Position numbers and translations under genes: made by a program
Notes under the pieces: model-generated
What the model was told of the DNA's origin: nothing
The model's input: the letters and a program-made list of their open reading frames with translations, nothing else
The model's database searches: none
Shown here: piece after piece, positions 1-64,000 of the stretch
How the letters are laid out: the number at the start of each line of letters is the position of its first letter
How positions within the stretch are numbered: the stretch's first letter is position 1
IMG/VR virus record: IMGVR_UViG_3300013426_000028
Location: 31,643 to 95,642 of that record
Origin: a virus
Lineage: Duplodnaviria > Caudoviricetes
Reading direction: 5' to 3' (one strand)
DNA: 64,000 bases

Positions 1-354
1 TATGTTGACTTCAGAGGATATAACTTAATTTATGGTTATATGGAAGGAACAAAGCAATTTAAAGCAAATGTTAATAATCCATTATATCATAGAGTAGGAG
101 ACACAATTCAAACACGTATCAATAGTATTAAAGCTAAAGAAATGTGTGAAATTCACGATATTAAATGGGTTCCAATTTTAGAAGAAAACTTCATTCTTCC
201 TGATACCATGGAAGAATTAAAGCAACAAGCTACTGGGGCATCAGTTATTAATCCTGGCGTATTAAGAGAAGGACTTGTTTATCGTTCAACAACCGATCCA
301 GAGTTCTCATTTAAAAATGTTTCAAGAGAATATTTATTAAGCAAGGGGGAATAG
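1..354 (+). CDS. RNA ligase, Rnl2/DRB0094 family (C-terminal part; gene starts before the window)
   Basis: Frame open from nt 1 (YVDFRGYNL...); ends with REGLVYRS...SFKNVSREYLL, resembling ligase motifs IV and V. Confidence 0.8.
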   Translation, partial: YVDFRGYNLIYGYMEGTKQFKANVNNPLYHRVGDTIQTRINSIKAKEMCEIHDIKWVPILEENFILPDTMEELKQQATGASVINPGVLREGLVYRSTTDPEFSFKNVSREYLLSKGE

Positions 355-358
355 AATT

Positions 359-1543
359 ATGTGGCATAGAAAGAATTCTGTCTATTTAGACGGAGCTTCT
401 AATACCCCTGTTGAACCAAAAGTATTTAAAGCAATGCGTCCATATTTAACTGGGCGCTTTGTTGGTAATACCGCTTCAACACATGAATTTGGTGAAAAAG
501 CGTTCACAGTATTAGAAAACGGTAGAGACAAATTAAGTCAATTAATAGGATGCGAACCTGATGAAGTTTATTTTACTTCTGGAGCAACTGAAGGTAATAA
601 CTGGGTTCTTCAAGGCTTAGCATTACACGAAAAAATTTATAATAATATGAAAAGAAATCATATTATTGTATCATGTGTAGAGCATTCTTCTATATTAAAT
701 ACTTGTAAAGAACTTGAAAAATGGGGGTTTGAAGTTGATTACTTACCAATTAATAAAAAGCGTGGCGGAGTTGTCACCGCTGCAACTTTAAAACAACATT
801 TGAGGCAAACAACTTTATTAGTATGTATTATGGCGGTTAACAATGAAATAGGTTCTAATAATACTATTGCTGCTTTAGGAAGAGTGGTACAAAAGAGTAA
901 TGCTTTCTTCTTATGTGATTGTACTCAAGCGTTATCATACGGCGGCAAAGATATGAAAATAGCAGAAAGATTTTATAATATTGATTATTTAACTTTCTCA
1001 GGACATAAAATATATGGTCCAACTGGCACAGGTTGTTTAATTGCTCGCAAAAGAGCTCCGTTATATTGTATGATACACGGAGGTTCTCAAGAAGATGGTT
1101 TACGTGGTGGAACAATTAACTTGGCAGGCGTTGTGGGCCTAATAGAAGCTTATTCACAAATGTCTAAACACGATTATTTCAAACATTATGCATCTTTATA
1201 TGAATATCTTTTAAAAAGAATTAAAGAAGAGAATTTACCTATCGTTCTTAATGTGGAACCAACTGTTTATTCAATTATTAGTATTAGATTAGAAACTGAT
1301 AAAATAGCTTTTTCTGAAAATTACACATTTGCTGATGCGTTAGCGGTACAAGGAATTGCTTGCTCTTCTACATCAGCTTGTGATGAAAAAAATCCTGATG
1401 AGCATCATTTGTCTCATGTATTAAAAGCTTTAGGTTTATCAAATTTAGATATTGCACGATCTGCAAGATTATCTTTTACAAAATATAATACTAAAAAAGA
1501 CATAGATTTATTAATAAAAGCGGTCAAAAAAATCATTGCCTAA
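359..1543 (+). CDS. iscS: Cysteine desulfurase (IscS/NifS family, PLP-dependent)
   Basis: YLDGASNTP, FTSGATEGNN, PLP lysine SGHKIYGP, catalytic Cys loop SSTSAC, RLSF near the C-terminus. Confidence 0.93.
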   Translation: MWHRKNSVYLDGASNTPVEPKVFKAMRPYLTGRFVGNTASTHEFGEKAFTVLENGRDKLSQLIGCEPDEVYFTSGATEGNNWVLQGLALHEKIYNNMKRNHIIVSCVEHSSILNTCKELEKWGFEVDYLPINKKRGGVVTAATLKQHLRQTTLLVCIMAVNNEIGSNNTIAALGRVVQKSNAFFLCDCTQALSYGGKDMKIAERFYNIDYLTFSGHKIYGPTGTGCLIARKRAPLYCMIHGGSQEDGLRGGTINLAGVVGLIEAYSQMSKHDYFKHYASLYEYLLKRIKEENLPIVLNVEPTVYSIISIRLETDKIAFSENYTFADALAVQGIACSSTSACDEKNPDEHHLSHVLKALGLSNLDIARSARLSFTKYNTKKDIDLLIKAVKKIIA

Positions 1544-1658
1544 AAATACTCAGAAAATGCTAGAAAATTTTACAAAATGAAAAACTCTAGCATTTCTGCA
1601 TTATTTCAATAAAAACTATGACAAAAATAATATATTTATTATTTTTATAAAAAAACAC

Positions 1659-1686
1659 TTGATTTTAAAAAATATTTTGCTATAAT
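1659..1686 (+). promoter_or_regulatory. sigmaA-type promoter
   Basis: TTGATT-16bp-TATAAT upstream of RBS and ATG 1715. Confidence 0.75.
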
Positions 1687-1714
1687 AAATAGTGAAGAAA
1701 GGAGATTAAAATTT

Positions 1715-2326
1715 ATGGGATTAGACATCGGTTTTAGAGTATGGGACAAAACTCCCGAAGGTAGATTAGTTGAGCATAAGTTATCAGAGGCTGATTATTG
1801 GGACTCTGGTTCTTGTGGCAGATGTGAAATGAATTATGCTTGGAATTATGGATGCAAGGATGATTACGAAAAAAAGATTTATTCTTCGCCTGTATTCTCT
1901 AAAGAGTTTGACGGATACGCACAAACAGAAGGAGATCCTGCTGGAAACAGCTGGACCAATAAATATGTTTATGTTAACTTTGAAGATTTCAGAAAAGTTA
2001 TCAATGCTAAAATTGAAGAAGTTGACAAAGAGCATTCTGATTGGAGCCTTCGTTTATTAAGAGAGCAAGCCAATATGAAACACGAAATCAAAGAATATCG
2101 TGACCTTCAATTAAGATGTACCGAAGAAAATGCTTATGCCTTCGATCGTTTCCAAGAAGAGATTAACAAATTGAAAGAAGCTATTGCATATAGTGAAGAA
2201 ACGTATCGTAATCTTGATAAAGAAGATTATGATTATTCAAAAGCTATGGCTTGCAAGCGTATGCTTGAATTAATGGCAAAGTTTATTAAAGAAGGATATG
2301 TCGTTACAACATATTATTCTGATTAA
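1715..2326 (+). CDS. Hypothetical phage protein (MGLD... family)
   Basis: 203-aa ORF with AAGGAG RBS. Confidence 0.8.
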   Translation: MGLDIGFRVWDKTPEGRLVEHKLSEADYWDSGSCGRCEMNYAWNYGCKDDYEKKIYSSPVFSKEFDGYAQTEGDPAGNSWTNKYVYVNFEDFRKVINAKIEEVDKEHSDWSLRLLREQANMKHEIKEYRDLQLRCTEENAYAFDRFQEEINKLKEAIAYSEETYRNLDKEDYDYSKAMACKRMLELMAKFIKEGYVVTTYYSD

Positions 2327-2358
2327 TAAATAGTAAAAAACAAAAAAGGAGAATTTTA

Positions 2359-2841
2359 ATGAGTCGTAAACGTTTTGATGATGATGAAGATTTCTATGAA
2401 CCTCGTAACAAGAAAAAAACTAAAAAAGGTCGCACAGGACTAGGAGAGCAATTTGCTAGTATCACAGAGAATACCGAAGATGTATTTGAAAATACTAACA
2501 CTGTGACATTCGGAAGATTTTGTTCTAACGATCAAAGAAAGAATAAAACTTTCGTTCAACCAGATCCAGCACCTAAGAGAGTTGAAACTCCAAGATACAC
2601 TCCTCAACCTAATAAGACACCTATTCCTGTCAACATCTTGAGAGTTAACAATAGAGACATAGATCTGACGACAGCTAAAGGCATCTTTAAACAACCTGAC
2701 GAGTTATCCTTATTAATTAAATATAATGACGGGTCAGAAGAAGTTATTTCTTTCAAAGATAAGAACTTCACAACAAAGATGTTCTATAGAGCATTAGGTT
2801 TCATTAAAAATCAAAAAAGAATTAATAAAGAGAGAAAGTAA
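2359..2841 (+). CDS. Hypothetical protein
   Basis: 160-aa ORF with RBS. Confidence 0.75.
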   Translation: MSRKRFDDDEDFYEPRNKKKTKKGRTGLGEQFASITENTEDVFENTNTVTFGRFCSNDQRKNKTFVQPDPAPKRVETPRYTPQPNKTPIPVNILRVNNRDIDLTTAKGIFKQPDELSLLIKYNDGSEEVISFKDKNFTTKMFYRALGFIKNQKRINKERK

Positions 2842-2858
2842 AAATTCTCTCTTTTTTT
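2828..2858 (+). terminator. Intrinsic terminator
   Basis: AAGAGAGAA/TTCTCTCTT hairpin plus T tract. Confidence 0.75.
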
Positions 2859-2859
2859 C

Positions 2860-2887
2860 TTGACTTTTATAAATAATCCTATATACT
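2860..2887 (+). promoter_or_regulatory. sigmaA-type promoter
   Basis: TTGACT-16bp-TATACT. Confidence 0.75.
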
Positions 2888-2957
2888 ATTATTGTAAATC
2901 AACAAAAACAGCTAAATAAAATTACCATTTTATTTTAGCGGAAAGGATGAAAAATTT

Positions 2958-3146
2958 ATGTTATTTATACTTTTAGTAGATTTGTTAGTAGGACTTGCGA
3001 TTATTTTATTGTTACCCGCTGTAGCAATCTTATGGGTAGGAGCATTCGCAGCTATACCTGCATGGCTTAATATTACTTGCTTGTCTATTATAACTTTTAT
3101 TTCATTAATAATTTTAATTGGTTTATTAGTTTCTGACCATAACTAA
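2958..3146 (+). CDS. Small membrane protein (2 TM)
   Basis: 62 aa, almost entirely hydrophobic, with RBS. Confidence 0.7.
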   Translation: MLFILLVDLLVGLAIILLLPAVAILWVGAFAAIPAWLNITCLSIITFISLIILIGLLVSDHN

Positions 3147-3166
3147 AGAAAAGAGGAAAAATACAA

Positions 3167-3484
3167 ATGAATGATAACATTATGAAGATTGAAGATTTTA
3201 CAAACAAACTTGTGCTTGTGGCTTTTAAAGATAAGTCAACAGCAAATGGTTGGTTAGTACGTGATGATAAGAAAAAAGGAAAATATCTTATTTTATCATG
3301 CTTTGATAATAAGATCACCACTTTCTCTTTGTCACAAATCAAATATCTTGCTTATATAAATGGAGCTTGCTTTTTTAAATACCAAGGGAAAAATATTTTC
3401 AAAGTGGTATATATGCCAAATGAATTATCTTACGAGTCATACGGAAAACTTCAAAGACTTGCAGAAACAGGAGAAATAAATTAA
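3167..3484 (+). CDS. Hypothetical protein
   Basis: ORF with RBS in a tightly packed operon. Confidence 0.7.
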   Translation: MNDNIMKIEDFTNKLVLVAFKDKSTANGWLVRDDKKKGKYLILSCFDNKITTFSLSQIKYLAYINGACFFKYQGKNIFKVVYMPNELSYESYGKLQRLAETGEIN

Positions 3485-3485
3485 T

Positions 3486-3812
3486 ATGTGGAAATATAAT
3501 AATGAACGATTTGTTGTGTTAGATACAGGAGATATTATTGATACTTGTTCTTGGGGCTGTCAGGGCTGGGGAGACAGTTATCAAACACATTTAGAAATTG
3601 AAGGTAACAAAGTATATGTCACTTACTGGACCGCAGGCGATTATGATTATAATGACGAGTTTGATAAACTATTTCTTGGTAATATCGTCTATAGTTCTAA
3701 TAAACCTTTCTTAGTCAAAGAGTCTGTTCTGTCAAGAACTCCAACAATTACCTATGATGAATATAATTTAGACCTATCAGACTTCATAGGGGAGATACGA
3801 GGCAATGAGTAA
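3486..3812 (+). CDS. Hypothetical protein
   Basis: Translationally coupled ORF. Confidence 0.7.
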   Translation: MWKYNNERFVVLDTGDIIDTCSWGCQGWGDSYQTHLEIEGNKVYVTYWTAGDYDYNDEFDKLFLGNIVYSSNKPFLVKESVLSRTPTITYDEYNLDLSDFIGEIRGNE

Positions 3813-4041
3813 CAAAAGTGTTATTAGTATTCAACCTTCTGAAAAAGAACTCTGGGATAAAGCTAACACACAAGGTTATGTGTGGATTAAGTCTGATACT
3901 GGATTTATTACTAAAGATGAATTAGATACTTATAGTAGATTAGAAACCGTATGGTATAAAGTATGGCTGCATCAAGAAGACTATGGTTCTAAATGGGCTC
4001 TGACAAGGGAGGAGTTGGAAAATGGATACAAACTTAATTAA
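3805..4041 (+). CDS. Hypothetical protein with C-terminal DYGxxWALTxEEL motif
   Basis: Motif shared with 4640..5014. Confidence 0.7.
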   Translation: MSNKSVISIQPSEKELWDKANTQGYVWIKSDTGFITKDELDTYSRLETVWYKVWLHQEDYGSKWALTREELENGYKLN

Positions 4042-4288
4042 AATTGAATTCACCTACAGGCAATGGGAAATAATATTGGATACTATAAAAAATGAATATT
4101 GTGAAAATATGGAAGTTTATAATGAGTTAAATTCAATTAGTTCTGAAACTTTATCAAAATTAGACGGTCGAGAACTAGAGGTATATAAAAATCAATTGAA
4201 TTACATAAAAACTATTGTAGAAACAAAGCAAGAAATTATATCTGTGATTAAGCAAGAATTAAAGAAAGAGGTGTTAAAAAATGATTAA
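4022..4288 (+). CDS. Hypothetical protein
   Basis: Overlapping ORF with RBS. Confidence 0.7.
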   Translation: MDTNLIKIEFTYRQWEIILDTIKNEYCENMEVYNELNSISSETLSKLDGRELEVYKNQLNYIKTIVETKQEIISVIKQELKKEVLKND

Positions 4289-4625
4289 AGTAACTGCTAA
4301 GACTGATGAAAATTTATATTTTACTTACATGCTTTATCCTATGTTATCTGATGGTTGTTATGTCATTGCTTGTTTTAATTATAATGATAAACATAATACA
4401 TATTTCTTTTTAGAAGATATTAAATCAATAGAAAAACAAGTATCAGATTTAACCATATCTGAAATGCATATGCTTGGTATGCATACGATAAATATTGACG
4501 ATGATACAGTTCAATTTGATCCTGCTGAATTTCGAGTAACAGATTTCATAAATGTTACACAACACGTTAAAGACTGCCTTAAAAGAGCAGCACTGGTATT
4601 TAATGATTATGATATTGATAAATAA
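4281..4625 (+). CDS. Hypothetical protein
   Basis: Overlapping ORF with RBS. Confidence 0.7.
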   Translation: MIKVTAKTDENLYFTYMLYPMLSDGCYVIACFNYNDKHNTYFFLEDIKSIEKQVSDLTISEMHMLGMHTINIDDDTVQFDPAEFRVTDFINVTQHVKDCLKRAALVFNDYDIDK

Positions 4626-4639
4626 GGAAGGATAAAATT

Positions 4640-5014
4640 ATGAAAAGATTAACACAAAAAACTTTATATGATGGTGAAGAACTTTATGGCTCAATAGATG
4701 TACCCTGTGATGATTTAGATTATTTAGAATTAGTATACGATAAATTAGGTAAATTAGAAGATATAGAAGAAGAAATTGGTATTGATTTAATTACTTTATT
4801 TAAAACACAAATGCAAGACACAATTTACTATAAGGGTTATCAGTTCGATTATAAAATTAAAGAATGTTATGTTATCAATGTTGCTAGAGTTTATAGAAAC
4901 AAAAAACCTGTATATGTACTTCTGTTAAATAATGATGAGTGGATATGTGGTATATCAGTATATGCTAGTGATTATGGTAAAACTTGGGCATTAACTAAGG
5001 AGGAATTAAAATAA
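4640..5014 (+). CDS. Conserved phage hypothetical protein (MKRLT...KLGKLEDIEE...DYGKTWALTKEE)
   Basis: 124-aa ORF with RBS. Confidence 0.75.
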   Translation: MKRLTQKTLYDGEELYGSIDVPCDDLDYLELVYDKLGKLEDIEEEIGIDLITLFKTQMQDTIYYKGYQFDYKIKECYVINVARVYRNKKPVYVLLLNNDEWICGISVYASDYGKTWALTKEELK

Positions 5015-5145
5015 TGTATTTAATAGACTGGGTTCAAGAATGGGCTAAGATAGAAACAATTAGTGCATATATCGGTTATGGATTATTAGGATTGGCGGTA
5101 TTAATAGTATTAATTGGTATAATTATATTGTTAATTAAAGGTTAA
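5014..5145 (+). CDS. 43-aa single-TM membrane peptide (not in ORF track)
   Basis: AAGGAGG RBS, TAATG overlap; MYLIDWVQEWAKIETISAYIGYGLLGLAVLIVLIGIIILLIKG fills the gap exactly. Confidence 0.75.
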   Translation: MYLIDWVQEWAKIETISAYIGYGLLGLAVLIVLIGIIILLIKG

Positions 5146-5161
5146 AGGAGGAATTGAAATA

Positions 5162-5377
5162 ATGGCTTATTTAAGAGTTTGGATGTTAGATAAATTAATA
5201 GTAAAATCTGAAATCAGTGATGATTATGCAGATCAAATGATAATGAATTATAAAAAATGTTATAAAAATTACGAGGTACATAAATATAATACTGATGCTG
5301 ATATTTTAGTTGAAGATGCAATGTTTATATTTAATAATATGTATGTAATTATAACTAAGGAGCGACCAGAACGATGA
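5162..5377 (+). CDS. Hypothetical protein
   Basis: AAGGAGG RBS. Confidence 0.7.
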   Translation: MAYLRVWMLDKLIVKSEISDDYADQMIMNYKKCYKNYEVHKYNTDADILVEDAMFIFNNMYVIITKERPER

Positions 5378-5577
5378 GAATTAAATGGCATAATTTATAT
5401 AATACAATATACAACACGTTAAATAAGAGACAAGTGAAAGAATTGACTTTAGCATTGGCAGTTCTGAAAGATGGAATGGATATCCTTTTTGAACTAGATG
5501 AATTATCTGATATATATAATTTTAAAGATATGAAAGAATTAGAAAATTTATTGAAAGGAATTGTGCAAAATGGATAA
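5374..5577 (+). CDS. Hypothetical protein
   Basis: ATGA overlap, RBS. Confidence 0.65.
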   Translation: MRIKWHNLYNTIYNTLNKRQVKELTLALAVLKDGMDILFELDELSDIYNFKDMKELENLLKGIVQNG

Positions 5578-5842
5578 TAAAGAGTTTGTTTTAGAAGCTT
5601 TAAAAAGGTTAATTCCTGATACCAGTTGGTGGGGAGAATCTAGACATGATGATGAATCAATTGACAGTATAGAATTATTAGAAGATATGTTTGATATTAT
5701 GTTAAGAGAACTTTTAAATGATTCAGTCGTTCCTGCTGGTAATAGAGGTAATGGCTCTTATGAGTCTATTGCAAAAGCAAAGCAAAAGGTTATAGAACAT
5801 ATTAGGGATTGTTTACCAAGCAATGAAGAAGGTGAAGAATAG
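5570..5842 (+). CDS. Hypothetical protein
   Basis: ATG 5570 behind AAAGGA. Confidence 0.7.
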   Translation: MDNKEFVLEALKRLIPDTSWWGESRHDDESIDSIELLEDMFDIMLRELLNDSVVPAGNRGNGSYESIAKAKQKVIEHIRDCLPSNEEGEE

Positions 5843-5843
5843 T

Positions 5844-6377
5844 ATGAATTATAAAGTTGAGATATTAAAATATCCAAAAGAAGAAGATTTGCTTTGGTGT
5901 AAACAATGTTGTTTAAATACAATAGGAAAATCAACAACAAAACAACCTACTGAAGAATGGTTAACTAAGCTTGTAGAAGCTGAACATAGTCCTATGAGAG
6001 AACTTTGGTTTGGTATTAAAATGACTATTCCTTATTATATTTCAAACCATTTTATACGCCATCACATAGGAGTTAACCATTATGTTCAGTCTCAAAGAAA
6101 TGACAGACAAACTAATTATGATCGAACTAAAGCTCCACAAGACGCAATGGTAAGTCATATAATGTCTATCAATGCTCAAGAATTAGTATTCATGGCACAT
6201 AAGAGATTATGTAATCAAGCAAGTCCTGAAACACATTTAATAATGCAAACAATCTGTGATGAAGTTATTAAAGTTGCACCTTATATGAAATCGGTTCTTG
6301 TACCATTATGCGTATATAGAAATAACAAATGCACCGAATTCTTCCCTTGTGCAAGAGCAAAAACTTTTAAAAAATAA
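5844..6377 (+). CDS. thyX: Flavin-dependent thymidylate synthase-like protein
   Basis: AEHSPMRE, HFIRHH...QSQR (variant RHRx7SxR), KRLCNQA, LVPLCVYR..CTEF. Confidence 0.8.
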   Translation: MNYKVEILKYPKEEDLLWCKQCCLNTIGKSTTKQPTEEWLTKLVEAEHSPMRELWFGIKMTIPYYISNHFIRHHIGVNHYVQSQRNDRQTNYDRTKAPQDAMVSHIMSINAQELVFMAHKRLCNQASPETHLIMQTICDEVIKVAPYMKSVLVPLCVYRNNKCTEFFPCARAKTFKK

Positions 6378-6379
6378 TT

Positions 6380-6424
6380 AAAGTCAATCAAAAAGGTTGA
6401 CTTTTTTTTATAATTAAGTATAAT
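6380..6424 (+). promoter_or_regulatory. Fused terminator/promoter (TTGACT is the 3' arm of the hairpin)
   Basis: AAAGTCAA...TTGACTTT plus T tract; TTGACT(6397)-16bp-TATAAT(6419). Confidence 0.75.
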
Positions 6425-6447
6425 GATGATAGAAATGAGGTGGCAAA

Positions 6448-7812
6448 ATGCTAACAAAAGAAAAATTAGAAGAAATCGTAAGCAGACCTGAATATGATTT
6501 TCTAAGAACTAATCCTAGATTAAAGGATAAAATCTTATTCTTGACTGTCGGAGGCAGCTATGCTTATGGAACTAATGTTGAAGGTTCAGATATCGACATT
6601 AGAGGAGTTGCGATGAATAGTATCGAAGATATTTTAGGCGGTACAACATTTGAACAATTCCAAAATGATGAAACTGACACAGTTATCTATTCAGTAAACA
6701 AGTTTATTAAATTAGTAACTGATTGTAATCCTAATGTTATTGAAATGTTATTTTGTGAGCCTGATCAATACATTTGGGTATCTCCATTAGGACAATTATT
6801 ATTAGATAACAAACATCTATTTTTATCTCAAAAAGCTTATTATACCTTTGGTGGATATGCTAGAGCACAATTAAATAGATTAGAAAATGCTTTATGTAGA
6901 GGCAACTACTTTACACAAGCACAAAAAGAAGAACATATTGCAAGAAGTGTAGAAAATTCTATTGATAGCTTTAGTGAAAGATATTCAGCAATGATACAAG
7001 GCAAAGGAAGTATCAAACTTCATACTGATAAAGTAGATGAAAATGGTGATAGGATCATCACAACTGATATGACAATGAAAGATGTCCCTTTAAGAGAAGT
7101 TCGTTCTATGTTAGAAGAAATGACTAATATTGTAAGAGATTATGACAAGTCTGGTGGCTGGAGAAATACAAAGAAAGATATCCCGCATCTAAACAAACAT
7201 ATTACGCATCTAGTAAGACTATATTATATGGGCATTGAAATTTTACAAACTGGTACTCTACATACTTATAGAAGTAAAGAACATCAATTATTAATGAGCA
7301 TCAGAAGTGGATTATTCTTAGACGAAAAGAATAATTTAAAACCCGAATTTTACACCGTATTAGATGATTTAGAAAATAAGTTAAAAACAGCTTTAGATAA
7401 TAGTAAATTACCTAAAAAAGCTAGACGTGATGAAATCAAACAATTACAAATTAAAATTAATTTATTAATGATTAAAATGGATGACTATAAAGAATATACG
7501 TTGCCAGAGTTTGATTTAGACAAAAAAGAAAAGGTTATTAACAATAAAAATTACAAAATTACTTTATCTGAAATTTTAGATATGAACCCAAACTATACCG
7601 CAATTCATTGTAATACCGAAGAAAAAGCAAATGCTTTATTAATAGTATTAAATAGAGTGGGAAAGGAATGGATTAGTGGAGATTCATATTTAGCAGAAAA
7701 TAATTGGCGATTTGAAAAAACTAAAACTTGCTATGGTTTAGATGGGTCATATGGAATTTCTGAATGGTATGATGATGTCTACGAATTCGATGATATTGAT
7801 TTAAATAATTAA
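6448..7812 (+). CDS. Pol-beta-like nucleotidyltransferase (RlaP/Nuc-transf type) with extra C-terminal phage domain
   Basis: GGSYAYGTNVEGSDIDIRGV, CNPNVIEML, KHITHLVRL. Confidence 0.85.
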   Translation: MLTKEKLEEIVSRPEYDFLRTNPRLKDKILFLTVGGSYAYGTNVEGSDIDIRGVAMNSIEDILGGTTFEQFQNDETDTVIYSVNKFIKLVTDCNPNVIEMLFCEPDQYIWVSPLGQLLLDNKHLFLSQKAYYTFGGYARAQLNRLENALCRGNYFTQAQKEEHIARSVENSIDSFSERYSAMIQGKGSIKLHTDKVDENGDRIITTDMTMKDVPLREVRSMLEEMTNIVRDYDKSGGWRNTKKDIPHLNKHITHLVRLYYMGIEILQTGTLHTYRSKEHQLLMSIRSGLFLDEKNNLKPEFYTVLDDLENKLKTALDNSKLPKKARRDEIKQLQIKINLLMIKMDDYKEYTLPEFDLDKKEKVINNKNYKITLSEILDMNPNYTAIHCNTEEKANALLIVLNRVGKEWISGDSYLAENNWRFEKTKTCYGLDGSYGISEWYDDVYEFDDIDLNN

Positions 7813-7829
7813 ATAAAAGGAGAATAAAA

Positions 7830-8657
7830 ATGAAAAAAATTAGTAGAAAAGAATTTCTAACAAAAGATATCTATATTACATATAACTCTAAAGAAGAATA
7901 TAAGAACATTTTAAAATTTATTGAAGACAATTTTGAATCTGTGAGATGGAATGCAGATGGTAGAAAACCAACTGAGTTTGATTTTAATGCGTGTGCAGAG
8001 AAGGCTTATTTAGGATTTATCAATATGGTTGATAATAAGCTTTTTGATACGTGCTATATACTATGGGATAATGAACATAAATTAATGCTGAACTTTTCTA
8101 ATTTTGTAGATATTGTTAACTCATTTAATATTGAACTTCTAACTGGATATGAAAAACAATATATTACAGATATAATAAAAGCGTCAAGATTAAAAGTTGA
8201 TTATGTAGTAAAGAAAAGTGCTGAATCAACATATGACCTTATTCGTTTTGAAGAAGATGGCGATGGTGTTACTACATTGTATCTCTATGCTATCGCCACA
8301 TTAGAAGATCTCGATGAAGGTGAAAAATATACTTTAGATGAATTAGGAATAGATATTTATGATGAAAAAGAAGAACATAAAATCACATTAAGCGAATTTT
8401 TCAAAAGTAGAGATCTAAAAGCTATTCACTGTAAGAATGTCGACCAAGTAAAAAAATTATATGCTGCTTCTGATAAACTCTATGAAAAAGGTATGACAGG
8501 AGGCAGACGTCTAGAAGAATTAGGAATAGATGCAACTTATAAGTTTTATAAATATCAAACTGCTTATACTAATAATGGAACTTATGGATACATATATGAT
8601 TTAGAAGATGATGGTGTTGAAATCTATGAGTTTAAAGATGTAGATTTAGATAACTAG
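7830..8657 (+). CDS. Hypothetical protein; C-terminal domain paralogous to the tail of 6448..7812
   Basis: KITLSE...AIHC...YG...YEFxDxDLxN in both proteins. Confidence 0.75.
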   Translation: MKKISRKEFLTKDIYITYNSKEEYKNILKFIEDNFESVRWNADGRKPTEFDFNACAEKAYLGFINMVDNKLFDTCYILWDNEHKLMLNFSNFVDIVNSFNIELLTGYEKQYITDIIKASRLKVDYVVKKSAESTYDLIRFEEDGDGVTTLYLYAIATLEDLDEGEKYTLDELGIDIYDEKEEHKITLSEFFKSRDLKAIHCKNVDQVKKLYAASDKLYEKGMTGGRRLEELGIDATYKFYKYQTAYTNNGTYGYIYDLEDDGVEIYEFKDVDLDN

Positions 8658-8688
8658 AAATATTCAGAAATAAGGAGAAATATAAAAA

Positions 8689-9081
8689 ATGAGAAAAAAA
8701 TTAGTAAAAATACTTACACCAAATACAAAAAGAGGAATTGACAATTTAATAGAATTAGCAGAAAAAGAAGGTCACGATAAAATCAGTGCTATAAGAATTT
8801 CTTTTAAAGGAAATAGAGAAATACTACATTGGAACGGTGAAGATGTTACAGTTACTGTTTCTTTAATAGGAAAATATAGATTAAAAAGTCGTGGAACAGG
8901 ATATCGTTGGGCAGCCACTCTTACTGTTTTTAGCGATATAGAAGCATATTATTTAGAATGTCTTAAATATGATTTTAATAAAGAAGAATGTGAAGTTGAA
9001 TTAAGCATCAAAGAATATGATGATGAAAAATATGTTATCTGTGAAAATTATCGTGAAATAGATTTAGCATTAGGAAAGTAA
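8689..9081 (+). CDS. Hypothetical protein
   Basis: 130-aa ORF with RBS. Confidence 0.7.
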   Translation: MRKKLVKILTPNTKRGIDNLIELAEKEGHDKISAIRISFKGNREILHWNGEDVTVTVSLIGKYRLKSRGTGYRWAATLTVFSDIEAYYLECLKYDFNKEECEVELSIKEYDDEKYVICENYREIDLALGK

Positions 9082-9087
9082 AATCTT

Positions 9088-10554
9088 ATGGAAAGAAAAG
9101 ATATTGAACAACTTATAAAATATGCTTTGCCAGCTGAAGTATTCACAATCTTTAACAGTTTAGAAAATAAAGGCTTTGAAACTTATTTAGTGGGTGGAAG
9201 TGTTAGAGACATGTGCTTCAATGCTATTTTTCACGATAATAAAGATGCTCGTTATCGCAACGTTCACGATTTTGATTTTGCAACCGCTGCTCTTCCTGAA
9301 GAAATTATGGAAGCTTTTAAAGATTATGAAGTAATTCCAACTGGGTTAAAACACGGCACAGTTACAGTTAGGATCAACCATCAAAATTTTGAAATAACAA
9401 CATTCAGAATAGATGGTAAATATGACGATTTTCGTCATCCTGACTCTGTATCATTCACTAGATCTATAGAAGAAGATTTAAGTCGTCGTGACTTCACAAT
9501 GAATGCTATTGCTTATAGTCCTACAAGAGGCCTTGTAGATCCTTTTAATGGTATCGAAGATATTGACATTATAAGATGTGTTGGAAATCCAGGACAAAGA
9601 TTTCAAGAAGATCCTTTAAGAATTCTTAGAGCATCACGCTTTGCTCTTCAATTTATGATACCTATTGAAATAGATACATATGAAGCTGCTCAACAAAACG
9701 TGAATTTAATTCATCATTTATCAAAAGAAAGAGTAACCGATGAATTCAAAAAAATGTTAAATATTGACCCTCTAAAAATCACTTATTCTATATTTAATAC
9801 TTATTATGGTTTTATTTTAGAAGAATATTTTCCTACATTAAAAGAATATGCAGATTTTCGTCCTACTTTTAATGAAAATCCTCAAATTTGGAACAAGCAT
9901 CTTCGTATACAAGATCATCAAGTTAATGTGTTTTTAAGAGTAAAATACTTATATCCTATGTTTGATTTTGCATTATATATAGCTGCTTTATGTCACGACT
10001 TAGGAAAGAAAAATGCAGAAACATTAACTCTAACAGACGATAAAACTGCAATATATCATTATTATAGACATCCAGAAGAAAGTCTTAAGATTTTTGAACA
10101 AGAAATATTGCCACGTTTATCTTTATCAAACAGAGAAATTGATGAAGCAAAAACATTGATTTTATATCATGATATGCGTATTGCACCTACTAAAAAATCA
10201 GTAAAAAAAGCTTTACAAAAAATGTCTCCATCGGTGTTATTTATATTATTTAAATTGCAAGAAGCTGACCTTGATGACCATAATTTTGCTAATTTATTAA
10301 GAGAGAAAAATATATATCGTGATTTATATGTAGCACAATATATCGCTTCAGAAATTCATAAAGATATCCAAGAATGTTTCACCATAAAACAACTTAAAAT
10401 CAATGGTAGAGACCTTCTAAATTTAGGAATAGAACCAGGCCCTAAAATTGGTGAAATTCTTAGAGAATTATTAAAAAAAGTTATTGATGAAGAGATACAA
10501 AATGATCCTAAATCTCTTCTACAATACGCGCAACATTTAGCCACAAAAGAATGA
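9088..10554 (+). CDS. cca: CCA tRNA nucleotidyltransferase (class II) with HD domain
   Basis: LVGGSVRD, DFDFAT, EITTFR, DLSRRDFTMNA, EDPLRILR, ERV, HDLGK, LKINGRDL. Confidence 0.93.
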   Translation: MERKDIEQLIKYALPAEVFTIFNSLENKGFETYLVGGSVRDMCFNAIFHDNKDARYRNVHDFDFATAALPEEIMEAFKDYEVIPTGLKHGTVTVRINHQNFEITTFRIDGKYDDFRHPDSVSFTRSIEEDLSRRDFTMNAIAYSPTRGLVDPFNGIEDIDIIRCVGNPGQRFQEDPLRILRASRFALQFMIPIEIDTYEAAQQNVNLIHHLSKERVTDEFKKMLNIDPLKITYSIFNTYYGFILEEYFPTLKEYADFRPTFNENPQIWNKHLRIQDHQVNVFLRVKYLYPMFDFALYIAALCHDLGKKNAETLTLTDDKTAIYHYYRHPEESLKIFEQEILPRLSLSNREIDEAKTLILYHDMRIAPTKKSVKKALQKMSPSVLFILFKLQEADLDDHNFANLLREKNIYRDLYVAQYIASEIHKDIQECFTIKQLKINGRDLLNLGIEPGPKIGEILRELLKKVIDEEIQNDPKSLLQYAQHLATKE

Positions 10555-10601
10555 AAAAGTTAAGATTAATATCTTGACTTTTTTTTATATTTCTCTATAA
10601 T
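10554..10601 (+). promoter_or_regulatory. Fused terminator/promoter
   Basis: AAAAAGTTAAGAT/ATCTTGACTTTTT hairpin; TTGACT(10574)-16bp-TATAAT(10596). Confidence 0.75.
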
Positions 10602-10630
10602 AAATAGTGTAAGAAAAGGAGAATAAAAAA

Positions 10631-11167
10631 ATGGAAAAATTAGAACTTACAAACATTGATGAAAAGGTCGCCTCCTTATTTATCAAAGATGAAAACGGAG
10701 TCATCGTCCCTGATAAAACATTAGATATTATTGTCGATGCTCTAAACACAAACATTGAAAAGGCGCAAGAAGATGATAAAAAATTCAGAGAAGCTTTAAA
10801 GAAATTTATGGTAGACAACGGATTAATCAGTGCAACCACAGACAAATATAATGTTTCTCTTGTCGTTCCAAAAGACAAAGAGTCATTTAATGCAGAAGAA
10901 TTTGTTAAAAATGAATCTCATGAAATTGTTGATGGTTTCGCTAAAATTTCAAAAACAAAAGAATTTAATGAAGAGATTTTAAAAGAAAAATATCCTGAAA
11001 TTTACGATGCTTGTTGTGAAGAATTTCTTAACATTGAAGTTGATACAAAAGCATTAAAAAAATACTATGAAGACATCTTCAATAAGTATAACATCATCAC
11101 ACCAGCAACTGGTAAAACAACTTTGCGTATTGCAGAAAAGAATACAGGTAAAAAAACTAAAAAATAG
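10631..11167 (+). CDS. Hypothetical protein (coiled-coil N-terminus)
   Basis: 178-aa ORF with RBS. Confidence 0.75.
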   Translation: MEKLELTNIDEKVASLFIKDENGVIVPDKTLDIIVDALNTNIEKAQEDDKKFREALKKFMVDNGLISATTDKYNVSLVVPKDKESFNAEEFVKNESHEIVDGFAKISKTKEFNEEILKEKYPEIYDACCEEFLNIEVDTKALKKYYEDIFNKYNIITPATGKTTLRIAEKNTGKKTKK

Positions 11168-11184
11168 AAAGGAATATAGACATT

Positions 11185-11538
11185 ATGGAATTTAAAACTT
11201 GTGAAGAATATGTACTTGCCATGTTACATACTGCAGACAAAAACAATGATTTCTTACGAGAAGAATTAAACAAAACTGTTGAAATGTATAATAAATCTCA
11301 AAAAGAAAAAACTGAATTAGAAGCAGCAATGCAAATGAAGATTAATCAACTTGAGAGAACACTTAAAGCTTTCTTTCATAAAGCAAAATTAGGAAAAGAA
11401 GGTTACATCGCCATAGAAACTACATACTCGTTTGAACATGATGAAGATAGTGAATTAATTCGAGAAGCGGTAGATAACTATAAAACAGAAGTTGGGAAAA
11501 TTGAAGCATCAGAAGACGATACAGAAGAAAAAGAGTAA
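11185..11538 (+). CDS. Hypothetical coiled-coil protein
   Basis: ORF with RBS. Confidence 0.75.
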   Translation: MEFKTCEEYVLAMLHTADKNNDFLREELNKTVEMYNKSQKEKTELEAAMQMKINQLERTLKAFFHKAKLGKEGYIAIETTYSFEHDEDSELIREAVDNYKTEVGKIEASEDDTEEKE

Positions 11539-11544
11539 AAACCT

Positions 11545-11811
11545 ATGACAGAACTTATTATTGCATTATTATTAGAGGGTCGTAAGACTATACGTACTGT
11601 TCTTATTGTCTGTACAGTACTTCTAGTTGTCTTATTAGGAATAGCTTGTTCTAGTTGGTTTAGTACCACTATGTCCATAGAAGGTAAAATTACTGTTATT
11701 ATCTTATTGACAATTGATTGCTTATTAGAGTGCTTTACTATCTTAACAAATACATTCTTAAATAAGTGCATCAGACTAGAATTAAAACAAGAACCACAAA
11801 AGGAAGATTAA
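11545..11811 (+). CDS. Small membrane protein (2 TM)
   Basis: Two hydrophobic segments. Confidence 0.65.
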   Translation: MTELIIALLLEGRKTIRTVLIVCTVLLVVLLGIACSSWFSTTMSIEGKITVIILLTIDCLLECFTILTNTFLNKCIRLELKQEPQKED

Positions 11812-11814
11812 ACT

Positions 11815-12180
11815 ATGGAAGATAAAGAAAAAATCAACAATGTTGATATTATACCAACATTTGAAGAATTACAAGAATATTATAAAAAGCTTGATATTCA
11901 ACCTGATGAATTCTTTCCAATAAAAATCAAAGAAGATGCTACTTACGATGAAGTTTTCGAGTTATATTTTGACACAACTCTTTCTGATAGAAAGCCGCGT
12001 CTTACATACGGAGTAATTTACGGAAACATAGATGAAGCTGAACATTGGCAACCTCGCGACCGTGTCTACGATTTCACTCCAGAAGGATATAAAGAATTGA
12101 AGAATGATTTATATAGCGAACTCTTAGATCGTTCAATCCTATTAGCATCTGCTATTCTTAGTATTAAAAGGTCAATGTAA
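11815..12180 (+). CDS. Hypothetical protein
   Basis: ORF with RBS. Confidence 0.7.
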   Translation: MEDKEKINNVDIIPTFEELQEYYKKLDIQPDEFFPIKIKEDATYDEVFELYFDTTLSDRKPRLTYGVIYGNIDEAEHWQPRDRVYDFTPEGYKELKNDLYSELLDRSILLASAILSIKRSM

Positions 12181-12216
12181 AAAAAACATTGACTTTTTTT
12201 TATATTCTATTATAAT
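12166..12216 (+). promoter_or_regulatory. Fused terminator/promoter
   Basis: AAAAGGTCAATGT/ACATTGACTTTT hairpin; TTGACT(12189)-16bp-TATAAT(12211). Confidence 0.75.
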
Positions 12217-12241
12217 AAATAATGTAAGGAGGATACACCCT

Positions 12242-12658
12242 ATGATAAAAGAGTTTTTTGAAAAAAACAAAGCCAAACGCTCAGCAAAAGATATCGCTAA
12301 AATCTGTGATAAATTAGCATCAGAAGTAACAAAACTTGCTCTTACTATTTATGCAGGCGATGTCTATTGTAGAATTGACAAAGTGGAATTAGATTTAGAC
12401 CCTGAAGAAGATCGTGCTACGCCAATGTCTTATTCATTTGATGTACATCTTGAAGTTCCATCTATCAGACCTACCATTAAATGTGCAGATGTGTCTGTTT
12501 ATTGGGACCAAGCAACATCGATTTCTATTAAGCAAGTAGCAGCAATGGTATTTGAAGCCGCTGAGTCAGAAGCGGGTGGAAATTACACACACAACATTAA
12601 AATCAGTAGTTACACACCAGCTTCAGAAGATGAACTCGAAGAAGAGGACGACGAATAA
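12242..12658 (+). CDS. Hypothetical protein
   Basis: AAGGAGG RBS. Confidence 0.75.
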   Translation: MIKEFFEKNKAKRSAKDIAKICDKLASEVTKLALTIYAGDVYCRIDKVELDLDPEEDRATPMSYSFDVHLEVPSIRPTIKCADVSVYWDQATSISIKQVAAMVFEAAESEAGGNYTHNIKISSYTPASEDELEEEDDE

Positions 12659-12957
12659 TGAACGACGAACCTATATCAAAAAAGACAAAAGAACTAGAAT
12701 TCTATTGTCCCCATTGTATGAAGAAAGTTGATGTTACACACATCGTTAAACCAACTGAAATCTGGCCTTATCATAACCACGAATTTACCTTAGAAAATGT
12801 TCCCGTCATCATTTGTAAGGAATGTGGTGGAGAGATATGGTATGATGACTTTGACTTCGTCACGCTTCAACGTGTTCAAGCAATGTGTAAACAACAATAT
12901 CCTGAAGAATTTGAGGACGATCCAGAAGAAGAAAAGAACACTAAAGAAGAGGGCTAA
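12658..12957 (+). CDS. YgiT/MqsA-type zinc-finger protein (no HTH)
   Basis: CPHC...LENVPVIICKECGG. Confidence 0.7.
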   Translation: MNDEPISKKTKELEFYCPHCMKKVDVTHIVKPTEIWPYHNHEFTLENVPVIICKECGGEIWYDDFDFVTLQRVQAMCKQQYPEEFEDDPEEEKNTKEEG

Positions 12958-13022
12958 AAACTCTCTTTTTTAATGCTCTTCAAACAGTGACAAAATGTCA
13001 CCACTTCAAAGGCATTTTCTTA

Positions 13023-13050
13023 TTGACAAATATTAATATTTCTATATAAT
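13023..13050 (+). promoter_or_regulatory. sigmaA-type promoter flanked by GTGAC/GTCAC inverted repeats
   Basis: TTGACA-16bp-TATAAT. Confidence 0.8.
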
Positions 13051-13131
13051 AAAAGTATGAAAAACATCAGTCACAAAAAATGTAATGAAATTGTGACAAA
13101 GTATCAGTCACAAAAAAGGAGGGTCCAACCC

Positions 13132-13566
13132 ATGTTAGAACCAATTAATAAAAAAAGTAAGGAATGGTTTTTCCTAGAAGTTCAAAGAGAAAGTAAACCA
13201 AATACAATGTATCAACAAATTCCGTATCACGAAGTTTCTTTTGAAGAATACGTAAATAAATATCAAGCGGTCACACAAGCACGTTCAAAAGCTCTTGCTT
13301 ATTGTGCCGCCCATAACATTCCAGAGTCAGAATGCCCAATCAAGTTAACCTATGAGATTGAGACATTCGAGGGCTACGTTATATCCACCTGGAGATATCA
13401 CGATGCTTACACAGACGTGCTCTTAGAACACCGTTACCTATCCAAAGAAACCCGCAGTATTATTAAAGCGCATCGCTCCAAAAAAGAAAAACGTCAGATG
13501 GGTAGTGACACTAACCAACTCGCCACAGACCCAACAGCCGTCGAAACAGAAGGAGGTCTCTTCTAA
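13132..13566 (+). CDS. Hypothetical protein
   Basis: ATG 13132 behind AAGGAGG (a leaderless start at 13057 is also possible). Confidence 0.7.
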   Translation: MLEPINKKSKEWFFLEVQRESKPNTMYQQIPYHEVSFEEYVNKYQAVTQARSKALAYCAAHNIPESECPIKLTYEIETFEGYVISTWRYHDAYTDVLLEHRYLSKETRSIIKAHRSKKEKRQMGSDTNQLATDPTAVETEGGLF

Positions 13567-13568
13567 AA

Positions 13569-13949
13569 ATGCTAATACCAAAGACCCCCAAATCCTTCAA
13601 AAACCCCGATGTCATCGGCATAAAATCGAATAAAAGTAATATTTTATTTGATATCTGCATTTCCAAAGATCTTCCAGGATATATAATTTTAAAACCAGCT
13701 CCCTTAGGAACAATCGGATTATATGAGTTTATGCCTATATCTACATTCTTAGTAGTTACGGATAATTCAAATATAACTCACGTGTCAATAGATATGGAAT
13801 ACGTTCCTCACGTACGTATACACACATACACATATACGTATGCAGATACACACACATACGAGGAACCGCTTCCTATATCTCTAAAAGATAAAATTGCACT
13901 ATCTTACATTAAAACTATCTCTCGTAAGAAAAGAAAGGAAAATAATTAA
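13569..13949 (+). CDS. Hypothetical protein containing an alternating RY tract
   Basis: RBS AAGGAGG; coupled to neighbouring genes. Confidence 0.55.
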   Translation: MLIPKTPKSFKNPDVIGIKSNKSNILFDICISKDLPGYIILKPAPLGTIGLYEFMPISTFLVVTDNSNITHVSIDMEYVPHVRIHTYTYTYADTHTYEEPLPISLKDKIALSYIKTISRKKRKENN

Positions 13950-13953
13950 GTCT

Positions 13954-14631
13954 ATGTCTAGTTCAGCAGTACAAAATCAACCAAATAATAATAACAACGA
14001 TCAACCAGTCCGTCACATCAAACGCGGTCAATATAAAGACTACTCTCAACCCCTTAACGGCATGACCCTCGAAGAGTCCAACAAGCTTATCACAGATAAT
14101 CTCGCACTTGTGTTCTGGGTATTAAAAGAGAAGTTTCATTTTGATCCTTCCACGATGCAAGACTATGAAGATGTTGTGTCTCTCGGTATGCAAGGATTAG
14201 TCATCGCAGCGCGTCTCTATAATCCCGCATCAGGCTACAACTTTTCAACCTATGCAACACACTGCATCTCTTCTCAAATTCGCTCAGAGTATTTCCGTCG
14301 TAATCAAACGCTTAAAGCCACCCCCGAATTTGCCCCCGCTTACCTAGATGCCCCCCTCCCTCTTGAGACAGATCATGGCACCAAAAAAACGCTTCTCGAT
14401 CTTCTCCCCGCCTCCCCATCTTCCGACCCTTCCACCACCCAAGACGCCTCAACCATAATGGACTTCATAATCAACAATCCTATTCCAAATAAATCCACTT
14501 TCCTCTCCTACCTTCAAGGAACCCGCATTATAGACATAGCCAAACAAGAGTCCGTCTCTTCCACCGCCATCCAGAACCGCCTTAAAGTTTCCATATCCTA
14601 TCTTCGCTCCATCTTCAACCCTTCTCACTAG
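13954..14631 (+). CDS. Phage sigma70-family factor (FliA/SigF-like regions 2 and 4)
   Basis: DNLALV, EDVVSLGMQGLVIAARLYNPASGYNFSTYATHCI, LDAPL, C-terminal HTH (IIDIAKQESVSSTAIQNR). Confidence 0.85.
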   Translation: MSSSAVQNQPNNNNNDQPVRHIKRGQYKDYSQPLNGMTLEESNKLITDNLALVFWVLKEKFHFDPSTMQDYEDVVSLGMQGLVIAARLYNPASGYNFSTYATHCISSQIRSEYFRRNQTLKATPEFAPAYLDAPLPLETDHGTKKTLLDLLPASPSSDPSTTQDASTIMDFIINNPIPNKSTFLSYLQGTRIIDIAKQESVSSTAIQNRLKVSISYLRSIFNPSH

Positions 14632-15538
14632 CCCCTCCCCAGGGGTTTTTCTTTTTTCACCCCCCTCTTTTACCCTTTCTTTACCCCCTGGGGGAAACGC
14701 GCAGTGAGCCATTGGGTATTGAGCTTGTGAAATAGCCATTGGCGAACGATGAGCGCGTGGGGGCAAACGCGTGCCACTCCGAGATGACACACTCTGCAAG
14801 TCTTGAGAGAAAAAAATGAAAATTTTTATAACTCACACACTTGCGAGAGCTTTTCAACGAAAAGTCGAGGCAAAATTGCTTTACTTTCTTTAAGGGGGAA
14901 TATAAACCGAAGGTTTATATGAAATTCTTTTTACTCTTTTTACTCTTTTCTTTATTTATTTCTTTTCTTTTTAATCAACTTTTTTCTTTTCGTTTTTCTT
15001 TCTTTTCGGTTTTTTCTCCTTTTTCTTGGGGGACGGTTCTTTAAAAGCAGGCGCGCGTGACGCACGTGTACGTGTATGCACGTATGTGTACATATACATA
15101 CATATACACATCACATACACAAAAACTAATGTGCCATTGTCCGCCAGCTTCAAAGCTAACTTCAGAACTCTTTAATACTCTTCCTTACCTAACTATTCTA
15201 AATATTCGAATACTTCAAGTTACTCAAATTCTTTGATATATTTACTTCAATGTAACTTCAATGAATCTTTGAACCAACTTCAATATAACTTAATTATTTT
15301 GCTTTTAACCTTGCTTAAGTTAAATTATAAATTTTACTCATACTTTTTTTCGGTTCGCTTCGCTTATTAAAAGGCGTAAGTGCTTATGCCCTTCCGCCAA
15401 TCTTCCATTTAAAAGTCTTGCTTCCGCAATCCTTTCAAATCCGCAAAGTGTATTTATTCTTTTTTTGTTTTCTTTTCTGTACTTTGAGTTTATGTAATAC
15501 CTAAAACTACTTAAAATGAAATATTCATCATTTTTTCT

Positions 15539-15830
15539 CCATTTAATTCAAAGAATCTCAAGTAAAGCAAGTTCTAATAAGTATTTATTCATTTTTATTG
15601 AATTTATTTCTTTATTCTTGATTTAATTCAAGAAAAAAATAGAAGGTTCTTGTGTACGCGCGTATACATGTATGCGTAACGTATAAAACTCTTATTTTTT
15701 AGATTTATTAAACACTCTTTAATTTATTTTCCATTTAATTCAAGAAATTAGGTCTAAAGTGGCTTAAGACAAGTATTTATTGGTCTGGAGTGTGTTTGGT
15801 TAGCTTTTATCCATTCAATTCAAGAAAAAA
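15539..15830 (+). repeat. Dispersed iteron-like repeat (CC)ATTYAATTCAA(GAAA) x4
   Basis: Copies near 15539, 15621, 15731 and 15811. Confidence 0.65.
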
Positions 15831-16131
15831 ATTAGTTAAATTTGATTCTGGAGTGTTTTGAGAGTTATACAAGGGTTTTGATTTATATGATTTAAGCGTT
15901 ACACTTTGTAACGGTTTGGGTGTAACAGTTTGGTATGTTTTGTTTCACACTTTCGAGGATTACTCGTTTATTCATTTGGGTGTTTAGAGAAAATTTTTAA
16001 GTAGGATTTAAGCAAGATAAGGTTTTTATTTAAGCCAGATTTTAAGTAGGATTTAAGTAGGATGTGTATGAGGCAGGTGGGTAGAAATAAAAGGTCGCGT
16101 GTATGGGCGCGTGCGCGATTTTTATATAGAA

Positions 16132-16147
16132 CGTTTCACGTGAAACA
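16132..16147. promoter_or_regulatory. parS: parS (ParB/Spo0J-binding) site
   Basis: CGTTTCACGTGAAACA, 15/16 match to TGTTTCACGTGAAACA. Confidence 0.85.
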
Positions 16148-16277
16148 TGCTGGGTCAAAGAAGAGAGAAGTCTTCTTTTTCTTCGATTACAAGCCTGTTT
16201 CCAAGATTTTTTAGAATGATTCTAAAAATAAACAATTGTTAAAATATCAACAAAATAAGTAAAACTGTTGAAAAAAG

Positions 16278-16326
16278 ATATCGAACACTTTGTTCGGAAA
16301 CTTAGAAATATCGAACATTTTGTTTG
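16278..16326. promoter_or_regulatory. Tandem palindromic operators CGAACA-N3-TGTTYG x2
   Basis: ATATCGAACACTTTGTTCG and ATATCGAACATTTTGTTTG, 30 bp apart. Confidence 0.55.
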
Positions 16327-16521
16327 ATTACTCAAAAGACGTCTGTGCAAACAAAAAGATAACCCCTTTATACCCCCTCAAGATAAAAAAACAAGGGGTT
16401 ATCCAAGAACCAGTTCATAAACAAGTTTGAGACATTAGGGAATAAAGCTCAAGAAGAATAAAAAGAATCAAAACAAAGCTCAAATTAGATCTTAAGAAAA
16501 TTAATAAACTTGCAAAAAAAC

Positions 16522-16549
16522 TTGACATTAGGAAAAAATCAATTATAAT
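16522..16549 (+). promoter_or_regulatory. sigmaA-type promoter
   Basis: TTGACA-16bp-TATAAT. Confidence 0.8.
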
Positions 16550-16574
16550 AGATAATGTAAAGGAGTGTGATAAT

Positions 16575-16895
16575 ATGAAACTACCAGAGACACTAAGTGT
16601 ACCAATGGAAGAACAAGAGACATTAATCAGTTGGAGTAGAAATGATGAAAAGGTAAAGATCTATACGTCAGATAATACAGTACTGACAAAACTCAAGAAA
16701 CTATCAGAAGCGGCACCTGATAAATATAAACTAGTAAGTGTTGTTAATAATCAAGATGGCAGTGCATATTCTGTAACATTTGAAGTAAATAAAAAGTGTG
16801 TAAGCTTAAGACAAGGAAAAGAAAGAGAATACACAGAAGAGCAAAAACAAGAAATGTTAGAGAGAATGTCAGCATTAAGAAATAGGAAAGGATAA
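16575..16895 (+). CDS. Conserved hypothetical protein (EEQET.I...IYTSD...REYTEEQK)
   Basis: RBS AAGGAG. Confidence 0.8.
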   Translation: MKLPETLSVPMEEQETLISWSRNDEKVKIYTSDNTVLTKLKKLSEAAPDKYKLVSVVNNQDGSAYSVTFEVNKKCVSLRQGKEREYTEEQKQEMLERMSALRNRKG

Positions 16896-16901
16896 AGACA
16901 T

Positions 16902-17762
16902 ATGGGATACGATAAGCGAATTGATGAATGGGATAAAATTAAACATCGAACGGATCATTTTCTAACGTATAATAAAGTAGAGAAAAAACATATAGAAGCA
17001 TATAAAAAGGAAACGCAGGCATGTGACACACATACACGTGTAAATATAAATAAGGATAATATATCCGATGCATCCATCATTAGAGCCAAGAAAAAGACCC
17101 AGGTCCAAGAGAATCAGAAGTTCTTAAGTGAGCCATTTGTAAAGTTCAGAGGCATCGCGAAAAACGATGATGATAAGAGTTGGGTATATGGATATTACTA
17201 TAGGCAATTATATAGTATGGATGATAACGGCGCACCTATATATAGACATTACATTGTGATGGACTGTGAGAATAAGATGACGGCGTGGATGAAGGGACTT
17301 GCGAAAGAACCGTTGAGAAGTCCGATCTTTGTTGAAGTCATTGGAGAGACAGTTACGCAATGGAGTAAATGCACAGACTTGGAAGGTAATGATATATACG
17401 AAGGTGATATTGTTGAGGTATATGAATTTGAGTACGTGGGTGAAGGAGAGAATCATAGGCCTGTAAAAAAGAAAGTGTTCGATGGAGTGGCTGCCGTGGG
17501 CGAAATGGGTAGAGGTGAGAAGAACGGTGCACCAAGCTTGTTTGTGGGATGCGTTAATGACGCCGCTAGATTAGCCGCTAAGAACTTCAGAGAAGCCGTG
17601 TATGGATATAAGATCGTGGGCAACTTCTTTGAGGATCCAGAGTGGTATAATGAGATAAAGAGAGGTAAATATAAGGATGACCTCAACAGTAACGATGATG
17701 ATGGCTTTGATGACATCTGGGATAGAATCGATCCTGAAAGTGATGGAGATGATGAAGCATAA
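16902..17762 (+). CDS. YopX-family protein
   Basis: KFRG...WVYGYY...ETVTQW...DLEGNDIYEGDIV...IVGNFFEDPE. Confidence 0.85.
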   Translation: MGYDKRIDEWDKIKHRTDHFLTYNKVEKKHIEAYKKETQACDTHTRVNINKDNISDASIIRAKKKTQVQENQKFLSEPFVKFRGIAKNDDDKSWVYGYYYRQLYSMDDNGAPIYRHYIVMDCENKMTAWMKGLAKEPLRSPIFVEVIGETVTQWSKCTDLEGNDIYEGDIVEVYEFEYVGEGENHRPVKKKVFDGVAAVGEMGRGEKNGAPSLFVGCVNDAARLAAKNFREAVYGYKIVGNFFEDPEWYNEIKRGKYKDDLNSNDDDGFDDIWDRIDPESDGDDEA

Positions 17763-17983
17763 TGTATTGGTACGATGATGATAGCTTCTGGGAGGATAAG
17801 AAACCTCCTAAGACATATGATTACTTGCATGATGATATAGAGGATCCTGCGGAGTATGATGATTGGTTACGATATATGGCAAGAGGAATTGGAATGAGGT
17901 ATCCTGATGAAGATGACGTGTATAGTGATCATGATGAATACGGTGATATAATAATGCCACCGTGGAACGATGATGACGATTAG
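17762..17983 (+). CDS. Small highly acidic protein
   Basis: TAATG overlap; very D/Y-rich. Confidence 0.6.
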   Translation: MYWYDDDSFWEDKKPPKTYDYLHDDIEDPAEYDDWLRYMARGIGMRYPDEDDVYSDHDEYGDIIMPPWNDDDD

Positions 17984-18008
17984 GGAGCGCAAGCTCTCTT
18001 TTTGTTTT
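17983..18008 (+). terminator. Intrinsic terminator
   Basis: GGGAGC-GCAA-GCTCTC plus T tract. Confidence 0.8.
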
Positions 18009-18504
18009 GTGCCTGTGGTGTGAATCTGTTTAAATCTGTTTGAATCATTTAGATTCTGTGTTCATCTGGTGTGTCTCAATAGAGTATGATGATTCATTTT
18101 GCAATTAGATAAATTAAGAATCCAGATGATCTAAATAATCTAGATGAATCTGATGAAGCATCAAGAAAAAAATCTGGCCCTAGAATAAAAAGCTTCCTGC
18201 CTCATTAAAAAACGTCGCCCCATCAAACATTCGATTTATTTTCCATTTACATGGAGAAAAAACAAACTGAATCCCTTCCAGGTATAATTTAAGGGGACTC
18301 CGCGTTCTTGTCTGTTATTTAAAGAACTACCTTTAAATAAATCGTCTAAAATCGAAAATAACTATATATAAACTCTTAGAAATTCCCAGAATCATTAAAT
18401 TAATTATATAATAATTAAAAAGAACTAAAAAGAATTAAAAGAATCTTCCCTCCATCAAAAAAAGTATCCCTCTCAAAAAAAATAAAAAAAGTTTTTAAAA
18501 CCTA

Positions 18505-18594
18505 TTGACTTATTTTTATATTCCTGTATACTTATTAGTGTAAAGGGGGAAAGGAAATGAACCTCCGAAGTACCCCTTACAAGTTCTTTGAAAA
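18505..18594 (+). promoter_or_regulatory. sigmaA promoter followed by boxB-like hairpin and rrn-type boxA
   Basis: TTGACT-16bp-TATACT; GTAAAGGGG/CCCCTTAC stem; AGTTCTTTGAAAA at 18582-18594. Confidence 0.75.
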
Positions 18595-19340
18595 ATCAAT
18601 ATCAGTCCATTATCATTTTGGATAAAAAAGAATTCATCACAGTGACGACGTCATAAAAGTACTAACTTAAACTGTAAAAAATAATCTGACAGTATAAACG
18701 AGGCGTCGGTACCGTGATGAACTCTTTTAAAAGCTAGTACGGAACTTGGCCAAATCCCGCTGATACTATTAAAATAACATTTATCATGTTTTCTCCAACC
18801 TATATTTAAATGAACCTTATCGGTTATTTTAATATCAAGGGAAATTGATGATGCAATGCAATACGCTATTAACCAAAATAATCAGCATAACTCAGTGAAT
18901 CCCCAATTCACTTCCCGCACTACTTTCCAAAAGATTCATTCAACCCATCCCCTTAACAGGGATGCTATGAGGGCTCTGTTTAGAAGATCCAATAGGAACA
19001 GTTATTTATATCTACTTATAAATAATTAAACTCCTTATGGTCCCTCTTTAAATGTGCAAATTTATTAATCCCTTCTTCAGAGCTTTCATAGGGTCCTTGT
19101 AAGGCCCAATTTTAGTTTTTATAGATGGACTAGGTAGACAAATTAGGTAGACAAAGAGGACGCCTGTTTTGGACAGACAGGTTTCCTTGAAGAGCAGAGA
19201 TCAGAACACCACACCACCTTCTAACCTGAAAGTATTTGATCAGTACCTTTTCTATCTCTGCTCCTTAAGGCAACTTATTTACCTTAGCTCACACCGTATT
19301 CACCACTTTTCCTCCTGGTAGTACGGTGTTTTCGTTTTCT
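18539..19340 (+). ncRNA. Putative long structured non-coding RNA (~800 nt)
   Basis: No ORF; many long stems (AAAAGAATTCATCAC/GTGATGAACTCTTTT, TATTAAAATAAC/GTTATTTTAATA, GAGCAGAGAT/ATCTCTGCTC); own promoter and boxA; terminal hairpin 19291-19329 followed by a T-rich tail. Confidence 0.65.
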
Positions 19341-20166
19341 CTTTATCCTCATCTAATCGGATCCTTTTTTCTTATTGACACTGTGTCAGTAATATTCTGT
19401 GCCCTTCTTTTTCCTCTTTTTTTATTATCTTCCTTCTTCCAGATGCTTGCAAATTGTAATCATCTGTTTTTCTCTATTTGCTCCTGTAAGTACAGTTTTT
19501 TAATACTTCGTGGAGCAAAAATTGCACTTCAAATTCTGTTTTTACCTTTTCAGGTGCAAAAAATCTCACCCTCTCGTTAAAAAACAATCGCCCTTATAGC
19601 TAATATATTAGCGATTAAGGTTACAAAAGAGGTTTATCGCTAATATTTGAGCGATTCTTTCACCATCATATAGTATCCCCTGCGAGAGCGCCCTTTTTGT
19701 GACACTGTAATGTCACTTTTCTGGATGTTTTCTATCTTTTTTTCTGGTTCTTTTCTGGATGATGCATCAATGACATAATTCTGGTATAATTATAACATAA
19801 TTATGTACCTCGTAGCTATATCATTATAATGATATATTTCACACTATTCTACTCCATATACTACACTACCTCCTCTCGTCCATTTCTTTTTTCGCTTATA
19901 GGCATACACCAGATTTTTCGCGCCTATAAGGCTGAAAAAATACGGGCGGCAGAAAAAAGGTGGCACTCCAGTAAAAAAAAGTGGGGCGCCCGTGTAAAAA
20001 GTGCCCGCTCGCATAGTTTCCCCTGGCTGCGTAGTTTTACGTCGGTCATTTCCCTTCGACGGTTATGGATTGCTTGGGGCTGGTTATAGTATCGCTTGGA
20101 TTACGGATTTACTTTGCTTGAATAAAAGTCAACTACTTAGACGGCGAGGAATAAAGGAGTGAACCT

Positions 20167-20244
20167 TTACTTTCGGCCCACTCCAGTCATGCAGCAAAAC
20201 AAATATACTGCACAAACAATGAAACTTAACATAAGTCCATTCAT
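20167..20244 (-). CDS. 25-aa hydrophobic peptide, type I toxin-like (not in ORF track)
   Basis: AAAGGAGGTGAG RBS; MNGLMLSFIVCAVYLFCCMTGVGRK; anti-SD sequence just after the stop. Confidence 0.6.
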   Translation of the reverse strand: MNGLMLSFIVCAVYLFCCMTGVGRK

Positions 20245-20300
20245 TATCTACTCACCTCCTTTCCAATATATTGTAACACATAAACTGTGTAATACAATCA

Positions 20301-21026
20301 TTAGTTTTTACCTACAACTGATAATCTTACCGTTGGAAAGATAGGACACATCATATCAAAATAATTTGCTTTGTATTCTGAAGATTCTTTTTCTTCATCT
20401 GTTAGTCCTATGGCAACTCGTCTTAACATAGCATCTGGTTTAAAATCATCTGTGAGAACATCTATATCTACAGGAGTACCATAGATTTTATTAATTGCGT
20501 CATAGATTTTATCTTCTCCAAATCGTTCTAGGTGTTCGTAATTAATAGCTAAGTTACCAAACACTTGTAGCTGAGGTACCCAGTTTTCTCTTGCTATAAT
20601 TTCTTCTAATGGAAGCAAGACGTTGTTAATTGGAAATATAGGAAACACTTTTTTGCGCTTATCAATACGAGTTAAATCAATTAATAATTGTCGTGCTTCT
20701 AAAAGAGCTGATATAATAGATGAATCTTTTAACAGGAAATTATGACATCCTTCTAATCGATGACTGTCTTTTCTTTTTAATGCTCTTATATAAGATCTGG
20801 TAATTTGATTTAAGTCTCCTTGTATACCTAAAGAATGTACACGTTCTAATAAAGCTCCGACATGAAAGTTTCCATGGCCTTGTAAAAAATCATATTCAAC
20901 TGCAACAAGCTGTTGATCCCAAGTCATAGTATTAACATAATCTTCTGTGATTTCATCATTTAATTTAATGGAGTTATAGACTCTAACAATGTGTGTAATG
21001 ATTTTGTATCTTAATTCGTTTTTCAT
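20301..21026 (-). CDS. Hypothetical protein
   Basis: 241 aa, GGAGGAAAA RBS. Confidence 0.8.
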   Translation of the reverse strand: MKNELRYKIITHIVRVYNSIKLNDEITEDYVNTMTWDQQLVAVEYDFLQGHGNFHVGALLERVHSLGIQGDLNQITRSYIRALKRKDSHRLEGCHNFLLKDSSIISALLEARQLLIDLTRIDKRKKVFPIFPINNVLLPLEEIIARENWVPQLQVFGNLAINYEHLERFGEDKIYDAINKIYGTPVDIDVLTDDFKPDAMLRRVAIGLTDEEKESSEYKANYFDMMCPIFPTVRLSVVGKN

Positions 21027-21133
21027 AAGTTTTCCTCCTAATACTTTTATTTGTTCCTATTTGATTAATACCATTATACCACAAGTGTTGTCAGCACACA
21101 AGTGGTATAATGATTTTGTTTAATTAATTTGAA

Positions 21134-21400
21134 CTACCATTCACGATAATATTTTGTGTATGAAGTATTAGGATAAAGCTTAGAATCTTCTGCTTCTTCA
21201 CATTCGGTAACAGTAATTTCAACATGATGAGTATGACATCTTGTTTCATCTGCCATTACTTCATCTACTTTCTTCTTAAGAGCATCGGATACTTTTGAAA
21301 AGTTATCCATAGGTTCTGTTACTCTGAACTCAAGAGTTGGTTCGTTCATTTCATCACAACTAACAATTTTACAACTTCCAATATAAACAATTTTTCTCAT
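21134..21400 (-). CDS. Hypothetical protein
   Basis: RBS. Confidence 0.75.
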   Translation of the reverse strand: MRKIVYIGSCKIVSCDEMNEPTLEFRVTEPMDNFSKVSDALKKKVDEVMADETRCHTHHVEITVTECEEAEDSKLYPNTSYTKYYREW

Positions 21401-21421
21401 TTTTATTTTTCCTCCTATTGT

Positions 21422-21700
21422 TTATTTATTAAGATATACTTTTTTGTCATTATAGCCTAGATCTTCAATAATCTCTGGTAAATGTTCTGTTCCGAATCCT
21501 AATGATTCATAATTGTTAAACCCTGCGACTTCGTCCATTTGAAGTTGTTCGTGCCATACATTAAATATGTGAGCGTGATTGCCCTTGTCACAGACACAAC
21601 AAGACCAACCTTCTTCTCTTCCCATATATTGTCCTGTCCAGACATCTCCAAATGCATCTTTTACCTTGTACCAGTGGCCTTTAATAAATTTGCTTTTCAT
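21422..21700 (-). CDS. Hypothetical protein
   Basis: RBS. Confidence 0.75.
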   Translation of the reverse strand: MKSKFIKGHWYKVKDAFGDVWTGQYMGREEGWSCCVCDKGNHAHIFNVWHEQLQMDEVAGFNNYESLGFGTEHLPEIIEDLGYNDKKVYLNK

Positions 21701-21761
21701 AACATATTTCCTCCTTTGTTTTAGTTATGATAGACTGTTCCTATTGAATTTTAAATTTTAA

Positions 21762-22535
21762 TTATTTAATAATACGAATCTTAAGTTGTTCTGGATATGA
21801 TATACCTGCTACACTTAATACATCATAACAAATTTCTATGAATGATAAATCTTTATATTCTTCATCGAACATACAAGCTCCACCATCATCTTCTTTCAAT
21901 TTGTTTTTCCATATTTCTATATTCTCTTCTGTTATTTTATCTTGTCTTTCGGGATTATTTTCATACACCTCATAATAAGCGTATGATTCATATCCTTCCT
22001 CATCATCTTCTTCACTTAAATCTGAAGTTCCTTCACAAATATGAAAAATCCAATGTTCATGTTCATAATCATTAGAATCTCCTACAGCTATCCAGAAATC
22101 TGTTTTAGTATTTGGACGTCCTTCAATTTTCATCTGAGATAATTTTTTCATATTTTCTTGTTCTTTATAGACATCATTTATATCCACATTAAATGCTTGA
22201 TGAGCAATCAATTCAAGCCAATCAATATAATATGTTTGAATATTTTGATTATTTTTACATTCTTCTAAAAGTTCTGCGAATGATTTACTATAAACATCTT
22301 GTAAACCATAAATTTCATTTAAGTCATCAAGAATATAATTATCATAATATATTTCTAATCTATCTAATACAGCTGCTGTATTATCAAAACGATCCTTTTC
22401 GATTTTACCAAGATTAGCACCTTGTAAATCTTCTAAACTGTAATATTGTATTCCTTCTACTTCTTCCTGTTTGATTAATTCGAAGTCCATATCTGATAAC
22501 AACATAGCACAAATTTTTGCATAATTCTTTTTCAT
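21762..22535 (-). CDS. Acidic hypothetical protein
   Basis: 257 aa, RBS. Confidence 0.8.
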   Translation of the reverse strand: MKKNYAKICAMLLSDMDFELIKQEEVEGIQYYSLEDLQGANLGKIEKDRFDNTAAVLDRLEIYYDNYILDDLNEIYGLQDVYSKSFAELLEECKNNQNIQTYYIDWLELIAHQAFNVDINDVYKEQENMKKLSQMKIEGRPNTKTDFWIAVGDSNDYEHEHWIFHICEGTSDLSEEDDEEGYESYAYYEVYENNPERQDKITEENIEIWKNKLKEDDGGACMFDEEYKDLSFIEICYDVLSVAGISYPEQLKIRIIK

Positions 22536-22599
22536 ACCTTATTTCCTCCTTTGTATGATTTAATAAACGACTGTTCCTATTTAATTTTTAAATTCTTGT

Positions 22600-22737
22600 T
22601 TATCTTATATTTAACAATAAATACAAAATTAATGTTAAAAGTACAAGAAAAACTGAATATCCTTCTCTTTTTGCCTGTTTACATATAAAATATATTACAG
22701 CACCGAAAAAGACCAATAAGAAAATTGCAACTTCCAT
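22600..22737 (-). CDS. 45-aa 2-TM membrane peptide
   Basis: ATG 22737 behind AAAGGAGG. Confidence 0.65.
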   Translation of the reverse strand: MEVAIFLLVFFGAVIYFICKQAKREGYSVFLVLLTLILYLLLNIR

Positions 22738-22763
22738 ATTGCACGTCCCTCCTTTCTTTTTAA

Positions 22764-22850
22764 TTATTGAGGTGATAATCCACACCAAAGCACGAAAAAC
22801 AAAAGTAATAATAAAGCTAAAACTAAATAAGTATAATCTTCATTACTCAT
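22764..22850 (-). CDS. 28-aa single-TM peptide (not in ORF track)
   Basis: AAAGGAG RBS; MSNEDYTYLVLALLLLLFFVLWCGLSPQ. Confidence 0.6.
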   Translation of the reverse strand: MSNEDYTYLVLALLLLLFFVLWCGLSPQ

Positions 22851-22871
22851 AATATTTTCTCCTTTCTTTTA

Positions 22872-23501
22872 TTAATGTTGATGGAAGAAAGTCATTTGAC
22901 CTAACATCATCTTCCAACAATTTTTACAAGTCTTACAACTTCCTGGACATTGATATCCGCCTGTTGGTACATTTGCTTTAAATTCAGATGATTTTTTGAA
23001 TTCGACATATGTAACAGGAAGTAAATATTTATTCTTCACTGTTTTATTATATTCTTCATCCCACATACTTAAAACAATTTTAAGATTTACAGGAAGACTT
23101 TCAATGCCATGTTTGTCAATCCATTCATTGATTAATTCCCATTTCTTAGTAAATGCTAAGAATGTTGTTTGAGGACAAGCTAACGCAACTCTGACCATAC
23201 CGTCTAAATATTGTTCGTCAACTATATCTCCTGATGAATGCCATCTGAAATATTTATATGTAACATCGTCATTGTTTAAATATTTAATAACCTCATCAAA
23301 GAACGCTACTTTATCTTCATTATATGAATTGTAATTATCCATATGAGATTTTTTAACGTTTGGATATAAATGAGTTCCTCTACGAGCGTAGCAAAGTTTT
23401 GCACAAGGTGCATTTCTTCTACAAGTGATGATTGGTGGAAGATTTAAGGTTGGAACCTTATCTCCTAATTTACTATTTGATAAACTGATGTGTACTAACA
23501 T
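22872..23501 (-). CDS. Gp88-like Cys-rich phage protein
   Basis: NSKLG, TC....PC...CYA, YFRWHSSGDI, FTKK, CPGSCKTCKNCW, terminal H. Confidence 0.8.
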   Translation of the reverse strand: MLVHISLSNSKLGDKVPTLNLPPIITCRRNAPCAKLCYARRGTHLYPNVKKSHMDNYNSYNEDKVAFFDEVIKYLNNDDVTYKYFRWHSSGDIVDEQYLDGMVRVALACPQTTFLAFTKKWELINEWIDKHGIESLPVNLKIVLSMWDEEYNKTVKNKYLLPVTYVEFKKSSEFKANVPTGGYQCPGSCKTCKNCWKMMLGQMTFFHQH

Positions 23502-23576
23502 AACATTTTTCCTCCTTATATAAAATTTTGTTATGAATCGACTCGACTGTTCCTATTTAATTTTTAATTTATATGT

Positions 23577-24401
23577 TTATTCTATTAAAGAATAATACTC
23601 TATATGTCCTTCTTTGTCAATAAACTTAATACGATATTTGCTAATATTAACTAATTTTGTAACTTCTTCTGCAAATGTTCTAAAATCATCTTCTGAATAA
23701 GCATAATTTTCAGGCATAAATACATCTCGGTAATATTGATATAATTTTTGATCTTTAGATTCATCAGCCTCTATTACATATTTTTTATCATTATTGTCAT
23801 CATCTTTTTTATCGAATTCACCGTAATTTTCTTCATATTCAAATTGGTCTAAAATATAATTTACTCCAAAATAAGAAACATACGCTTCGTGATGTTCTGT
23901 GTCAATAGTAATTTCAACATCACCTTCTGACCATGCTTGTGTTTCGTTCATATCTTTATCAAAGATGCCAATTAAACCATCATTTCTGTCATAAGTGAAT
24001 TCTCCATCTTCAGCCATTCTATTTTCAATAAGTTTTAATGCTTCGTCAGATAACCCGATTTCTATTTTAAGATAATTATAAAAATTCTGACAAATAGGTC
24101 CTCGTAAATTTTCTGGAATATGATTTCCATTATGTAAATTATTGTCTTCACTAAATTGTTGCCAATATCCTTCATAAGTGATATTGGTTCTTTTAGCAAA
24201 TCTCAAGAAAGCTTCTATGGCAATCTGTTTAGCATTTGCTTTTGGAAATTTTTCTATCATCTTATTCATTAAATATAATATAATAAGAGTATTAACCGCA
24301 GCACTGTCTGTATAGGCTGACCAGTGTTGATACATATTTGCAACTCTTTCTTCTGTTTTTCCATCATAAACTGTAATAACTAATCTTTGTCCCATAATCA
24401 T
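23577..24401 (-). CDS. Hypothetical protein (MGQRL...YQHWSAYT family)
   Basis: 274-aa ORF with RBS. Confidence 0.8.
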   Translation of the reverse strand: MIMGQRLVITVYDGKTEERVANMYQHWSAYTDSAAVNTLIILYLMNKMIEKFPKANAKQIAIEAFLRFAKRTNITYEGYWQQFSEDNNLHNGNHIPENLRGPICQNFYNYLKIEIGLSDEALKLIENRMAEDGEFTYDRNDGLIGIFDKDMNETQAWSEGDVEITIDTEHHEAYVSYFGVNYILDQFEYEENYGEFDKKDDDNNDKKYVIEADESKDQKLYQYYRDVFMPENYAYSEDDFRTFAEEVTKLVNISKYRIKFIDKEGHIEYYSLIE

Positions 24402-24467
24402 TTTCCTCTTTTCTTTTAAATTTTTGGGAAGCCTACATGGCTTTGTTCCTATTTAATTTTAACATTT

Positions 24468-24767
24468 TTATTTCAATAGTTCAAGAATTCTTTGCTTATA
24501 TTCTGATTCTTTACACCATTGATTTGGCCCACCACGAAAATCTGTCAACGATTCTGCTGTTCTGTACATTGCTAAACCATTTACTGGTTCTGTTGTGATG
24601 TAAACAATCTTTCCATTATCTTCGTTTTGAATAAAGCCAATACATCCAACTTTTTGATAGCAAGTAACATCATCACGCAAATGAAATGTTAGATTTTTAC
24701 AATCTCTAAACATATATTTGATAGCACGTGTAGATTTTCCTTTGTTTGGTAATAAATAATTTTTCAT
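24468..24767 (-). CDS. Conserved phage hypothetical protein
   Basis: GCIGFI...MYRTA...DFRGGPNQW. Confidence 0.75.
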   Translation of the reverse strand: MKNYLLPNKGKSTRAIKYMFRDCKNLTFHLRDDVTCYQKVGCIGFIQNEDNGKIVYITTEPVNGLAMYRTAESLTDFRGGPNQWCKESEYKQRILELLK

Positions 24768-24769
24768 CT

Positions 24770-25684
24770 TTATTTTCCTCCTTTCTTTTCTATTTCAACT
24801 TGGTTTAAAATTTCTTCTAAATCAATTTGATTCAATAAATAAGGGCCTTTTCTTAATTTAACATAAGATTTTAAATCCTTTATTACAGGTAAATTATACG
24901 TTGCTTCACCTATATTTTGTACTTCTTCGAAGTGTCTTATTGTGGCTGTATCAACACTTATATTAATACCACTTTCGTATGCTTCAAAATGATATAATTT
25001 ATTTTTATAAACGAATAAGATGAACGCACATCCCCAAGCCCAATGAGAAGGTGAAGAAATATCTCGAATTAAAGTCATATTATTTATTGTATTTTCGGTA
25101 AAATAACATTTGAGTCTATTTCTTTTATATTCGCTATATGCTTCTTGATTTATCATTTTTTCTTTTTGATAATTATAATCAATTATCAAACTTAAATATT
25201 TATTCAGTAATTCAAGAGTTTCTTTGACATCTGACAACATTTGACTATATGAATTTAAAGGAAAATAATCAAACGAAAAATCTTTTAAATTAATAAATAT
25301 TTCGTTATGTTTTGGAGCAGGTGTTCTGATATATAGCCAAAATCCTTCTTTATTGTGTCTTTCTATTGTTGCCATATAAATAGATTCTAAAATAGGATAT
25401 TGTTCTATTAAACGAGAAGTTAATCTAAAATCTATAATTTGATTAGTTTCTATTTGCTTTTTTAATTTTTGTACTTGACCACTATTAATAATTTGCTCTT
25501 CTAATTTCATAATTTCTTTTGCTAATATTTGATTAGTTTTAAGTACTTCTAACTCGCTTTGTTCAAAATCATTGTATTTTAGGTCTATGTTTTTGATTGC
25601 TTCGCATTTTTCTATTTCGCAAGTTTCTTTAAAGTGTGTTATTTCTTCATAAGTTTGTTTTGTAATTTTATCATATAAATTCAT
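24770..25684 (-). CDS. Hypothetical protein
   Basis: 304 aa, RBS. Confidence 0.75.
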   Translation of the reverse strand: MNLYDKITKQTYEEITHFKETCEIEKCEAIKNIDLKYNDFEQSELEVLKTNQILAKEIMKLEEQIINSGQVQKLKKQIETNQIIDFRLTSRLIEQYPILESIYMATIERHNKEGFWLYIRTPAPKHNEIFINLKDFSFDYFPLNSYSQMLSDVKETLELLNKYLSLIIDYNYQKEKMINQEAYSEYKRNRLKCYFTENTINNMTLIRDISSPSHWAWGCAFILFVYKNKLYHFEAYESGINISVDTATIRHFEEVQNIGEATYNLPVIKDLKSYVKLRKGPYLLNQIDLEEILNQVEIEKKGGK

Positions 25685-25708
25685 AACTTTTTCCTCCTTT
25701 CTTTAGAA

Positions 25709-25996
25709 CTAGTCAGCATAACCTGCCGCTAGTTCTAATAAATACCATTTATCCATTTGATCAATCTCTTCCCAGGATTTTTCTCTTCTTAAAGCGTGTA
25801 ACATTTCAACATAGCAATCAGGATTAAGATTATTAGAATCTTTTAATCCTAAATAACTTGCGTGACTGCATAATTGTTCAAATTCTTCGTCATCAATACT
25901 GTTATCAAATAAACATTGTACTGAATTAGCAATGGTAATATCCCATACACTAATATTCTTTTCGTTTAAGACTTCTAATTTTTGTTTGTAATTCAT
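25709..25996 (-). CDS. Hypothetical protein
   Basis: RBS. Confidence 0.75.
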   Translation of the reverse strand: MNYKQKLEVLNEKNISVWDITIANSVQCLFDNSIDDEEFEQLCSHASYLGLKDSNNLNPDCYVEMLHALRREKSWEEIDQMDKWYLLELAAGYAD

Positions 25997-26067
25997 AATT
26001 ATTTTCCTCCTATATATGAATTTAACGACTGTTCCTATTGATTTATGTATTAAAATGAATAATAAAA

Positions 26068-26529
26068 TTATTTACTTAATAAGCGACGTATTCTTCCTAT
26101 TACTTGCGGTATCAATCTATCATTGATATATGCAGCAGAATATTTATTTTGAACATCATCTATTTTTGCTTTTTCTGTAATGTCAGAATATCCTTGTTCA
26201 AAAAGAAGCGAAACTTGTCTTAATTTATTATACGTTGATATGTAGTCATATAATTCATCAAGTTCTTCTTCTGTTAAAGGTGTTGCTTCCATTGTTTTTC
26301 TAAATTCTGTTTGTGTAAATAATCCTTGAGAATAATAATCAGGATATCCTTCAGGACGACCTAATATGACCATATTGAGATAGTCCCAATGTGAAGATTT
26401 TTCATCTCGTCCTTTAACAAATTGAGGTTCTCTTAACCAATATCTGCGTCCAATTTTATTACGACCTAATAAATAATGATTGACTCCTAAATAAACTTTT
26501 GTTTGTTTTAACATTTTTCTTTTACGCAT
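26068..26529 (-). CDS. Hypothetical protein, paralogue of 28145..28633
   Basis: YLLG...G..YWL..P, .GYS..TE.AKID, IN..L.P. Confidence 0.75.
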   Translation of the reverse strand: MRKRKMLKQTKVYLGVNHYLLGRNKIGRRYWLREPQFVKGRDEKSSHWDYLNMVILGRPEGYPDYYSQGLFTQTEFRKTMEATPLTEEELDELYDYISTYNKLRQVSLLFEQGYSDITEKAKIDDVQNKYSAAYINDRLIPQVIGRIRRLLSK

Positions 26530-26565
26530 ATTTTTTTCCTCCTATTTAATTAATTAAAAGAGAGA

Positions 26566-27039
26566 TTATCCGAAGACAATCTCTCCAAATAAAGCCCATT
26601 GGATAATGAAATCTCCACTTTCAGCATCAGCATAACAACCAAGATAATCTTCAATATCATCATATTTAGAGTGGGACATTTCTTGTCCAAGACCTTCTAA
26701 CACTCTATTGAGAGTCAACTTCCAAGGATCTCCTTCGACTCCTTCTTCATTATTTAAATCTGTTACACCTTCTTCTTCTGCATCTTCAAATTCAATATAT
26801 CCTCCATTCCATAGAATATAAGCAGCTATTTCTACAGTAGAACAATATTCATCTTCAGGATGTTCTGCTTTATATTTCTTTTCCCATTTAGTCCAATTTT
26901 CTGAAGCGTTGTCAAGCATTGCCCAATAACCAATTCCACCTTCAAGTGCAATAGCCATAACATCACACAAATTGTCTTGTGTAATTTCAACTGTTTTTGT
27001 AATAGTGATTTTTTTAGTTTCTACGTTTTTCATAATCAT
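26566..27039 (-). CDS. Conserved phage hypothetical protein
   Basis: ALEGGIGYWA...DA..GDFIIQWALFGEIVFG. Confidence 0.8.
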   Translation of the reverse strand: MIMKNVETKKITITKTVEITQDNLCDVMAIALEGGIGYWAMLDNASENWTKWEKKYKAEHPEDEYCSTVEIAAYILWNGGYIEFEDAEEEGVTDLNNEEGVEGDPWKLTLNRVLEGLGQEMSHSKYDDIEDYLGCYADAESGDFIIQWALFGEIVFG

Positions 27040-27085
27040 TTTTCCTCGATTCTTTGATTTTTGTTCCTATTTAGTTTTAATGTTC

Positions 27086-27358
27086 CTATTTAATTTGTTC
27101 TTTTAGTTTTTTGATTTCTCTTTGCATACGATCCATATTGTCAACTACACCGTTTGTGTATTCAACAATTTTTCTTTCGTTATATTCTTCTAAATCTTCA
27201 TTACGGCAATAAGGACAAACTCCTCTTGTACCATAATGATAAGCGTGATATGGATCATAAAGACCATATTCATCTTCGTAACAGAATCGTTCTTCTTCAA
27301 GATCATCTTCTGTCATAAAATGTTCACAATTTGGACAAAAATATATCATTTTGTTCAC
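27086..27358 (-). CDS. Zinc-ribbon protein
   Basis: CPNC...CPYC. Confidence 0.7.
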   Translation of the reverse strand: MNKMIYFCPNCEHFMTEDDLEEERFCYEDEYGLYDPYHAYHYGTRGVCPYCRNEDLEEYNERKIVEYTNGVVDNMDRMQREIKKLKEQIK

Positions 27359-27367
27359 CGCCTTTCT

Positions 27368-27826
27368 TTATTTAACAGCAAGAATATCTTTAATATTTTT
27401 ATTAAAGACTTCTGGAGTTTCTTTCTTAACCCATTGAGAAGATTGAGTAACTCCCATAGCTTCTTCTTTTGTTATTGGATTACCATCAAAATAATAACCA
27501 ATAACTTTTGGACGATGAAGGAAGATTTTTGATGTTGTCATTCGGATATATGTTTCACCTTTATTTTCAATCATCCATCTATTTTTCCATTCTCCCCAAG
27601 GCAAGACTTCTTTAATTTCACCTACCATTCCAATTGCTTGTCTTTTTTCAATAACAGATTTAATATTAGAATATCTAACACCAAATCTTACTACAGATTG
27701 TACAACTTTTGTAATAACGTGTCCTTTAAAATTTTTGTTTGGAGTAATGTTTGTTTGATATGTTACTTGAACATAAGCTCCTTGATGTTTGTTTGAAATA
27801 ATATTTAATAATTCTTGTTTTTCCAT
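27368..27826 (-). CDS. Hypothetical protein
   Basis: RFGVRYSNIKSV...LPWGEW. Confidence 0.75.
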   Translation of the reverse strand: MEKQELLNIISNKHQGAYVQVTYQTNITPNKNFKGHVITKVVQSVVRFGVRYSNIKSVIEKRQAIGMVGEIKEVLPWGEWKNRWMIENKGETYIRMTTSKIFLHRPKVIGYYFDGNPITKEEAMGVTQSSQWVKKETPEVFNKNIKDILAVK

Positions 27827-27853
27827 GATAATTTTTCCTCTCTTTCTATATAT

Positions 27854-27882
27854 ATTATATCATGTTTAATAATGTTTGTAAA
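27854..27882 (-). promoter_or_regulatory. sigmaA-type promoter
   Basis: TTTACA-17bp-TATAAT with TG extension. Confidence 0.7.
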
Positions 27883-27890
27883 GACAAAGA

Positions 27891-28148
27891 CTATCCTAAA
27901 TAGATAGCCTTGTCTTTGTCGTCTAAAATCATTAAGTCGTGATTTATGGCTTCATAATATTCTCTGGTTGAAGAACCTTCTTCTTTTTCAATACTTTTAA
28001 TTGTTTCTCCTGAATAATATAAAGCATGATATCCGTTGGCTTCTTCATCATCTGTGACAAATATCACATAATCGCCGTGACCTTTTCGAATTTCTTCTCT
28101 AAGATATTTATATAAATCTTCGACTGTTAACGCTCCACATTTTGTCAT
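27891..28148 (-). CDS. Hypothetical protein
   Basis: TDDEEANGYH motif; ATGA overlap. Confidence 0.75.
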   Translation of the reverse strand: MTKCGALTVEDLYKYLREEIRKGHGDYVIFVTDDEEANGYHALYYSGETIKSIEKEEGSSTREYYEAINHDLMILDDKDKAIYLG

Positions 28149-28633
28149 TTTCTTTCACCTCCTAACAAATTGTCAATACGTTCGAATATTGCTGGTAACA
28201 AAGTTTTATTAATACAATTCGCAAAATCTTCGTTTTTTAATACATCAATTTTTGCTGCTTCTGTTTGATGACTATAACCTCGATGTAATATTTCTGCTGT
28301 TGTTATTAAATTATAACACGACATCATATAATCAATTAATTGATATTTTTCATTTTCATTTAAAGTAGTTTCTACAAAAAACTTATCAAATGAGTATATG
28401 GCGAAGCCTGTCGTATTATTTAAAAATAAATAATTAAAATGAGTATAAAAATCAATCTCTCTGCTTAATTCAGAATTACGATTGTTAGATAAAATATCTA
28501 CACAGCCACAATTCCAATACTCATGCCAATCGCACACCCATTCAGGTGCTTGTAGCCAATATTTTTTGCCTTCTTTATCCTTTCCTAATAAATAAAACTT
28601 TTTTCCACGCCAATAAATTACTTTCTTTTTCAT
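28145..28633 (-). CDS. Hypothetical protein, paralogue of 26068..26529
   Basis: ATG 28633 behind AAGGAGGTG. Confidence 0.75.
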   Translation of the reverse strand: MKKKVIYWRGKKFYLLGKDKEGKKYWLQAPEWVCDWHEYWNCGCVDILSNNRNSELSREIDFYTHFNYLFLNNTTGFAIYSFDKFFVETTLNENEKYQLIDYMMSCYNLITTAEILHRGYSHQTEAAKIDVLKNEDFANCINKTLLPAIFERIDNLLGGERK

Positions 28634-28652
28634 AATTTTCACCTCCTTCCTT

Positions 28653-31094
28653 TTATCCTCTACAACAAAGAGCACCATATTGAGAATGAATTGATGTTTC
28701 ATCAACATTTCCTGTTTCTTGTGCCCATTGTAATAAAGCTTGCACAATTTCAGCATCAGGATTACTATTACATAATCCGTGAACTTGTCTTATAGAAAAC
28801 TTATTATCAATAGAACCATTTTGAGAAAGTTCTATTGTAAAATATGGTTCAGACAAATTACTATTTTTTCTGAAAAACAATATTGCTGTATGTTTGTTTG
28901 CAAACGTTTCTTGATAAGAGCTTACACAATGATGTAAGATTTTTCCTTCTGTGGATAAATCTTCTACTTTTTCAGGAACTAAAATAGTAAATTCATCATT
29001 GCTCCAAGCAAATTTCTTTTGTAATATTTCCTTCCAAGGTTTATATCTTTCATTTAATAGTTTGGATTGGTCAGCACTGATTATTTGTTTAAAAGCATCA
29101 TAATTTTCCGACATAAAATTATGAAGATAATGAATTTTCATTTTAAGATCTGATTGTAGAATTGCTTGTTTTAAACAATAAACAGAAATTTGTGGAAAAT
29201 GTTTTGTAACACATTCACAAACATATGACAAATTATTATTTTTAAAATCTTCTTTTGTTGTTGGAAAATCAATTGGAATTAATTTAATTTTTTCCTTCAT
29301 TTGATAATAATCATATAATTCTGATAATTTTGCCACGTCGGATGCACTAATTTTATTTAATATTCGAATAATTTCAGAATCTGAAAATCCTTGTTCTGGA
29401 ATTATAATGTTATAAAATGTCATAATATTAAGTATCAAATCTTTTACATATAAATGATGACCTTTGTCACAAATCAGATTTTTAAACATTTCTAACGTTA
29501 TATATTTACCATATTTTTTAGCAATTTGTTTTTTAGATAATGTTTTTCTATTTGAAGCAATTCTACAATATCCATAATTATAACAAGAAGGATAATTTGT
29601 TATGGACATGTTTCCTTTTAAAATATTAATCAAATAATAAAATAATTCTGCATGAAAATCAGTACAAACATAATTTTTATCGAAAATTGTTGCATCTTTT
29701 ATAAAATCTTCGTAATTTTTCTTACTTAAATAACATTGTTCATACATTTTAGTCTTTTGTATATCACAAGCAGTATCAAATAATAATTGTGTCACTCGCG
29801 ACGCTGTACGAGAGTTAGCAATATTTGTTGAATAAAACAATTTTCTTGCCTCTATAAATTCATTAACGTATGTAGAACCATAATGCTTAATAAAACTTTC
29901 ATATGTCATATCTTTATAGTATAAAGGATTAAACAAAGGCTCTAATATTTTTTGATATATTAATTCTCCAATAGTAAAATCTTTATTATAATAAGCATAA
30001 GAATAATGACCTTTTTTACAATAAGAGTTATTAATGCTATACGAAGACAAAATTTCTGCAAAACTATTATTTGGAAACATTGAATTAAAAATGTAATTTA
30101 AACCATGAATTTCTTGAATCTCAGAAATATGTTCTTGAATACAATTTATAATTTGTTGAAAACTCTGTACATCTGAATAATTAACACTATTGAAAGTTTG
30201 ATATTTATTGGTTTTATCAATTGTTAATTCTCCTTGTGGAGAAGCGAGAAAACATTCGCAGTTTCCTGTCTTTTTGTCATATACGTGTAATATTATATTT
30301 CTCCAATAGTTTTTATTATACATTAAAAGATACACATTATCTTGATCAGATTCAATATGTAATATATTGTTTGATTCAATCAATTCTTTTATTTTGTTTT
30401 GAAACATGTCTTGGTATGTTAACAATTTTGATTTTTGAATTGTTTTATGTGCAAATTTCGTTTTGTTTGGATGTTTAATACATTCAATAAATGTTGCAAT
30501 AGGAAACATTTCATTATAATCTACAGAGTGATTTATTTGCCACCAATTTTTTAATACAGTTAAATCAAAACCTTGTTCCTTCAATATTTTTGTTGAAAAA
30601 GGTGATAAACGTCCAAATGGATATTTATCACCTTGATAAGAATCTATTGTATTTATATTTACAAATCTAATATCTTGGGTATTGGATGCATTACTAATTT
30701 TCCAAGATCTTTCTTTTGGTTCAACAAAACGTTTGTTTGAATCATACATTTCCCAATCATTTGTAATATAAAACATAGGTTCATTACGATATAAATAAGG
30801 AAATGCCTTTCTATTTGTAACATAGGAGTTAAACAAATATATGCCAACACCCTTTTTATTATTAATAGTACATTTTTCAATGAAAATATAGTTTTTAGAA
30901 GCATTTTTAATAGGAAATAATAAAGCATAATCTTTAAAATCTTCTAATACTAGTTGTCCTTGTTTATCATAAATTTTTCCTGCTGGTGTTACTGTATACA
31001 TTGGTAATTGGCATAATTGTTCGTGTGTTTCAACTTCTACCTCTCTTAAATTAGGCATGTTGTTAAATGTGTTTACTTTAATTTCTTTATTCAT
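28653..31094 (-). CDS. Large protein with C-terminal PcfJ-like domain
   Basis: EGKILHHCVSSY...ILFFRK...PYFTIEL...IRQVHGLCN; start at ATG 31094 behind GGAGG. Confidence 0.8.
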   Translation of the reverse strand: MNKEIKVNTFNNMPNLREVEVETHEQLCQLPMYTVTPAGKIYDKQGQLVLEDFKDYALLFPIKNASKNYIFIEKCTINNKKGVGIYLFNSYVTNRKAFPYLYRNEPMFYITNDWEMYDSNKRFVEPKERSWKISNASNTQDIRFVNINTIDSYQGDKYPFGRLSPFSTKILKEQGFDLTVLKNWWQINHSVDYNEMFPIATFIECIKHPNKTKFAHKTIQKSKLLTYQDMFQNKIKELIESNNILHIESDQDNVYLLMYNKNYWRNIILHVYDKKTGNCECFLASPQGELTIDKTNKYQTFNSVNYSDVQSFQQIINCIQEHISEIQEIHGLNYIFNSMFPNNSFAEILSSYSINNSYCKKGHYSYAYYNKDFTIGELIYQKILEPLFNPLYYKDMTYESFIKHYGSTYVNEFIEARKLFYSTNIANSRTASRVTQLLFDTACDIQKTKMYEQCYLSKKNYEDFIKDATIFDKNYVCTDFHAELFYYLINILKGNMSITNYPSCYNYGYCRIASNRKTLSKKQIAKKYGKYITLEMFKNLICDKGHHLYVKDLILNIMTFYNIIIPEQGFSDSEIIRILNKISASDVAKLSELYDYYQMKEKIKLIPIDFPTTKEDFKNNNLSYVCECVTKHFPQISVYCLKQAILQSDLKMKIHYLHNFMSENYDAFKQIISADQSKLLNERYKPWKEILQKKFAWSNDEFTILVPEKVEDLSTEGKILHHCVSSYQETFANKHTAILFFRKNSNLSEPYFTIELSQNGSIDNKFSIRQVHGLCNSNPDAEIVQALLQWAQETGNVDETSIHSQYGALCCRG

Positions 31095-31190
31095 AATTTT
31101 TCCTCCAATTTTTCCTTTTTCAAGGGATAAGAATATTTTTATGGAGAAAATATTCAAAACCTTGTTCCTATTTAATTTTCAATTTAAAGA

Positions 31191-31757
31191 TTAATAATCA
31201 CAGTCTTCGTCTTCATCATAATCGTCATAATCATCTTCATCATAATCTTCGCAACATTCCATTCTTTCCTCCTGAAGAGCTTTTTCAACTCTTTCTTTTA
31301 ATATGACATCTAAATCTTCTTGAGATAATTTAGATTTTAGATCATTACAATTTGCAATTTCTTTACCTTCGTGGTCATAAGCAATTTTACCTTTGACTAG
31401 AATTTCAATTCCATTATCTAACTTAAAGCTATGATCTGGAATCATTTCTGCTTCTACGAATTGTTGAGCAATATTACATTGCATATAGACTTGAGACATA
31501 TTCATTCCCATTGAAGCATAAAGATTTAACATCTTTTCTTTATCTTCTGCGGAGCTTGCAAATCCAATTAACATTTCTGTTCTAGGATCATAAACTGGAA
31601 TTAATTCACCTGCATCAAGCATTTTAATAGTATCTAAAATACCTTTTTGAGGCATTTCTTCATATTTTTTTAATAAAGCTTCTTTAGCAGCTTTCTTTTC
31701 TGCTTCTTTTCTTTCTTCTGCTGCTCTTTTTAAATTTTCTAATACTGTGTTTTTCAT
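31191..31757 (-). CDS. Hypothetical protein with acidic tail
   Basis: RBS. Confidence 0.75.
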   Translation of the reverse strand: MKNTVLENLKRAAEERKEAEKKAAKEALLKKYEEMPQKGILDTIKMLDAGELIPVYDPRTEMLIGFASSAEDKEKMLNLYASMGMNMSQVYMQCNIAQQFVEAEMIPDHSFKLDNGIEILVKGKIAYDHEGKEIANCNDLKSKLSQEDLDVILKERVEKALQEERMECCEDYDEDDYDDYDEDEDCDY

Positions 31758-31823
31758 AACTGTTTTCCTCCTATAATATAAATGTTATGATGTTCCTATT
31801 GAGTTATTGTTCCTATTTAACGA

Positions 31824-32030
31824 TTACGCTACTATTTCATATAGTTTAATATCGTAATTCCATTCCTCTTTGCCTTCTGCTACCATTATAGCCATATGAT
31901 AACATTCTAATTGAAAGTATGAAATTTGTCTAATAAATTTATGACACTCTTCAACAGAGTTATAATATTTAGTTTGTAATAAATATGCATCTGTTTCTTC
32001 TTCGTAAATTTCTACAAAATATCTTTTCAT
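31824..32030 (-). CDS. Hypothetical protein
   Basis: RBS. Confidence 0.7.
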   Translation of the reverse strand: MKRYFVEIYEEETDAYLLQTKYYNSVEECHKFIRQISYFQLECYHMAIMVAEGKEEWNYDIKLYEIVA

Positions 32031-32031
32031 C

Positions 32032-32475
32032 TTATTTCACCTCCTTTATTTTTGATTTAGTAACAACTGATTTTAAACAACCAGGTGTATTTAATAATAA
32101 TTGATGTAATTCTCTTTTACTAAGTTCATCTTCTTCTTCATTAATTAATTGCTTGCCTTTATTAGTTATTACTCTAATTTCATAATGACTTGGTACAACA
32201 GGAGAATCGTGATGTGTTTCTTCTATAATGATAATTCCATCATCTCTAATGAATACTCTTGGACCATCTTCTGTTTCGAATAGACACATACGACTTATCA
32301 TTCCCCATAATGATGTATTATAAATAATCATACCTCCTTCTTGTTTTCCGTGCCATGACATAAAATAACCCGTTCCTAAAAAGGTCATTTTACCTTTTGT
32401 CTCTTCTAATTCTATTGATAAATCTTTTGCTTCTTCTAATGTAATTTCTGTTAAATTTAATTCTTTGTTATCCAT
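32032..32475 (-). CDS. Hypothetical protein
   Basis: RBS. Confidence 0.7.
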   Translation of the reverse strand: MDNKELNLTEITLEEAKDLSIELEETKGKMTFLGTGYFMSWHGKQEGGMIIYNTSLWGMISRMCLFETEDGPRVFIRDDGIIIIEETHHDSPVVPSHYEIRVITNKGKQLINEEEDELSKRELHQLLLNTPGCLKSVVTKSKIKEVK

Positions 32476-32477
32476 AA

Positions 32478-32753
32478 TTAATTTTCCTCTTTCTTTAAAT
32501 AGATAATGTTTGTCACCTGTCTATCAGGTAGGCTGTTCCTATATTGTCCGTATATATAATATTTTTTCATTTTTTCAGCAAGTTGAATTTGATTCATATT
32601 TCTATCAAAGAAATAATAATCATCTTTTGGTTTATTATATTTATCCTTTTTTGTATGTATTCGGACCGCATACTGGACATTCATATAATTAAGATATTGC
32701 TGAAAGGATCTGATTACAACAGATCCTCTTTTCATCTCCATTCCATTAATCAC
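32478..32753 (-). CDS. Hypothetical protein
   Basis: RBS AGGAGGTG. Confidence 0.65.
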   Translation of the reverse strand: MINGMEMKRGSVVIRSFQQYLNYMNVQYAVRIHTKKDKYNKPKDDYYFFDRNMNQIQLAEKMKKYYIYGQYRNSLPDRQVTNIIYLKKEEN

Positions 32754-32756
32754 CTC

Positions 32757-33266
32757 CTATCTTAATTTTGTAAAGACAAGTTTACCTTTTTCAGAACCAC
32801 ATTCTGAACAGTAATACCCTTTACCTTCTGTTTTATAGATTTTACCTTTTCTATAATAAATCCATTTTTTGTGACAGCAAGGACATTCTAGCATTGCGAC
32901 TGCTTTAGGACTTAATGCTTCATCATATGTATAAAAATTACATCTTGAAATATCTACATCAAAGTGATATCCTACTATAAGTGCAAGATTTTTCCATACA
33001 GGGCCGTGATGAGCTTTAGGTCCTGCGTATGCGTGACATAACTCGTGAAGAATAACAGTTTTGATATCTTTATCGTTTACTAAAGCGTGATTGACAAATA
33101 CGGTGTTCGTAACGTATGAATATCTTCCATTAGCGGTAGCAGATATAAAATATGGATCTACTTTTATATTAACTTTTTGTATTCGTTGTCCTTGTTCTTC
33201 ATTTAAATATTCAACAACCTCATCATTTAATTGATTTGCTAATTTAATAACTGCTTCTGGTGTCAT
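32757..33266 (-). CDS. SprT-like zinc metalloprotease
   Basis: ILHELCHA...HHGPVWK; CPCC...CSECG zinc ribbon. Confidence 0.88.
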   Translation of the reverse strand: MTPEAVIKLANQLNDEVVEYLNEEQGQRIQKVNIKVDPYFISATANGRYSYVTNTVFVNHALVNDKDIKTVILHELCHAYAGPKAHHGPVWKNLALIVGYHFDVDISRCNFYTYDEALSPKAVAMLECPCCHKKWIYYRKGKIYKTEGKGYYCSECGSEKGKLVFTKLR

Positions 33267-33267
33267 T

Positions 33268-33744
33268 TTACATCACCTCCTTTCCAAATACGCCACTAAG
33301 CATTATGTCAACTTTTTGACCAATTTGTTTTTCACAAGTTGGAGAAAGTTGAATATTTAAATCATCTTCTTCTTTTTGAAGATTTTCAATAATCTTAGTA
33401 GTTTCTGTTCTTTTTACTTGAAGTCTAGCCTCTCTAAGTTCATTAGCTGATGGCAAAAAGTCAGGTCTACCATTATTTTTAAACTCCTCTAAATAAGCTG
33501 GAGCTAAATAAGTGGTATCAACAAGATTTGCTGCCATCCATCTGCCTTCTCGATCTTTCTTCAAATTAAATGCAACTTGAACTCCCACCTTTGCATAACA
33601 ACGATGAGACATTAATTGTTTAAAATGAAAAAACAGATTTTCGTCAAATTTGCCATTACCCCATTGTGGAGTAATATAGCCATAACCTCCTTTCGTATTA
33701 ACTGATAAGATTGTTCCGATAAACATTTGATTTTGATGTAACAT
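33268..33744 (-). CDS. Cold-shock (OB-fold) domain protein with C-terminal extension
   Basis: RNP1-like KGGYGYI, RNP2-like LFFHF, GVQVAF, GRWMAANL. Confidence 0.8.
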   Translation of the reverse strand: MLHQNQMFIGTILSVNTKGGYGYITPQWGNGKFDENLFFHFKQLMSHRCYAKVGVQVAFNLKKDREGRWMAANLVDTTYLAPAYLEEFKNNGRPDFLPSANELREARLQVKRTETTKIIENLQKEEDDLNIQLSPTCEKQIGQKVDIMLSGVFGKEVM

Positions 33745-33745
33745 A

Positions 33746-34300
33746 TTATTTACCTCCTTTATCTGTTTTTAATATAACATCAATAATTCCATATTTCAAA
33801 GCTTGTTCAGCTGTGAAGTATTTATCTCTTTGTAAATCTGCTTTAATTTGTTTAACAGATTTTCCTGTTTTTTTAGAGCAGAATTCAAACATCTTTTCTC
33901 TGATAAATTTCAACTGTTCAACAGCAATTTCAACATCCATTGAGGAGCCTTCAGCTCCACCAATTGGTTGGTGTAACATTGTTGTTGCATTTGGAGTTGC
34001 ATATCTATGTCCTTTTTCTCCATTTAATAGGATAATACCAGCCGCACTTGCTGCTAAACCAATATTATATGTATGTACTGGAGATTTAATTAAATTCATT
34101 GTATCTACAATAGAATTCATTGCATATACGCTACCTCCACAAGAATTAATATATAAATGTATAGGTGCAACAGCTTGTGCATCTAAATAGAGCAAAGCCA
34201 TTGTAACCATCTCTGCGCTAACATCATTAATTTCTCCTGTTAGCATTATTGTTCTGTTGTCTAATAATGCATTAAACATTTGTTCATTTACGTGATTCAT
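33746..34300 (-). CDS. clpP: ATP-dependent Clp protease proteolytic subunit
   Basis: LYINSCGGSV, GLAASAA (Ser), MLHQP (His), RDKYFTAEQALKYGIID (Asp). Confidence 0.93.
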   Translation of the reverse strand: MNHVNEQMFNALLDNRTIMLTGEINDVSAEMVTMALLYLDAQAVAPIHLYINSCGGSVYAMNSIVDTMNLIKSPVHTYNIGLAASAAGIILLNGEKGHRYATPNATTMLHQPIGGAEGSSMDVEIAVEQLKFIREKMFEFCSKKTGKSVKQIKADLQRDKYFTAEQALKYGIIDVILKTDKGGK

Positions 34301-34317
34301 TTTTATTTTTCCTCCTA

Positions 34318-34638
34318 TTAATCAGTAACTTTAATGAAATAATGTAATTCTTCACCTTTAAGGTGATTGTAAGCATAATCATCTGCTTTTTGCCACAAGT
34401 CATTATAGACTGTAACAAAATCTGAATGACCTGCATTGTAATGTTGCCATAATTTCCAATTTAGTACCATTACAAATTCTGTTAAATACTTATAATTACT
34501 TTTAATATCTCTAAAAGATTTTTTATAAGTATCTTTAACAGCCTCTACTCCGAATGCATCAGCAATGCTGAAATCATCCCAGAAGGTTGTCATTGGCTTA
34601 TAGCCTGTTTCTTCTTCGATTGTCCAATGTGTTCTCAT
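34318..34638 (-). CDS. Conserved phage hypothetical protein
   Basis: TTFWDDFSIADAFG...LTEFVMVLNWK. Confidence 0.8.
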   Translation of the reverse strand: MRTHWTIEEETGYKPMTTFWDDFSIADAFGVEAVKDTYKKSFRDIKSNYKYLTEFVMVLNWKLWQHYNAGHSDFVTVYNDLWQKADDYAYNHLKGEELHYFIKVTD

Positions 34639-34654
34639 CTTTTATTCCTCACTA

Positions 34655-34942
34655 TTATAGCATTTCATTATCTAGTAATATTGAACCATTGTCAAGTTCA
34701 AATATTGCTTTGTTACTTTTAGCAGCTACATATTCGTATTCTGTAAGACCTGCTATATATTTACATTCGTCTTTTGAATCATATTCTTCAAAACGATCTC
34801 TAAAATATTGTAAATCAAAATCTACTTCATCGTCTTCTAAAATATCATAGATTTTGTCTACTACATCTCTTGAGAACCCACTTTCGTTCATATGGTCCTC
34901 AAATTCACACTTACATAATTCGTACTTTATCATAACACTCAT
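34655..34942 (-). CDS. Acidic hypothetical protein
   Basis: RBS. Confidence 0.7.
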   Translation of the reverse strand: MSVMIKYELCKCEFEDHMNESGFSRDVVDKIYDILEDDEVDFDLQYFRDRFEEYDSKDECKYIAGLTEYEYVAAKSNKAIFELDNGSILLDNEML

Positions 34943-34953
34943 TCCTCCCTTTG

Positions 34954-36270
34954 TTATTTTGATAAAACGAAACCAAAACCTTTTTTAGTTTCGTAAATAC
35001 GCATAATATTGTCAACGACTTCTTTTGTAACTGGAACATTTGTCCTTTTACTGCGTGCCATACATCTATCTAATAATTCAATAGATGCATCTGGTTGCCC
35101 AGCATTATCAATTGTTTGTGATTTATCATAAATGTATTCAATCACATCCAATTCTACCGTATTATCAGCAAAATCATTTAATATATCTAATACTATCTTT
35201 TTATCTAAAGGTTTTATATTAATTGGACATAAACGACGTGACATCGCTTGATCTTTCTTAATAGTTTCTTCATATTCATTATTAGTTGTTGCACCAATAA
35301 TGGTAACTTCACCTCTTGATAAATAAGGTTTTAAGATATTGCTTGCATCAACTGCTCCTTCTGCTCCACCAGCACCCATTAATGTATGAATTTCATCAAT
35401 AAATAATATAATAGGATATTGTGGAAATTCTTTATTATATTTAATGACTGCATTTAATACAGTAGTAAGTTTTTCTTCAAACATACCTCTATATTTGGTT
35501 CCTGCAACTGTGTTTGCAATAACTAATTCAAGAATACAATATTTATCTTTAATTCTTTGATTTAGTTCTTCTATAATAACAGTTTTTCCAGAACCAGCAG
35601 GAGCAACAAGAATAGAATTTCTCATTCTTTTCTTTAATAAACTTTCTTCAAGAAGATTTAACTCATCTTCTCTACCTTTTACTTCAGTTGCTGGTTTATT
35701 CATAGGAAACAAGATATTTTGAGACTTCTTAATTATTTCATTAATAACTTGTCTTTCCTTAAAATTATTTTCAGTTGCATTAGCCCAGTGATTTGGATCC
35801 GCATATACTGGAGTTGTATAGAAATAATCAAGCACATTACAAAGAACTTCGTGATCTTCTATTGTTAAGAATAAATCTTTAAAGATTTCATCAAGAGTAA
35901 TTAATGAGTTTTCTTTATGATTCATATCAACTCTTAACAAAAAATTCTCATCATTATACCATTTGATCTTTTTCTTAGAATTAATCTGTTCATCAGGATG
36001 GTTATTTCTATCCTTTAATTTTAAAGCGTTAATTAAGTTTAATCTAAAAGAACCAACAAAATTTTCGCCTCCTATTTCAGGAATTAAAACTTCTTCTAGT
36101 AAACCACATCTATATTGTGGTTCGTTATTTCTAACTAATAAATAGTTAATTAACAACATTTCTGGATATACCTCAAAGAAATATTTTTCTTTGGCATATC
36201 TTTCTGTTGCATTAATAAAGTTTAATGCATGATAATCAAAATTGTGAACATTATAATCCATTTTTAGCAC
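34954..36270 (-). CDS. ClpA/B/C-like AAA+ ATPase containing only NBD1
   Basis: GREDEL, Walker A APAGSGKT, VAGTKYRGMFEE, Walker B ILFIDEIH, DASNILKPYLSRG, IGATT..EY, PDASIELLD. Confidence 0.9.
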   Translation of the reverse strand: MLKMDYNVHNFDYHALNFINATERYAKEKYFFEVYPEMLLINYLLVRNNEPQYRCGLLEEVLIPEIGGENFVGSFRLNLINALKLKDRNNHPDEQINSKKKIKWYNDENFLLRVDMNHKENSLITLDEIFKDLFLTIEDHEVLCNVLDYFYTTPVYADPNHWANATENNFKERQVINEIIKKSQNILFPMNKPATEVKGREDELNLLEESLLKKRMRNSILVAPAGSGKTVIIEELNQRIKDKYCILELVIANTVAGTKYRGMFEEKLTTVLNAVIKYNKEFPQYPIILFIDEIHTLMGAGGAEGAVDASNILKPYLSRGEVTIIGATTNNEYEETIKKDQAMSRRLCPINIKPLDKKIVLDILNDFADNTVELDVIEYIYDKSQTIDNAGQPDASIELLDRCMARSKRTNVPVTKEVVDNIMRIYETKKGFGFVLSK

Positions 36271-36551
36271 TCTCCTTTTATGTCATCAACAATTTCAATA
36301 TTGACATCTTCTGAATCTTTGTTAATCCAAATTGCAATAGGTGGATTTAACATCGTTTTACATTCATTTGGATAATCGTCATCGATTATTGTAACTAGTT
36401 TTTGAAAATCTGTTTCAGTAATTTCTTGATCGATTCTGTCATAATCTTCTTGTTGTAGTTTTTCTTTGTTCTTCAATGCTTTGATAATTCTGGCATTATC
36501 TCCTTTGAATTTAAAAAACATTGCTAATATTATATTTCTTGGTTTAATCAT
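36264..36551 (-). CDS. Protein resembling the N-terminal part of DprA/Smf
   Basis: KFKGDN..I..AL..KE...VTIIDDDYP...K...NPP. Confidence 0.55.
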   Translation of the reverse strand: MIKPRNIILAMFFKFKGDNARIIKALKNKEKLQQEDYDRIDQEITETDFQKLVTIIDDDYPNECKTMLNPPIAIWINKDSEDVNIEIVDDIKGEC

Positions 36552-36564
36552 TTTTCTTCCCTCC

Positions 36565-36828
36565 TTATAAAATGTCGATTAAATCGTCTATAGTTGATAA
36601 AGCACGAGGAGTTTCTAATGTCCCCATGCTATAATCATAACAATAATAATCAGATTGTTCTTCATTAATAGCTTTTAAGATATGTATTGCAACAAACAAA
36701 TTATCATCATTAATTTTGTCTATTGCAAAATCTTTAAGGCTATCATACGAAGTAATAGAATAACCTTCTTCTTCCATTTCTTTGACAGCATCGTCAAAGC
36801 CTAATTTGTTAATTTTGTTTTTAGTCAT
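36565..36828 (-). CDS. Hypothetical protein
   Basis: RBS. Confidence 0.7.
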   Translation of the reverse strand: MTKNKINKLGFDDAVKEMEEEGYSITSYDSLKDFAIDKINDDNLFVAIHILKAINEEQSDYYCYDYSMGTLETPRALSTIDDLIDIL

Positions 36829-36835
36829 AATATTT

Positions 36836-36926
36836 TCCTCCGAGTTTTACCGACTTCTCTGTCCAGCTATATCTTTTTATACTAATTAAATGTTTGCTAA
36901 GCATTTAATGTTAGTAAGCCTTTTAA
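36836..36926 (-). ncRNA. ~90-nt repeated structured leader, copy 1
   Basis: Near-identical to 38756-38845; two predicted pseudoknots ending at the SD. Confidence 0.7.
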
Positions 36927-37133
36927 TTATTCTACAATAATTAAACAAGGACGATATAAACTTCCTTTGTTTGTTATATTGTATCGCTTTCTATTAAAAG
37001 TGAAACTCCAATTATTAAAATTAACAATTTTTGTAATTTTACCATTGGTAATTTCTATTTTACCATATGGATGATAATGATTATTACCATATAATGGAAT
37101 TGTGTATTTTACAACTCGATTAATTATAATCAT
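36927..37133 (-). CDS. Hypothetical protein
   Basis: RBS AAGGAGGG. Confidence 0.65.
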   Translation of the reverse strand: MIIINRVVKYTIPLYGNNHYHPYGKIEITNGKITKIVNFNNWSFTFNRKRYNITNKGSLYRPCLIIVE

Positions 37134-37147
37134 TGTTTTCCCCTCCT

Positions 37148-37378
37148 TTAAATCTTAGCAGGAACGATTTCTGGATTTTTATAACTTCTCCAGAAATCTA
37201 CTGCTTCATCATTATGATACATTACGATGACAACTTTGTCAACGCTTTTGTATCTTTTTTTATTGGTGTTAAAGTTCCACCATTTTTGAGCATCTTGTTC
37301 GTTTTTAAAAAAGACTTCACAGCTCCATCTATTGATAGAGTGTGCATCGTATGTTACGACAGCGTGAAATTCTGTCAT
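37148..37378 (-). CDS. Hypothetical protein
   Basis: Coupled ORF. Confidence 0.65.
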   Translation of the reverse strand: MTEFHAVVTYDAHSINRWSCEVFFKNEQDAQKWWNFNTNKKRYKSVDKVVIVMYHNDEAVDFWRSYKNPEIVPAKI

Positions 37379-37380
37379 AA

Positions 37381-37641
37381 TTACGCACCTACCTTTCTAG
37401 CAGTTTTGTTTTTGAGAGCAATTTGCTTTCTCACTCTCATAATGCATTGACGCGTAATACGCTCAATATCAACTGTTCCAAGACGATTCATCTTGGAATG
37501 TAATTTGATGAAGCCAGCATCATTTCTTAATGCTTCAACTTCCTCTTCTGTTAATTTAAAGAGATTGTAAACCTTTTTAGGTTCAGGGACTCTTAAGCCC
37601 TTTGTGTTGGTGTTTTCACCTAATGTTCTTGAGTTATTCAT
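37381..37641 (-). CDS. Basic hypothetical protein
   Basis: ATG 37641 behind AAAGGAG. Confidence 0.7.
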   Translation of the reverse strand: MNNSRTLGENTNTKGLRVPEPKKVYNLFKLTEEEVEALRNDAGFIKLHSKMNRLGTVDIERITRQCIMRVRKQIALKNKTARKVGA

Positions 37642-37791
37642 ATGTAACTCCTTTCTGTTCCTTATTGTATAATATCTTATATACCGACTTATTGTGCCGC
37701 AGTGGCAAGTGATATATCCCTTCTTATACAAAGAACTTGAAGCTTAATTAGCTTCCAAATGACTTCTATTTTCATAGAAGCCATCAAGAAA

Positions 37792-38094
37792 TTAATTAAT
37801 CTCTTGATATTTCATCAATAAATTAATTTTCTTTAATGAATCATTAATAAATGAAGCATAATCTTCATATAAAGATTCATCTTCGTATTCTTGCACATTT
37901 TTAAAGTATGTACTAAGAAGTCTGTGACTTTTATATTCAGATGAAACTTGAATAAAGTTTCTATCTTCTTTGATAAATATTCTTAGTCCTGGAAGTTTTT
38001 CACTTTCAAAGACAGTAGTGTATTCATCATTAAAACAAAAAGTTTTAACGTGAATAAATTTTATTTTATCTAAGAATAATATGAAATTCATCAT
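37792..38094 (-). CDS. Hypothetical protein
   Basis: RBS AAGGAGGTG. Confidence 0.7.
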   Translation of the reverse strand: MMNFILFLDKIKFIHVKTFCFNDEYTTVFESEKLPGLRIFIKEDRNFIQVSSEYKSHRLLSTYFKNVQEYEDESLYEDYASFINDSLKKINLLMKYQEIN

Positions 38095-38108
38095 TGTTAT
38101 TCACCTCC

Positions 38109-38747
38109 TTATTCTTCATCAAAACTATCATTCATTGATTGGAAGCATTCATCATCAATGCCTGTGATGAACAGTTCCCTTTCTTTTGCTGATAACTCAG
38201 GCAGAGCATCTTGGATATGTTCATATCCTGGTTCTGCAAAATACCATCTGAGCCAATTCTCAAATTGATCTTTGTTGATATCAACAGTGTGATATTCCTC
38301 ACATATAGGACATAATCTTCCTATTGTGAGAATACCTTTTTTGTAATTTTGGAGATGGATCTGGAAATCTCCAATAATTAATGGATCGAATCTATAACAA
38401 AAGACTCGTCCAATATATTCAATTACATTGATATTATTTTCAAATCTTTGAATATCATCAATGCAAATCATTGGAGTGAACTTGTAATTGACTCCTACAA
38501 AAAGATTGAACGAAGTAGCTTTTCCTTCTTCATCATATCCAAGTTCGATTTCAACAGGATATAAATCTGTTGTAAGAACATAAGAATTTTTCTTTTGACT
38601 TTTAATATTCATATTGCCGAATTTGACATTATAAATATCTCTCGTCTCTTCGTTGCGACATGAGTCCCAATCGGTTTCTTCAATTGAGACTTCTTTGGTT
38701 GCTAATAAAGCTTTAACCAAAGCTTCGATTAAAATAATGTTTTTCAT
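38109..38747 (-). CDS. Hypothetical protein with C-terminal CPIC...IQDALPELS..ERELFITG domain
   Basis: Common phage C-terminal motif; RBS. Confidence 0.75.
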   Translation of the reverse strand: MKNIILIEALVKALLATKEVSIEETDWDSCRNEETRDIYNVKFGNMNIKSQKKNSYVLTTDLYPVEIELGYDEEGKATSFNLFVGVNYKFTPMICIDDIQRFENNINVIEYIGRVFCYRFDPLIIGDFQIHLQNYKKGILTIGRLCPICEEYHTVDINKDQFENWLRWYFAEPGYEHIQDALPELSAKERELFITGIDDECFQSMNDSFDEE

Positions 38748-38755
38748 ATTTTGTT

Positions 38756-38863
38756 CCTCCGAGTTTTATAGACTTCACTGTCTAGTTATATCTTTTTATA
38801 CTAGTCAAATGTTTACTAAGCATTTAATATTAGTAAGCCTTTTAACGTCTTGCTCAGGACGTG
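38756..38863 (-). ncRNA. ~90-nt repeated leader, copy 2, preceded by post-stop pseudoknot A
   Basis: Repeat of 36836-36926 plus ACGTCCTGAGCAAGACGTTAAAAGGCTTA. Confidence 0.7.
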
Positions 38864-38866
38864 AAA

Positions 38867-39718
38867 TTATTCTTCAAGAATTTTTTGTAATTGAGAAATA
38901 ATTTCTTTTATATTTTCTGGTGATGTTTCTTCTGGTTTTTGATAACCATTACATTCTTCTTCATTCCATAAATGAAGAGTTTTTTGTCTTAACTCTTCTA
39001 TAAAATTTAATATCACTGGCATCTGAGCAATTTCTATTTCTGTTTCTGAGAAATAGAAATATTCATATTCTTCAACAGAAAAATCTATCCTAAAGGAATA
39101 TCTATTCCCTTCATAACTATATTGGCTGTGCTCGTCGGTTAATGTAATTTCGAATAATTCATCTCGGAGATTATCACTTCTAATTGTGGCGGTTAATGAT
39201 AATTCACCGTCATAATCGTGAACTCCAAGTTCACAATATTTTAATAAATTTAATTTTGTGAATTTTTCACAAAATTTATTTAATTTTGTTGTTTTTTTAA
39301 TGATTTGTTCATATCTTTTTTTGATTATAGAATTAAAGAAATTTGATATCTCTTTAATTGGAGGAAATTCCGCCTCCCAATCTTTTTGAAAAACTTTCCA
39401 GCTTGGTGCTGGTTGTTCTTCTGATCTTTCGTCGAAAATAGTGACATCGTTACTATCGACTTCTTCAAAATCGAATTCTTTGCCGTCTTTGTAGTCGGCT
39501 TCAATGGCAGGTCCAATTAATAAACCATTCATTGAGAAAGAATCGACTTTTCCTTTCCACATATGCATTGTTGTTAGGACATAATTATAATATCCTAAAA
39601 AGATAAAAAGGACTTCTCCATTATCTTTTTGAATATTTACATCCATTTCTATTTCAACTAATTTCCATTTTTTCAAATGTTTTAATTGAAATAATTGTGT
39701 TAATAATGTTTTTTCCAT
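38867..39718 (-). CDS. Acidic hypothetical protein
   Basis: 283-aa ORF. Confidence 0.75.
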   Translation of the reverse strand: MEKTLLTQLFQLKHLKKWKLVEIEMDVNIQKDNGEVLFIFLGYYNYVLTTMHMWKGKVDSFSMNGLLIGPAIEADYKDGKEFDFEEVDSNDVTIFDERSEEQPAPSWKVFQKDWEAEFPPIKEISNFFNSIIKKRYEQIIKKTTKLNKFCEKFTKLNLLKYCELGVHDYDGELSLTATIRSDNLRDELFEITLTDEHSQYSYEGNRYSFRIDFSVEEYEYFYFSETEIEIAQMPVILNFIEELRQKTLHLWNEEECNGYQKPEETSPENIKEIISQLQKILEE

Positions 39719-39733
39719 AATGTTACCCCCTGT

Positions 39734-39792
39734 AACCGATTCTTGATGTTATCTCCATCGCTTGTGTGGTTTTATTTATTTCACAAGATTTT
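39734..39792 (-). ncRNA. Two-hairpin leader motif, copy 1
   Basis: Covarying twin of 41895-41946. Confidence 0.65.
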
Positions 39793-39840
39793 ACGTTTTG
39801 AGTTTCAAGGATTACGTTAAACCTATGATGATTTTAATCA

Positions 39841-39905
39841 CCACCCCAACTCGAAAGAGTTGGACGCACTGAGCCTAATAGCTATTTAATGTCGCTCAGT
39901 CGACG
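39841..39905 (-). ncRNA. Pistol-like self-cleaving ribozyme
   Basis: GUCG-ACUGAG-CGAC-AUUAAAUAG-CUA-UUAGGCUCAGU-GCG-P3 hairpin-G(G)UGG; pseudoknot ACUGAGC/GCUCAGU; P2 short. Confidence 0.6.
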
Positions 39906-39932
39906 GAGCAGTTTAACGTCTTACTCAGGACA
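39905..39932 (-). ncRNA. Post-stop pseudoknot B
   Basis: UGUC-CUGAGUAA-GACG-UUAAAC-UGCUC. Confidence 0.6.
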
Positions 39933-39936
39933 TTTT

Positions 39937-39957
39937 TTATGTGAATATGTGTGTCAT
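39937..39957 (-). CDS. 6-codon minigene MTHIFT
   Basis: Perfect AAAGGAGGTGA SD; stop lies 5 nt before pseudoknot B. Confidence 0.55.
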   Translation of the reverse strand: MTHIFT

Positions 39958-40441
39958 AGTATTCACCTCCTTTCTTCCAACATTGACAGAAAGAATATAA
40001 ATCTGTATGTTGGATTATAATGTTCCATTTAGGTTAAAATAAAAAACCTTTCCTCTTTAAGCAGTTGCTATGACTACAACACTCTCTATAAAGAGGCTCG
40101 AATTTTTTAAAGAGTTAATTAATATACTCAGAAAGCATATCCTTTCTCTTGCAACTTTTTTCAGACTTTATTGCCTAATGTCTGGTTATTTTTTTGAAGT
40201 ATTACTTATTATATTAATAAGTATATTCTAATACTTCCGAGAATTTATAGCCTGGGTAAAGACTCCTCTTCTCATTGTTTATTTTTTTATACTGTGCTTA
40301 TACGATGCCACTAACGCTTTTATCACGTTTAAAATTAACAAGAAATATTATTCCTTACATCATACATAGGACCTTATCCAATGTACAATGCTTTTCTTTC
40401 GAAAAATAATCTTAATTGTAATAAAGGGGGATTCTCCCTTG

Positions 40442-40876
40442 TTATTTTATTTTTCTTAGGATTCTATCCAAGAAAGGATATTCTCCTTCTTTAAAGTAAT
40501 ATCTTGCTAATTTTTTAAGCAAGATATCACCTTCTCCCTTGAGGTGTGTCCATTTAATGGACTTAACTCCCTTAGTTGGAGTTGCTTCTCTGGGATTGTG
40601 GAAAGAAAATTGGGTTTTATTTCCTCCTAAGAAGTCTTCCTTCCATTCAAAATATCGAATGGTTGAAGGGTAACCATTTTGATCTGGCTCTTCCCTTTCA
40701 ACATAAGATATTGTTGAATGTTTGGAAGTTTTTAATAAAGCTAAAGCTTTTTTGTATAATCTTTCTTTAGCTTTATAAAAATCTTTTCGTTCATAATAAT
40801 CAGCATAATGTGCTGATGTATTAGCAGCTTGTGCTAATATAATGAAACGAATGATTTTAATGTCCTTATTAGACAT
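40442..40876 (-). CDS. Conserved phage hypothetical protein
   Basis: AQAANTSA...YKAKE...QFSFH. Confidence 0.75.
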   Translation of the reverse strand: MSNKDIKIIRFIILAQAANTSAHYADYYERKDFYKAKERLYKKALALLKTSKHSTISYVEREEPDQNGYPSTIRYFEWKEDFLGGNKTQFSFHNPREATPTKGVKSIKWTHLKGEGDILLKKLARYYFKEGEYPFLDRILRKIK

Positions 40877-41024
40877 TCTTTTCCTCCTTCCTTTTTAAAC
40901 ATAATCAGTATGTTTACCCTTCTATCTAATATAATTACATATAGATAGAAACATACTTTTTATGTTTTTATTACTTTTAGCCAGTTAACTGTTATGTCTT
41001 ACGTAAGTCATAACTTACCGAATG

Positions 41025-41074
41025 CTTGGGCTTGTGACCAAGACCGCCGCATTAATACTCTCGTACCACTCTGC
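41025..41074 (-). ncRNA. Twister ribozyme, P5-type permutation
   Basis: GCAGAGUG-GUAC(GAGA)GUAU-U^AAUGC-GGC-GGU-CUUGG-UCACAAGC-CCAAG; P1, P2, P4 and both pseudoknots (CAC/GUG, GC/GC) present. Confidence 0.88.
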
Positions 41075-41133
41075 GTGTTTTCTTTTAAATAGTGTTTTTA
41101 ACGTGGTTGGCGCTTCCACGGTCTATTGATAGA

Positions 41134-41310
41134 TTATTCTTTAATTAATGACCTATCAATTTTTATGACACGAACGTTTTTATGTTCGTTCCAGCGCAAG
41201 AACTTTGCTTCTTGTTCTGCGTCAGAACGTTTATAATAAACGTTCGCATCCATTTGTTCAACACCTGTACCACAAGTGTTAAACAAAATTATGTAAATGC
41301 TTTTTGACAT
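41134..41310 (-). CDS. 58-aa hypothetical protein (not in ORF track)
   Basis: AAAGGAG RBS; MSKSIYIILFNTCGTGVEQMDANVYYKRSDAEQEAKFLRW... Confidence 0.7.
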   Translation of the reverse strand: MSKSIYIILFNTCGTGVEQMDANVYYKRSDAEQEAKFLRWNEHKNVRVIKIDRSLIKE

Positions 41311-41340
41311 AATCTTTTTCTCCTTTCTTTATAATTAAAA

Positions 41341-41370
41341 AAGCCTTTTAACGTCATGCTTAGGACGTTA
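41341..41370 (-). ncRNA. Post-stop pseudoknot C
   Basis: UAACGUC-CUAAGCAU-GACGUUA-AAAG-GCUU. Confidence 0.6.
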
Positions 41371-41372
41371 TT

Positions 41373-41882
41373 TTATTTAACGTACGCCGTAAATGTGGCG
41401 TAATTTTTTGTTAAATAAAATTCTTTACGAAGATTATCTCCGTAATTAAATTTTATTTTAACATATTCTTCAAATTCTTCTAGGCTTAAAGGCCTATTGA
41501 ATGTGAAGAAATATTTGTCATAGTCAATGCCAGTTCTTCTGGCGTGCCAGTCAGAAAAACCGACTACCTTGTAGTTGTGTTTACAACGCAAGGCGTATTC
41601 GTCAGACCAGATAGAAATTACTGACCCGTCGATACACTTAACTCTAATGAACCCTGTTTTTGGGTCATTAAAGTCTATAATACCATCAAAACTGATGGTT
41701 AAAATGTCTTCGGTGTTTTTTGCACCAATGAAGACTAAACTGTCTTTTTCTCCACAGTGCTTTGTCACCTTGACAAAAAATTTTTTGTTTTTCTTAAAAA
41801 ATTTTGTGATGACTGGATGAGTGGAAATTAAACCACTTTCCAAAACGAATGTAGACATAATCATATTAATAGCATTTTCCAT
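41373..41882 (-). CDS. Hypothetical protein
   Basis: GGAGG RBS. Confidence 0.7.
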   Translation of the reverse strand: MENAINMIMSTFVLESGLISTHPVITKFFKKNKKFFVKVTKHCGEKDSLVFIGAKNTEDILTISFDGIIDFNDPKTGFIRVKCIDGSVISIWSDEYALRCKHNYKVVGFSDWHARRTGIDYDKYFFTFNRPLSLEEFEEYVKIKFNYGDNLRKEFYLTKNYATFTAYVK

Positions 41883-41894
41883 TGTTGTTCCTCC

Positions 41895-41946
41895 AACCAG
41901 TTCTTGACATTATCTCCACTGCCCGCCAGGAAAATGACGGGATTTT
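41895..41946 (-). ncRNA. Two-hairpin leader motif, copy 2
   Basis: Covarying twin of 39734-39792. Confidence 0.65.
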
Positions 41947-42149
41947 AAGTTTTGTTTTATGGGATAACTTTAAACCCATTAGCAAGAGTCACCTTGCTAT
42001 AGATGACAATTGCCATCTAAGAAAGTGTAATATACATTTTTTAGATATATTTTATGGGTATTACACTTCCCATCCGATCAGTGAGCCAACACGACATAAA
42101 AACCTCCTATAATCAACCCTTCAACTATTTTTCAGAGTATCCCCCCAAC

Positions 42150-42174
42150 AAAAAAAGAGTCCTCTCAGACTCTT
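42150..42174 (-). terminator. Intrinsic terminator of the RNAP operon
   Basis: AAGAGTC-TGAGAG-GACTCTT plus T tract on the - strand. Confidence 0.65.
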
Positions 42175-42196
42175 CAGTCCTACAAGACTCTCTCCC

Positions 42197-42709
42197 CTAC
42201 TCTTCTTCCAAATCAAACGGTTCTTCGCTAACCGCATCTTTAAAAGTATGAAGACGCGGTAAAGTCAAATAATTTTTCAAGATATATGCCACATCCTCAG
42301 GCTTGTACGAAATTGCAATAATAACGAAATTGTTAAACGATGGATCATCCTCAATAACGGTATTAAAATAAGTCATCCAAGCTTTGGAATAAGATAAAGG
42401 AATATAACCTTTAATATCAGAAATCGGAATATCAGGTTGGATACCCCTAAAAGAACACCAGGCCTCAAAATGGTCCTTACGAATTTCGTAAAGGTAGTGA
42501 GAAAGGGTATCAACGATATCTTCTACGGAAGAGCAGATACCGATTACTTGTTCGCTGCTAGCATCAGTAATCCAATATAACTCAATGCGAACATTGCGTT
42601 TGTTTTTAGGAAGTGAATGAAGACGACGTTTAGAAACTTGATATGGAGCATAAACAATATTATCCTCGTCTGGAATAAGAGGGCTTTCGATTTTTTTCAA
42701 TTTTTTCAT
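42197..42709 (-). CDS. Hypothetical protein
   Basis: AAGGAG RBS. Confidence 0.75.
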   Translation of the reverse strand: MKKLKKIESPLIPDEDNIVYAPYQVSKRRLHSLPKNKRNVRIELYWITDASSEQVIGICSSVEDIVDTLSHYLYEIRKDHFEAWCSFRGIQPDIPISDIKGYIPLSYSKAWMTYFNTVIEDDPSFNNFVIIAISYKPEDVAYILKNYLTLPRLHTFKDAVSEEPFDLEEE

Positions 42710-42850
42710 TTTTAAAATCTCCTTTTTTTAAGTATATAAATAAGACATATATATAATCACTCTAGAATCAATTTTAGTCGATTTTTTTGAAGTTGTTTCT
42801 TGTAATTTAGGAAACAAACTTAAAACTTTGATAAAATACCTGGCTAACGA

Positions 42851-43612
42851 TTAAAGTGTAATTTCTGTTTGAACGAATGAAGAAAGAACGGCGGGGTTAC
42901 AATCACCGATAATAATATTTTCGGAAGGGACGATAAGATGACCCTCGTGCCAAGGAAGACGGAAGCAAGCGATAGGACTGTTTGAACCAACGACTTGGAA
43001 ATCTAAGTGATAGGTATCGTGAAGTGTTTTAACTAAGCTTTCTTGAACGGAAGGTTTTTTTGTATCAAGCCCTGCTATGTAAAAGATGAACTTGCGGTCA
43101 TACTTAATCCAATGTGAATGATGAGGATTCATCGCGGCATAAACAGCGAACGAGGTAAGAAGGCGTCGAATATCTGAGGAGGTTTCTTTGTGCTCGTAAA
43201 AAGTGTTGTTTAGATTTTTAATGTCAAGAGGATTAATAAGAAGGACGCGTGAACGTGACTCTGCTACTTCGGCACGTTGGAACGCTGGGAAATAGAGAGT
43301 GGCAATACGCGAAGCCGCTTGACGTGAGAAACCTAACGAGGAGGTTAGGGCATCTTGAATTGCAAATAGCGATTCTGAAGGGGAGACAGAGCCTCCTTTG
43401 CTTTTGTAAATGTCATAGAGGAAGCGCCAGGTGTAAGGCTCAAGAGGCCCTACGAAAGTGACGCTTGGTTGTTGTTGCTGTTGCGAGGTGATGTTGTTTG
43501 TGTTATTTGTATTTGTGCTGTTATTATTACTATTATTGTTAGTACTATTATTATCTGTTGTCATAAAATTCTCAGTGGTGAAAACCATAGGCTTGCCTGT
43601 GGGAGAAACCAC
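42851..43612 (-). CDS. Hypothetical protein; ancestral start ATG 43564, with a 16-aa extension from element-derived GTG 43612
   Basis: Long ORF; the N/T/Q-rich linker begins at MTTDNN. Confidence 0.75.
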   Translation of the reverse strand: MVSPTGKPMVFTTENFMTTDNNSTNNNSNNNSTNTNNTNNITSQQQQQPSVTFVGPLEPYTWRFLYDIYKSKGGSVSPSESLFAIQDALTSSLGFSRQAASRIATLYFPAFQRAEVAESRSRVLLINPLDIKNLNNTFYEHKETSSDIRRLLTSFAVYAAMNPHHSHWIKYDRKFIFYIAGLDTKKPSVQESLVKTLHDTYHLDFQVVGSNSPIACFRLPWHEGHLIVPSENIIIGDCNPAVLSSFVQTEITL

Positions 43613-45123
43613 TTTAATCCTCCTTTTTTAACTCAATGAGTATATTTTTACGCATTTCCAACATTCTAAGTTTTTTATATCCTACGGATGCATTTACTCT
43701 AGTACCATCCAAAAGTCTTAAATCCATTCTTCCTGTAGTACGCCTACCGAAAATGAAGCAATCCTGTTGTTTCCAACGAACCCTGTCGTAAAGCCTAAAT
43801 CCCATTACTTCATAAGGCGCTTGATTTCGTTTCCGTATACCACCTTTTAGAATTGTATTCTTATGTATCTGACGATTATGACAACGTACTTTCTTTTGAT
43901 AGTACACATACTGGTCAGATACTGCTTTCGGATTACCACTGATGCACCTTGCATCTATATAATGGTCTTTTGGTAAATTGTTTTTAATGCGTGTGTTCTT
44001 TGTGATGTATCCATAAGTCAGACCGACATTTGGATACATCTCTTTTAATCTGTTGTAGAATGCCCAACGCATAATACCCATAAAAGCAGCATCTTTAAAA
44101 GGCATTCCTCTTTTAATGTTTTTAGGTAATTGAATAGTTCCATTATGATAACCGTTGTGACAGGTTTCACATAAGGTAATCAAATTATTTGGTGCATTAC
44201 CACCAGTTTTGCGGCTTTCAATATGATGAACATTCAAAATTTTATCTTTTGACTTGCCTTTACAGCATTGGCAGGTGTGTCCATCTCTGAATAAGACATA
44301 TTCTCGAACGTTCCAAAAATTCAACTGTTCACCTTCTTGATATTCTGTTCCACTAATCGTAGGGTTCTTAATTTTCTGGATATCAAAACTTGCAACTTCT
44401 ACAATTATTTGAGATACAGGTAAAATTTCATGCACTCTACTGATGACTGTCAAATGAGTATTTACTTTATTTTGCACAGAAGGTGCTAACCAACCATCTT
44501 TTCTCTTGCGATTGTCGAAACGTGGTTTTCTATACCTTGTTTTACGATTTCTACGGGTTCTACGATTTTGTCTACGAACAGACAATAAATTTACTATATC
44601 GTTTCGTAATTCTACATTCGATTCAAAAAGAACCTTATTTTTTGTAGTAGCGGAGATACCAACATGTTTACTGCCAGTATCCACACCTAAGTTAATATCT
44701 TGTGTATAGTTTGTGTTACTATACAAAAGTTGTATTGTAAACGGACATCTTTTAACTACCGTTGCCCTTTTAGATTTCAGCAGAATACGCACTTTAGCAT
44801 GGTTTTCCGTAGGCATTAAAGGCTGTCCGTTTGAGTTTAAAACATAAACCATAAACCTGTACTCCTTTCCAAATCCTAAATGGATTTAATTACTCACTCC
44901 GAAGAGTGGTCAGTGTACCATCGTCAATGTTAATAAGAGGTTTTTATATGTAACACTATTCCTATACCACAGAACTGTTTAATTACATACCTTAGAGCTA
45001 CAGACTTGGTACTACATCCGTAGATAACTATATATTCTCTAATAACGTAGCCTTTATTTCAAGGCTTAGACTACTCACTTAGGGTTGCGCAACCCCACGG
45101 GCTTACCCATGGGTATTAGTGAG
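43565..45123 (-). mobile_element. Non-autonomous IS200/IS605-family IscB (OMEGA) element, ~1559 bp
   Basis: Matching subterminal hairpins (CCATAGGCTTGCCTGTGG 43585-43602; CCCACGGGCTTACCCATGGG 45094-45113), omegaRNA plus iscB, ATGA flank, no tnpA. Confidence 0.85.
43614..44852 (-). CDS. iscB: RNA-guided endonuclease IscB
   Basis: PLMP motif, RuvC-I GVDTGS, Arg-rich bridge helix RRQNRRTRR, RuvC-II IVE, HNH (CQCC..VHHI..NLITLCETCH), RuvC-III HYIDA. Confidence 0.95.
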   Translation of the reverse strand: MVYVLNSNGQPLMPTENHAKVRILLKSKRATVVKRCPFTIQLLYSNTNYTQDINLGVDTGSKHVGISATTKNKVLFESNVELRNDIVNLLSVRRQNRRTRRNRKTRYRKPRFDNRKRKDGWLAPSVQNKVNTHLTVISRVHEILPVSQIIVEVASFDIQKIKNPTISGTEYQEGEQLNFWNVREYVLFRDGHTCQCCKGKSKDKILNVHHIESRKTGGNAPNNLITLCETCHNGYHNGTIQLPKNIKRGMPFKDAAFMGIMRWAFYNRLKEMYPNVGLTYGYITKNTRIKNNLPKDHYIDARCISGNPKAVSDQYVYYQKKVRCHNRQIHKNTILKGGIRKRNQAPYEVMGFRLYDRVRWKQQDCFIFGRRTTGRMDLRLLDGTRVNASVGYKKLRMLEMRKNILIELKKED

Positions 45124-45140
45124 TTTGAGAAGAACCTCCT
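44853..45140 (-). ncRNA. omegaRNA (HEARO-like) scaffold with 5' guide
   Basis: CTCACT/AGTGAG first stem, TAGTCTAAG, CTACGTT, GGATG..CCAAGTC..CTCT, TTAAACAG, AACATTGACGA directly upstream of iscB. Confidence 0.88.
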
Positions 45141-48100
45141 TTTATAATTTCATTATTAATAACATTATTAATATCATCTTCTATGGCATCGTGAGGGGCA
45201 AGATAGTCATCATCATAACCGAAGAGACCATTAAGCATACGTTGAATGGAGACTTCAAGTTGAGGGGTGACTTTCTTAAGGGAATATTTGACACCAAGAT
45301 ATTCGGTGCCGTTTGGATCTCTTATCGGGCAATAAGAATCGCCGTATGGAATAAGAGAAACGATTTGATCTTCTAAGACGTCCCAAGCGAATGCCCAATT
45401 GAAAGAAGAATAAAGAGGTGCTAAACGAGAGCAATAGAAGAGGAATTCATCACCAGGCATATTATGCTCAACAAGTTGATTTTGAAGGTCACCGATAAGT
45501 GATTCAATAAGAGAAGAGCGAAGCTCGGAATAGGTGTCTGGTGAGAGGTCGGAGAATTGAGAAGAAGAAAGGGACTCAAGATGTTTGATTTGTTTACGGG
45601 CAATGTAAATTTTATAAAGCGAACGAACGAAGTCTAATTTTTCCTGAGAGAAGAGGGGGGCGTAATGAGCTTCGAAAGTAGGAAGCATTGATACGTTTTT
45701 CTTCTTAACGTCGCCGTTTTTGGCAAACTTGATGTCGAAGTCAACATTCTCGAACTCGCGACATAATTTATTCATTGTGCAATTTGAGGTGATAAGGGGC
45801 GAATACTTTTGATACTTGCGAACAAGATTTGTTTCTTCTGGGGTTTTGTTTTCCTTGCGAAGGAGTTTCTTGAACTTAATACCGAACATATCGCGGCTTA
45901 CCTCGTTATAGGCGGACTCAAATTGTTTAAAGCGTTGATTAAGCTCTGGATAGAGGTAACGGAAGAAATAAGGTTTTTTGGAAATAACCATGGCATTATG
46001 TTTAAACTTTGCGAGGCGTTCTTCTGGGGTGTCGTCTTCGGTTATTTGCTCGAAATGTTTCCAAGAACGTGGGAGGGACGGCTTGTCGGCGCCCTTAATG
46101 CGGTCGATTTCTTGACCAACAATTTCACGTAAGAGCTTAATACGCGTCATAATTTCATTGTATTGATCTTGTTGCGCTGGATTATCGAAAATTGCTGCCA
46201 TTGCATAAAAGATAGTGGCGCAATTTGAGAAGCCTCCAACGCCTGTTCCGAAACCTTTGGAAACGGTTTTAGTTATGTTTGCGACCGTCATTTTTTGGAC
46301 GGGTGCAATACCTTTTTCGTATGTTATAATATTTTGTTCTTTGTGAGAACCTTTTAAGAAGCAAGGATTGTCTGTGGATAGGACTATATCTCCCGATGAT
46401 ACCCTCGGTTTCCCGATATTTATAGGAGAAGGGGACTAGACTATATCTTAACTGATTAATAACTGTTTGTGGTCATTAATCAGATGTTGGCACTTCGATT
46501 TAATGGATTTTATAATCAAGCTAATATCACCTGATAACCAACCTTGTTTAAGGGCTCTACTCTACTCATTTATTTTTAACAGATTTTCTCTATTAATATA
46601 CTTTCGATAGTCGTTTGAGTTTTTAAACCTTTTATGTAATTTGATTTAATTTACCACAGGATTGTCGTCTCCATTACGAGGTACGAGTTCCCTGTTAGCA
46701 ATGCTATTATTCGCCATTATCCTGCGAAACACTTCACGTTAGCATTACACCCAGATTTACTAATCTGGTTCACCAACTTTTACTATGACTAGTAATATAT
46801 CAATCATAGTCAGCATCGCTTAAGCGAGCTGTAGCAGCATCATATGTGCTGAATACTATTCCAGAATATAGGTGGCTTAACCACCGCTTCGCCTCATCAG
46901 AGTTTAATACGTCTGATGGGTCATGTTCGTGCATATCAATTTGAGGACTGCGACAGAGATCAACTCTCGGTACATTCCTATCGCTCCAGAATTTAGAATA
47001 TATTTGATCTCTTCCAACTACCCCTATTGGTTCTAATCCTAACGCCGACTGACATTGAGCAACAGGGTCGGACAGCATAAACTGGTAGTTACCATGAACC
47101 CAGATTTTGCCTATCTTGGCACGATTAATTGTTTCAGTAATATTTTTATAGATTTTATGTTGTATATAACTATCTTTAAGGAAGTTGTTGTTTTTAACTA
47201 AAGCCTTCATATAATTTGTTTGAGCGGTTCCATAAAGAGTATTAAACATAGAGTCTTCGTTTTTGGGCCCAAATGTAAATAGAAGTGTTGAGAGAGTCTC
47301 ACCTGTACAAATTTGTTTTATCCAATCTACAGTTGGTTTAATTAAATTCTTTATGTCATCATCAGATAATGTTAATGATTGAATGTATTGATAATTAGCA
47401 AGAATATATTCTTCGTCTTGTTTTTTTGGATAACGTGCAACTCCCCAAGGAATATCTCCCTTTTCTGCGTAAGATAGATATTCTTGCCAGCTGTTATAAT
47501 ATTTGTGCGTTTTGAATTGTGATTCTGAAAGAAGAACATCTATTTCATCAATATTATATTCCTTCCCCCATTTATCACGAATTGTCGAAATGCCTTGTTC
47601 GTGAGCATAACCTCTAAAATCAAATGTCACAAGATTCCCTTTTACGAAAGCAGAACGAGCCACGAATGAACAAGGTGTATAAGAGAGATCCATATCTTGT
47701 CCCCATAGTGTGGCAAATGAAGGATCGATTAACCCTTGTCCATCTGCACAGTTGAGGTCTAAGTCCATTACTCTTTTTTCAATGATAGATTCTCCTTTGT
47801 CGTTTTTACAAATGAAATCAACAGGTTCATCTTTTAAAGTTCTGTGGAAATCTTTAATAACACATACTCTTGGTGTTCTTACCCATAAAACAGAAGAGAA
47901 GGATAAGGCGAAATATGCGGTATACTTTGCTAACACGAATTCTGTTGTTTTTTTATCCAAACCACAATTTAATGTTTCTACTACTTGTTTACGATATTTT
48001 GTGTTAATAAATGTGGCGGTGTTTCGTCTAATTTGACCTGACCCGCTGCATAAATATGAATAGTGAACTCCGTTACACACAAATCCTTTTGTTCTTATTG

Positions 48101-48470
48101 CGTGAAAGTCACTTTTCTTTTTGTCGATGCAAATGTTAATGATGTCCTTAACAAATAGAAGTTTTGTGATGTGATGGTTTAATACGTTTGCTTCTTTGTA
48201 GAACCCTTGTTTTTTATAATAATGCATTTTGTCTCTAAAGCGTGCAATGTAATTAAATATTTCTCTATGGTCACGATAATCGTTATGCATATGTCGGAGT
48301 TGTCTGAATACCATATTGTCTCCGATTGAAACAATGTTAGTGTCTTTCATTCCTTGCGACATTGTATAGTTAATTTCGTAGAACCCTGATTCCTTGTTAT
48401 AATTGTCAGGTTTCACGACCATAGAGGCTGGTAATTTGAAAATTTGATATAAGTTTTGTATTACTGGCAT
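45116..48470 (-). CDS. Single-subunit phage RNA polymerase (SPbeta YonO-like, RdRP-like double-psi barrel); join(48470..46803,46393..45116), 981 aa
   Basis: SGQIR, DGQGLI, RSAFVKG, RSP; catalytic ADYD|GD restored in frame by intron removal; EIDRIKG, KPYFFRY. Confidence 0.9.
46394..46802 (-). ncRNA. Group I intron (409 nt, ORF-less) in the RNAP gene
   Basis: Exon ends in U; P1 ACUAUGAU/GUCAUAGU with U.G at the splice site; R ACGACUA, S AAGAUAUAGUCU; P3 GUUGGU/GCCAAC; terminal G. Confidence 0.93.
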
Positions 48471-48564
48471 TACCTTTTGCCTCCCCTTTCTGTACTCTTA
48501 ATAGAGTGTTATATTTTTTTTATAATCTTGATGTTAATAATAGTAGTCAAGATTCACAAATCAT

Positions 48565-48592
48565 AGTATACCTAATTTATTCCGATTGTCAA
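48565..48592 (-). promoter_or_regulatory. sigmaA-type promoter of the RNAP gene
   Basis: TTGACA-16bp-TATACT on the - strand. Confidence 0.75.
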
Positions 48593-48594
48593 GA

Positions 48595-49002
48595 CTAAAA
48601 AGGTGATTTTAAGAAAAATTCATCTTCGTCATAATCGTTATTAGAATCATCGCTGTATAGTCCGAAATTATTAACGATAAAATCTAATGTGTCAATAGCT
48701 TCATTTAGGTCAGGAACATAATAACAGATATTTTCTTTGGCAAGCATATCAACTTCTTCTAATTCATCGTTTGTTAATTCGGTATTTTTATTTCCTAATG
48801 TTTCAACAAAAATGATGATGTTTTTAAGTGGTTTGTTAATCGAGCTAATGCATCTGCTAATTCCTTTAATTTGAGGAAAACAAATAGAAATATTAACAGT
48901 ATCTTTTTCTAATTCTGATGAATATGCTCTTAATAGAATCTTCGTTATTTTTTCAAATTGTTCTTTTGTTTGTGGAATGTCTTTCCATAGAATTGTTTTC
49001 AT
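48595..49002 (-). CDS. Hypothetical protein
   Basis: AAGGAG RBS. Confidence 0.7.
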   Translation of the reverse strand: MKTILWKDIPQTKEQFEKITKILLRAYSSELEKDTVNISICFPQIKGISRCISSINKPLKNIIIFVETLGNKNTELTNDELEEVDMLAKENICYYVPDLNEAIDTLDFIVNNFGLYSDDSNNDYDEDEFFLKSPF

Positions 49003-49693
49003 ATTTGATAATCTCCTTGTGTAATACTTTTTACTTTTATTTTTAGCTAGTTAGAGAAGTAAAGAAGAGATAATTAAATAAAGGTGAGGTAGTCTTTATT
49101 TTTTTACTTTCTAACTTGTACACTAATATTATATGCGAAATAAATAAAAACAACAAGTTTTTTTAAAAGAAAAGTAACAAAAGAAAATAATAAGGATATA
49201 TATTTAATAATTTTATATTATGTTAACGGAATATACCAGAGGTATATTCCTAATCTTTTTATCTTTATCTGTATCTTTTTTTATTACATAAAAAAATCTA
49301 CAGTATTAATGTATATTATTTCTCTTTTTTTATTTTCTTTGTTTTCACTTTCTCTTTGTATATATTTATATATATTTCTCTTTAACTTTTATTTCTTTTG
49401 TTTTTATACTCTTTGTTTATAATACTTTGTGTATATATATTCTAGTATTACAATACTTAAAGTTATAATAAAAGTTTATATATACTAAGTTTTATAATAA
49501 AAAAAATAATAAAAAGAGTATATATATAGTTAGGTATTTTATATTTGCGAAGCAAATAAAAATAAATACGGGAGCGCGGTCGTGTATACGTGTGTAATAT
49601 AAAATCAAGGAAAAATGCATGTGTATAAAAAAATAAAGAAAATTCTTATTGTTTTTAAAAATTTTGCGTATACTATAAGTAGTAGGTGATAAA

Positions 49694-50524
49694 ATGATAT
49701 TTAACTGGAAAGAACATTGTCAAAAAGTTCTAAAAGATAAAGCATATGGAACATCTGATAGATGGGAAAGAAAAGAAGAGTATAAACAACAAATTGCATT
49801 ATGCTATTATCTACATAAAGAACTTAAACTAAACAAGACAAACACTTATAAAAAATGGGCGAGTATTCCTAATAAGTTTAGCACTATGATTATTGGAAGT
49901 GAATTAAGTGATAGAACTAAAGAATTAGAACTAAAAGAATACTTTGATAAAGTTTATGATAAGTCACTTAAATTCAAAATGCGAGACGTTGATAAACACT
50001 TGGAAATTTATCAAGAAGAGATAGACGCTATTAATAAGCTTGAGGCGGATGAAACATTCAGGAAATATATTTATATGCTTTTGGGGGTTTGTAAGTTTTA
50101 TAACTCATATTACGGAAAGTGTTACTTGGATCATAAGTTAAGAGGTTATGCTTATGAATGTGTAAGTAACGGAAAGAAATATGGAGACTATGTTCAAACT
50201 CTTGTTAATACAAATAGGAAATGTGGTCCAGTTATTATTTCTGCAAGAACTAAAATGAGAAATATTTCTAGTTTAAGCATGCTAAAGACATCAGGTACCG
50301 TGGTAAGAACATTTGTTACTCCTAACGATTTAATCAAATGGATTAATAAAGATGTCCTAACGAGAAAAGCGATATGTCCTATATGTGGTCAAGAATACGA
50401 GGTTAATTCAAAGACTAAAAGAGATTGTTGTTTGGATTGTTGGAAAAAACAAAGACGAGAAAAAGAAAATGATAGATTGCGTAAAACAATGGCAGAAAGA
50501 AGAGATAAGGAAAAAAACGAGTAA
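49694..50524 (+). CDS. Hypothetical protein with C-terminal zinc finger; candidate RNAP accessory/late regulator
   Basis: CPICG...CLDC followed by a charged helix; divergent from the RNAP gene. Confidence 0.75.
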   Translation: MIFNWKEHCQKVLKDKAYGTSDRWERKEEYKQQIALCYYLHKELKLNKTNTYKKWASIPNKFSTMIIGSELSDRTKELELKEYFDKVYDKSLKFKMRDVDKHLEIYQEEIDAINKLEADETFRKYIYMLLGVCKFYNSYYGKCYLDHKLRGYAYECVSNGKKYGDYVQTLVNTNRKCGPVIISARTKMRNISSLSMLKTSGTVVRTFVTPNDLIKWINKDVLTRKAICPICGQEYEVNSKTKRDCCLDCWKKQRREKENDRLRKTMAERRDKEKNE

Positions 50525-50526
50525 TA

Positions 50527-50566
50527 GTTACGCAGGAATATCCGTAAAAGTATATATGGAAAGAGA
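50527..50566 (+). promoter_or_regulatory. 40-bp repeat copy 1, putative late promoter
   Basis: GTTACGCAGGAATATCCGTAAAAGTATATATGGAAAGAGA, identical to 58065-58104. Confidence 0.75.
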
Positions 50567-50633
50567 AGAGAAATAAAAGACGAGTTTTATTTAATTCTCT
50601 GGTTGCTAAAATAGCAGAAAAGGAGACCTAACG

Positions 50634-51878
50634 ATGACAAAAAAAGAATTTATAGAATATGTTGACGGTTTCGGAAAAGAAGCTGGAGAATTTACAGATG
50701 ATGAATTATATCAAATCGGAGTAAAGCATAAAGAGCTTCCTTTATCTGAAAAGAATTGGGATGAATTAGTTAAATTATTAGGCGTTGATAAAAAAGGAGA
50801 AGCTTTCAGAACTTGGATTAAATCAAAGCAAAGAGAAGAAGGTACCTTGCCAAAAAACGAAAAAATGATGTCTGATAGAGTTATTGATGGAATGACATTT
50901 GCTGAATTCCAAGATGAAACAGATAGAATTAAAAGGGAACTTTATAAGCAGCAAGTTAAAACAAGAGATACCTGGAATGCTTATCGCAGAGATATGAGAA
51001 GTGAAGCTCGTGAAGAAGTTTTAAAAGACTTAATTACTGATGCTATTAAAAACATCAAACCAGAAAAGATGTTTACTATTCCAAATGAAATTAAAGAGAA
51101 TTCAAATGGAGAGGCGGTACTATTGGTATCTGACTGGCATATTGGTGTAACGGTTAATAATTTCTATAATAAGTTTAATCTCGATATTGCAAAGCATCGT
51201 ATTGCTAAATTAACACAAGACGCTATTAGATATTGTAGACTTCATCAAGTTAAAAGATTTTCTGTGTTGAATTTAGGTGATTGTATTGCAGGAAATATTC
51301 ATATTACAGGAAGATTAGAACAACAAATGGATGTTGTTGAACAAGTTATTACGGCCTCTGAATTAATGGCTAATATGCTTCTTGAATTAAGAAAAGCTGC
51401 TCCTGAAATTATTTATTATAGTTGTCCTGGTAATCACGAAAGAATTACCGCTAATTTAAAAGAATCATTAGATTCAGAAAATTATTCTCGTATTATGGAT
51501 TTTTATTTACGAGCAAGATTAAAAGATTGCGGAATAGAAATGAGAGAAGATAATGTAAATCCAGAAATTGGTGTTATTCGTTTAATGAACGGAAAAGTTG
51601 GAGTATTTCAACATGGCCATCACGGAAGTTTCAATACAGTATTTCAAGATATGGTATGTTATTTGGGTGAAAAGATTGATTATGGCTTTGTTGGACACTT
51701 CCATAGCGAAAAATTAAAGACATTACACGATTTCAAGTTATTTACAAATGCAAGTTTGGTTGGAATGGATGATTATGCTTTCCAAAAAAGATTATTTTCT
51801 AAGCCAGCACAATCATTGTTAGTATTTGATGAAGATAATGTTATTAATCATAGTATTAACTTAGATATTCAAGATTAA
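50634..51878 (+). CDS. Calcineurin-like metallophosphoesterase (YonJ-like)
   Basis: SDWHIG, LGDCIAG, PGNHE, HGH, GHFH. Confidence 0.88.
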   Translation: MTKKEFIEYVDGFGKEAGEFTDDELYQIGVKHKELPLSEKNWDELVKLLGVDKKGEAFRTWIKSKQREEGTLPKNEKMMSDRVIDGMTFAEFQDETDRIKRELYKQQVKTRDTWNAYRRDMRSEAREEVLKDLITDAIKNIKPEKMFTIPNEIKENSNGEAVLLVSDWHIGVTVNNFYNKFNLDIAKHRIAKLTQDAIRYCRLHQVKRFSVLNLGDCIAGNIHITGRLEQQMDVVEQVITASELMANMLLELRKAAPEIIYYSCPGNHERITANLKESLDSENYSRIMDFYLRARLKDCGIEMREDNVNPEIGVIRLMNGKVGVFQHGHHGSFNTVFQDMVCYLGEKIDYGFVGHFHSEKLKTLHDFKLFTNASLVGMDDYAFQKRLFSKPAQSLLVFDEDNVINHSINLDIQD

Positions 51879-51901
51879 AATATAAAGTGAGGCAAAAGGT
51901 T

Positions 51902-52231
51902 ATGATAAAAGAAAAATTAAGAAAAGCAATTGAAGAAATGGCTATAGATAGCGAAGAAGAAGTTTTATTCTTAGATAATCCTTCTTTTGATAAATCTATC
52001 ATCGGGATAACAAATGATTTCAGATTAATTTACGATTTGGATAAAATGATTGAAGAATTAATGGAAGATGATCAAATTGATTATGAAGACGCAATTGATT
52101 TTATTGATCATAATACATTATTAGCCATTCCTTATTTTGGGGAACAAGCTCCTATTATAAAAATGAGTTTTGCACCCTATTATGATGAAGAAGAGGAGGA
52201 CGATATGAATGGCAACAAAGAGAAAGACTAG
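51902..52231 (+). CDS. Conserved phage hypothetical protein
   Basis: FDKSIIG...IYD..KMIE.L...EDAIDFID.NT...P. Confidence 0.75.
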   Translation: MIKEKLRKAIEEMAIDSEEEVLFLDNPSFDKSIIGITNDFRLIYDLDKMIEELMEDDQIDYEDAIDFIDHNTLLAIPYFGEQAPIIKMSFAPYYDEEEEDDMNGNKEKD

Positions 52232-53420
52232 TACTGCTGCTTCAAAAAAGAAATCCTCTACAACAACAAGTACAGGAACTGCAAAAATAAAACTAGATAA
52301 AGACGGCATAGATAGCTTTCCAGAACCTTCTTTAGGCGGTCCAGTAATCCCAAAAATAGGGATAGATTTAGAAAAATTCAAATGTGTTGTTCCTTCAGAA
52401 TCATCAAGGCAGGAATTTATAAGATATCTTCATAATTATCCAGATGACAAAGAAAATTATGAAAAAGCAATGTTTGAATATTGCTTTTATCACAATGTAT
52501 TCTTTGATAGTAGAGTATTAAAAGCAGTATTAGGTAATAGAGAAGATGAAATTATGAATAAGTTGCCTGATATTTATACAGCTGTAATTAATCAGACTGA
52601 TAGATACATTGGTTTAAATTTCTTCGGACAATTAAAAATGGAAAATTTTGAAAAATTATACAGTGAAGATTTAAGTTTATTAGCATTAACCGAAGAAGAT
52701 AAGAAAAACAGACAACAAGTTATTGCCATTATGGGGTACGATCCATTTAAAGATGCTCAAGATGACGATAGACCTCAACTGTATAGAGATCTTAACGGTT
52801 TGCTTACAGAAGGTATGAGAAAAGATGTTGCTAAACAAAAAGCAGCTGTTCAAGTTTGTCAAAACTATTGTACTTTGTCTAAATATCAAAAGAAAATTAT
52901 GGACTTGATGAATAGTGAACAATTAGATGCTGAAACTCAAAAGAATATTGATAATCTTCAAAGTATGGTTGGTAAAATTCAACAAATTATTAATGGTACC
53001 ACTAAAGAAAATGGATTCACTTCTAGCAAATCTATTGGTAACAATGGAAAAGGTATGTTATCAGATGTAATGAACCAAGTAGAAACAGATTTTATTGATG
53101 AAGGAATTACAAATTATTATGATATTGCCACAAGTAAATCAATTGGTGAAGTGGCTAATATTAGTTGGAAGGCTATGTTAAATCAACTTAGATTAACTCA
53201 AACTGATTATGTTGATATATTATCTCAACAAGCAGAGTTGGTACATAAAGCACAAGATCAAGCAAGAAAAGCCACTGAAGCATTACGCTTGGCGAAAGAA
53301 AAAATCACAAAACAAAGATTACTTGAAGAATTAGCCGCTGATTATCGTAAAAAAGGTATTAGTGAAGAAGAAATTGACGAATTTATTAATCGTGAATATA
53401 ATTTATGGGATGGAAAATAA
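52209..53420 (+). CDS. Hypothetical protein, candidate terminase small subunit (YonG position)
   Basis: Position upstream of terL; GYDPF motif; coiled-coil C-terminus. Confidence 0.55.
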   Translation: MATKRKTSTAASKKKSSTTTSTGTAKIKLDKDGIDSFPEPSLGGPVIPKIGIDLEKFKCVVPSESSRQEFIRYLHNYPDDKENYEKAMFEYCFYHNVFFDSRVLKAVLGNREDEIMNKLPDIYTAVINQTDRYIGLNFFGQLKMENFEKLYSEDLSLLALTEEDKKNRQQVIAIMGYDPFKDAQDDDRPQLYRDLNGLLTEGMRKDVAKQKAAVQVCQNYCTLSKYQKKIMDLMNSEQLDAETQKNIDNLQSMVGKIQQIINGTTKENGFTSSKSIGNNGKGMLSDVMNQVETDFIDEGITNYYDIATSKSIGEVANISWKAMLNQLRLTQTDYVDILSQQAELVHKAQDQARKATEALRLAKEKITKQRLLEELAADYRKKGISEEEIDEFINREYNLWDGK

Positions 53421-53428
53421 AACATTTC

Positions 53429-53456
53429 TTGACAAATGAAATAATTTGATTATAAT
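53429..53456 (+). promoter_or_regulatory. sigmaA-type promoter of the endonuclease gene
   Basis: TTGACA-16bp-TATAAT. Confidence 0.8.
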
Positions 53457-53495
53457 AATATTGTAAAAACGAAATTAGAAAGGAAGATTAAACAA

Positions 53496-55178
53496 ATGAA
53501 GTCGTTAAGTGAAGAAGAAAAAATTAAACAAGGTATCTGGCCTACAAAAGAATTATGTGAAGATTTTATATTTGGTAAATATACTATATCAGGAATTACT
53601 AAAGAATTTGGTATTAGCAAATCTTCATTTTATAGAGCTATGAGATATTTTGGTTTAAACACTGTAAAAAGTGAAGGTATAAAATTACCAGATATCCCTA
53701 AAGAAGAGTTGATACAGTATTATATTACAGAAAATCATACAGAAAAAGAATGTATCGAACATTTTAATTTAAAATCACGTTCTGGGTTTTATGAATTGTT
53801 AAGAAAACATGATATTAAAAAAGATTTCGAACAAATTGTTGCTAAATCAAAAGAAAAGCAAAGAGAAAAGAATGGCGGTTTCTTAAATATGGAAATGGCT
53901 TCTTTCCAAGAAAAATGTAAACAAGGCGTTAGAGATAAATATGGTGTTGATAATGTTTTTCAAAATGAAGAAATGAAAGAAAAAATTAAAAGTACATTTA
54001 AAGAAAAATATGGTGTAGAACATTATTCTCAAACAGAAGAATATAAAGAAAAATATAAAAATACTTCTTTAGAAAGATTTGGAACCGAGCATCCATTTCA
54101 GAATGAAGAGGTTAAAGATAAAATTAAAGAAACAATGATTGATAAATATGGTGCGTCAACAAAATCTTTTAGTGAATTAGATCCTTATACTCAGCACGTG
54201 CTTCAAAGTAAAGAAAATTTTGAAGAGTTTTTAAAAGAGCATCCGAATCAATCTACAAAACAATTAAGTGAAATTCTTAAATGTAGTACTTCTTGTGTTC
54301 TTTTTCATGTTAAACATGACGGTTTAGAAGATTTAGTCGACTTAAAACCGCAATATTCAAATGATGAAAAAGAAGTGCTTTCTTTTTTAGAAGAACAAGG
54401 TATCAAATGTATTCCTAATTATAGAGGAGCTTTTCCTAAGACAAATTCAGAGATTGATATCTGGTGTCCAGATTATAAAATCGGAATAGAATTTAATGGT
54501 GATTATTGGCATTCTGATGTAATAAAAAGAAATACTTATCATCAAGAAAAAAGCATTGCTGCACAAGAAGTCGGTATTAGATTAATTCATATTTACGAAT
54601 ATGAATGGAGAGATTTAATATTACGAGAAAAAATAAAAGCAATGTTATTAATTGCATTTGGTAAAGTTGAGCATAAAATATATGCTAGAAAATGTGAAAT
54701 AAGACAAATTAGTAATGCAGAAGCTCGTGTGTTAAATGAAAAAGTTCATTTGCAAGGGCATCGTAATGCACAAGTTACATACGGACTGTTTTATAACAAT
54801 GAATTAGTTCAATTAATGAGCTTTAGTAAAACAAAGTATAATCGTAATTTAAAAACGGATGATTCTTGGGAAATTATAAGAGGATGTCCTGGATCAAATA
54901 ATACTGTTGTTGGAGGAGTAAGTAAATTATTTTCAAAGTTTGTTAAAGATTATAATCCAGATATGGTATTCAGCTATTGTGATTTTAATAAATTTGATGG
55001 CAAATCTTATGAAGCAATAGGTATGAAATTCATAGGATATACAGTCCCTGATTTAACATACATTAAAAACGGCATAGGTTATAAAAGAAGGCCTATGGAC
55101 AGTGGAGAATTAAGAAAATCTGCAGATTTTAGAGTATATGGTGCAGGTTCTAAAAAATATATATGGACAAGAAATTAA
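53496..55178 (+). CDS. Free-standing homing endonuclease-like protein (Hef/Vsr-like PD-(D/E)xK domain, KYGVE repeats, HTHs)
   Basis: EIDIWCPDYKIGIEFNGDYWHS, IRLIHIYEYEW, tandem (D/E)KYGV..(F/S)Q.EE.K.K.K.T repeats, YARKC..GG.SKL..SYCD C-domain. Confidence 0.8.
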   Translation: MKSLSEEEKIKQGIWPTKELCEDFIFGKYTISGITKEFGISKSSFYRAMRYFGLNTVKSEGIKLPDIPKEELIQYYITENHTEKECIEHFNLKSRSGFYELLRKHDIKKDFEQIVAKSKEKQREKNGGFLNMEMASFQEKCKQGVRDKYGVDNVFQNEEMKEKIKSTFKEKYGVEHYSQTEEYKEKYKNTSLERFGTEHPFQNEEVKDKIKETMIDKYGASTKSFSELDPYTQHVLQSKENFEEFLKEHPNQSTKQLSEILKCSTSCVLFHVKHDGLEDLVDLKPQYSNDEKEVLSFLEEQGIKCIPNYRGAFPKTNSEIDIWCPDYKIGIEFNGDYWHSDVIKRNTYHQEKSIAAQEVGIRLIHIYEYEWRDLILREKIKAMLLIAFGKVEHKIYARKCEIRQISNAEARVLNEKVHLQGHRNAQVTYGLFYNNELVQLMSFSKTKYNRNLKTDDSWEIIRGCPGSNNTVVGGVSKLFSKFVKDYNPDMVFSYCDFNKFDGKSYEAIGMKFIGYTVPDLTYIKNGIGYKRRPMDSGELRKSADFRVYGAGSKKYIWTRN

Positions 55179-55224
55179 TTCTTGTCCTTTTTATATAATT
55201 TGAAAAGGAGAGTGAAAGGGCAAT

Positions 55225-57991
55225 ATGATAAGTGTATACGGTCAGAAAACGGATTGTGGGGTGACAATTCGCGAAGCTGAATCTATAAAAAGATATGTAG
55301 CATTGATTCAATGGGGCAGGAAAAATCCTGTTCAATTTGTTGAAAAAATTTTGCAAATATCTTTGATCGATTATCAAAAATGGTTGATAGCTATGTCTTG
55401 GGACAAAGAATATGTTGTTTGGGCTTGTAGTCGAAATGCGGGCAAATCATTTTTGGTAAGTATTATTATGTTAGCAAGGTCTTTGTTATTTCCTAAAACA
55501 AAGATTCATATATTATCTGTTGCTGCAAAACAAGCAATGGATACTTTTAGCACAATGGAATCTATTGCTAAAAATCAAGTTAAAACTTTAATTAGTGATA
55601 ATAGTGTTTTTAGAGATGAAATAGTAAAAATGAAGTCTGATTCAGACGGATTTACACATGACGCTAAAAAAGGAAGTAATGTAACACTGTTGAATGGATC
55701 TTTTATTCAATCGGTGTCCGGTACAGCCAAAACTGTAAGGGGAAAAAGATCTAATTTGAATGTATACGATGAAGCTGGGTTTATTGAAATCTTGTAAAAA
55801 CAAGACCACGGTAAGCGTGTAGGGAAACTTGCACGAAGAGATTTTGTCTCACCCAATTACTTGAATTGCTGGAAAATCCTAAAGCTAATCTAACTACAAC
55901 ATAATATCAAATAGATATAGGTGTGATAGTTACGAAAGTAGAAAAAATAGATTAGATGGTGCAAGGTTAAATCCTAAATACTAATACAATGGAAAATCAG
56001 CAGCCAAGACCGAAAGGTAAGGTTCAACGATCATCCTATAAAAAGGAGTAAGAGTAAGCACTCTGAAGTGGGTAAGCCTAAACAGGTTATGCAAGGAAAA
56101 GATATGATCTGTGCTCATATGAAAGTATGAGATACCTGCCATTAGATATGGTAAGGATGTATAAAATTAGCGAATTTATACGAACGTAAATATAAACAAT
56201 TATATGGTAACGGTAATTGTTGTTATTAAGCTCAAAAGAATTTTTTGACGTTACCGAACCATTCTGTACTCAAAGTTCAGAATTTAAAACTGGTGCTAAT
56301 TATGATCCAGAGGTATATCCAAAGGAAATACCAAACCTTAGACTATATGTAGGATCAGCATCAGATACAAACTCTTTGTTCTATGCGAAATATAAAGAAG
56401 GCGTGAAGCAAATGATAGCAGGTAATGATAAATATTTCGTTGCCGACTTGAATTGTGAAATGCCATTGCATCCAACAATGAATGGTAAACCTTACGGTGC
56501 ATTATTGTCACAAGATGAAATTGACCGTAAGATGAGAGAAAATGAAATTATAGCATTAAGAGAATACTATAATATATTCGATAGATTTGATTTAGAAGAT
56601 TCTGTTGTAACAAGAAGTGATATAATGGATAACGAAAAGATATATTTACCATCTTGTACTTGGGGTGGTAAGAAACATAAATATGTAATTGCATATGACC
56701 CTGCTGCAAAGAGCGATAATGCTCCTGTATTAGTTACAGATATTATAGAAAGGGAAGATGGCACTATTGGTGCAAGATTCGTACATATGGAAAACTTAAT
56801 TACAGTTTATGGAGACGGTTCTAAGAGACCTATGAAGATAGAAGATCAAGTACAAAGACTTAGAGAAATGATTTATGACTATAACGGACGTGATAATAAC
56901 GCTCCTTATGACAATGTTATGTTCCTCCTTGATAAGCCGAATTGCCTGTTCAAAGTGTCAAGATATACTAGAAATAGATATCAGGCTGGGAACTAAAATA
57001 AAGCCTAATTGTTTTAATTGCTGGAAACCCTTAAAGTTGTATAAACTAAAGCGGAATATTTTATAAAAGATATAAATGCGAATGTTACGAAAGTAGAAAA
57101 AATTATACAAATACATACAAGGTGTGAACCTAAATATGTGTAAAATAGGCAACCGTAGCAGCCAAGCTCGTGAGAGAAGGTTCAACGACCATCCTTTTTA
57201 AAAGGAGTAGGGGAAACCCGAAATGGACAAACCTGAACGTTTCAAGACGAAGGATAAGATATGGTCTAAACTAATTATGAAAAAATTAGAAAAAAGGGCG
57301 ATTACAAGCCTATAAATTAGCTGGTACAGGCGGCCAGGCCCCGACGATTGCTCAGATGTTATGTAAAGAATGGACAGACAAAACAGGAAAAGTTCATCCT
57401 GGTTTATATGATGAAAATTCTAAAGATATGAAAAGATGGGCAGAAGCAAATCCAAAGGCGATCAGAGGAAGAATGTGGTTAATAGAACCAACAAAATATA
57501 GAAACATGATGTTTGATGCGACACATAGACTTGTACAATCAGGAATTGTAGAATTTCCTCCTCAATGTCCTAAATACGACACTTTAGTTCTTGAAGATGG
57601 AACCGAACGTAAGTTAAGTAAAACAGAAATGGCTTCTTTAATTCAAATGGATTTAATGAAAGAAGAAATGGTATATATGACAAGATTTAAAACACCAAAA
57701 GGTATTGTCACGTATGGACTTCCTCCTGAAAAAGCAAGAAAGATGCACGATGATAGAAACTACGTTGCTATCATGACGTTACTTTATATTGATAAATTAA
57801 GAGCAGAAGGAGGATTGGGAGAACCTGCAGCTGTAGATTTTTCTGCGTTCTTTGAAGCTCCTAAAACTTATGAGCAAGTCAAGAAAGAATTGCCTGAAGC
57901 AGATAGCGGATGGACTAATATGATGGGAGGACGTTCTGGGAGAAGAATTAGTAATAATTCTCCTTTTAAAGGCAATAATCCATTTAGATAA
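55225..57991 (+). CDS. terL: Terminase large subunit; join(55225..55784,56231..56933,57320..57991), 644 aa
   Basis: Walker A SRNAGKS, RGKR, Walker B VYDEAGFI|SKEFF, VGSAS, nuclease AYDPA, LLD|AGTGG, HDDR. Confidence 0.92.
55785..56230 (+). ncRNA. Group I intron 1 in terL (446 nt, ORF-less)
   Basis: P AAUUGCUGGAAA, Q AAUCAGCAG, R UUCAACGAUCAU, S AAGAUAUGAUCU; P1 GUUUAU/GUAAGC; terminal G; AT|C restores Ile in frame. Confidence 0.9.
56934..57319 (+). ncRNA. Group I intron 2 in terL (~386 nt, ORF-less; boundary non-canonical by 1 nt)
   Basis: P AAUUGCUGGAAA, Q AACCGUAGCAG, R UUCAACGACCAU, S AAGAUAUGGUCU; P1 CUUGAU/GUCAAG. Confidence 0.88.
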
Positions 57992-58064
57992 AAAATACAA
58001 AAATGTCGATTGTTAAATTTAGTCATTTTGAAAAAGTGGCTTGCAATCGGCATTTTTTCTTTAT

Positions 58065-58104
58065 GTTACGCAGGAATATCCGTAAAAGTATATATGGAAA
58101 GAGA
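58065..58104 (+). promoter_or_regulatory. 40-bp repeat copy 2, putative late promoter
   Basis: Identical to 50527-50566; upstream of the portal operon. Confidence 0.75.
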
Positions 58105-58151
58105 GAGAAAAAATAGAAATTTTTTCCTCGTTGTGAAAGGAGCAAAAAAGG

Positions 58152-58535
58152 ATGATTTGTTGTAAGATAATGACAAATTATAGCGACAGAAATGCTCAAT
58201 TTTCTGTGTTGCTAAAAAAGTTAGAAAGACTAGGAGATATCTTATGTGCTAATGGAAGCTTGTTCTTTAGTTCAGAAGATAAAGTAGTTACAAGTAAGAC
58301 AATAAAGAGAGCATTTAAAAATAGTGGTTATAACGATTGTTATATTATGGAATACACCAAAGAAAATGCTCCACAAGAAGACGATGATACAAATAGATGG
58401 CTGAATGATCATTTAGTTCGTAATTCATTTAAAGAATATGAAAGAGTAAATCAAGCCACATTAAAAAATATTAGTCAAAAATTAATAGAACTTGATAAGT
58501 TTGTAAATGAGATGTCTGAAAATCAAGCAAAGTAA
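58152..58535 (+). CDS. Hypothetical protein
   Basis: AAAGGAG RBS. Confidence 0.7.
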   Translation: MICCKIMTNYSDRNAQFSVLLKKLERLGDILCANGSLFFSSEDKVVTSKTIKRAFKNSGYNDCYIMEYTKENAPQEDDDTNRWLNDHLVRNSFKEYERVNQATLKNISQKLIELDKFVNEMSENQAK

Positions 58536-58554
58536 AAAAGGAGGTCTTGACATA

Positions 58555-60528
58555 ATGGCTGAAACAAAAAAGAAAAAAGTCGGTAGACCGAAGAAGTCTG
58601 AAGTTGCAAAAGAAGAAATTGTCAATGAAACTCCTCAAAGACTTGAAATGGCGGGAAAACAAGAAGAATATACCGTTGAAAGTGTAGGTAAGCAATGGGC
58701 ATCAGTTTTTAATAATTTGTTTAATAGATATGAAAGAAATGATTCTATAGATAACAAAAATTCTATTTCTAAGACAATGGCTCAATGGAATAAATTAAAT
58801 CCTTTCTTGCAAAATCAAAGAATTAAAAATTTATATACTCAAGCCGCCACATATAATAAACAAGATATTGGAAGATTTTTACAATCTCCTGGAGAAAATG
58901 AACAAGCATTAAGAAGTATTGCTTGGTCTAATAGTAGCAGTCAGTCTATATACTATAATATATTAAGAAGATCTTGTGATATTCCTCAATATAAATATTT
59001 TGTTGTTCCAGAATATAGTGAAGATGAAAAATTTTATAGTATTGATTCTTTTAAACAAGAAGATGCTTTAGTACATTCGTGGTTAGAAATGTTTAATATT
59101 CCTAACACATTTAAAACTATGGCATTACAAATTAAAAGAGAAGGAAAACAATCGTACTTATTAAGAAATAGTTTTGAAGGCGAAGGTAAGCAAAAAAAGC
59201 CTTGTTATTGTGCTCTTCAAAAAATGCCAACAGACTGGATAAAAATAACAGGAATTGGACAATTAGGTTATACTATATCCTTTAATATGTTATACTTTTT
59301 AAATATTGCAAATTATCCGTCATTTTTCGGAGAATTTATAGAAAATGCGTGGAAGGATATGATGACACAAGGCGTTATATCAGCTTCTACAGATGATATG
59401 GGAAGAATTACTAAATATAATTTTTGTCCAGATAAAGCAATGGGATATAGTTTCAATTATCAAGGAACAAATTATTCCAGCACATTTGAAAGTAATAAAA
59501 GAGGTAGGGTCCAAGAATATTTATTTTGGATAAAAATACCTTATGATATATGTTATACATTTGGAAGTGATAATTCTACCCCTTGGGCAGCTCCAGATAC
59601 AATGGGTTTGCTTCAAAAATTGCAAGAATTATCAGATTATGGAACATTAGCAGGATTAATTGCTAGTACTCCATTAACAGCAGTTTTAACAGGTGAAATT
59701 GAAACAGTTAATGATCCAAAACCAGGCAAGAACGAAAGCGTTTATAGTCCTGAAGTCATTAAAGGTATGCAAGATTTGTTTAATGCTGTTACGAGCACTA
59801 ACGTAGAAGCGTGGATGTGGCCTGCTAAAAATATTAAATTACAACAATTGAATGCAGATGTTAATTCAAGTGATATTGTTACAAAAGCCACGCAAAACTT
59901 TGTTGTCTCAGCGGGAGATTCTGGTTTAACTATTACAACAGATAAGCCAAACGTCTCGCAAATTAAGACAGCACAATTATTAGCAGCGTCTCAACAAAGA
60001 TATGTTACATTACAATTTGAACAAGTTATGAATTTTATTTTAAAATATAAATTAGGGTTCAAATACGAATGGAAAATTAAAATTTGGGGAGACATATTCT
60101 CTTTTGAAAGTGAAAAGAAATATTTAAAGGAATTAGTTTCTGGTGGAGCAATGTTCTTATTGCCAAAACTTGCTTCTGCGGAAGATATTAGTTTGAGAGA
60201 CGTTAAAGCAATGACCAGTTATATTAAGACTTTAGATTTTTATAAAAATTTTGCAACATTAACGATGGAGCGTAATAGTGAATTAACAGAAAAAGAATCT
60301 AATGCTAAAGTGGACGATGAGACTAAGAAAACAGGACAAGTCGGAAGACCATCGTTAGACGAAGATGAAATTGAAAATGACGCAACAGCGGCAAGCAGAC
60401 AAGACGGAACTAATACAGTAGAAAATAGAGACACAATGAGCAAAAAGTGTCCTATATGTGGTGCTGAATTAGAAGAAGGTCAAATTGTTTGTGAAGAATG
60501 TGCAGAATTAATTAAAGAACAAGAATAA
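58555..60528 (+). CDS. Probable portal protein (YonE-like) with C-terminal zinc ribbon
   Basis: Position after terL, ~657 aa, KMPTDWIKITG, acidic tail with VGRP; ATG 58555 behind AAGGAGG. Confidence 0.8.
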   Translation: MAETKKKKVGRPKKSEVAKEEIVNETPQRLEMAGKQEEYTVESVGKQWASVFNNLFNRYERNDSIDNKNSISKTMAQWNKLNPFLQNQRIKNLYTQAATYNKQDIGRFLQSPGENEQALRSIAWSNSSSQSIYYNILRRSCDIPQYKYFVVPEYSEDEKFYSIDSFKQEDALVHSWLEMFNIPNTFKTMALQIKREGKQSYLLRNSFEGEGKQKKPCYCALQKMPTDWIKITGIGQLGYTISFNMLYFLNIANYPSFFGEFIENAWKDMMTQGVISASTDDMGRITKYNFCPDKAMGYSFNYQGTNYSSTFESNKRGRVQEYLFWIKIPYDICYTFGSDNSTPWAAPDTMGLLQKLQELSDYGTLAGLIASTPLTAVLTGEIETVNDPKPGKNESVYSPEVIKGMQDLFNAVTSTNVEAWMWPAKNIKLQQLNADVNSSDIVTKATQNFVVSAGDSGLTITTDKPNVSQIKTAQLLAASQQRYVTLQFEQVMNFILKYKLGFKYEWKIKIWGDIFSFESEKKYLKELVSGGAMFLLPKLASAEDISLRDVKAMTSYIKTLDFYKNFATLTMERNSELTEKESNAKVDDETKKTGQVGRPSLDEDEIENDATAASRQDGTNTVENRDTMSKKCPICGAELEEGQIVCEECAELIKEQE

Positions 60529-60896
60529 CGGTAGTAGTAGAATAAAATAAGGGTTTTATTTGAAGTAAAAATAGAAGGGTTCATGGTGTTCGTAAGAACT
60601 CGTGCTCCTAACGAGGAGGTACTATATGTGCTGTCGACAATGTCCTGCGGGATATCTGTCTGAGCGGCTTTTGAAAAAAAGCCCGTATGAGCTTTTCTTT
60701 TTTACTTTTTTAAAAAATATAGTTTAATAAGAGAAAAATTGTGATAGAGCATGGTCTTTGTTAAAGGGACGCTCCACGTTGTGGGCTTCTATATGTTCTG
60801 TAGTAACTTTTTTGCGGAGAAGGATACTTAATGCTTAATCAAATTTTTCTCTTTTTACTATTGTTGTAAAATAATAAAAAAGGAGAATGAACTTGT

Positions 60897-61394
60897 ATGC
60901 TAATGGATAAGAGAACAGAAGAATCTTTAAATCGTTTGCTTCAAGAATTGTTCGATGGTAATGCAATTGTAGATAATTTTGTATATAATTTAATTTATAA
61001 TGGATTTAATGAATTAGGCGAAGCTATTCATAAACCAGTTGCGCATAAATTGCCAGAATGGGCTGATTCTATAAGTGATTTAATAGATCAAATGGGTGGT
61101 CGTCCTGTAAGATATGGTTTAGAAGATCATAAGGATGATATTAAAGAGGTAAAAGAAGTTTTTAAAGAATTAAATAATTATTTTTTAAGACTTCGTGAAA
61201 TAGTGAACAAAATAATTGAAGATGTAGATATGATGGGAGATGCTGAAGTTCGCATTTTCTTAGAAGATTTTTTAAACAAGATGGTTATGCCGTATGTTAG
61301 ACAATCTGAAGAATGGAAAAAGGCTTCTGAAAGAATTAGTGCTGATACGTTTAATATTCATATCAAAGAGTACACTCATTATATAAAAGATTAA
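60897..61394 (+). CDS. Ferritin/Dps-like four-helix protein
   Basis: Helical pattern; GFNELGEAIH..AH..E.AD.I.D...MGGRP; GD.EVRIFLEDFL. Confidence 0.65.
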   Translation: MLMDKRTEESLNRLLQELFDGNAIVDNFVYNLIYNGFNELGEAIHKPVAHKLPEWADSISDLIDQMGGRPVRYGLEDHKDDIKEVKEVFKELNNYFLRLREIVNKIIEDVDMMGDAEVRIFLEDFLNKMVMPYVRQSEEWKKASERISADTFNIHIKEYTHYIKD

Positions 61395-61399
61395 TGTAG

Positions 61400-62269
61400 G
61401 TGATTATTATGATATGGTTAGATAGTATAGCAACTACAGAATGGGTGAAGTATGGAGTAGAGGGAGCAATATTTTTAATTGCTATTGCTATTCTTTCAGT
61501 TTTTACTTATCGTATAAAAAAACAAGTAGATGAAAATATAAAAAGAAGTGACGCGCAAGAAGAACGTGTTACTGAAAGGCAAAGAGCAGTAGATGAACAA
61601 TTGCAGCAAATTATTGCACTTGTAAGTCATATTCAAGACGAGAGAAATGATAGAAGTCATAAAGCTAAAGAAGAAGCAAAGAGTCGAGAAATAGACAATT
61701 ATATTGTAGATCAATTACAAGGATTGTTGGTGAGTTTGCATTGTGCGAGAACATATTATGTTTGTTATCATAATGGATCTTGGAGTAACAATGGAATGAG
61801 CTTACAAAAAATGTCTATTTCAGCAGAACGTACTAATTTAGATGTTTCTAGTATTACAAAAGAATTACAACAAATGCCACGATCTTTTTTAATGTATTTT
61901 GATAAGCAGTTGGTGGAAAACAATAGAATTTTTTGCTCAGATGTTAAAGATTTAGAGCAAAAAGATACTATGGCATATAATTGGCTACATAGTCATCAAT
62001 GTACAAAGATTGCAATTGTTGGAATACGAGATGAATATCATAAATATTTAATAGGGTTCGTTGTTGCAGAATATAGTGAACAATATCCGCCTTTAGTAGA
62101 TATGAGTGATAAAAAGATCGAATTACAAGTTAGTAAAACTGCAGAAAGAATGTCAGGTGCTTTGCAAGTAGTTCATAGAAAAGAAGAACATCATGAAGAG
62201 CAAGATAGTCATCAAGACAGGTCTATAAGACATATAACAATTCAAGGAGGTGTCGACACAAATGACTAA
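61400..62269 (+). CDS. Membrane protein: N-terminal TM, coiled coil, GAF-like domain
   Basis: TM at residues ~20-36; R.YY..YHNG...KMSISAE...IGFVVAEY. Confidence 0.65.
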   Translation: MIIMIWLDSIATTEWVKYGVEGAIFLIAIAILSVFTYRIKKQVDENIKRSDAQEERVTERQRAVDEQLQQIIALVSHIQDERNDRSHKAKEEAKSREIDNYIVDQLQGLLVSLHCARTYYVCYHNGSWSNNGMSLQKMSISAERTNLDVSSITKELQQMPRSFLMYFDKQLVENNRIFCSDVKDLEQKDTMAYNWLHSHQCTKIAIVGIRDEYHKYLIGFVVAEYSEQYPPLVDMSDKKIELQVSKTAERMSGALQVVHRKEEHHEEQDSHQDRSIRHITIQGGVDTND

Positions 62270-63923
62270 TAATAGAAAATTATGTTTTGAAGTTAATACA
62301 GATAGCATAAAGATAAAGAAATTATTAAAAAGAGATTTTTTAGAATTGTCTATGAAAGTCATAAGTGACGCAAATCCAAACAATAATGGCTCGTGGTTTA
62401 CCGTTGAATCAATGAAAAAAGCGTTGCCATCATTTAAAAACAAGCCAATTTTGGGTTATTTTAATAATGGAGATTTTGTAAGTCATAACGGCGAATGGAA
62501 AAAAGATACAGAAACTAATATGGAATATTGGGACACTTTGGGTGTTCAAGGTGAACGAATATTAGGCTTAATTAGATGTGAAGATGATGTGAAAATTGAA
62601 AAAAATCCAGATGATGGACTTAACTGGATTACATTAACTTGTGCATTATGGGTGCAATATTCATACAAACAAGTTAAAAGATTATTAAAAGATGCTTTGT
62701 CTGCTAAAGAAAACGGTGGACCTACTAAAAATGTTTCGGTGGAAATTGATATTTTGGACGGGGAAGAAATGGAAAACGGTGTCTATAAAATTAAAGATTT
62801 CAAATTAGTAGGTATTACTATTTTAGGAAGCAGAAACGGTATCAAAGTCCAACCAGGCATAGAAAACGCAGAATTATCTGTTGTTGATATGATGGATAAA
62901 GAAGTATTTGATAAACAAGCTAATGCTATTCGAATGGCATATAGCAAATTAGATGAAAATACAAATATAGAAGAAAAAGGAGGTAATACTTTAATGGAAT
63001 TAGAAAAGGAAAAGTCTGATGTCATTACAGAAGAGCCAAAAATAGAAACTCCTGTAGAAGAAAAACCAAAAGAAGTTTTTGAACAAAAGGCAGAAGACGA
63101 TAAAAAAGAAGATAAAGAAGTTAAAGAAGAAAAGCCTGAAAAATATGATGTAGAAGAAGTTGAAGATAGAGAGGCATATAAAATACCTGATTCAGGTATA
63201 CGAGATATGACTTGGTATTTACAAGATATAAACGGATCAATTTCTGATTCAGAAGATTTTAAAAAATCTTTAGAAGAAGGATATGTAACAGTAGATCATA
63301 AAGATTTAGTATTAAAAATTTTAAACAGATATATTCTTATGATGAAAGCAATTCGTCAAGATTTGGTTACCGCAATTGCAGAATTGTCTGAAGAAAATTT
63401 AAAGGATGCATTAGAATTAGAAGATTCATTATCGCAATATGAAGATTCAAAATGTTTATTATCTCATTGCAAAGACTTGGAAGCAAATTGTAAGGAATTA
63501 GAAATGAGTTGTAAAGATTATGAAGGAAAATGTGGAGAATTAGAACAAGAATGTAAGACATTTAAAGAACGCTGTGAGAAAGCGGAATGTGCTAATAAAG
63601 AATATGAGCATAAAGAATATATGAAAAACGTTGAAGAAATGTTATCACAAGCTTGTTTAATTGGTGAAGAAGATAAAAAATCTTTATTTGATAAATGCGA
63701 AAGTAGAGAAATTAATTCATTAGATGATTTAAAGGTCCAAATAGGTCTTGCAATGTTTAATATTGCAAGTAAAAATCCTGTAGAATCTACAACAAAAGTT
63801 AATGCTGTATTTGCTGCTCCTGTCGAAAAGACTCCTAATATCACTATTGGTTCAGCTGAAGAATTAAATAAAAAAGGTAGTAAGAATAGTTGGGATATTC
63901 TCGACAAATATTCAGAAAAATAA
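62262..63923 (+). CDS. Prohead protease/scaffold (YonD-like)
   Basis: PNNNGSWF, SFKNKPILG, SH, VSVEI, GITILG, PGIENA, then acidic coiled coil. Confidence 0.8.
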   Translation: MTNNRKLCFEVNTDSIKIKKLLKRDFLELSMKVISDANPNNNGSWFTVESMKKALPSFKNKPILGYFNNGDFVSHNGEWKKDTETNMEYWDTLGVQGERILGLIRCEDDVKIEKNPDDGLNWITLTCALWVQYSYKQVKRLLKDALSAKENGGPTKNVSVEIDILDGEEMENGVYKIKDFKLVGITILGSRNGIKVQPGIENAELSVVDMMDKEVFDKQANAIRMAYSKLDENTNIEEKGGNTLMELEKEKSDVITEEPKIETPVEEKPKEVFEQKAEDDKKEDKEVKEEKPEKYDVEEVEDREAYKIPDSGIRDMTWYLQDINGSISDSEDFKKSLEEGYVTVDHKDLVLKILNRYILMMKAIRQDLVTAIAELSEENLKDALELEDSLSQYEDSKCLLSHCKDLEANCKELEMSCKDYEGKCGELEQECKTFKERCEKAECANKEYEHKEYMKNVEEMLSQACLIGEEDKKSLFDKCESREINSLDDLKVQIGLAMFNIASKNPVESTTKVNAVFAAPVEKTPNITIGSAEELNKKGSKNSWDILDKYSEK

Positions 63924-63940
63924 AGAATGCAGGTAAAAAT

Positions 63941-64000
63941 ATGAAAAATACATTTAAAGAAGGCAAGATGCTAAGTAATGTTGCTGATAGCTATCTTGCA
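63941..64000 (+). CDS. Start of next head gene (truncated by the window)
   Basis: Open frame MKNTFKEGKMLSNVADSYLA to the window end. Confidence 0.55.
   Translation, partial: MKNTFKEGKMLSNVADSYLA

What the first reader, a model, noticed from the sequence alone, without database searches (positions are those of the whole stretch)
18505..42150. Candidate RNA-level control system: a 22-kb early operon studded with ribozymes, pseudoknots and a repeated box, facing a long ncRNA that carries the same box and an anti-SD loop
Seen: about 45 co-oriented small genes (- strand, 20.2-42 kb) with few sigmaA promoters. The upstream gaps (36.8-42 kb) hold a twister, a pistol-like ribozyme and three families of repeated covarying RNA structures. 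The downstream gaps (21-32.5 kb) hold about 12 AAUAGGAACA boxes. A convergent + strand ncRNA (18.5-19.3 kb) contains one AAUAGGAACA in the same RNA sense and exposes UUUUCCUCC, complementary to the GGAGGAAAA RBS used by many of these genes. The operon also encodes a cold-shock-domain RNA-binding protein. Inference: the phage processes, stabilises and later silences its host-takeover transcript through RNA elements plus a sponge/anti-SD RNA. I do not know a described phage system with this combination, but the parts may act independently.
Basis: partly seen in the sequence, partly recalled or inferred. Interest (0 to 1): 0.9.

Follow-up and report, generated by a model that had tools for sequence, protein, structure and literature searches.

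The report
Phage promoter-like boxes, ribozymes, long RNA
An uncultured gut-type phage carries real self-cleaving ribozymes, a candidate 800-base structured RNA and a 17-base box before ten genes, but the box is most likely a phage-specific promoter (the phage encodes its own YonO-type RNA polymerase) and the parts look independent rather than one RNA-level control system.

Summary
Rfam confirms a pistol and a type-P5 twister ribozyme. AATAGGAACA occurs 11 times exactly plus one TATAGGAACA, all gene-sense between 21.0 and 32.5 kb. One more copy lies on the + strand at 18991, and there is none elsewhere in the 95.6-kb record. The 18.5-19.3 kb stretch has a consensus sigma-A promoter, an intrinsic terminator whose loop reads CUUUUCCUCCU, and no conserved ORF.

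A group I intron interrupts it inside the DxDGD metal loop.

The box is really an asymmetric 17-nt motif followed by a purine, A-AATT(A/C)AATAGGAACA(G/A). It sits 22-68 nt before start codons, where the + strand genes carry sigma-A promoters. An 84%-identical relative keeps it despite flank changes and an indel.

My reading is that the box is a phage-specific (middle) promoter, about 0.5. Which enzyme reads it is open, because relatives with a 65%-identical polymerase lack it. An RNA-level site with an RNA sponge is not excluded (about 0.2). The repeated "covarying structures" are repeats with weak structural support. The scan had noted these pieces separately on this genome.

The parts
46803..48470 (-). 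Exon 1 of the YonO/RdRP-type single-chain RNA polymerase (556 codons, ends ...DADYD)
   Evidence: Pfam RdRP PF05183 at 37.5 bits, E 1.6e-9. tblastn gives 28% identity to SPbeta yonO, E 5e-26. 666 homologues were found.
46394..46802 (-). Group I intron splitting the polymerase gene inside the DxDGD metal-binding motif
   Evidence: Rfam Intron_gpI at 19.1 bits, E 0.017, below the gathering score, with the AAGAUAUAGUC core. The 5' exon ends in U and the intron ends in G. Joining the exons gives DADYD|GDIV, as in unsplit relatives of 955-973 aa.
45116..46393 (-). Exon 2 of the polymerase (425 codons)
   Evidence: The frame is continuous with unsplit relatives. 58-60% identity to G001 and G004.
48563..48592 (-). 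Best sigma-A-type early promoter in front of the polymerase gene (TTGACA-N16-TATACT)
   Evidence: Promoter scan, 11 of 12 positions. It is one of only two strict-consensus sites on the - strand of the whole record.
41026..41075 (-). Type-P5 twister ribozyme between genes 41310-41134 and 40876-40442
   Evidence: Rfam 44.8 bits against a gathering score of 37.6.
39840..39905 (-). Pistol ribozyme upstream of gene 39718-38867
   Evidence: Rfam 54.4 bits against a gathering score of 34.5.
32534..32543 (-). Box variant TATAGGAACA, 58 nt before ATG 32475, inside the 3' end of ORF 32741-32478
31791..31817 (-). Two tandem boxes 17 nt apart (31817 and 31800), before ATG 31757
31163..31172 (-). Box 68 nt before ATG 31094 (PcfJ-domain protein)
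27062..27090 (-). Two tandem boxes 19 nt apart (27090 and 27071), before ATG 27039
26030..26039 (-). Box 33 nt before ATG 25996
24444..24453 (-). Box 48 nt before ATG 24395, followed at once by a small hairpin
23548..23557 (-). Box 46 nt before ATG 23501 (GP88-family protein)
22572..22581 (-). Box 36 nt before ATG 22535
21736..21745 (-). Box 35 nt before ATG 21700. Relative L267 keeps it although 21 nt just upstream are deleted.
21052..21061 (-). Box 25 nt before ATG 21026. It lies 11 nt downstream of an extended -10 sigma-A promoter (TGGTATAAT, hexamer 21073-21078).
18991..19000 (+). Single + strand box inside the ncRNA region. The core is intact in L267 while both flanking dinucleotides differ.
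18505..19340 (+). Candidate structured ncRNA of about 800 nt: sigma-A promoter 18505-18532, body, and terminator hairpin 19291-19330 plus U-run, with the loop CUUUUCCUCCU at 19306-19316
   Evidence: No Rfam family matches at E<1.
33268..33744 (-). 158-aa protein with an N-terminal cold-shock domain (borderline score)
38835..38871 (-). Copy A of the 37-nt hairpin repeat placed after stop codons (other copies at 39906-39942 and 41341-41377)
   Evidence: Repeat family D2. Fold z -0.2 to -1.8.
36825..36926 (-). 102-nt leader repeat, with a second copy at 38744-38845 (88% identical), ending at the start codons of genes 36828 and 38747
   Evidence: Repeat family D1. Fold z about 0.
39729..39757 (-). 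29-nt leader repeat, with a second copy at 41890-41918, abutting the SD of genes 39718 and 41882
   Evidence: Repeat family D7. Fold z -0.6 and -2.3.
13894..14631 (+). Phage sigma-70-family factor, an alternative reader of the box
   Evidence: Pfam Sigma70_r2 and PHROG 351.

Best explanation
The stretch holds several separate layers of an ordinary phage expression programme, not one RNA-level circuit.

(1) Early transcription. Host sigma-A polymerase starts at about 48.6 kb and transcribes leftward. The first product is a YonO-type single-chain RNA polymerase, whose mRNA must first splice out a group I intron. Two self-cleaving ribozymes (twister-P5 and pistol) cut this early polycistronic RNA.

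(2) The box. It is a compact, asymmetric DNA promoter of about 17 bp, A-AATT(A/C)AATAGGAACA, followed by a purine. Transcription would start at the GG inside it or at that purine. It would give ten genes or small operons of the distal 11.5 kb their own phage-specific (middle-class) transcription. Less likely it is host core enzyme carrying the phage sigma or helped by a phage activator.

(3) The + strand copy at 18991 would then be a second, internal promoter of the ncRNA gene. It would keep the 3' domain with the anti-SD loop expressed after the switch of polymerase. The same arrangement, a sigma-A promoter followed by a box, is seen at 21061-21078.

(4) The ~800-nt RNA is a separate, uncharacterised structured RNA. 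Its C-rich terminator loop could pair with AGGAGGAAAA ribosome-binding sites, as C-rich-loop sRNAs of Firmicutes do.

Shown: the motifs, their positions, the polymerase gene, the ribozymes, and conservation in one relative. Inferred: every transcription start, the enzyme that reads the box, and any action of the ncRNA.
For: - Polymerase. Pfam RdRP hit, homology to yonO, the DxDGD loop restored across the intron, and a position directly behind the best - strand sigma-A promoter.
- Shape of the box. It is invariant over 9-10 nt and conserved over 17 nt, then a purine in 11 of 13 copies. There is no palindrome, no hairpin and no -35 partner.
- Tandem copies lie 17 and 19 nt apart, the length of one unit.
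- Position. 11 of 12 copies are intergenic where only 10% of the DNA is. All are gene-sense and 22-68 nt before an ATG. They are too close to the SD (13-14 nt at 21061 and 27071) to be a -35/-30 element.
- Promoter economy. There are 15 strict sigma-A consensus promoters on the + strand and 2 on the - strand. In front of + strand genes they occupy the same place that the boxes hold in front of - strand genes.
- Selection. In L267 (84% identical) all three boxes within its span survive, one despite a 21-nt deletion and one with both flanks changed.
- Precedents. Bacillus phage 0305phi8-36 has an RdRP-like orf99 and 14 copies of a 21-bp phage-specific promoter candidate (PMC2147016). The Thermus phage P23-45 two-barrel polymerases read multi-copy conserved motifs mapped by TSS sequencing (PMC10770324).
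Against: - No transcript ends could be examined.
- The complete relatives G001 and G004, whose polymerase is 65% identical, have no box and no other multi-copy motif apart from sigma-A promoters and SD sequences. The polymerase family therefore does not generally use many promoters.
- SPbeta YonO uses one mapped start for its late operon, and its promoter sequence is unknown (PMC5467207).
- A different 40-nt element (50527 and 58065, +) is partly conserved in G001. It could be the polymerase's real promoter.
- At 21061 the box would lie at about +5 to +14 of a sigma-A transcript, and at 18991 it lies inside a sigma-A transcript. An RNA-level reading fits both just as well.
Confidence: 0.5

Rival explanations
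1. RNA-level site. AAUAGGAACA in the leaders is bound or cut by a sequence-specific factor, either a phage protein of the block or a host GGA-binding regulator of the CsrA type. This would control translation or stability of the ten messages. The abundant ncRNA, which carries one box and an anti-SD loop, would act as decoy and SD blocker.
For: All boxes are in the RNA sense of their genes. One lies inside a sigma-A-driven structured RNA, and one at the 5' end of a sigma-A transcript. Tandem boxes are 17-19 nt apart and single boxes lie 13-56 nt from a GGA-containing SD. From my own knowledge, this resembles the two-site spacing preferred by CsrA dimers. The anti-SD loop is conserved in L267 and matches the RBS of 10 genes.
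Against: There is no CsrA gene in the 95.6 kb held, and the CSD protein is borderline and not known to read such a motif. The box has no hairpin context. The conserved part extends 7 nt upstream into an AT-rich A-AATTA segment and is followed by a purine, as promoters are. A single decoy site against 12 targets is a poor sponge. Bacterial proteins that read a linear RNA motif of 10-17 nt are rare, whereas 17-23 bp promoters of phage polymerases are common (my own knowledge).
Confidence: 0.2
2. The box is a promoter element read by host core polymerase with the phage sigma factor (13894-14631), or by sigma-A holoenzyme helped by a phage activator. The YonO-type polymerase would instead serve a few late promoters, as in SPbeta.
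For: A sigma gene is present. In about half the copies the upstream half of the motif resembles a weak -10 (TAAAAT). Box and sigma-A promoters share AAATAG just before the likely start. Relatives with the same polymerase family lack the box. A conserved 40-nt element is a candidate for the polymerase.
Against: There is no -35-like partner, although the sigma has a C-terminal HTH-like region 4. G001 and G004 also carry weak sigma homologues, so the absence of the box there does not discriminate. The 40-nt element itself looks bipartite (TTACGC-N17-TATATA), as a sigma promoter would.
Confidence: 0.2
3. The box is a DNA site for a regulator (repressor or activator), or a cassette-boundary or recombination sequence, with no direct role as a start site.
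For: At 21061 it lies just downstream of a sigma-A -10, a classical operator position. Repeated intergenic signals bound gene cassettes in other large phages (my own knowledge). Iteron-like AATAGGAACA arrays occur in unrelated viral contigs.
Against: Only 1-2 of the 13 boxes adjoin a recognisable sigma-A promoter. The motif is asymmetric and strictly gene-sense, unlike dimeric operators. The box genes would then have almost no promoters at all.
Confidence: 0.08

Closest known systems
Bacillus thuringiensis phage 0305phi8-36: RdRP-like polymerase orf99 with 14 copies of a 21-bp phage-specific promoter candidate (PMC2147016)
   Same: A Firmicutes phage that encodes a Pfam PF05183 polymerase and carries a strongly self-similar short motif in promoter-sized gaps before non-structural genes, proposed as middle promoters. 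It is also untested by experiment.
   Different: That phage is a 218-kb jumbo phage with no sigma factor, and its motif has a different sequence and length. Here there is also a sigma gene, the polymerase is intron-split, and the motif is confined to one 11.5-kb block.
YonO of Bacillus prophage SPbeta (PMC5467207)
   Same: A homologous single-chain two-barrel DNA-dependent RNA polymerase (28% identity over 425 aa). In SPbeta its transcript starts with a long non-coding leader or ncRNA.
   Different: YonO has one mapped start for one late operon, and no promoter consensus is known. I found no sequence likeness between that region and the box. Here there are 13 sites before early-looking small genes.
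[quoted passage not shown]
   Same: Single-chain two-barrel phage polymerases that read many copies of a short conserved motif upstream of small early genes.
   Different: They are very distant in sequence (no PDB hit with the family profile), and their promoters were mapped by ONT-cappable-seq and ChIP. Nothing is mapped here.
T7-type promoters (conserved -17 to +6, start at GGGAGA)
   Same: The box works like them in outline. It is a compact, asymmetric, sigma-independent-looking motif, and ...AATA|GGAACA resembles ...TATA|GGGAGA.
   Different: The polymerase family is unrelated (no PF00940 in the record). The resemblance is a lead only.
Clustered self-cleaving ribozymes (twister, pistol, hatchet, hammerhead) in phage and Firmicutes DNA; Rfam RF02684 and RF02679
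   Same: Both ribozymes pass the curated thresholds. They lie 1.1 kb apart, in the sense strand of an operon of small genes.
   Different: Nothing unusual was found. Their biological role is unknown here, as it is elsewhere.
C-rich-loop sRNAs of Firmicutes that pair with SD sequences (RoxS, RsaE type; my own knowledge)
   Same: An exposed CCUCC-containing loop complementary to ribosome-binding sites.
   Different: This is an ~800-nt RNA with the motif in its terminator loop. It has no sequence or Rfam relation to those sRNAs, and no target is shown.

Membership tests
YonO/RdRP-type two-barrel RNA polymerase (Pfam PF05183) | Profile match above the curated threshold | tested here: met
   37.5 bits against a cut-off of 23.8, covering residues 119-556 of exon 1.
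YonO/RdRP-type two-barrel RNA polymerase (Pfam PF05183) | Direct sequence homology to the characterised YonO | tested here: met
   tblastn gives 28% identity over residues 125-550, E 5e-26, on the annotated yonO of SPBc2.
YonO/RdRP-type two-barrel RNA polymerase (Pfam PF05183) | Metal-binding DxDGD loop | tested here: met
   The loop is present only after removal of the intron: DADYD|GDIV. Unsplit relatives read DADFDGDIV.
YonO/RdRP-type two-barrel RNA polymerase (Pfam PF05183) | Two double-psi beta-barrel fold and DNA-dependent activity | not tested
   No structure was predicted. The family profile finds no PDB chain by sequence. Activity needs an experiment.
Pistol ribozyme (RF02679) | Covariance-model score at or above the gathering score | tested here: met
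   54.4 against 34.5, full-length model 1-68.
Type-P5 twister ribozyme (RF02684) | Covariance-model score at or above the gathering score | tested here: met
   44.8 against 37.6, full-length model 1-58.
Group I intron (RF00028) | Covariance-model score at or above the gathering score | tested here: not met
   19.1 against 50 bits (E 0.017 in a 600-nt search).
Group I intron (RF00028) | U at the end of the 5' exon, terminal G of the intron, and an exon junction that restores a conserved protein motif | tested here: met
   ...GAU|UGA...UCG|GGA. The junction restores DxDGD in register with unsplit homologues.
Phage-polymerase-specific promoter | Multi-copy, oriented, conserved motif in promoter-sized gaps upstream of genes | tested here: met
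   13 copies with a 17-nt logo. 11 of the 12 - strand copies are intergenic, and all are gene-sense.
Phage-polymerase-specific promoter | Primary transcript 5' ends at the motif, dependent on the phage polymerase | not testable with these tools
No RNA data were available.
Phage-polymerase-specific promoter | Motif co-occurs with the polymerase in relatives | tested here: not met
   15 related viral records were scanned, 12 of them at least 90% complete by CheckV. They carry the polymerase at 41-66% identity and hold 0-1 exact boxes each. G001 and G004 have no box-like site before genes. Only the 84%-identical fragment L267 keeps the box.
Known large or structured RNA families (ROOL, GOLLD, OLE, HEARO, 6S and others in Rfam 15) | Any covariance-model match to 17.5-21.2 kb at E<1 | tested here: not met
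   The only hit is a chance-level one (PK-BYV, E 0.9).

The most novel reading that the evidence does not exclude
The ~800-nt + strand RNA is a new class of phage regulatory RNA. It would both titrate a box-binding factor and mask AGGAGGAAAA ribosome-binding sites with its anti-SD loop, so that box, ncRNA and a phage RNA-binding protein form one post-transcriptional timer for the middle genes.
Probability: 0.08. Interest if true: 0.85.

Novelty: new member of a known kind. Interest (0 to 1): 0.45.

Why it matters
No promoter sequence is known for any YonO-family polymerase. A 17-bp motif in 13 copies next to such an enzyme is a cheap, direct in vitro test (spliced polymerase plus a box template). 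If it holds, it would give a first promoter consensus and possibly a new orthogonal transcription tool for Firmicutes. If it fails, the box becomes a more unusual object: a long linear RNA or DNA recognition site specific to one phage lineage. Separately, the ~800-nt RNA has a consensus promoter, a terminator and no Rfam family. It is a candidate new structured phage RNA that deserves its own comparative study once more relatives can be fetched.

Tried and rejected
- Close relatives in public phage records. Megablast of 8 kb found nothing. blastn of the ncRNA region matched only the promoter of Staphylococcus phages.
- Relatives by the AAA ATPase and by the 257-aa protein in IMG/VR. None were found.
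- A 14-mer scan of IMG/VR gave only single chance hits.
- A tandem-box scan found 78 loci. All were coding tandem repeats or unrelated iteron-like arrays.
- T7-type polymerase (PF00940) and CsrA (PF02599) are absent from the record.
- SPbeta P_YonO. The start lies between the published primers. That region is a conserved structured leader with no likeness to the box. Exact mapping of coordinate 2225998 was not possible, because the B. subtilis 168 genome was not among the loci returned.
- A k-mer conserved downstream of 65 yonO homologues. None was found.
- De novo motif search in G001, G004 and MT835481 turned up only sigma-A promoters and SD sequences.
- nhmmer of 18.0-20.3 kb against all fetched relatives gave no hit.
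- Covariation in the ncRNA with the single relative. MFE pairs were kept 14 times and broken 29 times on +, and kept 21 and broken 36 on -. This is uninformative.
- The polymerase family profile against the PDB gave no hit.

Full report
**Source.** The window is the right two thirds of a 95.6-kb IMG/VR virus record with 30.7% G+C, estimated 69% complete. Near-identical phages reach 143 kb. Gene content shows a large phage of a low-G+C Gram-positive host: Pol III alpha-type DNA polymerase, DnaB helicase, primase, Sak4, nucleotidyltransferases, a portal protein, tail fibres and a sigma factor. The strong GGAGG ribosome-binding sites agree with such a host.

**Check of the observation.**
- Rfam's curated thresholds are passed by a pistol ribozyme (39840-39905, -) and a type-P5 twister (41026-41075, -). 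A HEARO/IscB omega-RNA also passes just outside the stretch.
- AATAGGAACA occurs 11 times exactly on the - strand between 21061 and 31817. There is one TATAGGAACA at 32543 and one exact copy on the + strand at 18991. There is no other exact copy in the whole 95.6 kb.
- The - strand block from 42.7 to 20.2 kb holds about 39 genes by my count, not about 45.
- AGGAGGAAAA is the RBS of ten of these genes. Its complement sits in the 10-nt loop of a 14-bp terminator hairpin at 19291-19330 (z -6.2).
- A cold-shock domain is found in the 158-aa product of 33744-33268, but at the threshold (26.5-27.9 bits against 27). Its neighbours are a ClpP protease, a SprT-like protein and an AAA ATPase.
- The three 'families of covarying structures' are genuine direct repeats of two or three copies. 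Their predicted folds are no more stable than shuffled sequence (z -0.1 to -2.3), and two or three copies cannot carry a covariation argument.

The first gene behind the best - strand sigma-A promoter (48592-48563) is a YonO-type polymerase.
- It matches Pfam RdRP PF05183 and is 28% identical to SPbeta yonO. It has 666 homologues in metagenomes, either 955-973 aa long or split near residue 555.
- Here the gene is split at 46803/46393 by a 409-nt insert. The insert has a weak Rfam group I intron match with the typical AAGAUAUAGUC core. A U ends the 5' exon and a G ends the insert.
- Joining the exons restores DADYD|GDIV, the universal DxDGD metal loop, in register with unsplit relatives.
- A sigma-70-family gene lies at 13894-14631.

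**Anatomy of the box.**
- Aligning the 13 copies shows that conservation runs from 7 nt upstream to the end of the 10-mer: A-AATT(A/C)AATAGGAACA. The next base is a purine in 11 of 13 copies.
- Nothing is conserved further up- or downstream. There is no dyad symmetry and no common hairpin.
- The two tandem pairs are 17 and 19 nt apart, which is one unit length.
- Eleven of the twelve - strand copies are intergenic where only 10% of the DNA is. All are gene-sense, 22-68 nt before the next ATG, and as close as 13-14 nt to the SD. That closeness rules out a -35 or MotA-type position and places any start site in or right after the box.

**Promoter economy.**
- A strict sigma-A consensus (TTGA[CT][AT]-N16-18-TATA[AC]T) occurs 15 times on the + strand. 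These sites lie in front of replication and metabolism genes and of the ncRNA, and they share TATAAT-AAATAGTGTAAAGGAG.
- The same consensus occurs only twice on the - strand.
- In the distal - strand block the boxes stand where those promoters stand on the other strand.

**Relatives.**
- One metagenome contig (L267, 3996 nt) is 84% identical to 22537-18476. All three boxes in its span are kept. The box at 21745 survives a 21-nt deletion immediately upstream, and the box at 18991 survives changes in both flanking dinucleotides.
- I scanned fifteen viral records with a 41-66% identical polymerase. Twelve of them are at least 90% complete by CheckV. They hold 0-1 exact boxes each.
- Full motif searches of two of them (G001, G004) and of MT835481 found only sigma-A promoters and SD sequences. 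They share few genes of this block.
- The box is therefore under selection within its lineage, but it does not travel with the polymerase family.
- A different, perfectly duplicated 40-nt element lies at 50527 and 58065 (+): GTTACGCAGGAATATCCGTAAAAGTATATATGGAAAGAGA. It sits before the exonuclease operon and just upstream of the portal gene, and G001 has a recognisable copy. It is a second candidate phage promoter and competes for the polymerase.

**Literature.**
- The promoter of YonO is unknown. One start was mapped, in front of a non-coding leader and yonK (PMC5467207). That region is a conserved structured RNA with no likeness to the box.
- Bacillus phage 0305phi8-36 pairs an RdRP-like orf99 with 14 copies of a 21-bp promoter candidate (PMC2147016).
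- The two-barrel polymerases of Thermus phage P23-45 read multi-copy motifs mapped at transcript starts (PMC10770324).

**The ncRNA.**
- Its promoter with the upstream A-tract is identical in L267.
- The body is conserved in blocks, with replaced or inserted segments and frame-breaking indels.
- A strong terminator closes it at about 19340.
- The + strand folds far better than shuffles (z -8.8), and the - strand less so (z -4.8).
- No Rfam family matches, and no relative beyond L267 shows it.
- With one relative, covariation is uninformative. I accept it as a good candidate structured RNA of unknown function.
- The box inside it is readily explained as an internal second promoter, the same sigma-A-then-box arrangement as at 21061-21078. 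A decoy role cannot be excluded.

**Verdict.** The parts are real, but the evidence does not tie them into one RNA-level system.
- The box is most likely a phage-specific promoter, about 0.5 for the phage-polymerase version. The sigma or activator version adds about 0.2 to the DNA-level reading.
- An RNA-level site stands at about 0.2.
- The kind of system (a phage polymerase with its own short promoters, clustered ribozymes, a C-rich-loop RNA) is known.
- What is new: a candidate promoter consensus beside a YonO-type enzyme, an unclassified ~800-nt RNA, and an intron in the polymerase's catalytic loop.
- Two tools that could have settled more were unavailable: the look-up of sequencing runs and the look-up of encoding contigs.

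Noticed in passing
window 46394-46802 (-): A group I intron of 409 nt with no ORF sits exactly inside the codons of the DxDGD catalytic loop of the YonO-type polymerase. Many metagenomic homologues are split at the same point (553-577 aa forms).
   Followed up: partly
window 20161-20244 (-): A 27-codon hydrophobic ORF (MNGLMLSFIVCAVYLFCCMTGVGRK) with a strong SD lies after the last gene of the block and is followed by a terminator-like hairpin. In L267 it differs by two synonymous changes and one V-to-A change. It could be a small membrane peptide or a type I toxin-like gene.
   Followed up: partly
window 50527-50566 and 58065-58104 (+): A perfect 40-nt repeat, GTTACGCAGGAATATCCGTAAAAGTATATATGGAAAGAGA, looks bipartite (TTACGC-N17-TATATA). 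It lies upstream of the exonuclease operon and of the gene before the portal. A similar single copy is in relative G001 at 111985(-). It is a candidate late promoter.
   Followed up: partly
whole record, + strand (for example window 10574, 12189, 13023, 16522, 18505): A family of about 15 consensus sigma-A promoters shares TTGACT-N17-TATAAT-AAATAGTGTAAAGGAG on the + strand, against 2 on the - strand. The ncRNA promoter belongs to this family.
   Followed up: yes
window 43614-45123 (-): An IscB-type HNH protein (412 aa) with its HEARO omega-RNA (111 bits) is inserted directly after the polymerase gene, and the RNA overlaps the polymerase stop codon.
   Followed up: no
window 19345-20160: A further 800 nt without conserved ORFs lies between the ncRNA terminator and the end of the - strand block. 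It is conserved in blocks with L267, and 19990-20300 is 93-96% identical, higher than the neighbouring coding DNA. Strand and function are unknown.
   Followed up: no
window 18000-18480: An AT-rich stretch upstream of the ncRNA promoter holds repeated GAATCTG and ATCTAGATGA words. It could be iterons, an origin or a packaging site.
   Followed up: no
L124 3410-3475 (-) (SPBc2 59409-59474): The 1.7-kb non-coding leader that YonO transcribes in SPbeta contains a DUF3800-VIII RNA (Rfam 47.5 bits against 40.2). It also has a long hairpin with compensatory changes among SPbeta-like prophages.
   Followed up: partly
window 33746-34300, 32757-33266, 34954-36261 (-): The early block encodes a ClpP protease (199 bits), a SprT-like metalloprotease-fold protein and an AAA ATPase, next to the cold-shock-domain protein.
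   Followed up: no
L305 13761-13813 and L325 13856-13887: Unrelated viral contigs carry direct and inverted arrays of AATAGGAACA/AATAGGAAAA around an AT-rich spacer. They look like iterons or an operator array, and the likeness to the box is probably chance.
   Followed up: partly

What the first reader, a model, noticed from the sequence alone, without database searches (positions are those of the whole stretch)
18505..19340. rRNA-operon-style promoter + boxB/boxA driving an unidentified ~800-nt structured RNA
Seen: TTGACT-16-TATACT, a hairpin, then AGTTCTTTGAAAA. This matches the Bacillus rrn boxA used for Nus-factor antitermination of untranslated RNA (established). It is followed by about 750 nt with no ORF and many long nested stems. 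I find no tRNA, tmRNA, RNase P or SRP signature. Its size is in the range of the phage-associated large ncRNAs GOLLD and ROOL, but I cannot match it by eye, so it may be a new class.
Basis: partly seen in the sequence, partly recalled or inferred. Interest (0 to 1): 0.8.

Follow-up and report, generated by a model that had tools for sequence, protein, structure and literature searches.

The report
Large phage RNA with rRNA-style leader
An uncultured gut phage carries a gene-free 800-base unit that starts with the signals bacteria put before ribosomal RNA genes, as the known giant phage RNA GOLLD does; it is most likely a new large non-coding RNA, but no transcript has been seen and its job is unknown.

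Summary
At 18505-18532 lies a host-type promoter, one of seven similar copies in this phage. It is the only copy not followed by a ribosome-binding site and start codon. It is followed by a hairpin (18539-18581), an exact GTTCTTTGAAAA boxA (18583-18594), about 745 ORF-free bases and a strong terminator (19291-19340).

The boxA is 11/12 identical to the word found before 16S rRNA in 30 of 30 genomes of the candidate host family. NusB is present in 58 of 61 of those genomes; Rho was found in none.

No Rfam family matches. The unit folds far better than shuffles (z -6.8 to -8; controls +0.8 to -4.0). In the one full relative (L020), frames are broken, stem arms are kept, and stem tips vary in sequence and length.

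Independently, 63 of 69 GOLLD RNAs in viral contigs carry the same promoter-hairpin-boxA leader. This RNA shares nothing else with GOLLD.

Weak points: there are no RNA data and only one full homologue. The global fold is not confirmed by substitutions (14 kept, 31 broken).

This scan has noted boxA-led phage RNAs before on many other genomes. Verdict: probably a new family of a known kind.

The parts
18473..18500 (+). A/T-rich UP-element-like tract upstream of the -35
   Evidence: It is identical in L020. The same word recurs before 16S rRNA (L026, L058, L063, L072, L082) and before tRNA operons (L025) in genomes of the candidate host order. Many unrelated contigs in gut runs share only 18474-18516.
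18505..18532 (+). Sigma-A-type promoter: TTGACT, 16-base spacer, TATACT. Predicted start near 18538.
   Evidence: Scores 10/12 in the promoter scan. It belongs to a promoter family with 4 copies in the window (0 expected) and 7 + strand copies in the record. All the other copies run into an RBS and ATG within about 15-60 nt. It is 100% identical in L020.
18539..18581 (+). 5' hairpin in the boxB position, ending 1-2 nt before boxA
   Evidence: Folds at -14 kcal/mol in the window and -13 in L020, but z is only -1.25. L020's change at 18567 falls in an unpaired bulge; its change at 18579 turns an A-U pair into G-U. A hairpin sits in the same position in host 16S leaders and GOLLD leaders.
18583..18594 (+). 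boxA: GTTCTTTGAAAA
   Evidence: Single copy in the 95.6-kb record. It is 11/12 to GATCTTTGAAAA, found in 30/30 16S leaders of the candidate host family. It is identical to the boxA of 48 of 63 GOLLD leaders. It is kept exactly in L020 although a 1-nt deletion lies 2 nt upstream.
18626..18728 (+). Long hairpin domain 1: arms 18626-18650 and 18704-18728, variable tip 18651-18703
   Evidence: Arms of 25 nt, 84% complementary. z = -5.9. Both arms are identical in L020, while the tip is rewritten and carries a 96-nt insertion. The X7 contig has the same 96-letter insertion.
18731..18925 (+). Middle domain closed by helix 18731-18742 / 18915-18925. Contains hairpin 18894-18912 with a CCCCA loop.
   Evidence: The closing helix and the hairpin are predicted with p > 0.5 independently in the window and in L020. 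The hairpin has z = -6.6. The stretch 18873-18890 is variable, with non-triplet indels in L020 and X3.
18956..19100 (+). 21-bp long-range helix 18956-18978 / 19078-19100
   Evidence: Predicted in both sequences. Its two substitutions keep pairing (G-C to G-U, U-G to U-A).
18992..19000 (+). The only + strand copy of the ATAGGAACA box
   Evidence: 13 copies in the window against 0.78 expected. The other 12 are on the - strand, 20-60 nt before the RBS of - strand genes. The core is kept in L020.
19091..19121 (+). Internal terminator-like hairpin (19091-19107) with a U-rich run. It overlaps the 3' arm of the 21-bp helix.
   Evidence: Flagged by the terminator scan. L020 carries 5 changes here, all compatible with the hairpin: G-C to A-U changed on both sides, U-G to U-A, and C.A to U-A.
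19121..19146 (+). Tandem 13-nt repeat (TAGGTAGACAAAT/G, two copies)
   Evidence: Read. L020 has a 22-nt deletion here that leaves one partial, diverged copy. This removes the partner of the MFE long-range helix 18600-18611 / 19124-19136.
19179..19276 (+). Long hairpin domain 2: arms 19181-19201 and 19254-19274, variable tip
   Evidence: Arms of 21 nt, 86% complementary. z = -4.9. The core of the arms is identical in L020, while the tip is rewritten with a 27-nt insertion.
19291..19340 (+). Intrinsic terminator: 14-bp stem 19291-19329, loop CUUUUCCUCC at 19306-19315, then a U-rich tail
   Evidence: z = -5.8. It is 100% identical in L020 up to the U-tract, after which identity drops to 63-69%. 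The loop is the exact complement of GGAGGAAAA, the RBS word of 12 - strand genes.

Best explanation
This is a self-contained gene for a non-coding RNA of about 800 nt (about 18538 to about 19338, + strand) that belongs to no catalogued family.

How it is made (inferred from signals): the host sigma-A RNA polymerase starts at a strong promoter of the stable-RNA type. The first 60 nt of the transcript form a hairpin followed by boxA. As in the host's own rrn operons, boxA should load NusB-S10 and build a termination-resistant, fast-elongating complex that helps the RNA fold. That complex would carry the polymerase through the hairpin-rich, untranslated body, including the internal hairpin-plus-U run at 19091-19121, to the strong terminator at 19291-19340. 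The candidate host family appears to lack Rho. The benefit would then be speed, read-through of pauses and intrinsic terminators, and folding, rather than protection from Rho.

What the RNA does (speculative): it is a chain of long imperfect hairpins with C-rich exposed loops. The 3' hairpin loop is complementary to the RBS word of the phage's own - strand gene cassettes. My preferred guess is a trans-acting regulator of translation built like S. aureus RNAIII. A purely architectural RNA like GOLLD or ROOL is the alternative.
For: Signals:
- The promoter family is real: 4 copies against 0 expected and 7 on the + strand of the record.
- This copy alone is followed by a hairpin and boxA instead of an RBS and ATG.
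- The upstream A/T word is shared with rRNA and tRNA promoters of the candidate host order.
- boxA is a single exact copy in 95.6 kb. It is 11/12 to the word in 30/30 family 16S leaders, where it also follows a hairpin, and 10/11 to the NusB-binding B. subtilis consensus (PMC13753749).
- NusB is present in 58/61 family genomes.

Precedent: 63 of 69 GOLLD loci picked by an internal GOLLD motif carry promoter, covarying hairpin and GTTCTTTGAAA 691-824 nt upstream. Controls gave 2/69 and 1/62. A viral tmRNA plus tRNA block has the leader too.

Non-coding:
- No ORF of 60 aa or more.
- The 22-codon frame across boxA is frameshifted in L020 while boxA itself is kept.
- The 57-aa frame is broken in L020 and X3 by non-triplet indels. 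All 3 substitutions in its shared part change the amino acid.

Unit boundaries: conservation runs from 18473 to the terminator's U-tract, then falls to 63-69%.

Structure:
- z = -6.75 to -8 against +0.8 to -4.0 in 14 controls. L020's copy has z = -4.3. The + strand folds better than the - strand.
- Stem arms are invariant while tips are rewritten, with 96-nt and 27-nt insertions.
- Hairpin 19091-19107 has changes on both sides of a pair that keep pairing.

Function hint: GGAGGAAAA occurs 13 times against 0.67 expected, always on the - strand. Twelve copies are RBSs and the thirteenth is the complement of the terminator loop.
Against: - No expression data could be obtained.
- Only one full homologue (L020, about 90% identical) and fragments exist, so covariation has almost no power.
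- Tested on L020, the single-sequence MFE model is not upheld: among changed pairs, 14 keep pairing and 31 break, about what chance gives. One long-range helix is deleted outright.
- Conserved blocks (97-100%) are no better conserved than neighbouring coding DNA (95-98% at 20-22 kb). Conservation alone therefore does not prove constraint.
- The 5' hairpin is not thermodynamically remarkable (z -1.25).
- boxA differs at one position from the candidate host family's word.
- The host assignment rests on a phage contig binned into a MAG and on promoter similarity.
- NusB was not found in that MAG itself, which is incomplete.
- The anti-RBS loop could be a relic of a - strand gene start.
Confidence: 0.68

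Rival explanations
1. The transcript is not an end product. It is a long antiterminated leader, or a convergent antisense transcript, whose role is to read into 19340-20300. There it would express small + strand ORFs or collide with and silence the incoming - strand transcription.
For: boxA complexes suppress terminators, so some read-through of 19291-19340 is expected (established for rrn complexes; PMC13753749, PMC8632103). The unit lies at the point where + and - strand blocks converge near 20.3 kb. Conserved repeats and palindromes lie at 19376-19388 and 19594-19656.
Against: Conservation collapses right after the U-tract, to 63-69%. The + strand ORFs downstream are not conserved in L020: 84 aa against 68 aa with a different sequence, and 86 aa against 56 aa. 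The terminator is the most stable local element (z -5.8) and is perfectly conserved. No sizeable + strand gene follows until 49.7 kb.
Confidence: 0.1
2. Decayed DNA: remnants of former genes behind a leftover promoter, with a chance boxA. The fold score would come from a few inverted repeats.
For: The global fold is not upheld by L020. Conservation is no higher than in coding neighbours. A - strand RBS word (19307-19315) and a + strand copy of a - strand box (18992-19000) could be relics.
Against: The chance of an exact boxA within 60 nt of one of seven promoters, directly after a hairpin, is about 1e-4 by composition (my estimate). The same architecture recurs in 63/69 GOLLD loci. Indels fall in stem tips and spare the arms. 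The unit boundaries coincide with the promoter and the terminator. z is an outlier among 15 windows.
Confidence: 0.08
3. A DNA-level or replication function: the untranslated, structured transcript primes or activates a nearby origin, in the way ColE1 RNA II or T4 origin transcripts do (established precedents).
For: It is an ORF-free region near a second ORF-free gap at 15154-16574 with compositional switches (scan notes e1-5971988 and e1-5972011). It carries a 13-nt tandem repeat at 19121-19146.
Against: There are no iteron array, no DnaA-box-like series and no AT-rich unwinding element next to the 3' end. One repeat copy is largely deleted in L020. A clean intrinsic terminator is not expected for a primer RNA.
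Confidence: 0.06
4. A very divergent member of GOLLD or ROOL that the Rfam models miss.
For: Same size class, same phage setting and same boxA leader as GOLLD.
Against: No GOLLD or ROOL match even at E up to 10 on 851 bases. A profile built from 63 full GOLLD loci hits only the boxA leader, at E 0.04-0.1. The body looks like serial long hairpins rather than the multi-pseudoknot GOLLD 3' domain.
Confidence: 0.05

Closest known systems
Bacterial rrn operon leader (promoter with UP element, boxB-like hairpin, boxA) and the NusB-S10 antitermination complex
   Same: The order of elements is the same: promoter, hairpin, boxA. The core UCUUUGAAA is the same. The A/T-rich upstream word is shared with rRNA and tRNA promoters of the candidate host order. 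An untranslated RNA follows (PMC13753749).
   Different: What follows is not rRNA. One base differs from the candidate host family's word (GTTC against GATC). No boxC was looked for. Binding of Nus factors is inferred, not shown.
GOLLD RNA (Rfam RF02032), giant phage and prophage RNA of unknown function that forms RNA-only nanocages (PMC12286853)
   Same: Phage-encoded, about 800 nt, with its own promoter and terminator. The leader is the same, hairpin plus GTTCTTTGAAA, in 63/69 loci tested here.
   Different: There is no match to the conserved GOLLD 3' domain or to a profile of full GOLLD loci beyond boxA. The GOLLD loci here use Bacteroidota-type promoters (TAnnTTTG), whereas this one uses a sigma-A -35/-10 promoter. 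No tRNA genes lie nearby.
ROOL RNA (Rfam RF03087)
   Same: A large phage or prophage RNA of Firmicutes and gut or rumen samples, of unknown function (PMC12286853, PMC5737381).
   Different: No Rfam match. I did not test whether ROOL has a boxA leader.
Staphylococcus aureus RNAIII (large multi-hairpin regulatory RNA; from established knowledge, Boisset et al. 2007)
   Same: A long RNA made of serial hairpins with C-rich loops. The loop of the 3' terminator hairpin is complementary to Shine-Dalgarno regions of a set of target genes.
   Different: No sequence or Rfam relation. No embedded peptide gene. Pairing with targets is untested. It is phage-encoded and has a boxA leader.

Membership tests
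rrn-type boxA antitermination leader | boxA word matching the lineage's rrn consensus | tested here: met
   GTTCTTTGAAAA against GATCTTTGAAAA in 30/30 family 16S leaders (11/12). Also 10/11 to the B. subtilis consensus AUGAUCUUUGAAA (PMC13753749).
rrn-type boxA antitermination leader | Hairpin (boxB position) directly upstream of boxA, close to the transcript's 5' end | tested here: met
   The hairpin at 18539-18581 ends 1-2 nt before boxA. The layout is the same in host leaders. The hairpin's energy is not exceptional (z -1.25).
rrn-type boxA antitermination leader | Strong stable-RNA-type promoter upstream | tested here: met
   Scores 10/12 to the consensus. The upstream A/T word is shared with 16S and tRNA promoters of the host order.
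rrn-type boxA antitermination leader | Binds NusB-S10 and makes RNA polymerase termination-resistant | not testable with these tools
   Only the partners could be checked: NusB in 58/61 family genomes, NusG in G001, Rho in 0/61 over the cut-off.
GOLLD (RF02032) | Conserved 3' domain (Rfam covariance model, 416 positions) | tested here: not met
   No match at the gathering score or at E up to 10. The same model scores 277-321 bits on five viral loci.
GOLLD (RF02032) | Sequence relation over the 5' region | tested here: not met
   Profiles of 63 GOLLD loci hit only 18566-18611, the boxA region, at E 0.04-0.11.
ROOL (RF03087), OLE, raiA, 6S, RNase P, tmRNA, SRP, group I/II introns | Match to the family's covariance model | tested here: not met
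   All 4227 Rfam 15 models were searched. Nothing exceeded 18.1 bits in 18500-19350. ARAGORN found none.
Structured non-coding RNA (generic) | Base pairs supported by compensatory changes across homologues | tested here: inconclusive
   There is one full homologue. One hairpin (19091-19107) has a pair changed on both sides plus two repairs, and tip pairs 18672-18692 and 18673-18691 covary. Against this, the global MFE model shows 14 pairs kept and 31 broken.
Structured non-coding RNA (generic) | A transcript of the predicted size and strand | not testable with these tools
   No RNA run could be used.
RNAIII-like anti-Shine-Dalgarno regulator | Exposed C-rich loop complementary to the RBS of target mRNAs | tested here: met
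   The loop CUUUUCCUCC is the complement of GGAGGAAAA(G). Twelve - strand RBSs carry the word, against 0.67 copies expected. Actual pairing and regulation were not tested.

The most novel reading that the evidence does not exclude
The RNA is a new class of phage riboregulator. It would be mass-produced by borrowing the host's rRNA transcription mode. Its 16S-like CCUCCU loop, and perhaps its other C-rich loops, would capture the Shine-Dalgarno regions of the phage's own - strand gene cassettes or of host mRNAs, and so time or redirect translation during infection. The internal ATAGGAACA box would allow a shorter 3' form (about 19005-19338) to be made together with its targets.
Probability: 0.15. 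Interest if true: 0.8.

Novelty: new member of a known kind. Interest (0 to 1): 0.55.

Why it matters
Large phage RNAs such as GOLLD and ROOL are among the most striking RNAs with no known function. This locus adds a new, unrelated family from a gut phage of small-genome Bacilli.

It also shows that the rRNA-style hairpin-boxA leader is a shared way of expressing such RNAs across host phyla: it sits before 63 of 69 GOLLD loci examined here. No paper in the searchable library connects GOLLD with boxA. That gives a practical handle. Scanning phage genomes for promoter, hairpin and boxA followed by ORF-free DNA finds large non-coding RNAs without needing covariation.

It also yields a testable claim: phages use host Nus factors to make their stable RNAs, even in hosts that seem to lack Rho.

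The anti-RBS loop offers a concrete functional experiment, which GOLLD and ROOL have lacked.

Tried and rejected
Homologue hunting
- blastn and tblastn against 50,697 phage records found only a 39-base A/T match.
- Viral contigs gave nothing with the neighbour protein, its alignment, the promoter-plus-boxA pattern, or two exact 19-20-mers from the RNA.
- Metagenome contigs gave one relative (L004) that stops about 75 bases before the promoter.
- 400 genomes each from the order and the family of G001 gave only G001.
The contigs behind the 12 related neighbour proteins P0002-P0013, one of them 136 kb, could therefore not be fetched. This is the main reason covariation is untested.

Expression
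- No RNA holder was listed by the look-up of sequencing runs. All four runs laid were contigs, and the run labelled RNA-Seq is probably DNA. Nothing can be said about expression.

Other checks that led nowhere
- Non-overlapping 150-nt z-scores were uninformative because the windows cut the long stems. A first script timed out.
- The 96-nt insertion of L020 has no other copy in G000 or G001, so it is not a repeated mobile element.
- Counting 8-mers complementary to RBS windows does not single out this RNA as a whole. Control segments score as high. Only the loop position of the 19306-19315 word is notable.
- blastn and nhmmer of the RNA against 11 other boxA-led viral loci found nothing beyond boxA.

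Full report
SETTING. The window is bases 31643-95642 of a 95.6-kb IMG/VR virus record, estimated 69% complete. It encodes a portal protein, a sigma factor, a CCA-adding enzyme, homing endonucleases and an IscB-type HNH protein. Rfam finds HEARO, Pistol and Twister-P5 RNAs elsewhere in it. Genes run on the + strand up to 17983 and on the - strand from 20301. The finding lies in the gap between these two blocks.

THE OBSERVATION.
- Promoter. It belongs to a family defined by a 28-base word, with 4 copies in the window and none in 100 shuffles. The whole record has 7 copies on the + strand. Every other copy runs within about 15-60 nt into a ribosome-binding site and ATG. This one runs into a hairpin and AGTTCTTTGAAAA.
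- boxA. GWTCTTTGAAAA occurs once in the record, and the backwards-read control gives zero. Relaxed matches are at chance level. The case therefore rests on exactness and position.
- ORFs. From 17984 to 19325 neither strand has an ORF of 60 aa or more.
- Known RNAs. There are no tRNA or tmRNA genes. No Rfam family matches at the gathering score or at E up to 10, even when only 851 bases are searched; the best hit is 18 bits.

IS THE LEADER REALLY OF THE rrn TYPE? One relative was found. It is a 138.7-kb contig in a MAG titled 'uncultured Bacilli bacterium' from a Hadza gut sample (L020, genome G001). Taking that MAG as a pointer to the host lineage gave four results.
- The A/T-rich word just upstream of the -35 (18473-18500) recurs in 33 of 401 genomes of its order. 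Where I checked, it lies before 16S rRNA or tRNA operons.
- In 30 of 30 16S leaders from its family, a hairpin is followed directly by GATCTTTGAAAACT, 85-141 nt before the 16S 5' end. One further leader from the wider order reads GATTTTTGAAAA. The MAG's own truncated rrn leader has the family word too.
- A 2026 paper reports the B. subtilis rrn consensus AUGAUCUUUGAAA directly after a small 5' hairpin, and shows that it binds NusB (PMC13753749).
- The phage word differs from the family word at one base. NusB is present in 58 of 61 family genomes, NusG is present in G001, and no Rho reaches the cut-off in 61 genomes.

If this family is the host, boxA cannot serve to block Rho. It would serve elongation speed, read-through of pauses and intrinsic terminators, and co-transcriptional folding, as argued for rrn complexes (PMC8632103).

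AN INDEPENDENT PRECEDENT. A loose scan of viral contigs for TTGAC, a gap and boxA gave mostly chance hits. After filtering for a -10 hexamer and for no open frame across boxA, 11 loci remained.
- Five of these have a GOLLD RNA about 500 nt downstream.
- One has a tmRNA plus tRNAs.

To remove ascertainment bias I collected 80 GOLLD loci by an internal GOLLD motif.
- 69 of them have enough upstream sequence.
- 63 of those carry GTTCTTTGAAA 691-824 nt upstream of the motif.
- Controls gave 2/69 on the antisense strand and 1/62 downstream.
- Each boxA is preceded by a promoter and a short hairpin whose stem varies while pairing is kept.

No paper in the library links GOLLD with boxA or antitermination. 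Notes of this scan report the same on at least 43 other genomes. I reached it independently before reading them. The architecture in the window is therefore the standard way in which at least one known giant phage RNA is expressed.

IS THE BODY NON-CODING AND A UNIT? Alignment with L020 shows near-identity from 18473 through the promoter, hairpin and boxA, then conserved blocks separated by rewritten stretches.
- A 1-nt deletion 2 nt before boxA shifts the only small frame that crosses it (22 codons from 18557) but leaves boxA intact.
- The 57-aa frame (18856-19029) is broken in L020. It is also broken in a third variant seen in run X3, which has insertions of 1, 1, 1, 7 and 1 bases.
- The three substitutions in the shared part of that frame all change the amino acid.
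- Identity is 98% up to the terminator's U-tract, then drops to 63-69%, the lowest in 5.5 kb.
- These points argue for a non-coding unit bounded by promoter and terminator.
- They do not show extra constraint, because coding DNA at 20-22 kb is equally conserved (95-98%).

IS IT STRUCTURED? Thermodynamically, yes.
- z = -6.75 and -8.0 in my run, against +0.8 to -4.0 for 14 same-length controls from the phage.
- The - strand gives -4.6.
- L020's 918-nt copy gives -4.3.
- Local elements are strong: domain 18620-18735 has z -5.9, 19176-19280 has -4.9, the terminator -5.8, and the CCCCA-loop hairpin -6.6.

The pattern of change fits an RNA. The 25-nt and 21-nt arms are invariant. Their tips are rewritten and take 96-nt and 27-nt insertions. 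The 96-nt insertion is also in a contig of run X7 and is not a repeated element. Hairpin 19091-19107 carries five changes, all compatible with pairing, including one G-C to A-U exchange.

The global single-sequence model, however, fails its test. Among pairs changed in L020, 14 keep pairing and 31 break. The long-range helix 18600-18611 / 19124-19136 loses its partner through a deletion. Helices predicted independently in both sequences are listed under parts. I read the RNA as a chain of long hairpins plus two longer-range helices, not as a proven 'ornate' fold.

RELATION TO KNOWN FAMILIES. It is not GOLLD, ROOL or any other Rfam family. Profiles from 63 GOLLD loci hit only the boxA leader. 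It works like GOLLD at the level of expression but is not a member.

FUNCTION. This part is inference.
- GGAGGAAAA occurs 13 times in the window against 0.67 expected, always on the - strand.
- Twelve copies are the RBS of - strand genes. The thirteenth is the complement of the terminator loop CUUUUCCUCC (the loop is defined).
- The loop contains CCUCCU, the 16S anti-Shine-Dalgarno core.
- The RNA also holds the only + strand copy of ATAGGAACA. That box otherwise stands 20-60 nt before those same RBSs (12 copies).
- Both links were first noted by other first-stage notes. I confirmed the counts but not any interaction.

This suggests a regulator of the - strand cassettes built like RNAIII. A relic of a former - strand gene start is the dull alternative.

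VERDICT. This is probably a genuine new large phage RNA gene with an rrn/GOLLD-type leader (about 0.68). Its function is open. Expression and covariation are untested because no RNA data were available, and because the tool that would fetch the dozen known relatives was closed.

Noticed in passing
L091, L104, L148, L150, L157 and 63 of 69 loci among L206-L281: GOLLD RNAs in viral contigs begin with a promoter (mostly the Bacteroidota type, TAnnTTTG), a short hairpin whose stem covaries, and GTTCTTTGAAA 691-824 nt before an internal GOLLD motif. Controls gave 2/69 and 1/62. No paper in the library mentions this.
   Followed up: yes
L160 (reverse strand), promoter near 6376, tmRNA 5871-6295, tRNAs 5380-5620: A viral contig has promoter, hairpin and GATCTTTGAAAA directly before a tmRNA gene and three tRNA genes.
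   Followed up: partly
L149:8581-10480 (159-kb viral contig); also L094, L123, L128, L112: More promoter-hairpin-boxA leaders in viral contigs with no Rfam hit downstream. L149 is followed by about 1.7 kb without an ORF over 58 aa. These are possible further unknown large RNAs.
   Followed up: no
Genomes G001-G413 (family of the MAG that holds L020): This small-genome Bacilli family (0.4-2.7 Mb) keeps boxA before 16S in 30/30 leaders and NusB in 58/61 genomes. No Rho reaches the cut-off in 61 genomes. boxA/NusB is thus retained in an apparently Rho-less lineage.
   Followed up: partly
window 18255-18420: A conserved non-coding block upstream of the promoter (87-90% to L020 and L004). It has CAGGTATAAT and a hairpin GTTCTT...AAGAAC. 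The spacer at 18425-18472 is deleted in L020. It may be another small transcript or a control region.
   Followed up: no
window 19376-19388 and 19594-19656: A perfect palindrome TGACAC-T-GTGTCA is conserved in L020 just after the terminator. Further on, two 23-nt direct and inverted repeats (TAGCTAATAT...AGCGATT) look like operator sites.
   Followed up: no
window 19829-20089 (+) and 19844-20014 (-): Two overlapping ORFs lie on opposite strands at the convergence point. The - strand frame is the better conserved in L020 (56 against 68 aa with similar sequence), so the + strand 86-aa ORF is doubtful.
   Followed up: partly
window 39840-39905 (-), 41026-41075 (-), 44909-45123 (-): Pistol ribozyme, type-P5 twister ribozyme and HEARO RNA. 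HEARO lies next to an HNH/IscB-like gene at 43614-44852. This phage is unusually rich in catalogued RNAs.
   Followed up: no
window 21052-32542 (-) and 18992-19000 (+): ATAGGAACA occurs 13 times against 0.78 expected. Twelve copies precede - strand genes, each followed 20-60 nt later by an RBS. The only + strand copy lies inside the RNA.
   Followed up: partly
window 15154-16574: A second ORF-free gap of 1.4 kb (no ORF of 60 aa or more), with composition switches on both sides. The 808-nt fold from 14900 has z -3.4.
   Followed up: no

What the first reader, a model, noticed from the sequence alone, without database searches (positions are those of the whole stretch)
21052..32542. AATAGGAACA box repeated about 12 times between stop codons and the next RBS
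Seen: strand-specific, non-palindromic (T/C)AAATAGGAACA(GTC) at + coordinates 21052, 21736, 22572, 23548, 24444, 26030, 27062, 27081, 31163, 31791, 31808 and a near-copy at 32534. It usually follows an A/T tract and lies about 20-70 nt before an ATG. Twice it is in tandem (17 and 19 nt apart), which suits a protein-binding or cleavage site better than a promoter. It mimics the local RBS context AATAGGAGGA and contains a GGA core as in CsrA sites. I did not see it in the left arm or late region. Alternatives: promoter for a phage RNAP or sigma factor, antitermination site, endoribonuclease site, or recombination site for gene-cassette shuffling.
Basis: partly seen in the sequence, partly recalled or inferred. 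Interest (0 to 1): 0.8.

Follow-up and report, generated by a model that had tools for sequence, protein, structure and literature searches.

The report
Phage-specific promoter-like box heading gene cassettes
A 10-15 letter DNA word sits, unchanged, in front of about ten small accessory genes of an uncultured gut phage and is most likely a start signal for a phage-directed transcription machinery, possibly its unusual YonO-type RNA polymerase, whose promoter has never been defined; no transcript data exist to prove it.

Summary
AATAGGAACA occurs 12 times in the window against 0.17 expected. Eleven copies plus the near-copy TATAGGAACA lie on the minus strand at 21052-32543. All are in sense orientation, 22-71 nt before start codons, inside a minus-strand gene block that begins with a YonO-type RNA polymerase gene. 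A weight matrix separates 13 sites (16 bits or more) from the background. In a close relative (Hadza-gut MAG contig, proteins 75-98% identical) all 13 sites are kept. The 10-nt core shows 0 changes in 120 positions, while flanking intergenic DNA changed at 6.6% (P about 3e-4). The box travels with the downstream gene at mosaic joints. It replaces the sigma-A consensus promoters used elsewhere in the genome. It has no -35/-10 partner, no RNA fold and no Rfam match. In the relative, one copy ends 7 nt before a Shine-Dalgarno sequence. Best reading: a compact, single-element, phage-specific promoter whose start site lies in or next to the box. It is possibly read by the YonO-type polymerase. That assignment is weakened because five clade relatives with a 62-66% identical polymerase have no such box. 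An RNA-level leader site remains a real rival. The scan has noted similar candidate boxes in other YonO-encoding phages (unchecked notes).

The parts
32534..32543 (-). Box copy 1 (variant TATAGGAACA), 58 nt before the start of gene 32032-32475, overlapping the 3' end of ORF 32478-32741
   Evidence: 16.0 bits. The same variant is conserved in L147 at 8075.
31791..31817 (-). Tandem pair of boxes (31808-31817 and 31791-31800) before gene 31191-31757
   Evidence: Conserved in L147 (9276, 9293). Homology between G000 and L147 starts exactly at the upstream box, and L147 and metagenome relatives carry about 450-550 extra nt there.
31163..31172 (-). Box before the PcfJ-like gene (28653-31157), followed by a 9-bp leader hairpin
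   Evidence: Conserved in L147 at 9915 while 4-5 of the 13 nt upstream changed.
27062..27090 (-). Tandem pair of boxes (27081-27090 and 27062-27071) before gene 26566-27039. The TAG of the upstream box is the stop codon of ORF 27086-27358.
   Evidence: Conserved in L147 (14001, 14020).
26030..26039 (-). Box before gene 25709-25996
   Evidence: Intergenic region identical in L147. Relatives lacking gene 26068-26529 have the joint 2-11 nt upstream of this box.
24444..24453 (-). Box before gene 23577-24401, followed directly by a short hairpin
23548..23557 (-). Box before the GP88-family gene 22872-23501
22572..22581 (-). Box before gene 21762-22535
21736..21745 (-). Box before gene 21422-21700
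   Evidence: Two metagenome contigs lose homology at 21749/21750.
21052..21061 (-). Box before the last long gene of the block (20301-21026). It lies 11 nt downstream of a sigma-A-like extended -10 (TGGTATAAT) that is embedded in an inverted repeat.
   Evidence: In L147 a 6-nt deletion leaves only 7 nt between the box and the SD.
18991..19000 (+). Single opposite-strand copy (CAATAGGAACAGT) inside a 1.9-kb non-coding stretch
   Evidence: (22.3 bits). Conserved in L147 as TATAGGAACA.
45116..48470 (-). YonO-type two-barrel RNA polymerase gene at the head of the block. Exon 1 is 46803-48470, a group I intron lies at 46394-46802, and exon 2 runs from about 46393 down to 45116. It is the candidate reader of the box.
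13894..14631 (+). Phage sigma-70-family gene (regions 2 and 4), the alternative candidate reader
33268..33744 (-). Cold-shock-domain protein gene just upstream of the box-bearing genes, the candidate reader under the RNA-level rival
   Evidence: No homolog in the box-less relative G001.

Best explanation
The box is a compact, single-element, phage-specific promoter. It is about 15 nt long: an A/T-rich lead-in plus the invariant ATAGGAACA. Transcription would start inside the box or within a few nucleotides of its 3' end. Each copy belongs to the 5' end of a small accessory-gene cassette, giving about ten units in 12 kb, in the distal third of a 29-kb minus-strand block. Host sigma-A RNA polymerase would transcribe the head of the block, including the phage's YonO-type single-chain RNA polymerase gene. 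A phage-directed machinery, most likely that polymerase acting without a sigma factor, would then start at the boxes. Because the same word precedes many unrelated genes, it also serves as a short homology patch at which cassettes are gained, lost or joined, sometimes leaving two boxes in tandem. Shown: the motif, its strand, its position, its selective conservation, its linkage to the downstream gene, and its complementarity with sigma-A promoters. Inferred: that it is a promoter, where transcription starts, and which enzyme reads it. About 0.65 for 'promoter of some kind'. About 0.35-0.4 for 'read by the YonO-type polymerase'.
For: 1. Enrichment and strand bias: 12 copies against 0.17 expected; 12 of 13 sites are on the coding strand of one block. 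It is the top non-RBS over-represented word in the genome and in the block's intergenic DNA.
2. Purifying selection on the core only: 0 real changes in 120 core positions between G000 and L147, against 42 of 633 in the surrounding intergenic DNA (P=2.6e-4). The 3 nt downstream changed at 19% and the 7 nt upstream at 7%.
3. It is a 5' element of the downstream gene. Homology with L147 begins exactly at the box at 31808. Metagenome relatives break or insert at 21749/50, 26041/50, 27091 and 31817/20, and one variant that replaces the downstream gene also loses the box.
4. Complementary distribution. Near-consensus TTGAC(T/A)-N16-TATAAT promoters head 14 gaps of the + block and 2 gaps at the head of the minus block. 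The distal block has boxes in 9 of 13 gaps and only one sigma-A-like site.
5. Single-element architecture. Nothing is conserved 16-18 nt away on either side. In L147 one box ends 7 nt before the SD, so a -35 role is excluded and a -10 role is strained.
6. No RNA structure and no Rfam family. The box is predicted unpaired.
7. The phage encodes an apparently functional YonO-type RNAP upstream on the same strand. Its catalytic DADYD|GD motif is restored by a group I intron. This is a T7-like layout. Other phage two-barrel single-chain RNAPs use short promoter motifs of their own (P23-45, bioRxiv 10.1101/2022.12.01.518664).
Against: No transcript 5' ends are available, and no RNA run holds this DNA. 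Five clade relatives with a 62-66% identical RNAP (G001-G005) have no box. G001 has no other repeated intergenic motif on the RNAP strand, so the box does not co-vary with the polymerase. In SPbeta, YonO uses one promoter for the late structural operon (PMC5467207). Here the structural genes have no box. No box-like sequence is found in the SPbeta yonN-yonK start-site region. No terminators precede the boxes, so read-through from upstream could express these genes without internal promoters. The purine after the box (10 of 12 copies) is not conserved in the relative. Leaders downstream of the box are also well conserved (4.2% changed), as an RNA-level function would predict.
Confidence: 0.5

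Rival explanations
1. RNA-level leader element. The block is transcribed as long polycistronic RNA, and the unpaired AAUAGGAACA in each leader is bound by a phage RNA-binding protein or cut by an endoribonuclease. An example of such a binder is the cold-shock-domain protein encoded just upstream, which could melt the start-codon hairpins. This would set translation or stability gene by gene. The same-sense copy in the 18.5-20.3 kb non-coding RNA would act as a decoy.
For: The proximal half of the same block is visibly processed at the RNA level, with a Pistol and a Twister-P5 ribozyme. No terminators precede the boxes. Half of the box-headed genes have a leader hairpin that pairs with the start codon, 5 of 10 against 8 of 123 (p=8e-4). 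Leaders are well conserved. The box is predicted single-stranded. The 21052 copy lies at about +5 of a sigma-A transcript, so it is present in RNA. The CSD gene is absent from box-less G001. The + strand copy lies in a probable sigma-A-driven non-coding RNA.
Against: The distance to the SD or start codon varies from 22 to 71 nt, which is unusual for a translational operator. Ten invariant letters are more than cold-shock domains or CsrA-type proteins usually specify (established knowledge, not tested here). The A/T-rich lead-in and the replacement of sigma-A promoters fit DNA-level initiation better. No known RNA family matches.
Confidence: 0.22
2. Promoter element for host core RNA polymerase redirected by the phage sigma factor (13894-14631), by a host alternative sigma, or by a MotA-like activator.
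For: The phage encodes a sigma-70-family protein with regions 2 and 4. It is conserved in the close relative. Box-less G001 has a different sigma, only 31% identical over 78 aa. GGAAC resembles the -35 elements of ECF-type sigmas, and AGGA resembles that of sigma-H (established knowledge).
Against: A two-domain sigma predicts a bipartite promoter, but no second element is conserved at any fixed spacing. The recurrent CATAAC/CATACA word downstream lies 1-14 nt from the box and instead pairs with the start codon. In L147 one box ends 7 nt before the SD, leaving no room for a spacer plus -10.
Confidence: 0.13
3. DNA site without promoter function. It could be a binding site for a phage regulator or roadblock, or a dedicated recombination site for cassette exchange.
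For: Mosaic joints lie next to boxes. There are tandem copies. The lineage encodes one tyrosine-recombinase-like ORF. One copy lies just downstream of a sigma-A promoter, where a bound protein could repress it.
Against: The box is non-palindromic and has no inverted arms or spacer as in tyrosine-recombinase core sites. Other indels in the block are not at boxes. All copies are co-oriented with transcription and sit upstream of genes. The cassettes have no other promoter.
Confidence: 0.1

Closest known systems
Promoters of phage-encoded two-barrel single-chain RNA polymerases: P23-45 gp96 vRNAP and gp64 nvRNAP (bioRxiv 10.1101/2022.12.01.518664); P_YonO of SPbeta (PMC5467207)
   Same: A phage encoding a non-canonical two-barrel RNAP, with a short phage-specific motif repeated upstream of non-structural genes and no sigma-A hexamers.
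   Different: In P23-45 the motifs were tied to the enzymes by TSS mapping, ChIP-seq and co-occurrence in relatives. Here there are no RNA data and co-occurrence fails, since G001-G005 have the RNAP but no box. SPbeta YonO has one mapped start site, before the late operon, and its promoter sequence is undefined. No box-like sequence was found there.
T7/T3/SP6-type promoters of single-subunit RNAPs
   Same: The RNAP gene lies upstream on the same strand, followed by many near-identical compact promoters. The element is A/T-rich and then ...ATA|GGAACA, compared with ...TATA|GGGAGA. The start site is probably inside the conserved word.
   Different: No T7-like RNAP (PF00940) is present in G000 or its complete relative. 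The candidate enzyme belongs to an unrelated fold family. The structural genes lack the box.
PeSL cassettes of T4-type phages (PMC2839356, PMC4122927)
   Same: A conserved regulatory word flanks small variable genes in a hyperplastic region, and mosaic joints between close relatives fall at that word.
   Different: PeSLs are a sigma-70 early promoter plus a stem-loop terminator. This box has neither hexamers nor a stem-loop.
T4 late promoters (TATAAATA, read by gp55)
   Same: A single short A/T-rich element without a -35.
   Different: This comparison rests on recalled knowledge only. The phage sigma here has a region 4, and the box ends too close to an SD for a standard -10 geometry.

Membership tests
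Promoter of the phage's YonO-type RNA polymerase | Primary transcript 5' ends at or next to the motif, dependent on the polymerase | not testable with these tools
   No RNA run holds this DNA.
Promoter of the phage's YonO-type RNA polymerase | An intact polymerase gene in the same genome | tested here: met
   PF05183 hit. SPbeta yonO E=5e-26. The two ORFs are colinear on phrog_8308. A group I intron restores DADYD|GD.
Promoter of the phage's YonO-type RNA polymerase | Motif co-occurs with the polymerase across relatives | tested here: not met
   It is kept in the relative with a 97% identical RNAP. It is absent from five relatives with a 62-66% identical RNAP, and no substitute motif is found in G001.
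Promoter of the phage's YonO-type RNA polymerase | Sense orientation, intergenic, upstream of genes that lack host-type promoters | tested here: met
Sigma-70-family bipartite promoter (host or phage sigma) | Two conserved elements 16-18 nt apart, with the start about 7 nt after the second | tested here: not met
   No second conserved block. The downstream word has variable spacing. The box ends 7 nt before an SD in L147.
T7-type single-subunit RNAP promoter | A T7-like RNAP (PF00940) is encoded | tested here: not met
   No match in G000 or G006. The tool's controls were also silent, so this is weak evidence. No large ORF in the gene map is unaccounted for.
PeSL mobile regulatory cassette | Sigma-70 early promoter plus stem-loop terminator flanking variable genes | tested here: not met
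   No hexamers and no stem-loop at the boxes. Only the cassette-joint behaviour is shared.
CsrA/RsmA binding site | GGA in a hairpin loop overlapping the SD, with CsrA present | tested here: not met
   The box is unpaired, not in a recurrent hairpin, and 8-55 nt from the SD. No CsrA in the relative's genome.
Self-cleaving ribozyme or other Rfam RNA | Match to a covariance model, or a recurrent structure | tested here: not met
   No match at E of 1 or less over 20800-32800. Fold z-scores range from -1.8 to +1.1.
Site-specific recombination site (attC or tyrosine-recombinase core) | Inverted-repeat arms or a foldable palindrome, and a cognate recombinase | tested here: inconclusive
   The box is non-palindromic. 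One tyrosine-recombinase-like ORF lies 40 kb away in the relative. Joints are at boxes in some cases but not all.

The most novel reading that the evidence does not exclude
The box is the first multi-copy promoter consensus for a YonO-type two-barrel single-chain RNA polymerase. It would be recognised without any sigma factor, with the start site inside ...AAATA|GGAACA, a form convergent with T7-type promoters. Its specificity would be so lineage-bound that relatives with a 65% identical enzyme use a different, low-copy signal.
Probability: 0.35. Interest if true: 0.75.

Novelty: new variant of a known kind. Interest (0 to 1): 0.55.

Why it matters
How YonO-type polymerases find promoters has been open since 2017 (PMC5467207). 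These enzymes are minimal single-chain relatives of cellular RNA polymerases. A 10-nt invariant word present in 13 copies, next to an intact polymerase gene, gives a directly testable template set for in vitro transcription, mutational scanning and reporters. If the word is read instead at the RNA level, it would be a new sequence-specific leader code coupled to start-codon hairpins in a phage operon that also carries ribozymes. Either way, it shows how a short regulatory word organises a hypervariable accessory-gene region into exchangeable cassettes.

Tried and rejected
1. The 834-aa ORF after the box at 31163 was tested as a T7-like RNAP. It is PcfJ-like.
2. megablast of the block against phage records gave no match.
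3. Viral-contig scans with the PcfJ-like protein or its alignment found nothing. Both metagenome scans also found nothing.
The 74-86% identical homologs seen in Logan/ENA could therefore not be fetched.
5. The tandem-box pattern in viral contigs returned more than 118 hits. These are coding Ile-Gly-Thr repeats or unrelated arrays, with no protein similarity to this phage.
6. G001's top word is simply the sigma-A consensus TTGACA-N14-TGCTATAAT. Its second word, GACCCTGA, is a coding Asp-Pro-Glu word.
7. The SPbeta start-site region has no box-like hit. The exact TSS is not recoverable from the paper's text or supplement, which give only the primers.
8. The non-coding stretch at 18.4-20.3 kb was compared with the SPbeta non-coding RNA and with G001. 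No meaningful similarity was found.
9. No shared late-gene motif was found by word counts.
10. Enterocloster phage PMBT24, another YonO phage, has an 18-nt repeated word. It sits beside terminator hairpins on both strands and is not an analogue.
11. No RNA holder was listed among the sequencing runs.
12. Read laying showed only 40 of 1522 substitutions, so box conservation in the four metagenome relatives could be read only around 21052.
13. An IscB guide or target relation was rejected, because the relative lacks IscB but keeps all boxes.
Full report
OBSERVATION

AATAGGAACA occurs 12 times in the 64-kb window, against 0.17 expected. None of 100 shuffles reaches 12. Eleven copies are on the minus strand at exactly the listed coordinates. 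The site at 32534 reads TATAGGAACA. One more exact copy lies on the + strand at 18991.

Aligning the copies shows a longer element, AAtT(a/c)AATAGGAACA. It has an A/T-rich lead-in and a sharp 3' edge, followed by a purine in 10 of 12 copies.

A weight matrix run over the whole 95.6-kb record separates 13 sites (16-27 bits) from everything else. The rest scores 14.2 bits or less, the level reached in simulated sequence. The box is the top non-RBS over-represented word in the genome.

The record is only about 69% complete by CheckV. However, the 138.7-kb contig of a close relative carries the same 13 sites and no others.

CONTEXT

The window belongs to an uncultured phage with 30.7% GC. A 29-kb minus-strand block runs from window 49.0 kb down to 20.3 kb, and everything else is plus-strand.

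The block opens with a YonO-type two-barrel RNA polymerase:
- It matches PF05183.
- It matches SPbeta yonO at E=5e-26.
- Both of its ORFs are colinear on phrog_8308.

The gene is interrupted by a 409-nt group I intron at 46394-46802. There is a weak full-length Rfam hit. The 5' exon ends in U and the intron ends in G. The intron sits inside the catalytic motif, and splicing restores DADYD|GD.

Downstream of the polymerase come:
- an IscB/HEARO element;
- a Twister-P5 and a Pistol ribozyme;
- an AAA ATPase, ClpP, a cold-shock-domain protein and an SprT-like protein;
- the box-bearing genes, which are a PcfJ-like protein, a GP88-family protein and unknowns.

A sigma-70-family gene with regions 2 and 4 lies in the plus-strand replication block.

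WHAT THE BOX IS ATTACHED TO

All 12 minus-strand copies are in sense orientation, 22-71 nt before a start codon. They define about ten units in 12 kb.

The best evidence comes from L147, a fully syntenic contig of a Hadza-gut MAG found with the PcfJ-like alignment. Its proteins are 75-98% identical, and its RNAP is 97% identical.
- All 13 boxes are present at the same places, including both tandem pairs and the opposite-strand copy.
- Across the ten aligned gaps, the 10-nt core shows no real change in 120 positions. The single counted change is a gap-placement artefact.
- The other intergenic positions changed at 42 of 633 (P=2.6e-4).
- The three bases after the box changed at 19%, and the seven bases before it at 7%. 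Selection therefore acts on the core word itself.

Upstream of the box at 31808, the two genomes are unrelated, and homology starts exactly at TTAAATAGGAACA. L147 has about 480 extra nt there. Logan contigs from four animal-gut metagenomes (about 90% identical) show the same insertion point. They also show homology breaks at 21749/50, 26041/50 and 27091. One variant that replaces the downstream gene also loses its box. The listing is truncated.

The box is therefore inherited with the gene downstream of it. It is a 5' element, not a 3' element.

PROMOTER OR RNA ELEMENT

Several points favour a DNA-level start signal.
- Near-consensus host promoters, TTGAC(T/A)-N16-TATAAT, head 14 gaps of the plus block and two gaps at the head of the minus block.
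- The 33-48 kb part of the minus block has neither promoters nor boxes.
- The distal part has boxes in 9 of 13 gaps and a single sigma-A-like site.
- The box is one contiguous element, with nothing conserved 16-18 nt away on either side.
- The recurrent downstream word TCATAAC/TCATACA lies 1-14 nt from the box and pairs with the start codon.
- In L147 a 6-nt deletion leaves 7 nt between one box and its SD. This excludes a -35 role and strains a -10 role. If the box is a promoter, the start is in or next to it, as in promoters of sigma-independent phage polymerases.
- No Rfam family matches at E of 1 or less.
- Folds around the boxes are neither recurrent nor unusually stable, and the box is predicted unpaired.

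Several points favour an RNA-level reading.
- No terminators precede the boxes.
- The same operon uses ribozymes further upstream.
- Leaders are well conserved, with 4.2% changed.
- Half of the box-headed genes have a perfect 6-8 bp stem that sequesters the start codon with the SD in the loop. This is 5 of 10 against 8 of 123 for other genes (p=8e-4).
- The copy at 21052 lies at about +5 of a sigma-A transcript.
- The opposite-strand copy lies in a probable sigma-A-driven non-coding RNA.

WHICH ENZYME

The layout resembles T7: a polymerase gene transcribed by the host, followed by many identical compact signals downstream on the same strand. Other phage two-barrel single-chain polymerases have short promoter motifs of their own (P23-45; bioRxiv 10.1101/2022.12.01.518664). 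The YonO promoter itself is undefined (PMC5467207).

The link is not secured, for these reasons:
- Five clade members with a 62-66% identical polymerase (G001-G005) have no box.
- G001 has no substitute motif above shuffle level on its polymerase strand.
- The SPbeta start-site region contains nothing box-like.
- The structural genes here have no box, whereas YonO drives the late operon in SPbeta.

The complete relative encodes one YonO-type polymerase, one sigma, no T7-like polymerase and no CsrA.

My estimates are:
- a promoter of some kind, about 0.65;
- read by the YonO-type polymerase, about 0.35-0.4;
- an RNA-level site, about 0.2;
- a sigma-dependent element, about 0.13;
- another kind of DNA site, about 0.1.

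COMPARISON AND NOVELTY

Functionally, the closest systems are:
- promoter sets of phage-encoded polymerases (T7-type; P23-45 vRNAP and nvRNAP);
- for cassette behaviour, the PeSL elements of T4-type phages (PMC2839356, PMC4122927).

The box fails the defining tests of PeSL, sigma-70 promoters, T7-type promoters, CsrA sites and Rfam RNAs. Details are in the membership table. It is a new sequence family of a known kind of element. Its possible link to YonO-type polymerases gives it added interest.

Earlier unchecked notes of this scan report different strand-specific boxes in other YonO-encoding phages. I did not verify them, and the one public YonO phage I examined, PMBT24, gave no clear analogue.

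TOOLS

Noticed in passing
window 46394-46802 (-): A 409-nt group I intron (weak full-length Rfam hit RF00028, 19 bits, E=0.055) splits the YonO-type RNAP gene inside its catalytic Asp motif. Exon 1 ends ...SDADYD and exon 2 starts GDIVLSTDNP. The 5' exon ends in U and the intron ends in G. G001 has a gap of similar size at the same place.
   Followed up: partly
window 43614-45123 (-): The IscB-like HNH ORF plus its HEARO RNA (RF02033, 111 bits) is absent from the close relative G006, where the flanking genes are about 150 nt apart. It is therefore a recent insertion in this genome.
   Followed up: partly
leaders of genes starting at 31757, 25996, 23501, 22535, 21700 (-): A leader word TCATAAC/TCATAC/AATTCATA pairs perfectly (6-8 bp) with the start-codon region (GTTATGA and similar), with the SD in a 15-23 nt loop. 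This is found at 5 of 10 box-headed genes against 8 of 123 other genes (Fisher p=8e-4). It may be a translational gate, perhaps opened by the phage cold-shock-domain protein.
   Followed up: partly
window 21062-21110 (-): A sigma-A-like extended -10 promoter (TGGTATAAT) lies inside an inverted repeat (TTATACCAC...GTGGTATAA), 11 nt upstream of the last box. The arms are conserved in L147 while the spacer between them changed, so it looks like an operator-controlled promoter.
   Followed up: no
window 18400-20300 (+): A 1.9-kb stretch without convincing ORFs starts with a near-consensus promoter (TTGACT-N16-TATACT at 18505-18532). It contains the only + strand box (18991). No Rfam match was found, and there is no similarity to the SPbeta yonN-yonK non-coding RNA.
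   Followed up: partly
window 20167-20244 (-): A 25-codon hydrophobic ORF (MNGLMLSFIVCAVYLFCCMTGVGRK) with a perfect SD (AAAGGAGGTGA) follows the last long gene of the minus block. It may be a small membrane peptide or a toxin-like gene.
   Followed up: no
window 39840-39905 and 41026-41075 (-): A Pistol ribozyme (54 bits) and a Twister-P5 ribozyme (45 bits) lie in intergenic gaps of the proximal half of the same operon, which has neither boxes nor sigma-A promoters.
   Followed up: no
plus-strand block, e.g. window 6378-6447, 10555-10630, 12181-12241, 12958-13131, 16215-16574: Host-type promoters in this phage are unusually uniform (TTGACT or TTGACA, a 16-nt spacer, then TATAAT) and head 14 intergenic gaps. 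Relative G001 has an even more rigid TTGACA-N14-TGCTATAAT in 11 or more places.
   Followed up: partly
window 24770-25684 (-); L147 15390-15698: The 304-aa gene is replaced by about 300 nt in L147 and in one metagenome relative. Gene 26068-26529 is missing in two other metagenome relatives. The block is hypervariable in gene content among phages that are about 90% identical.
   Followed up: partly
G006:C1:120254-120778: The relative's 138.7-kb contig carries a tyrosine-recombinase-like ORF in the part that is missing from the 95.6-kb G000 record (CheckV 69% complete).
   Followed up: no
L154/L155 (Enterocloster phage PMBT24) 1080, 5036, 73408, 87074 (+); 2165, 73604 (-): An 18-nt word CTTCAATTCGTAAAGTAAAA is repeated 6 times (0.03 expected). 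Four of the six copies are followed by a terminator-like hairpin. Its function is unknown.
   Followed up: no
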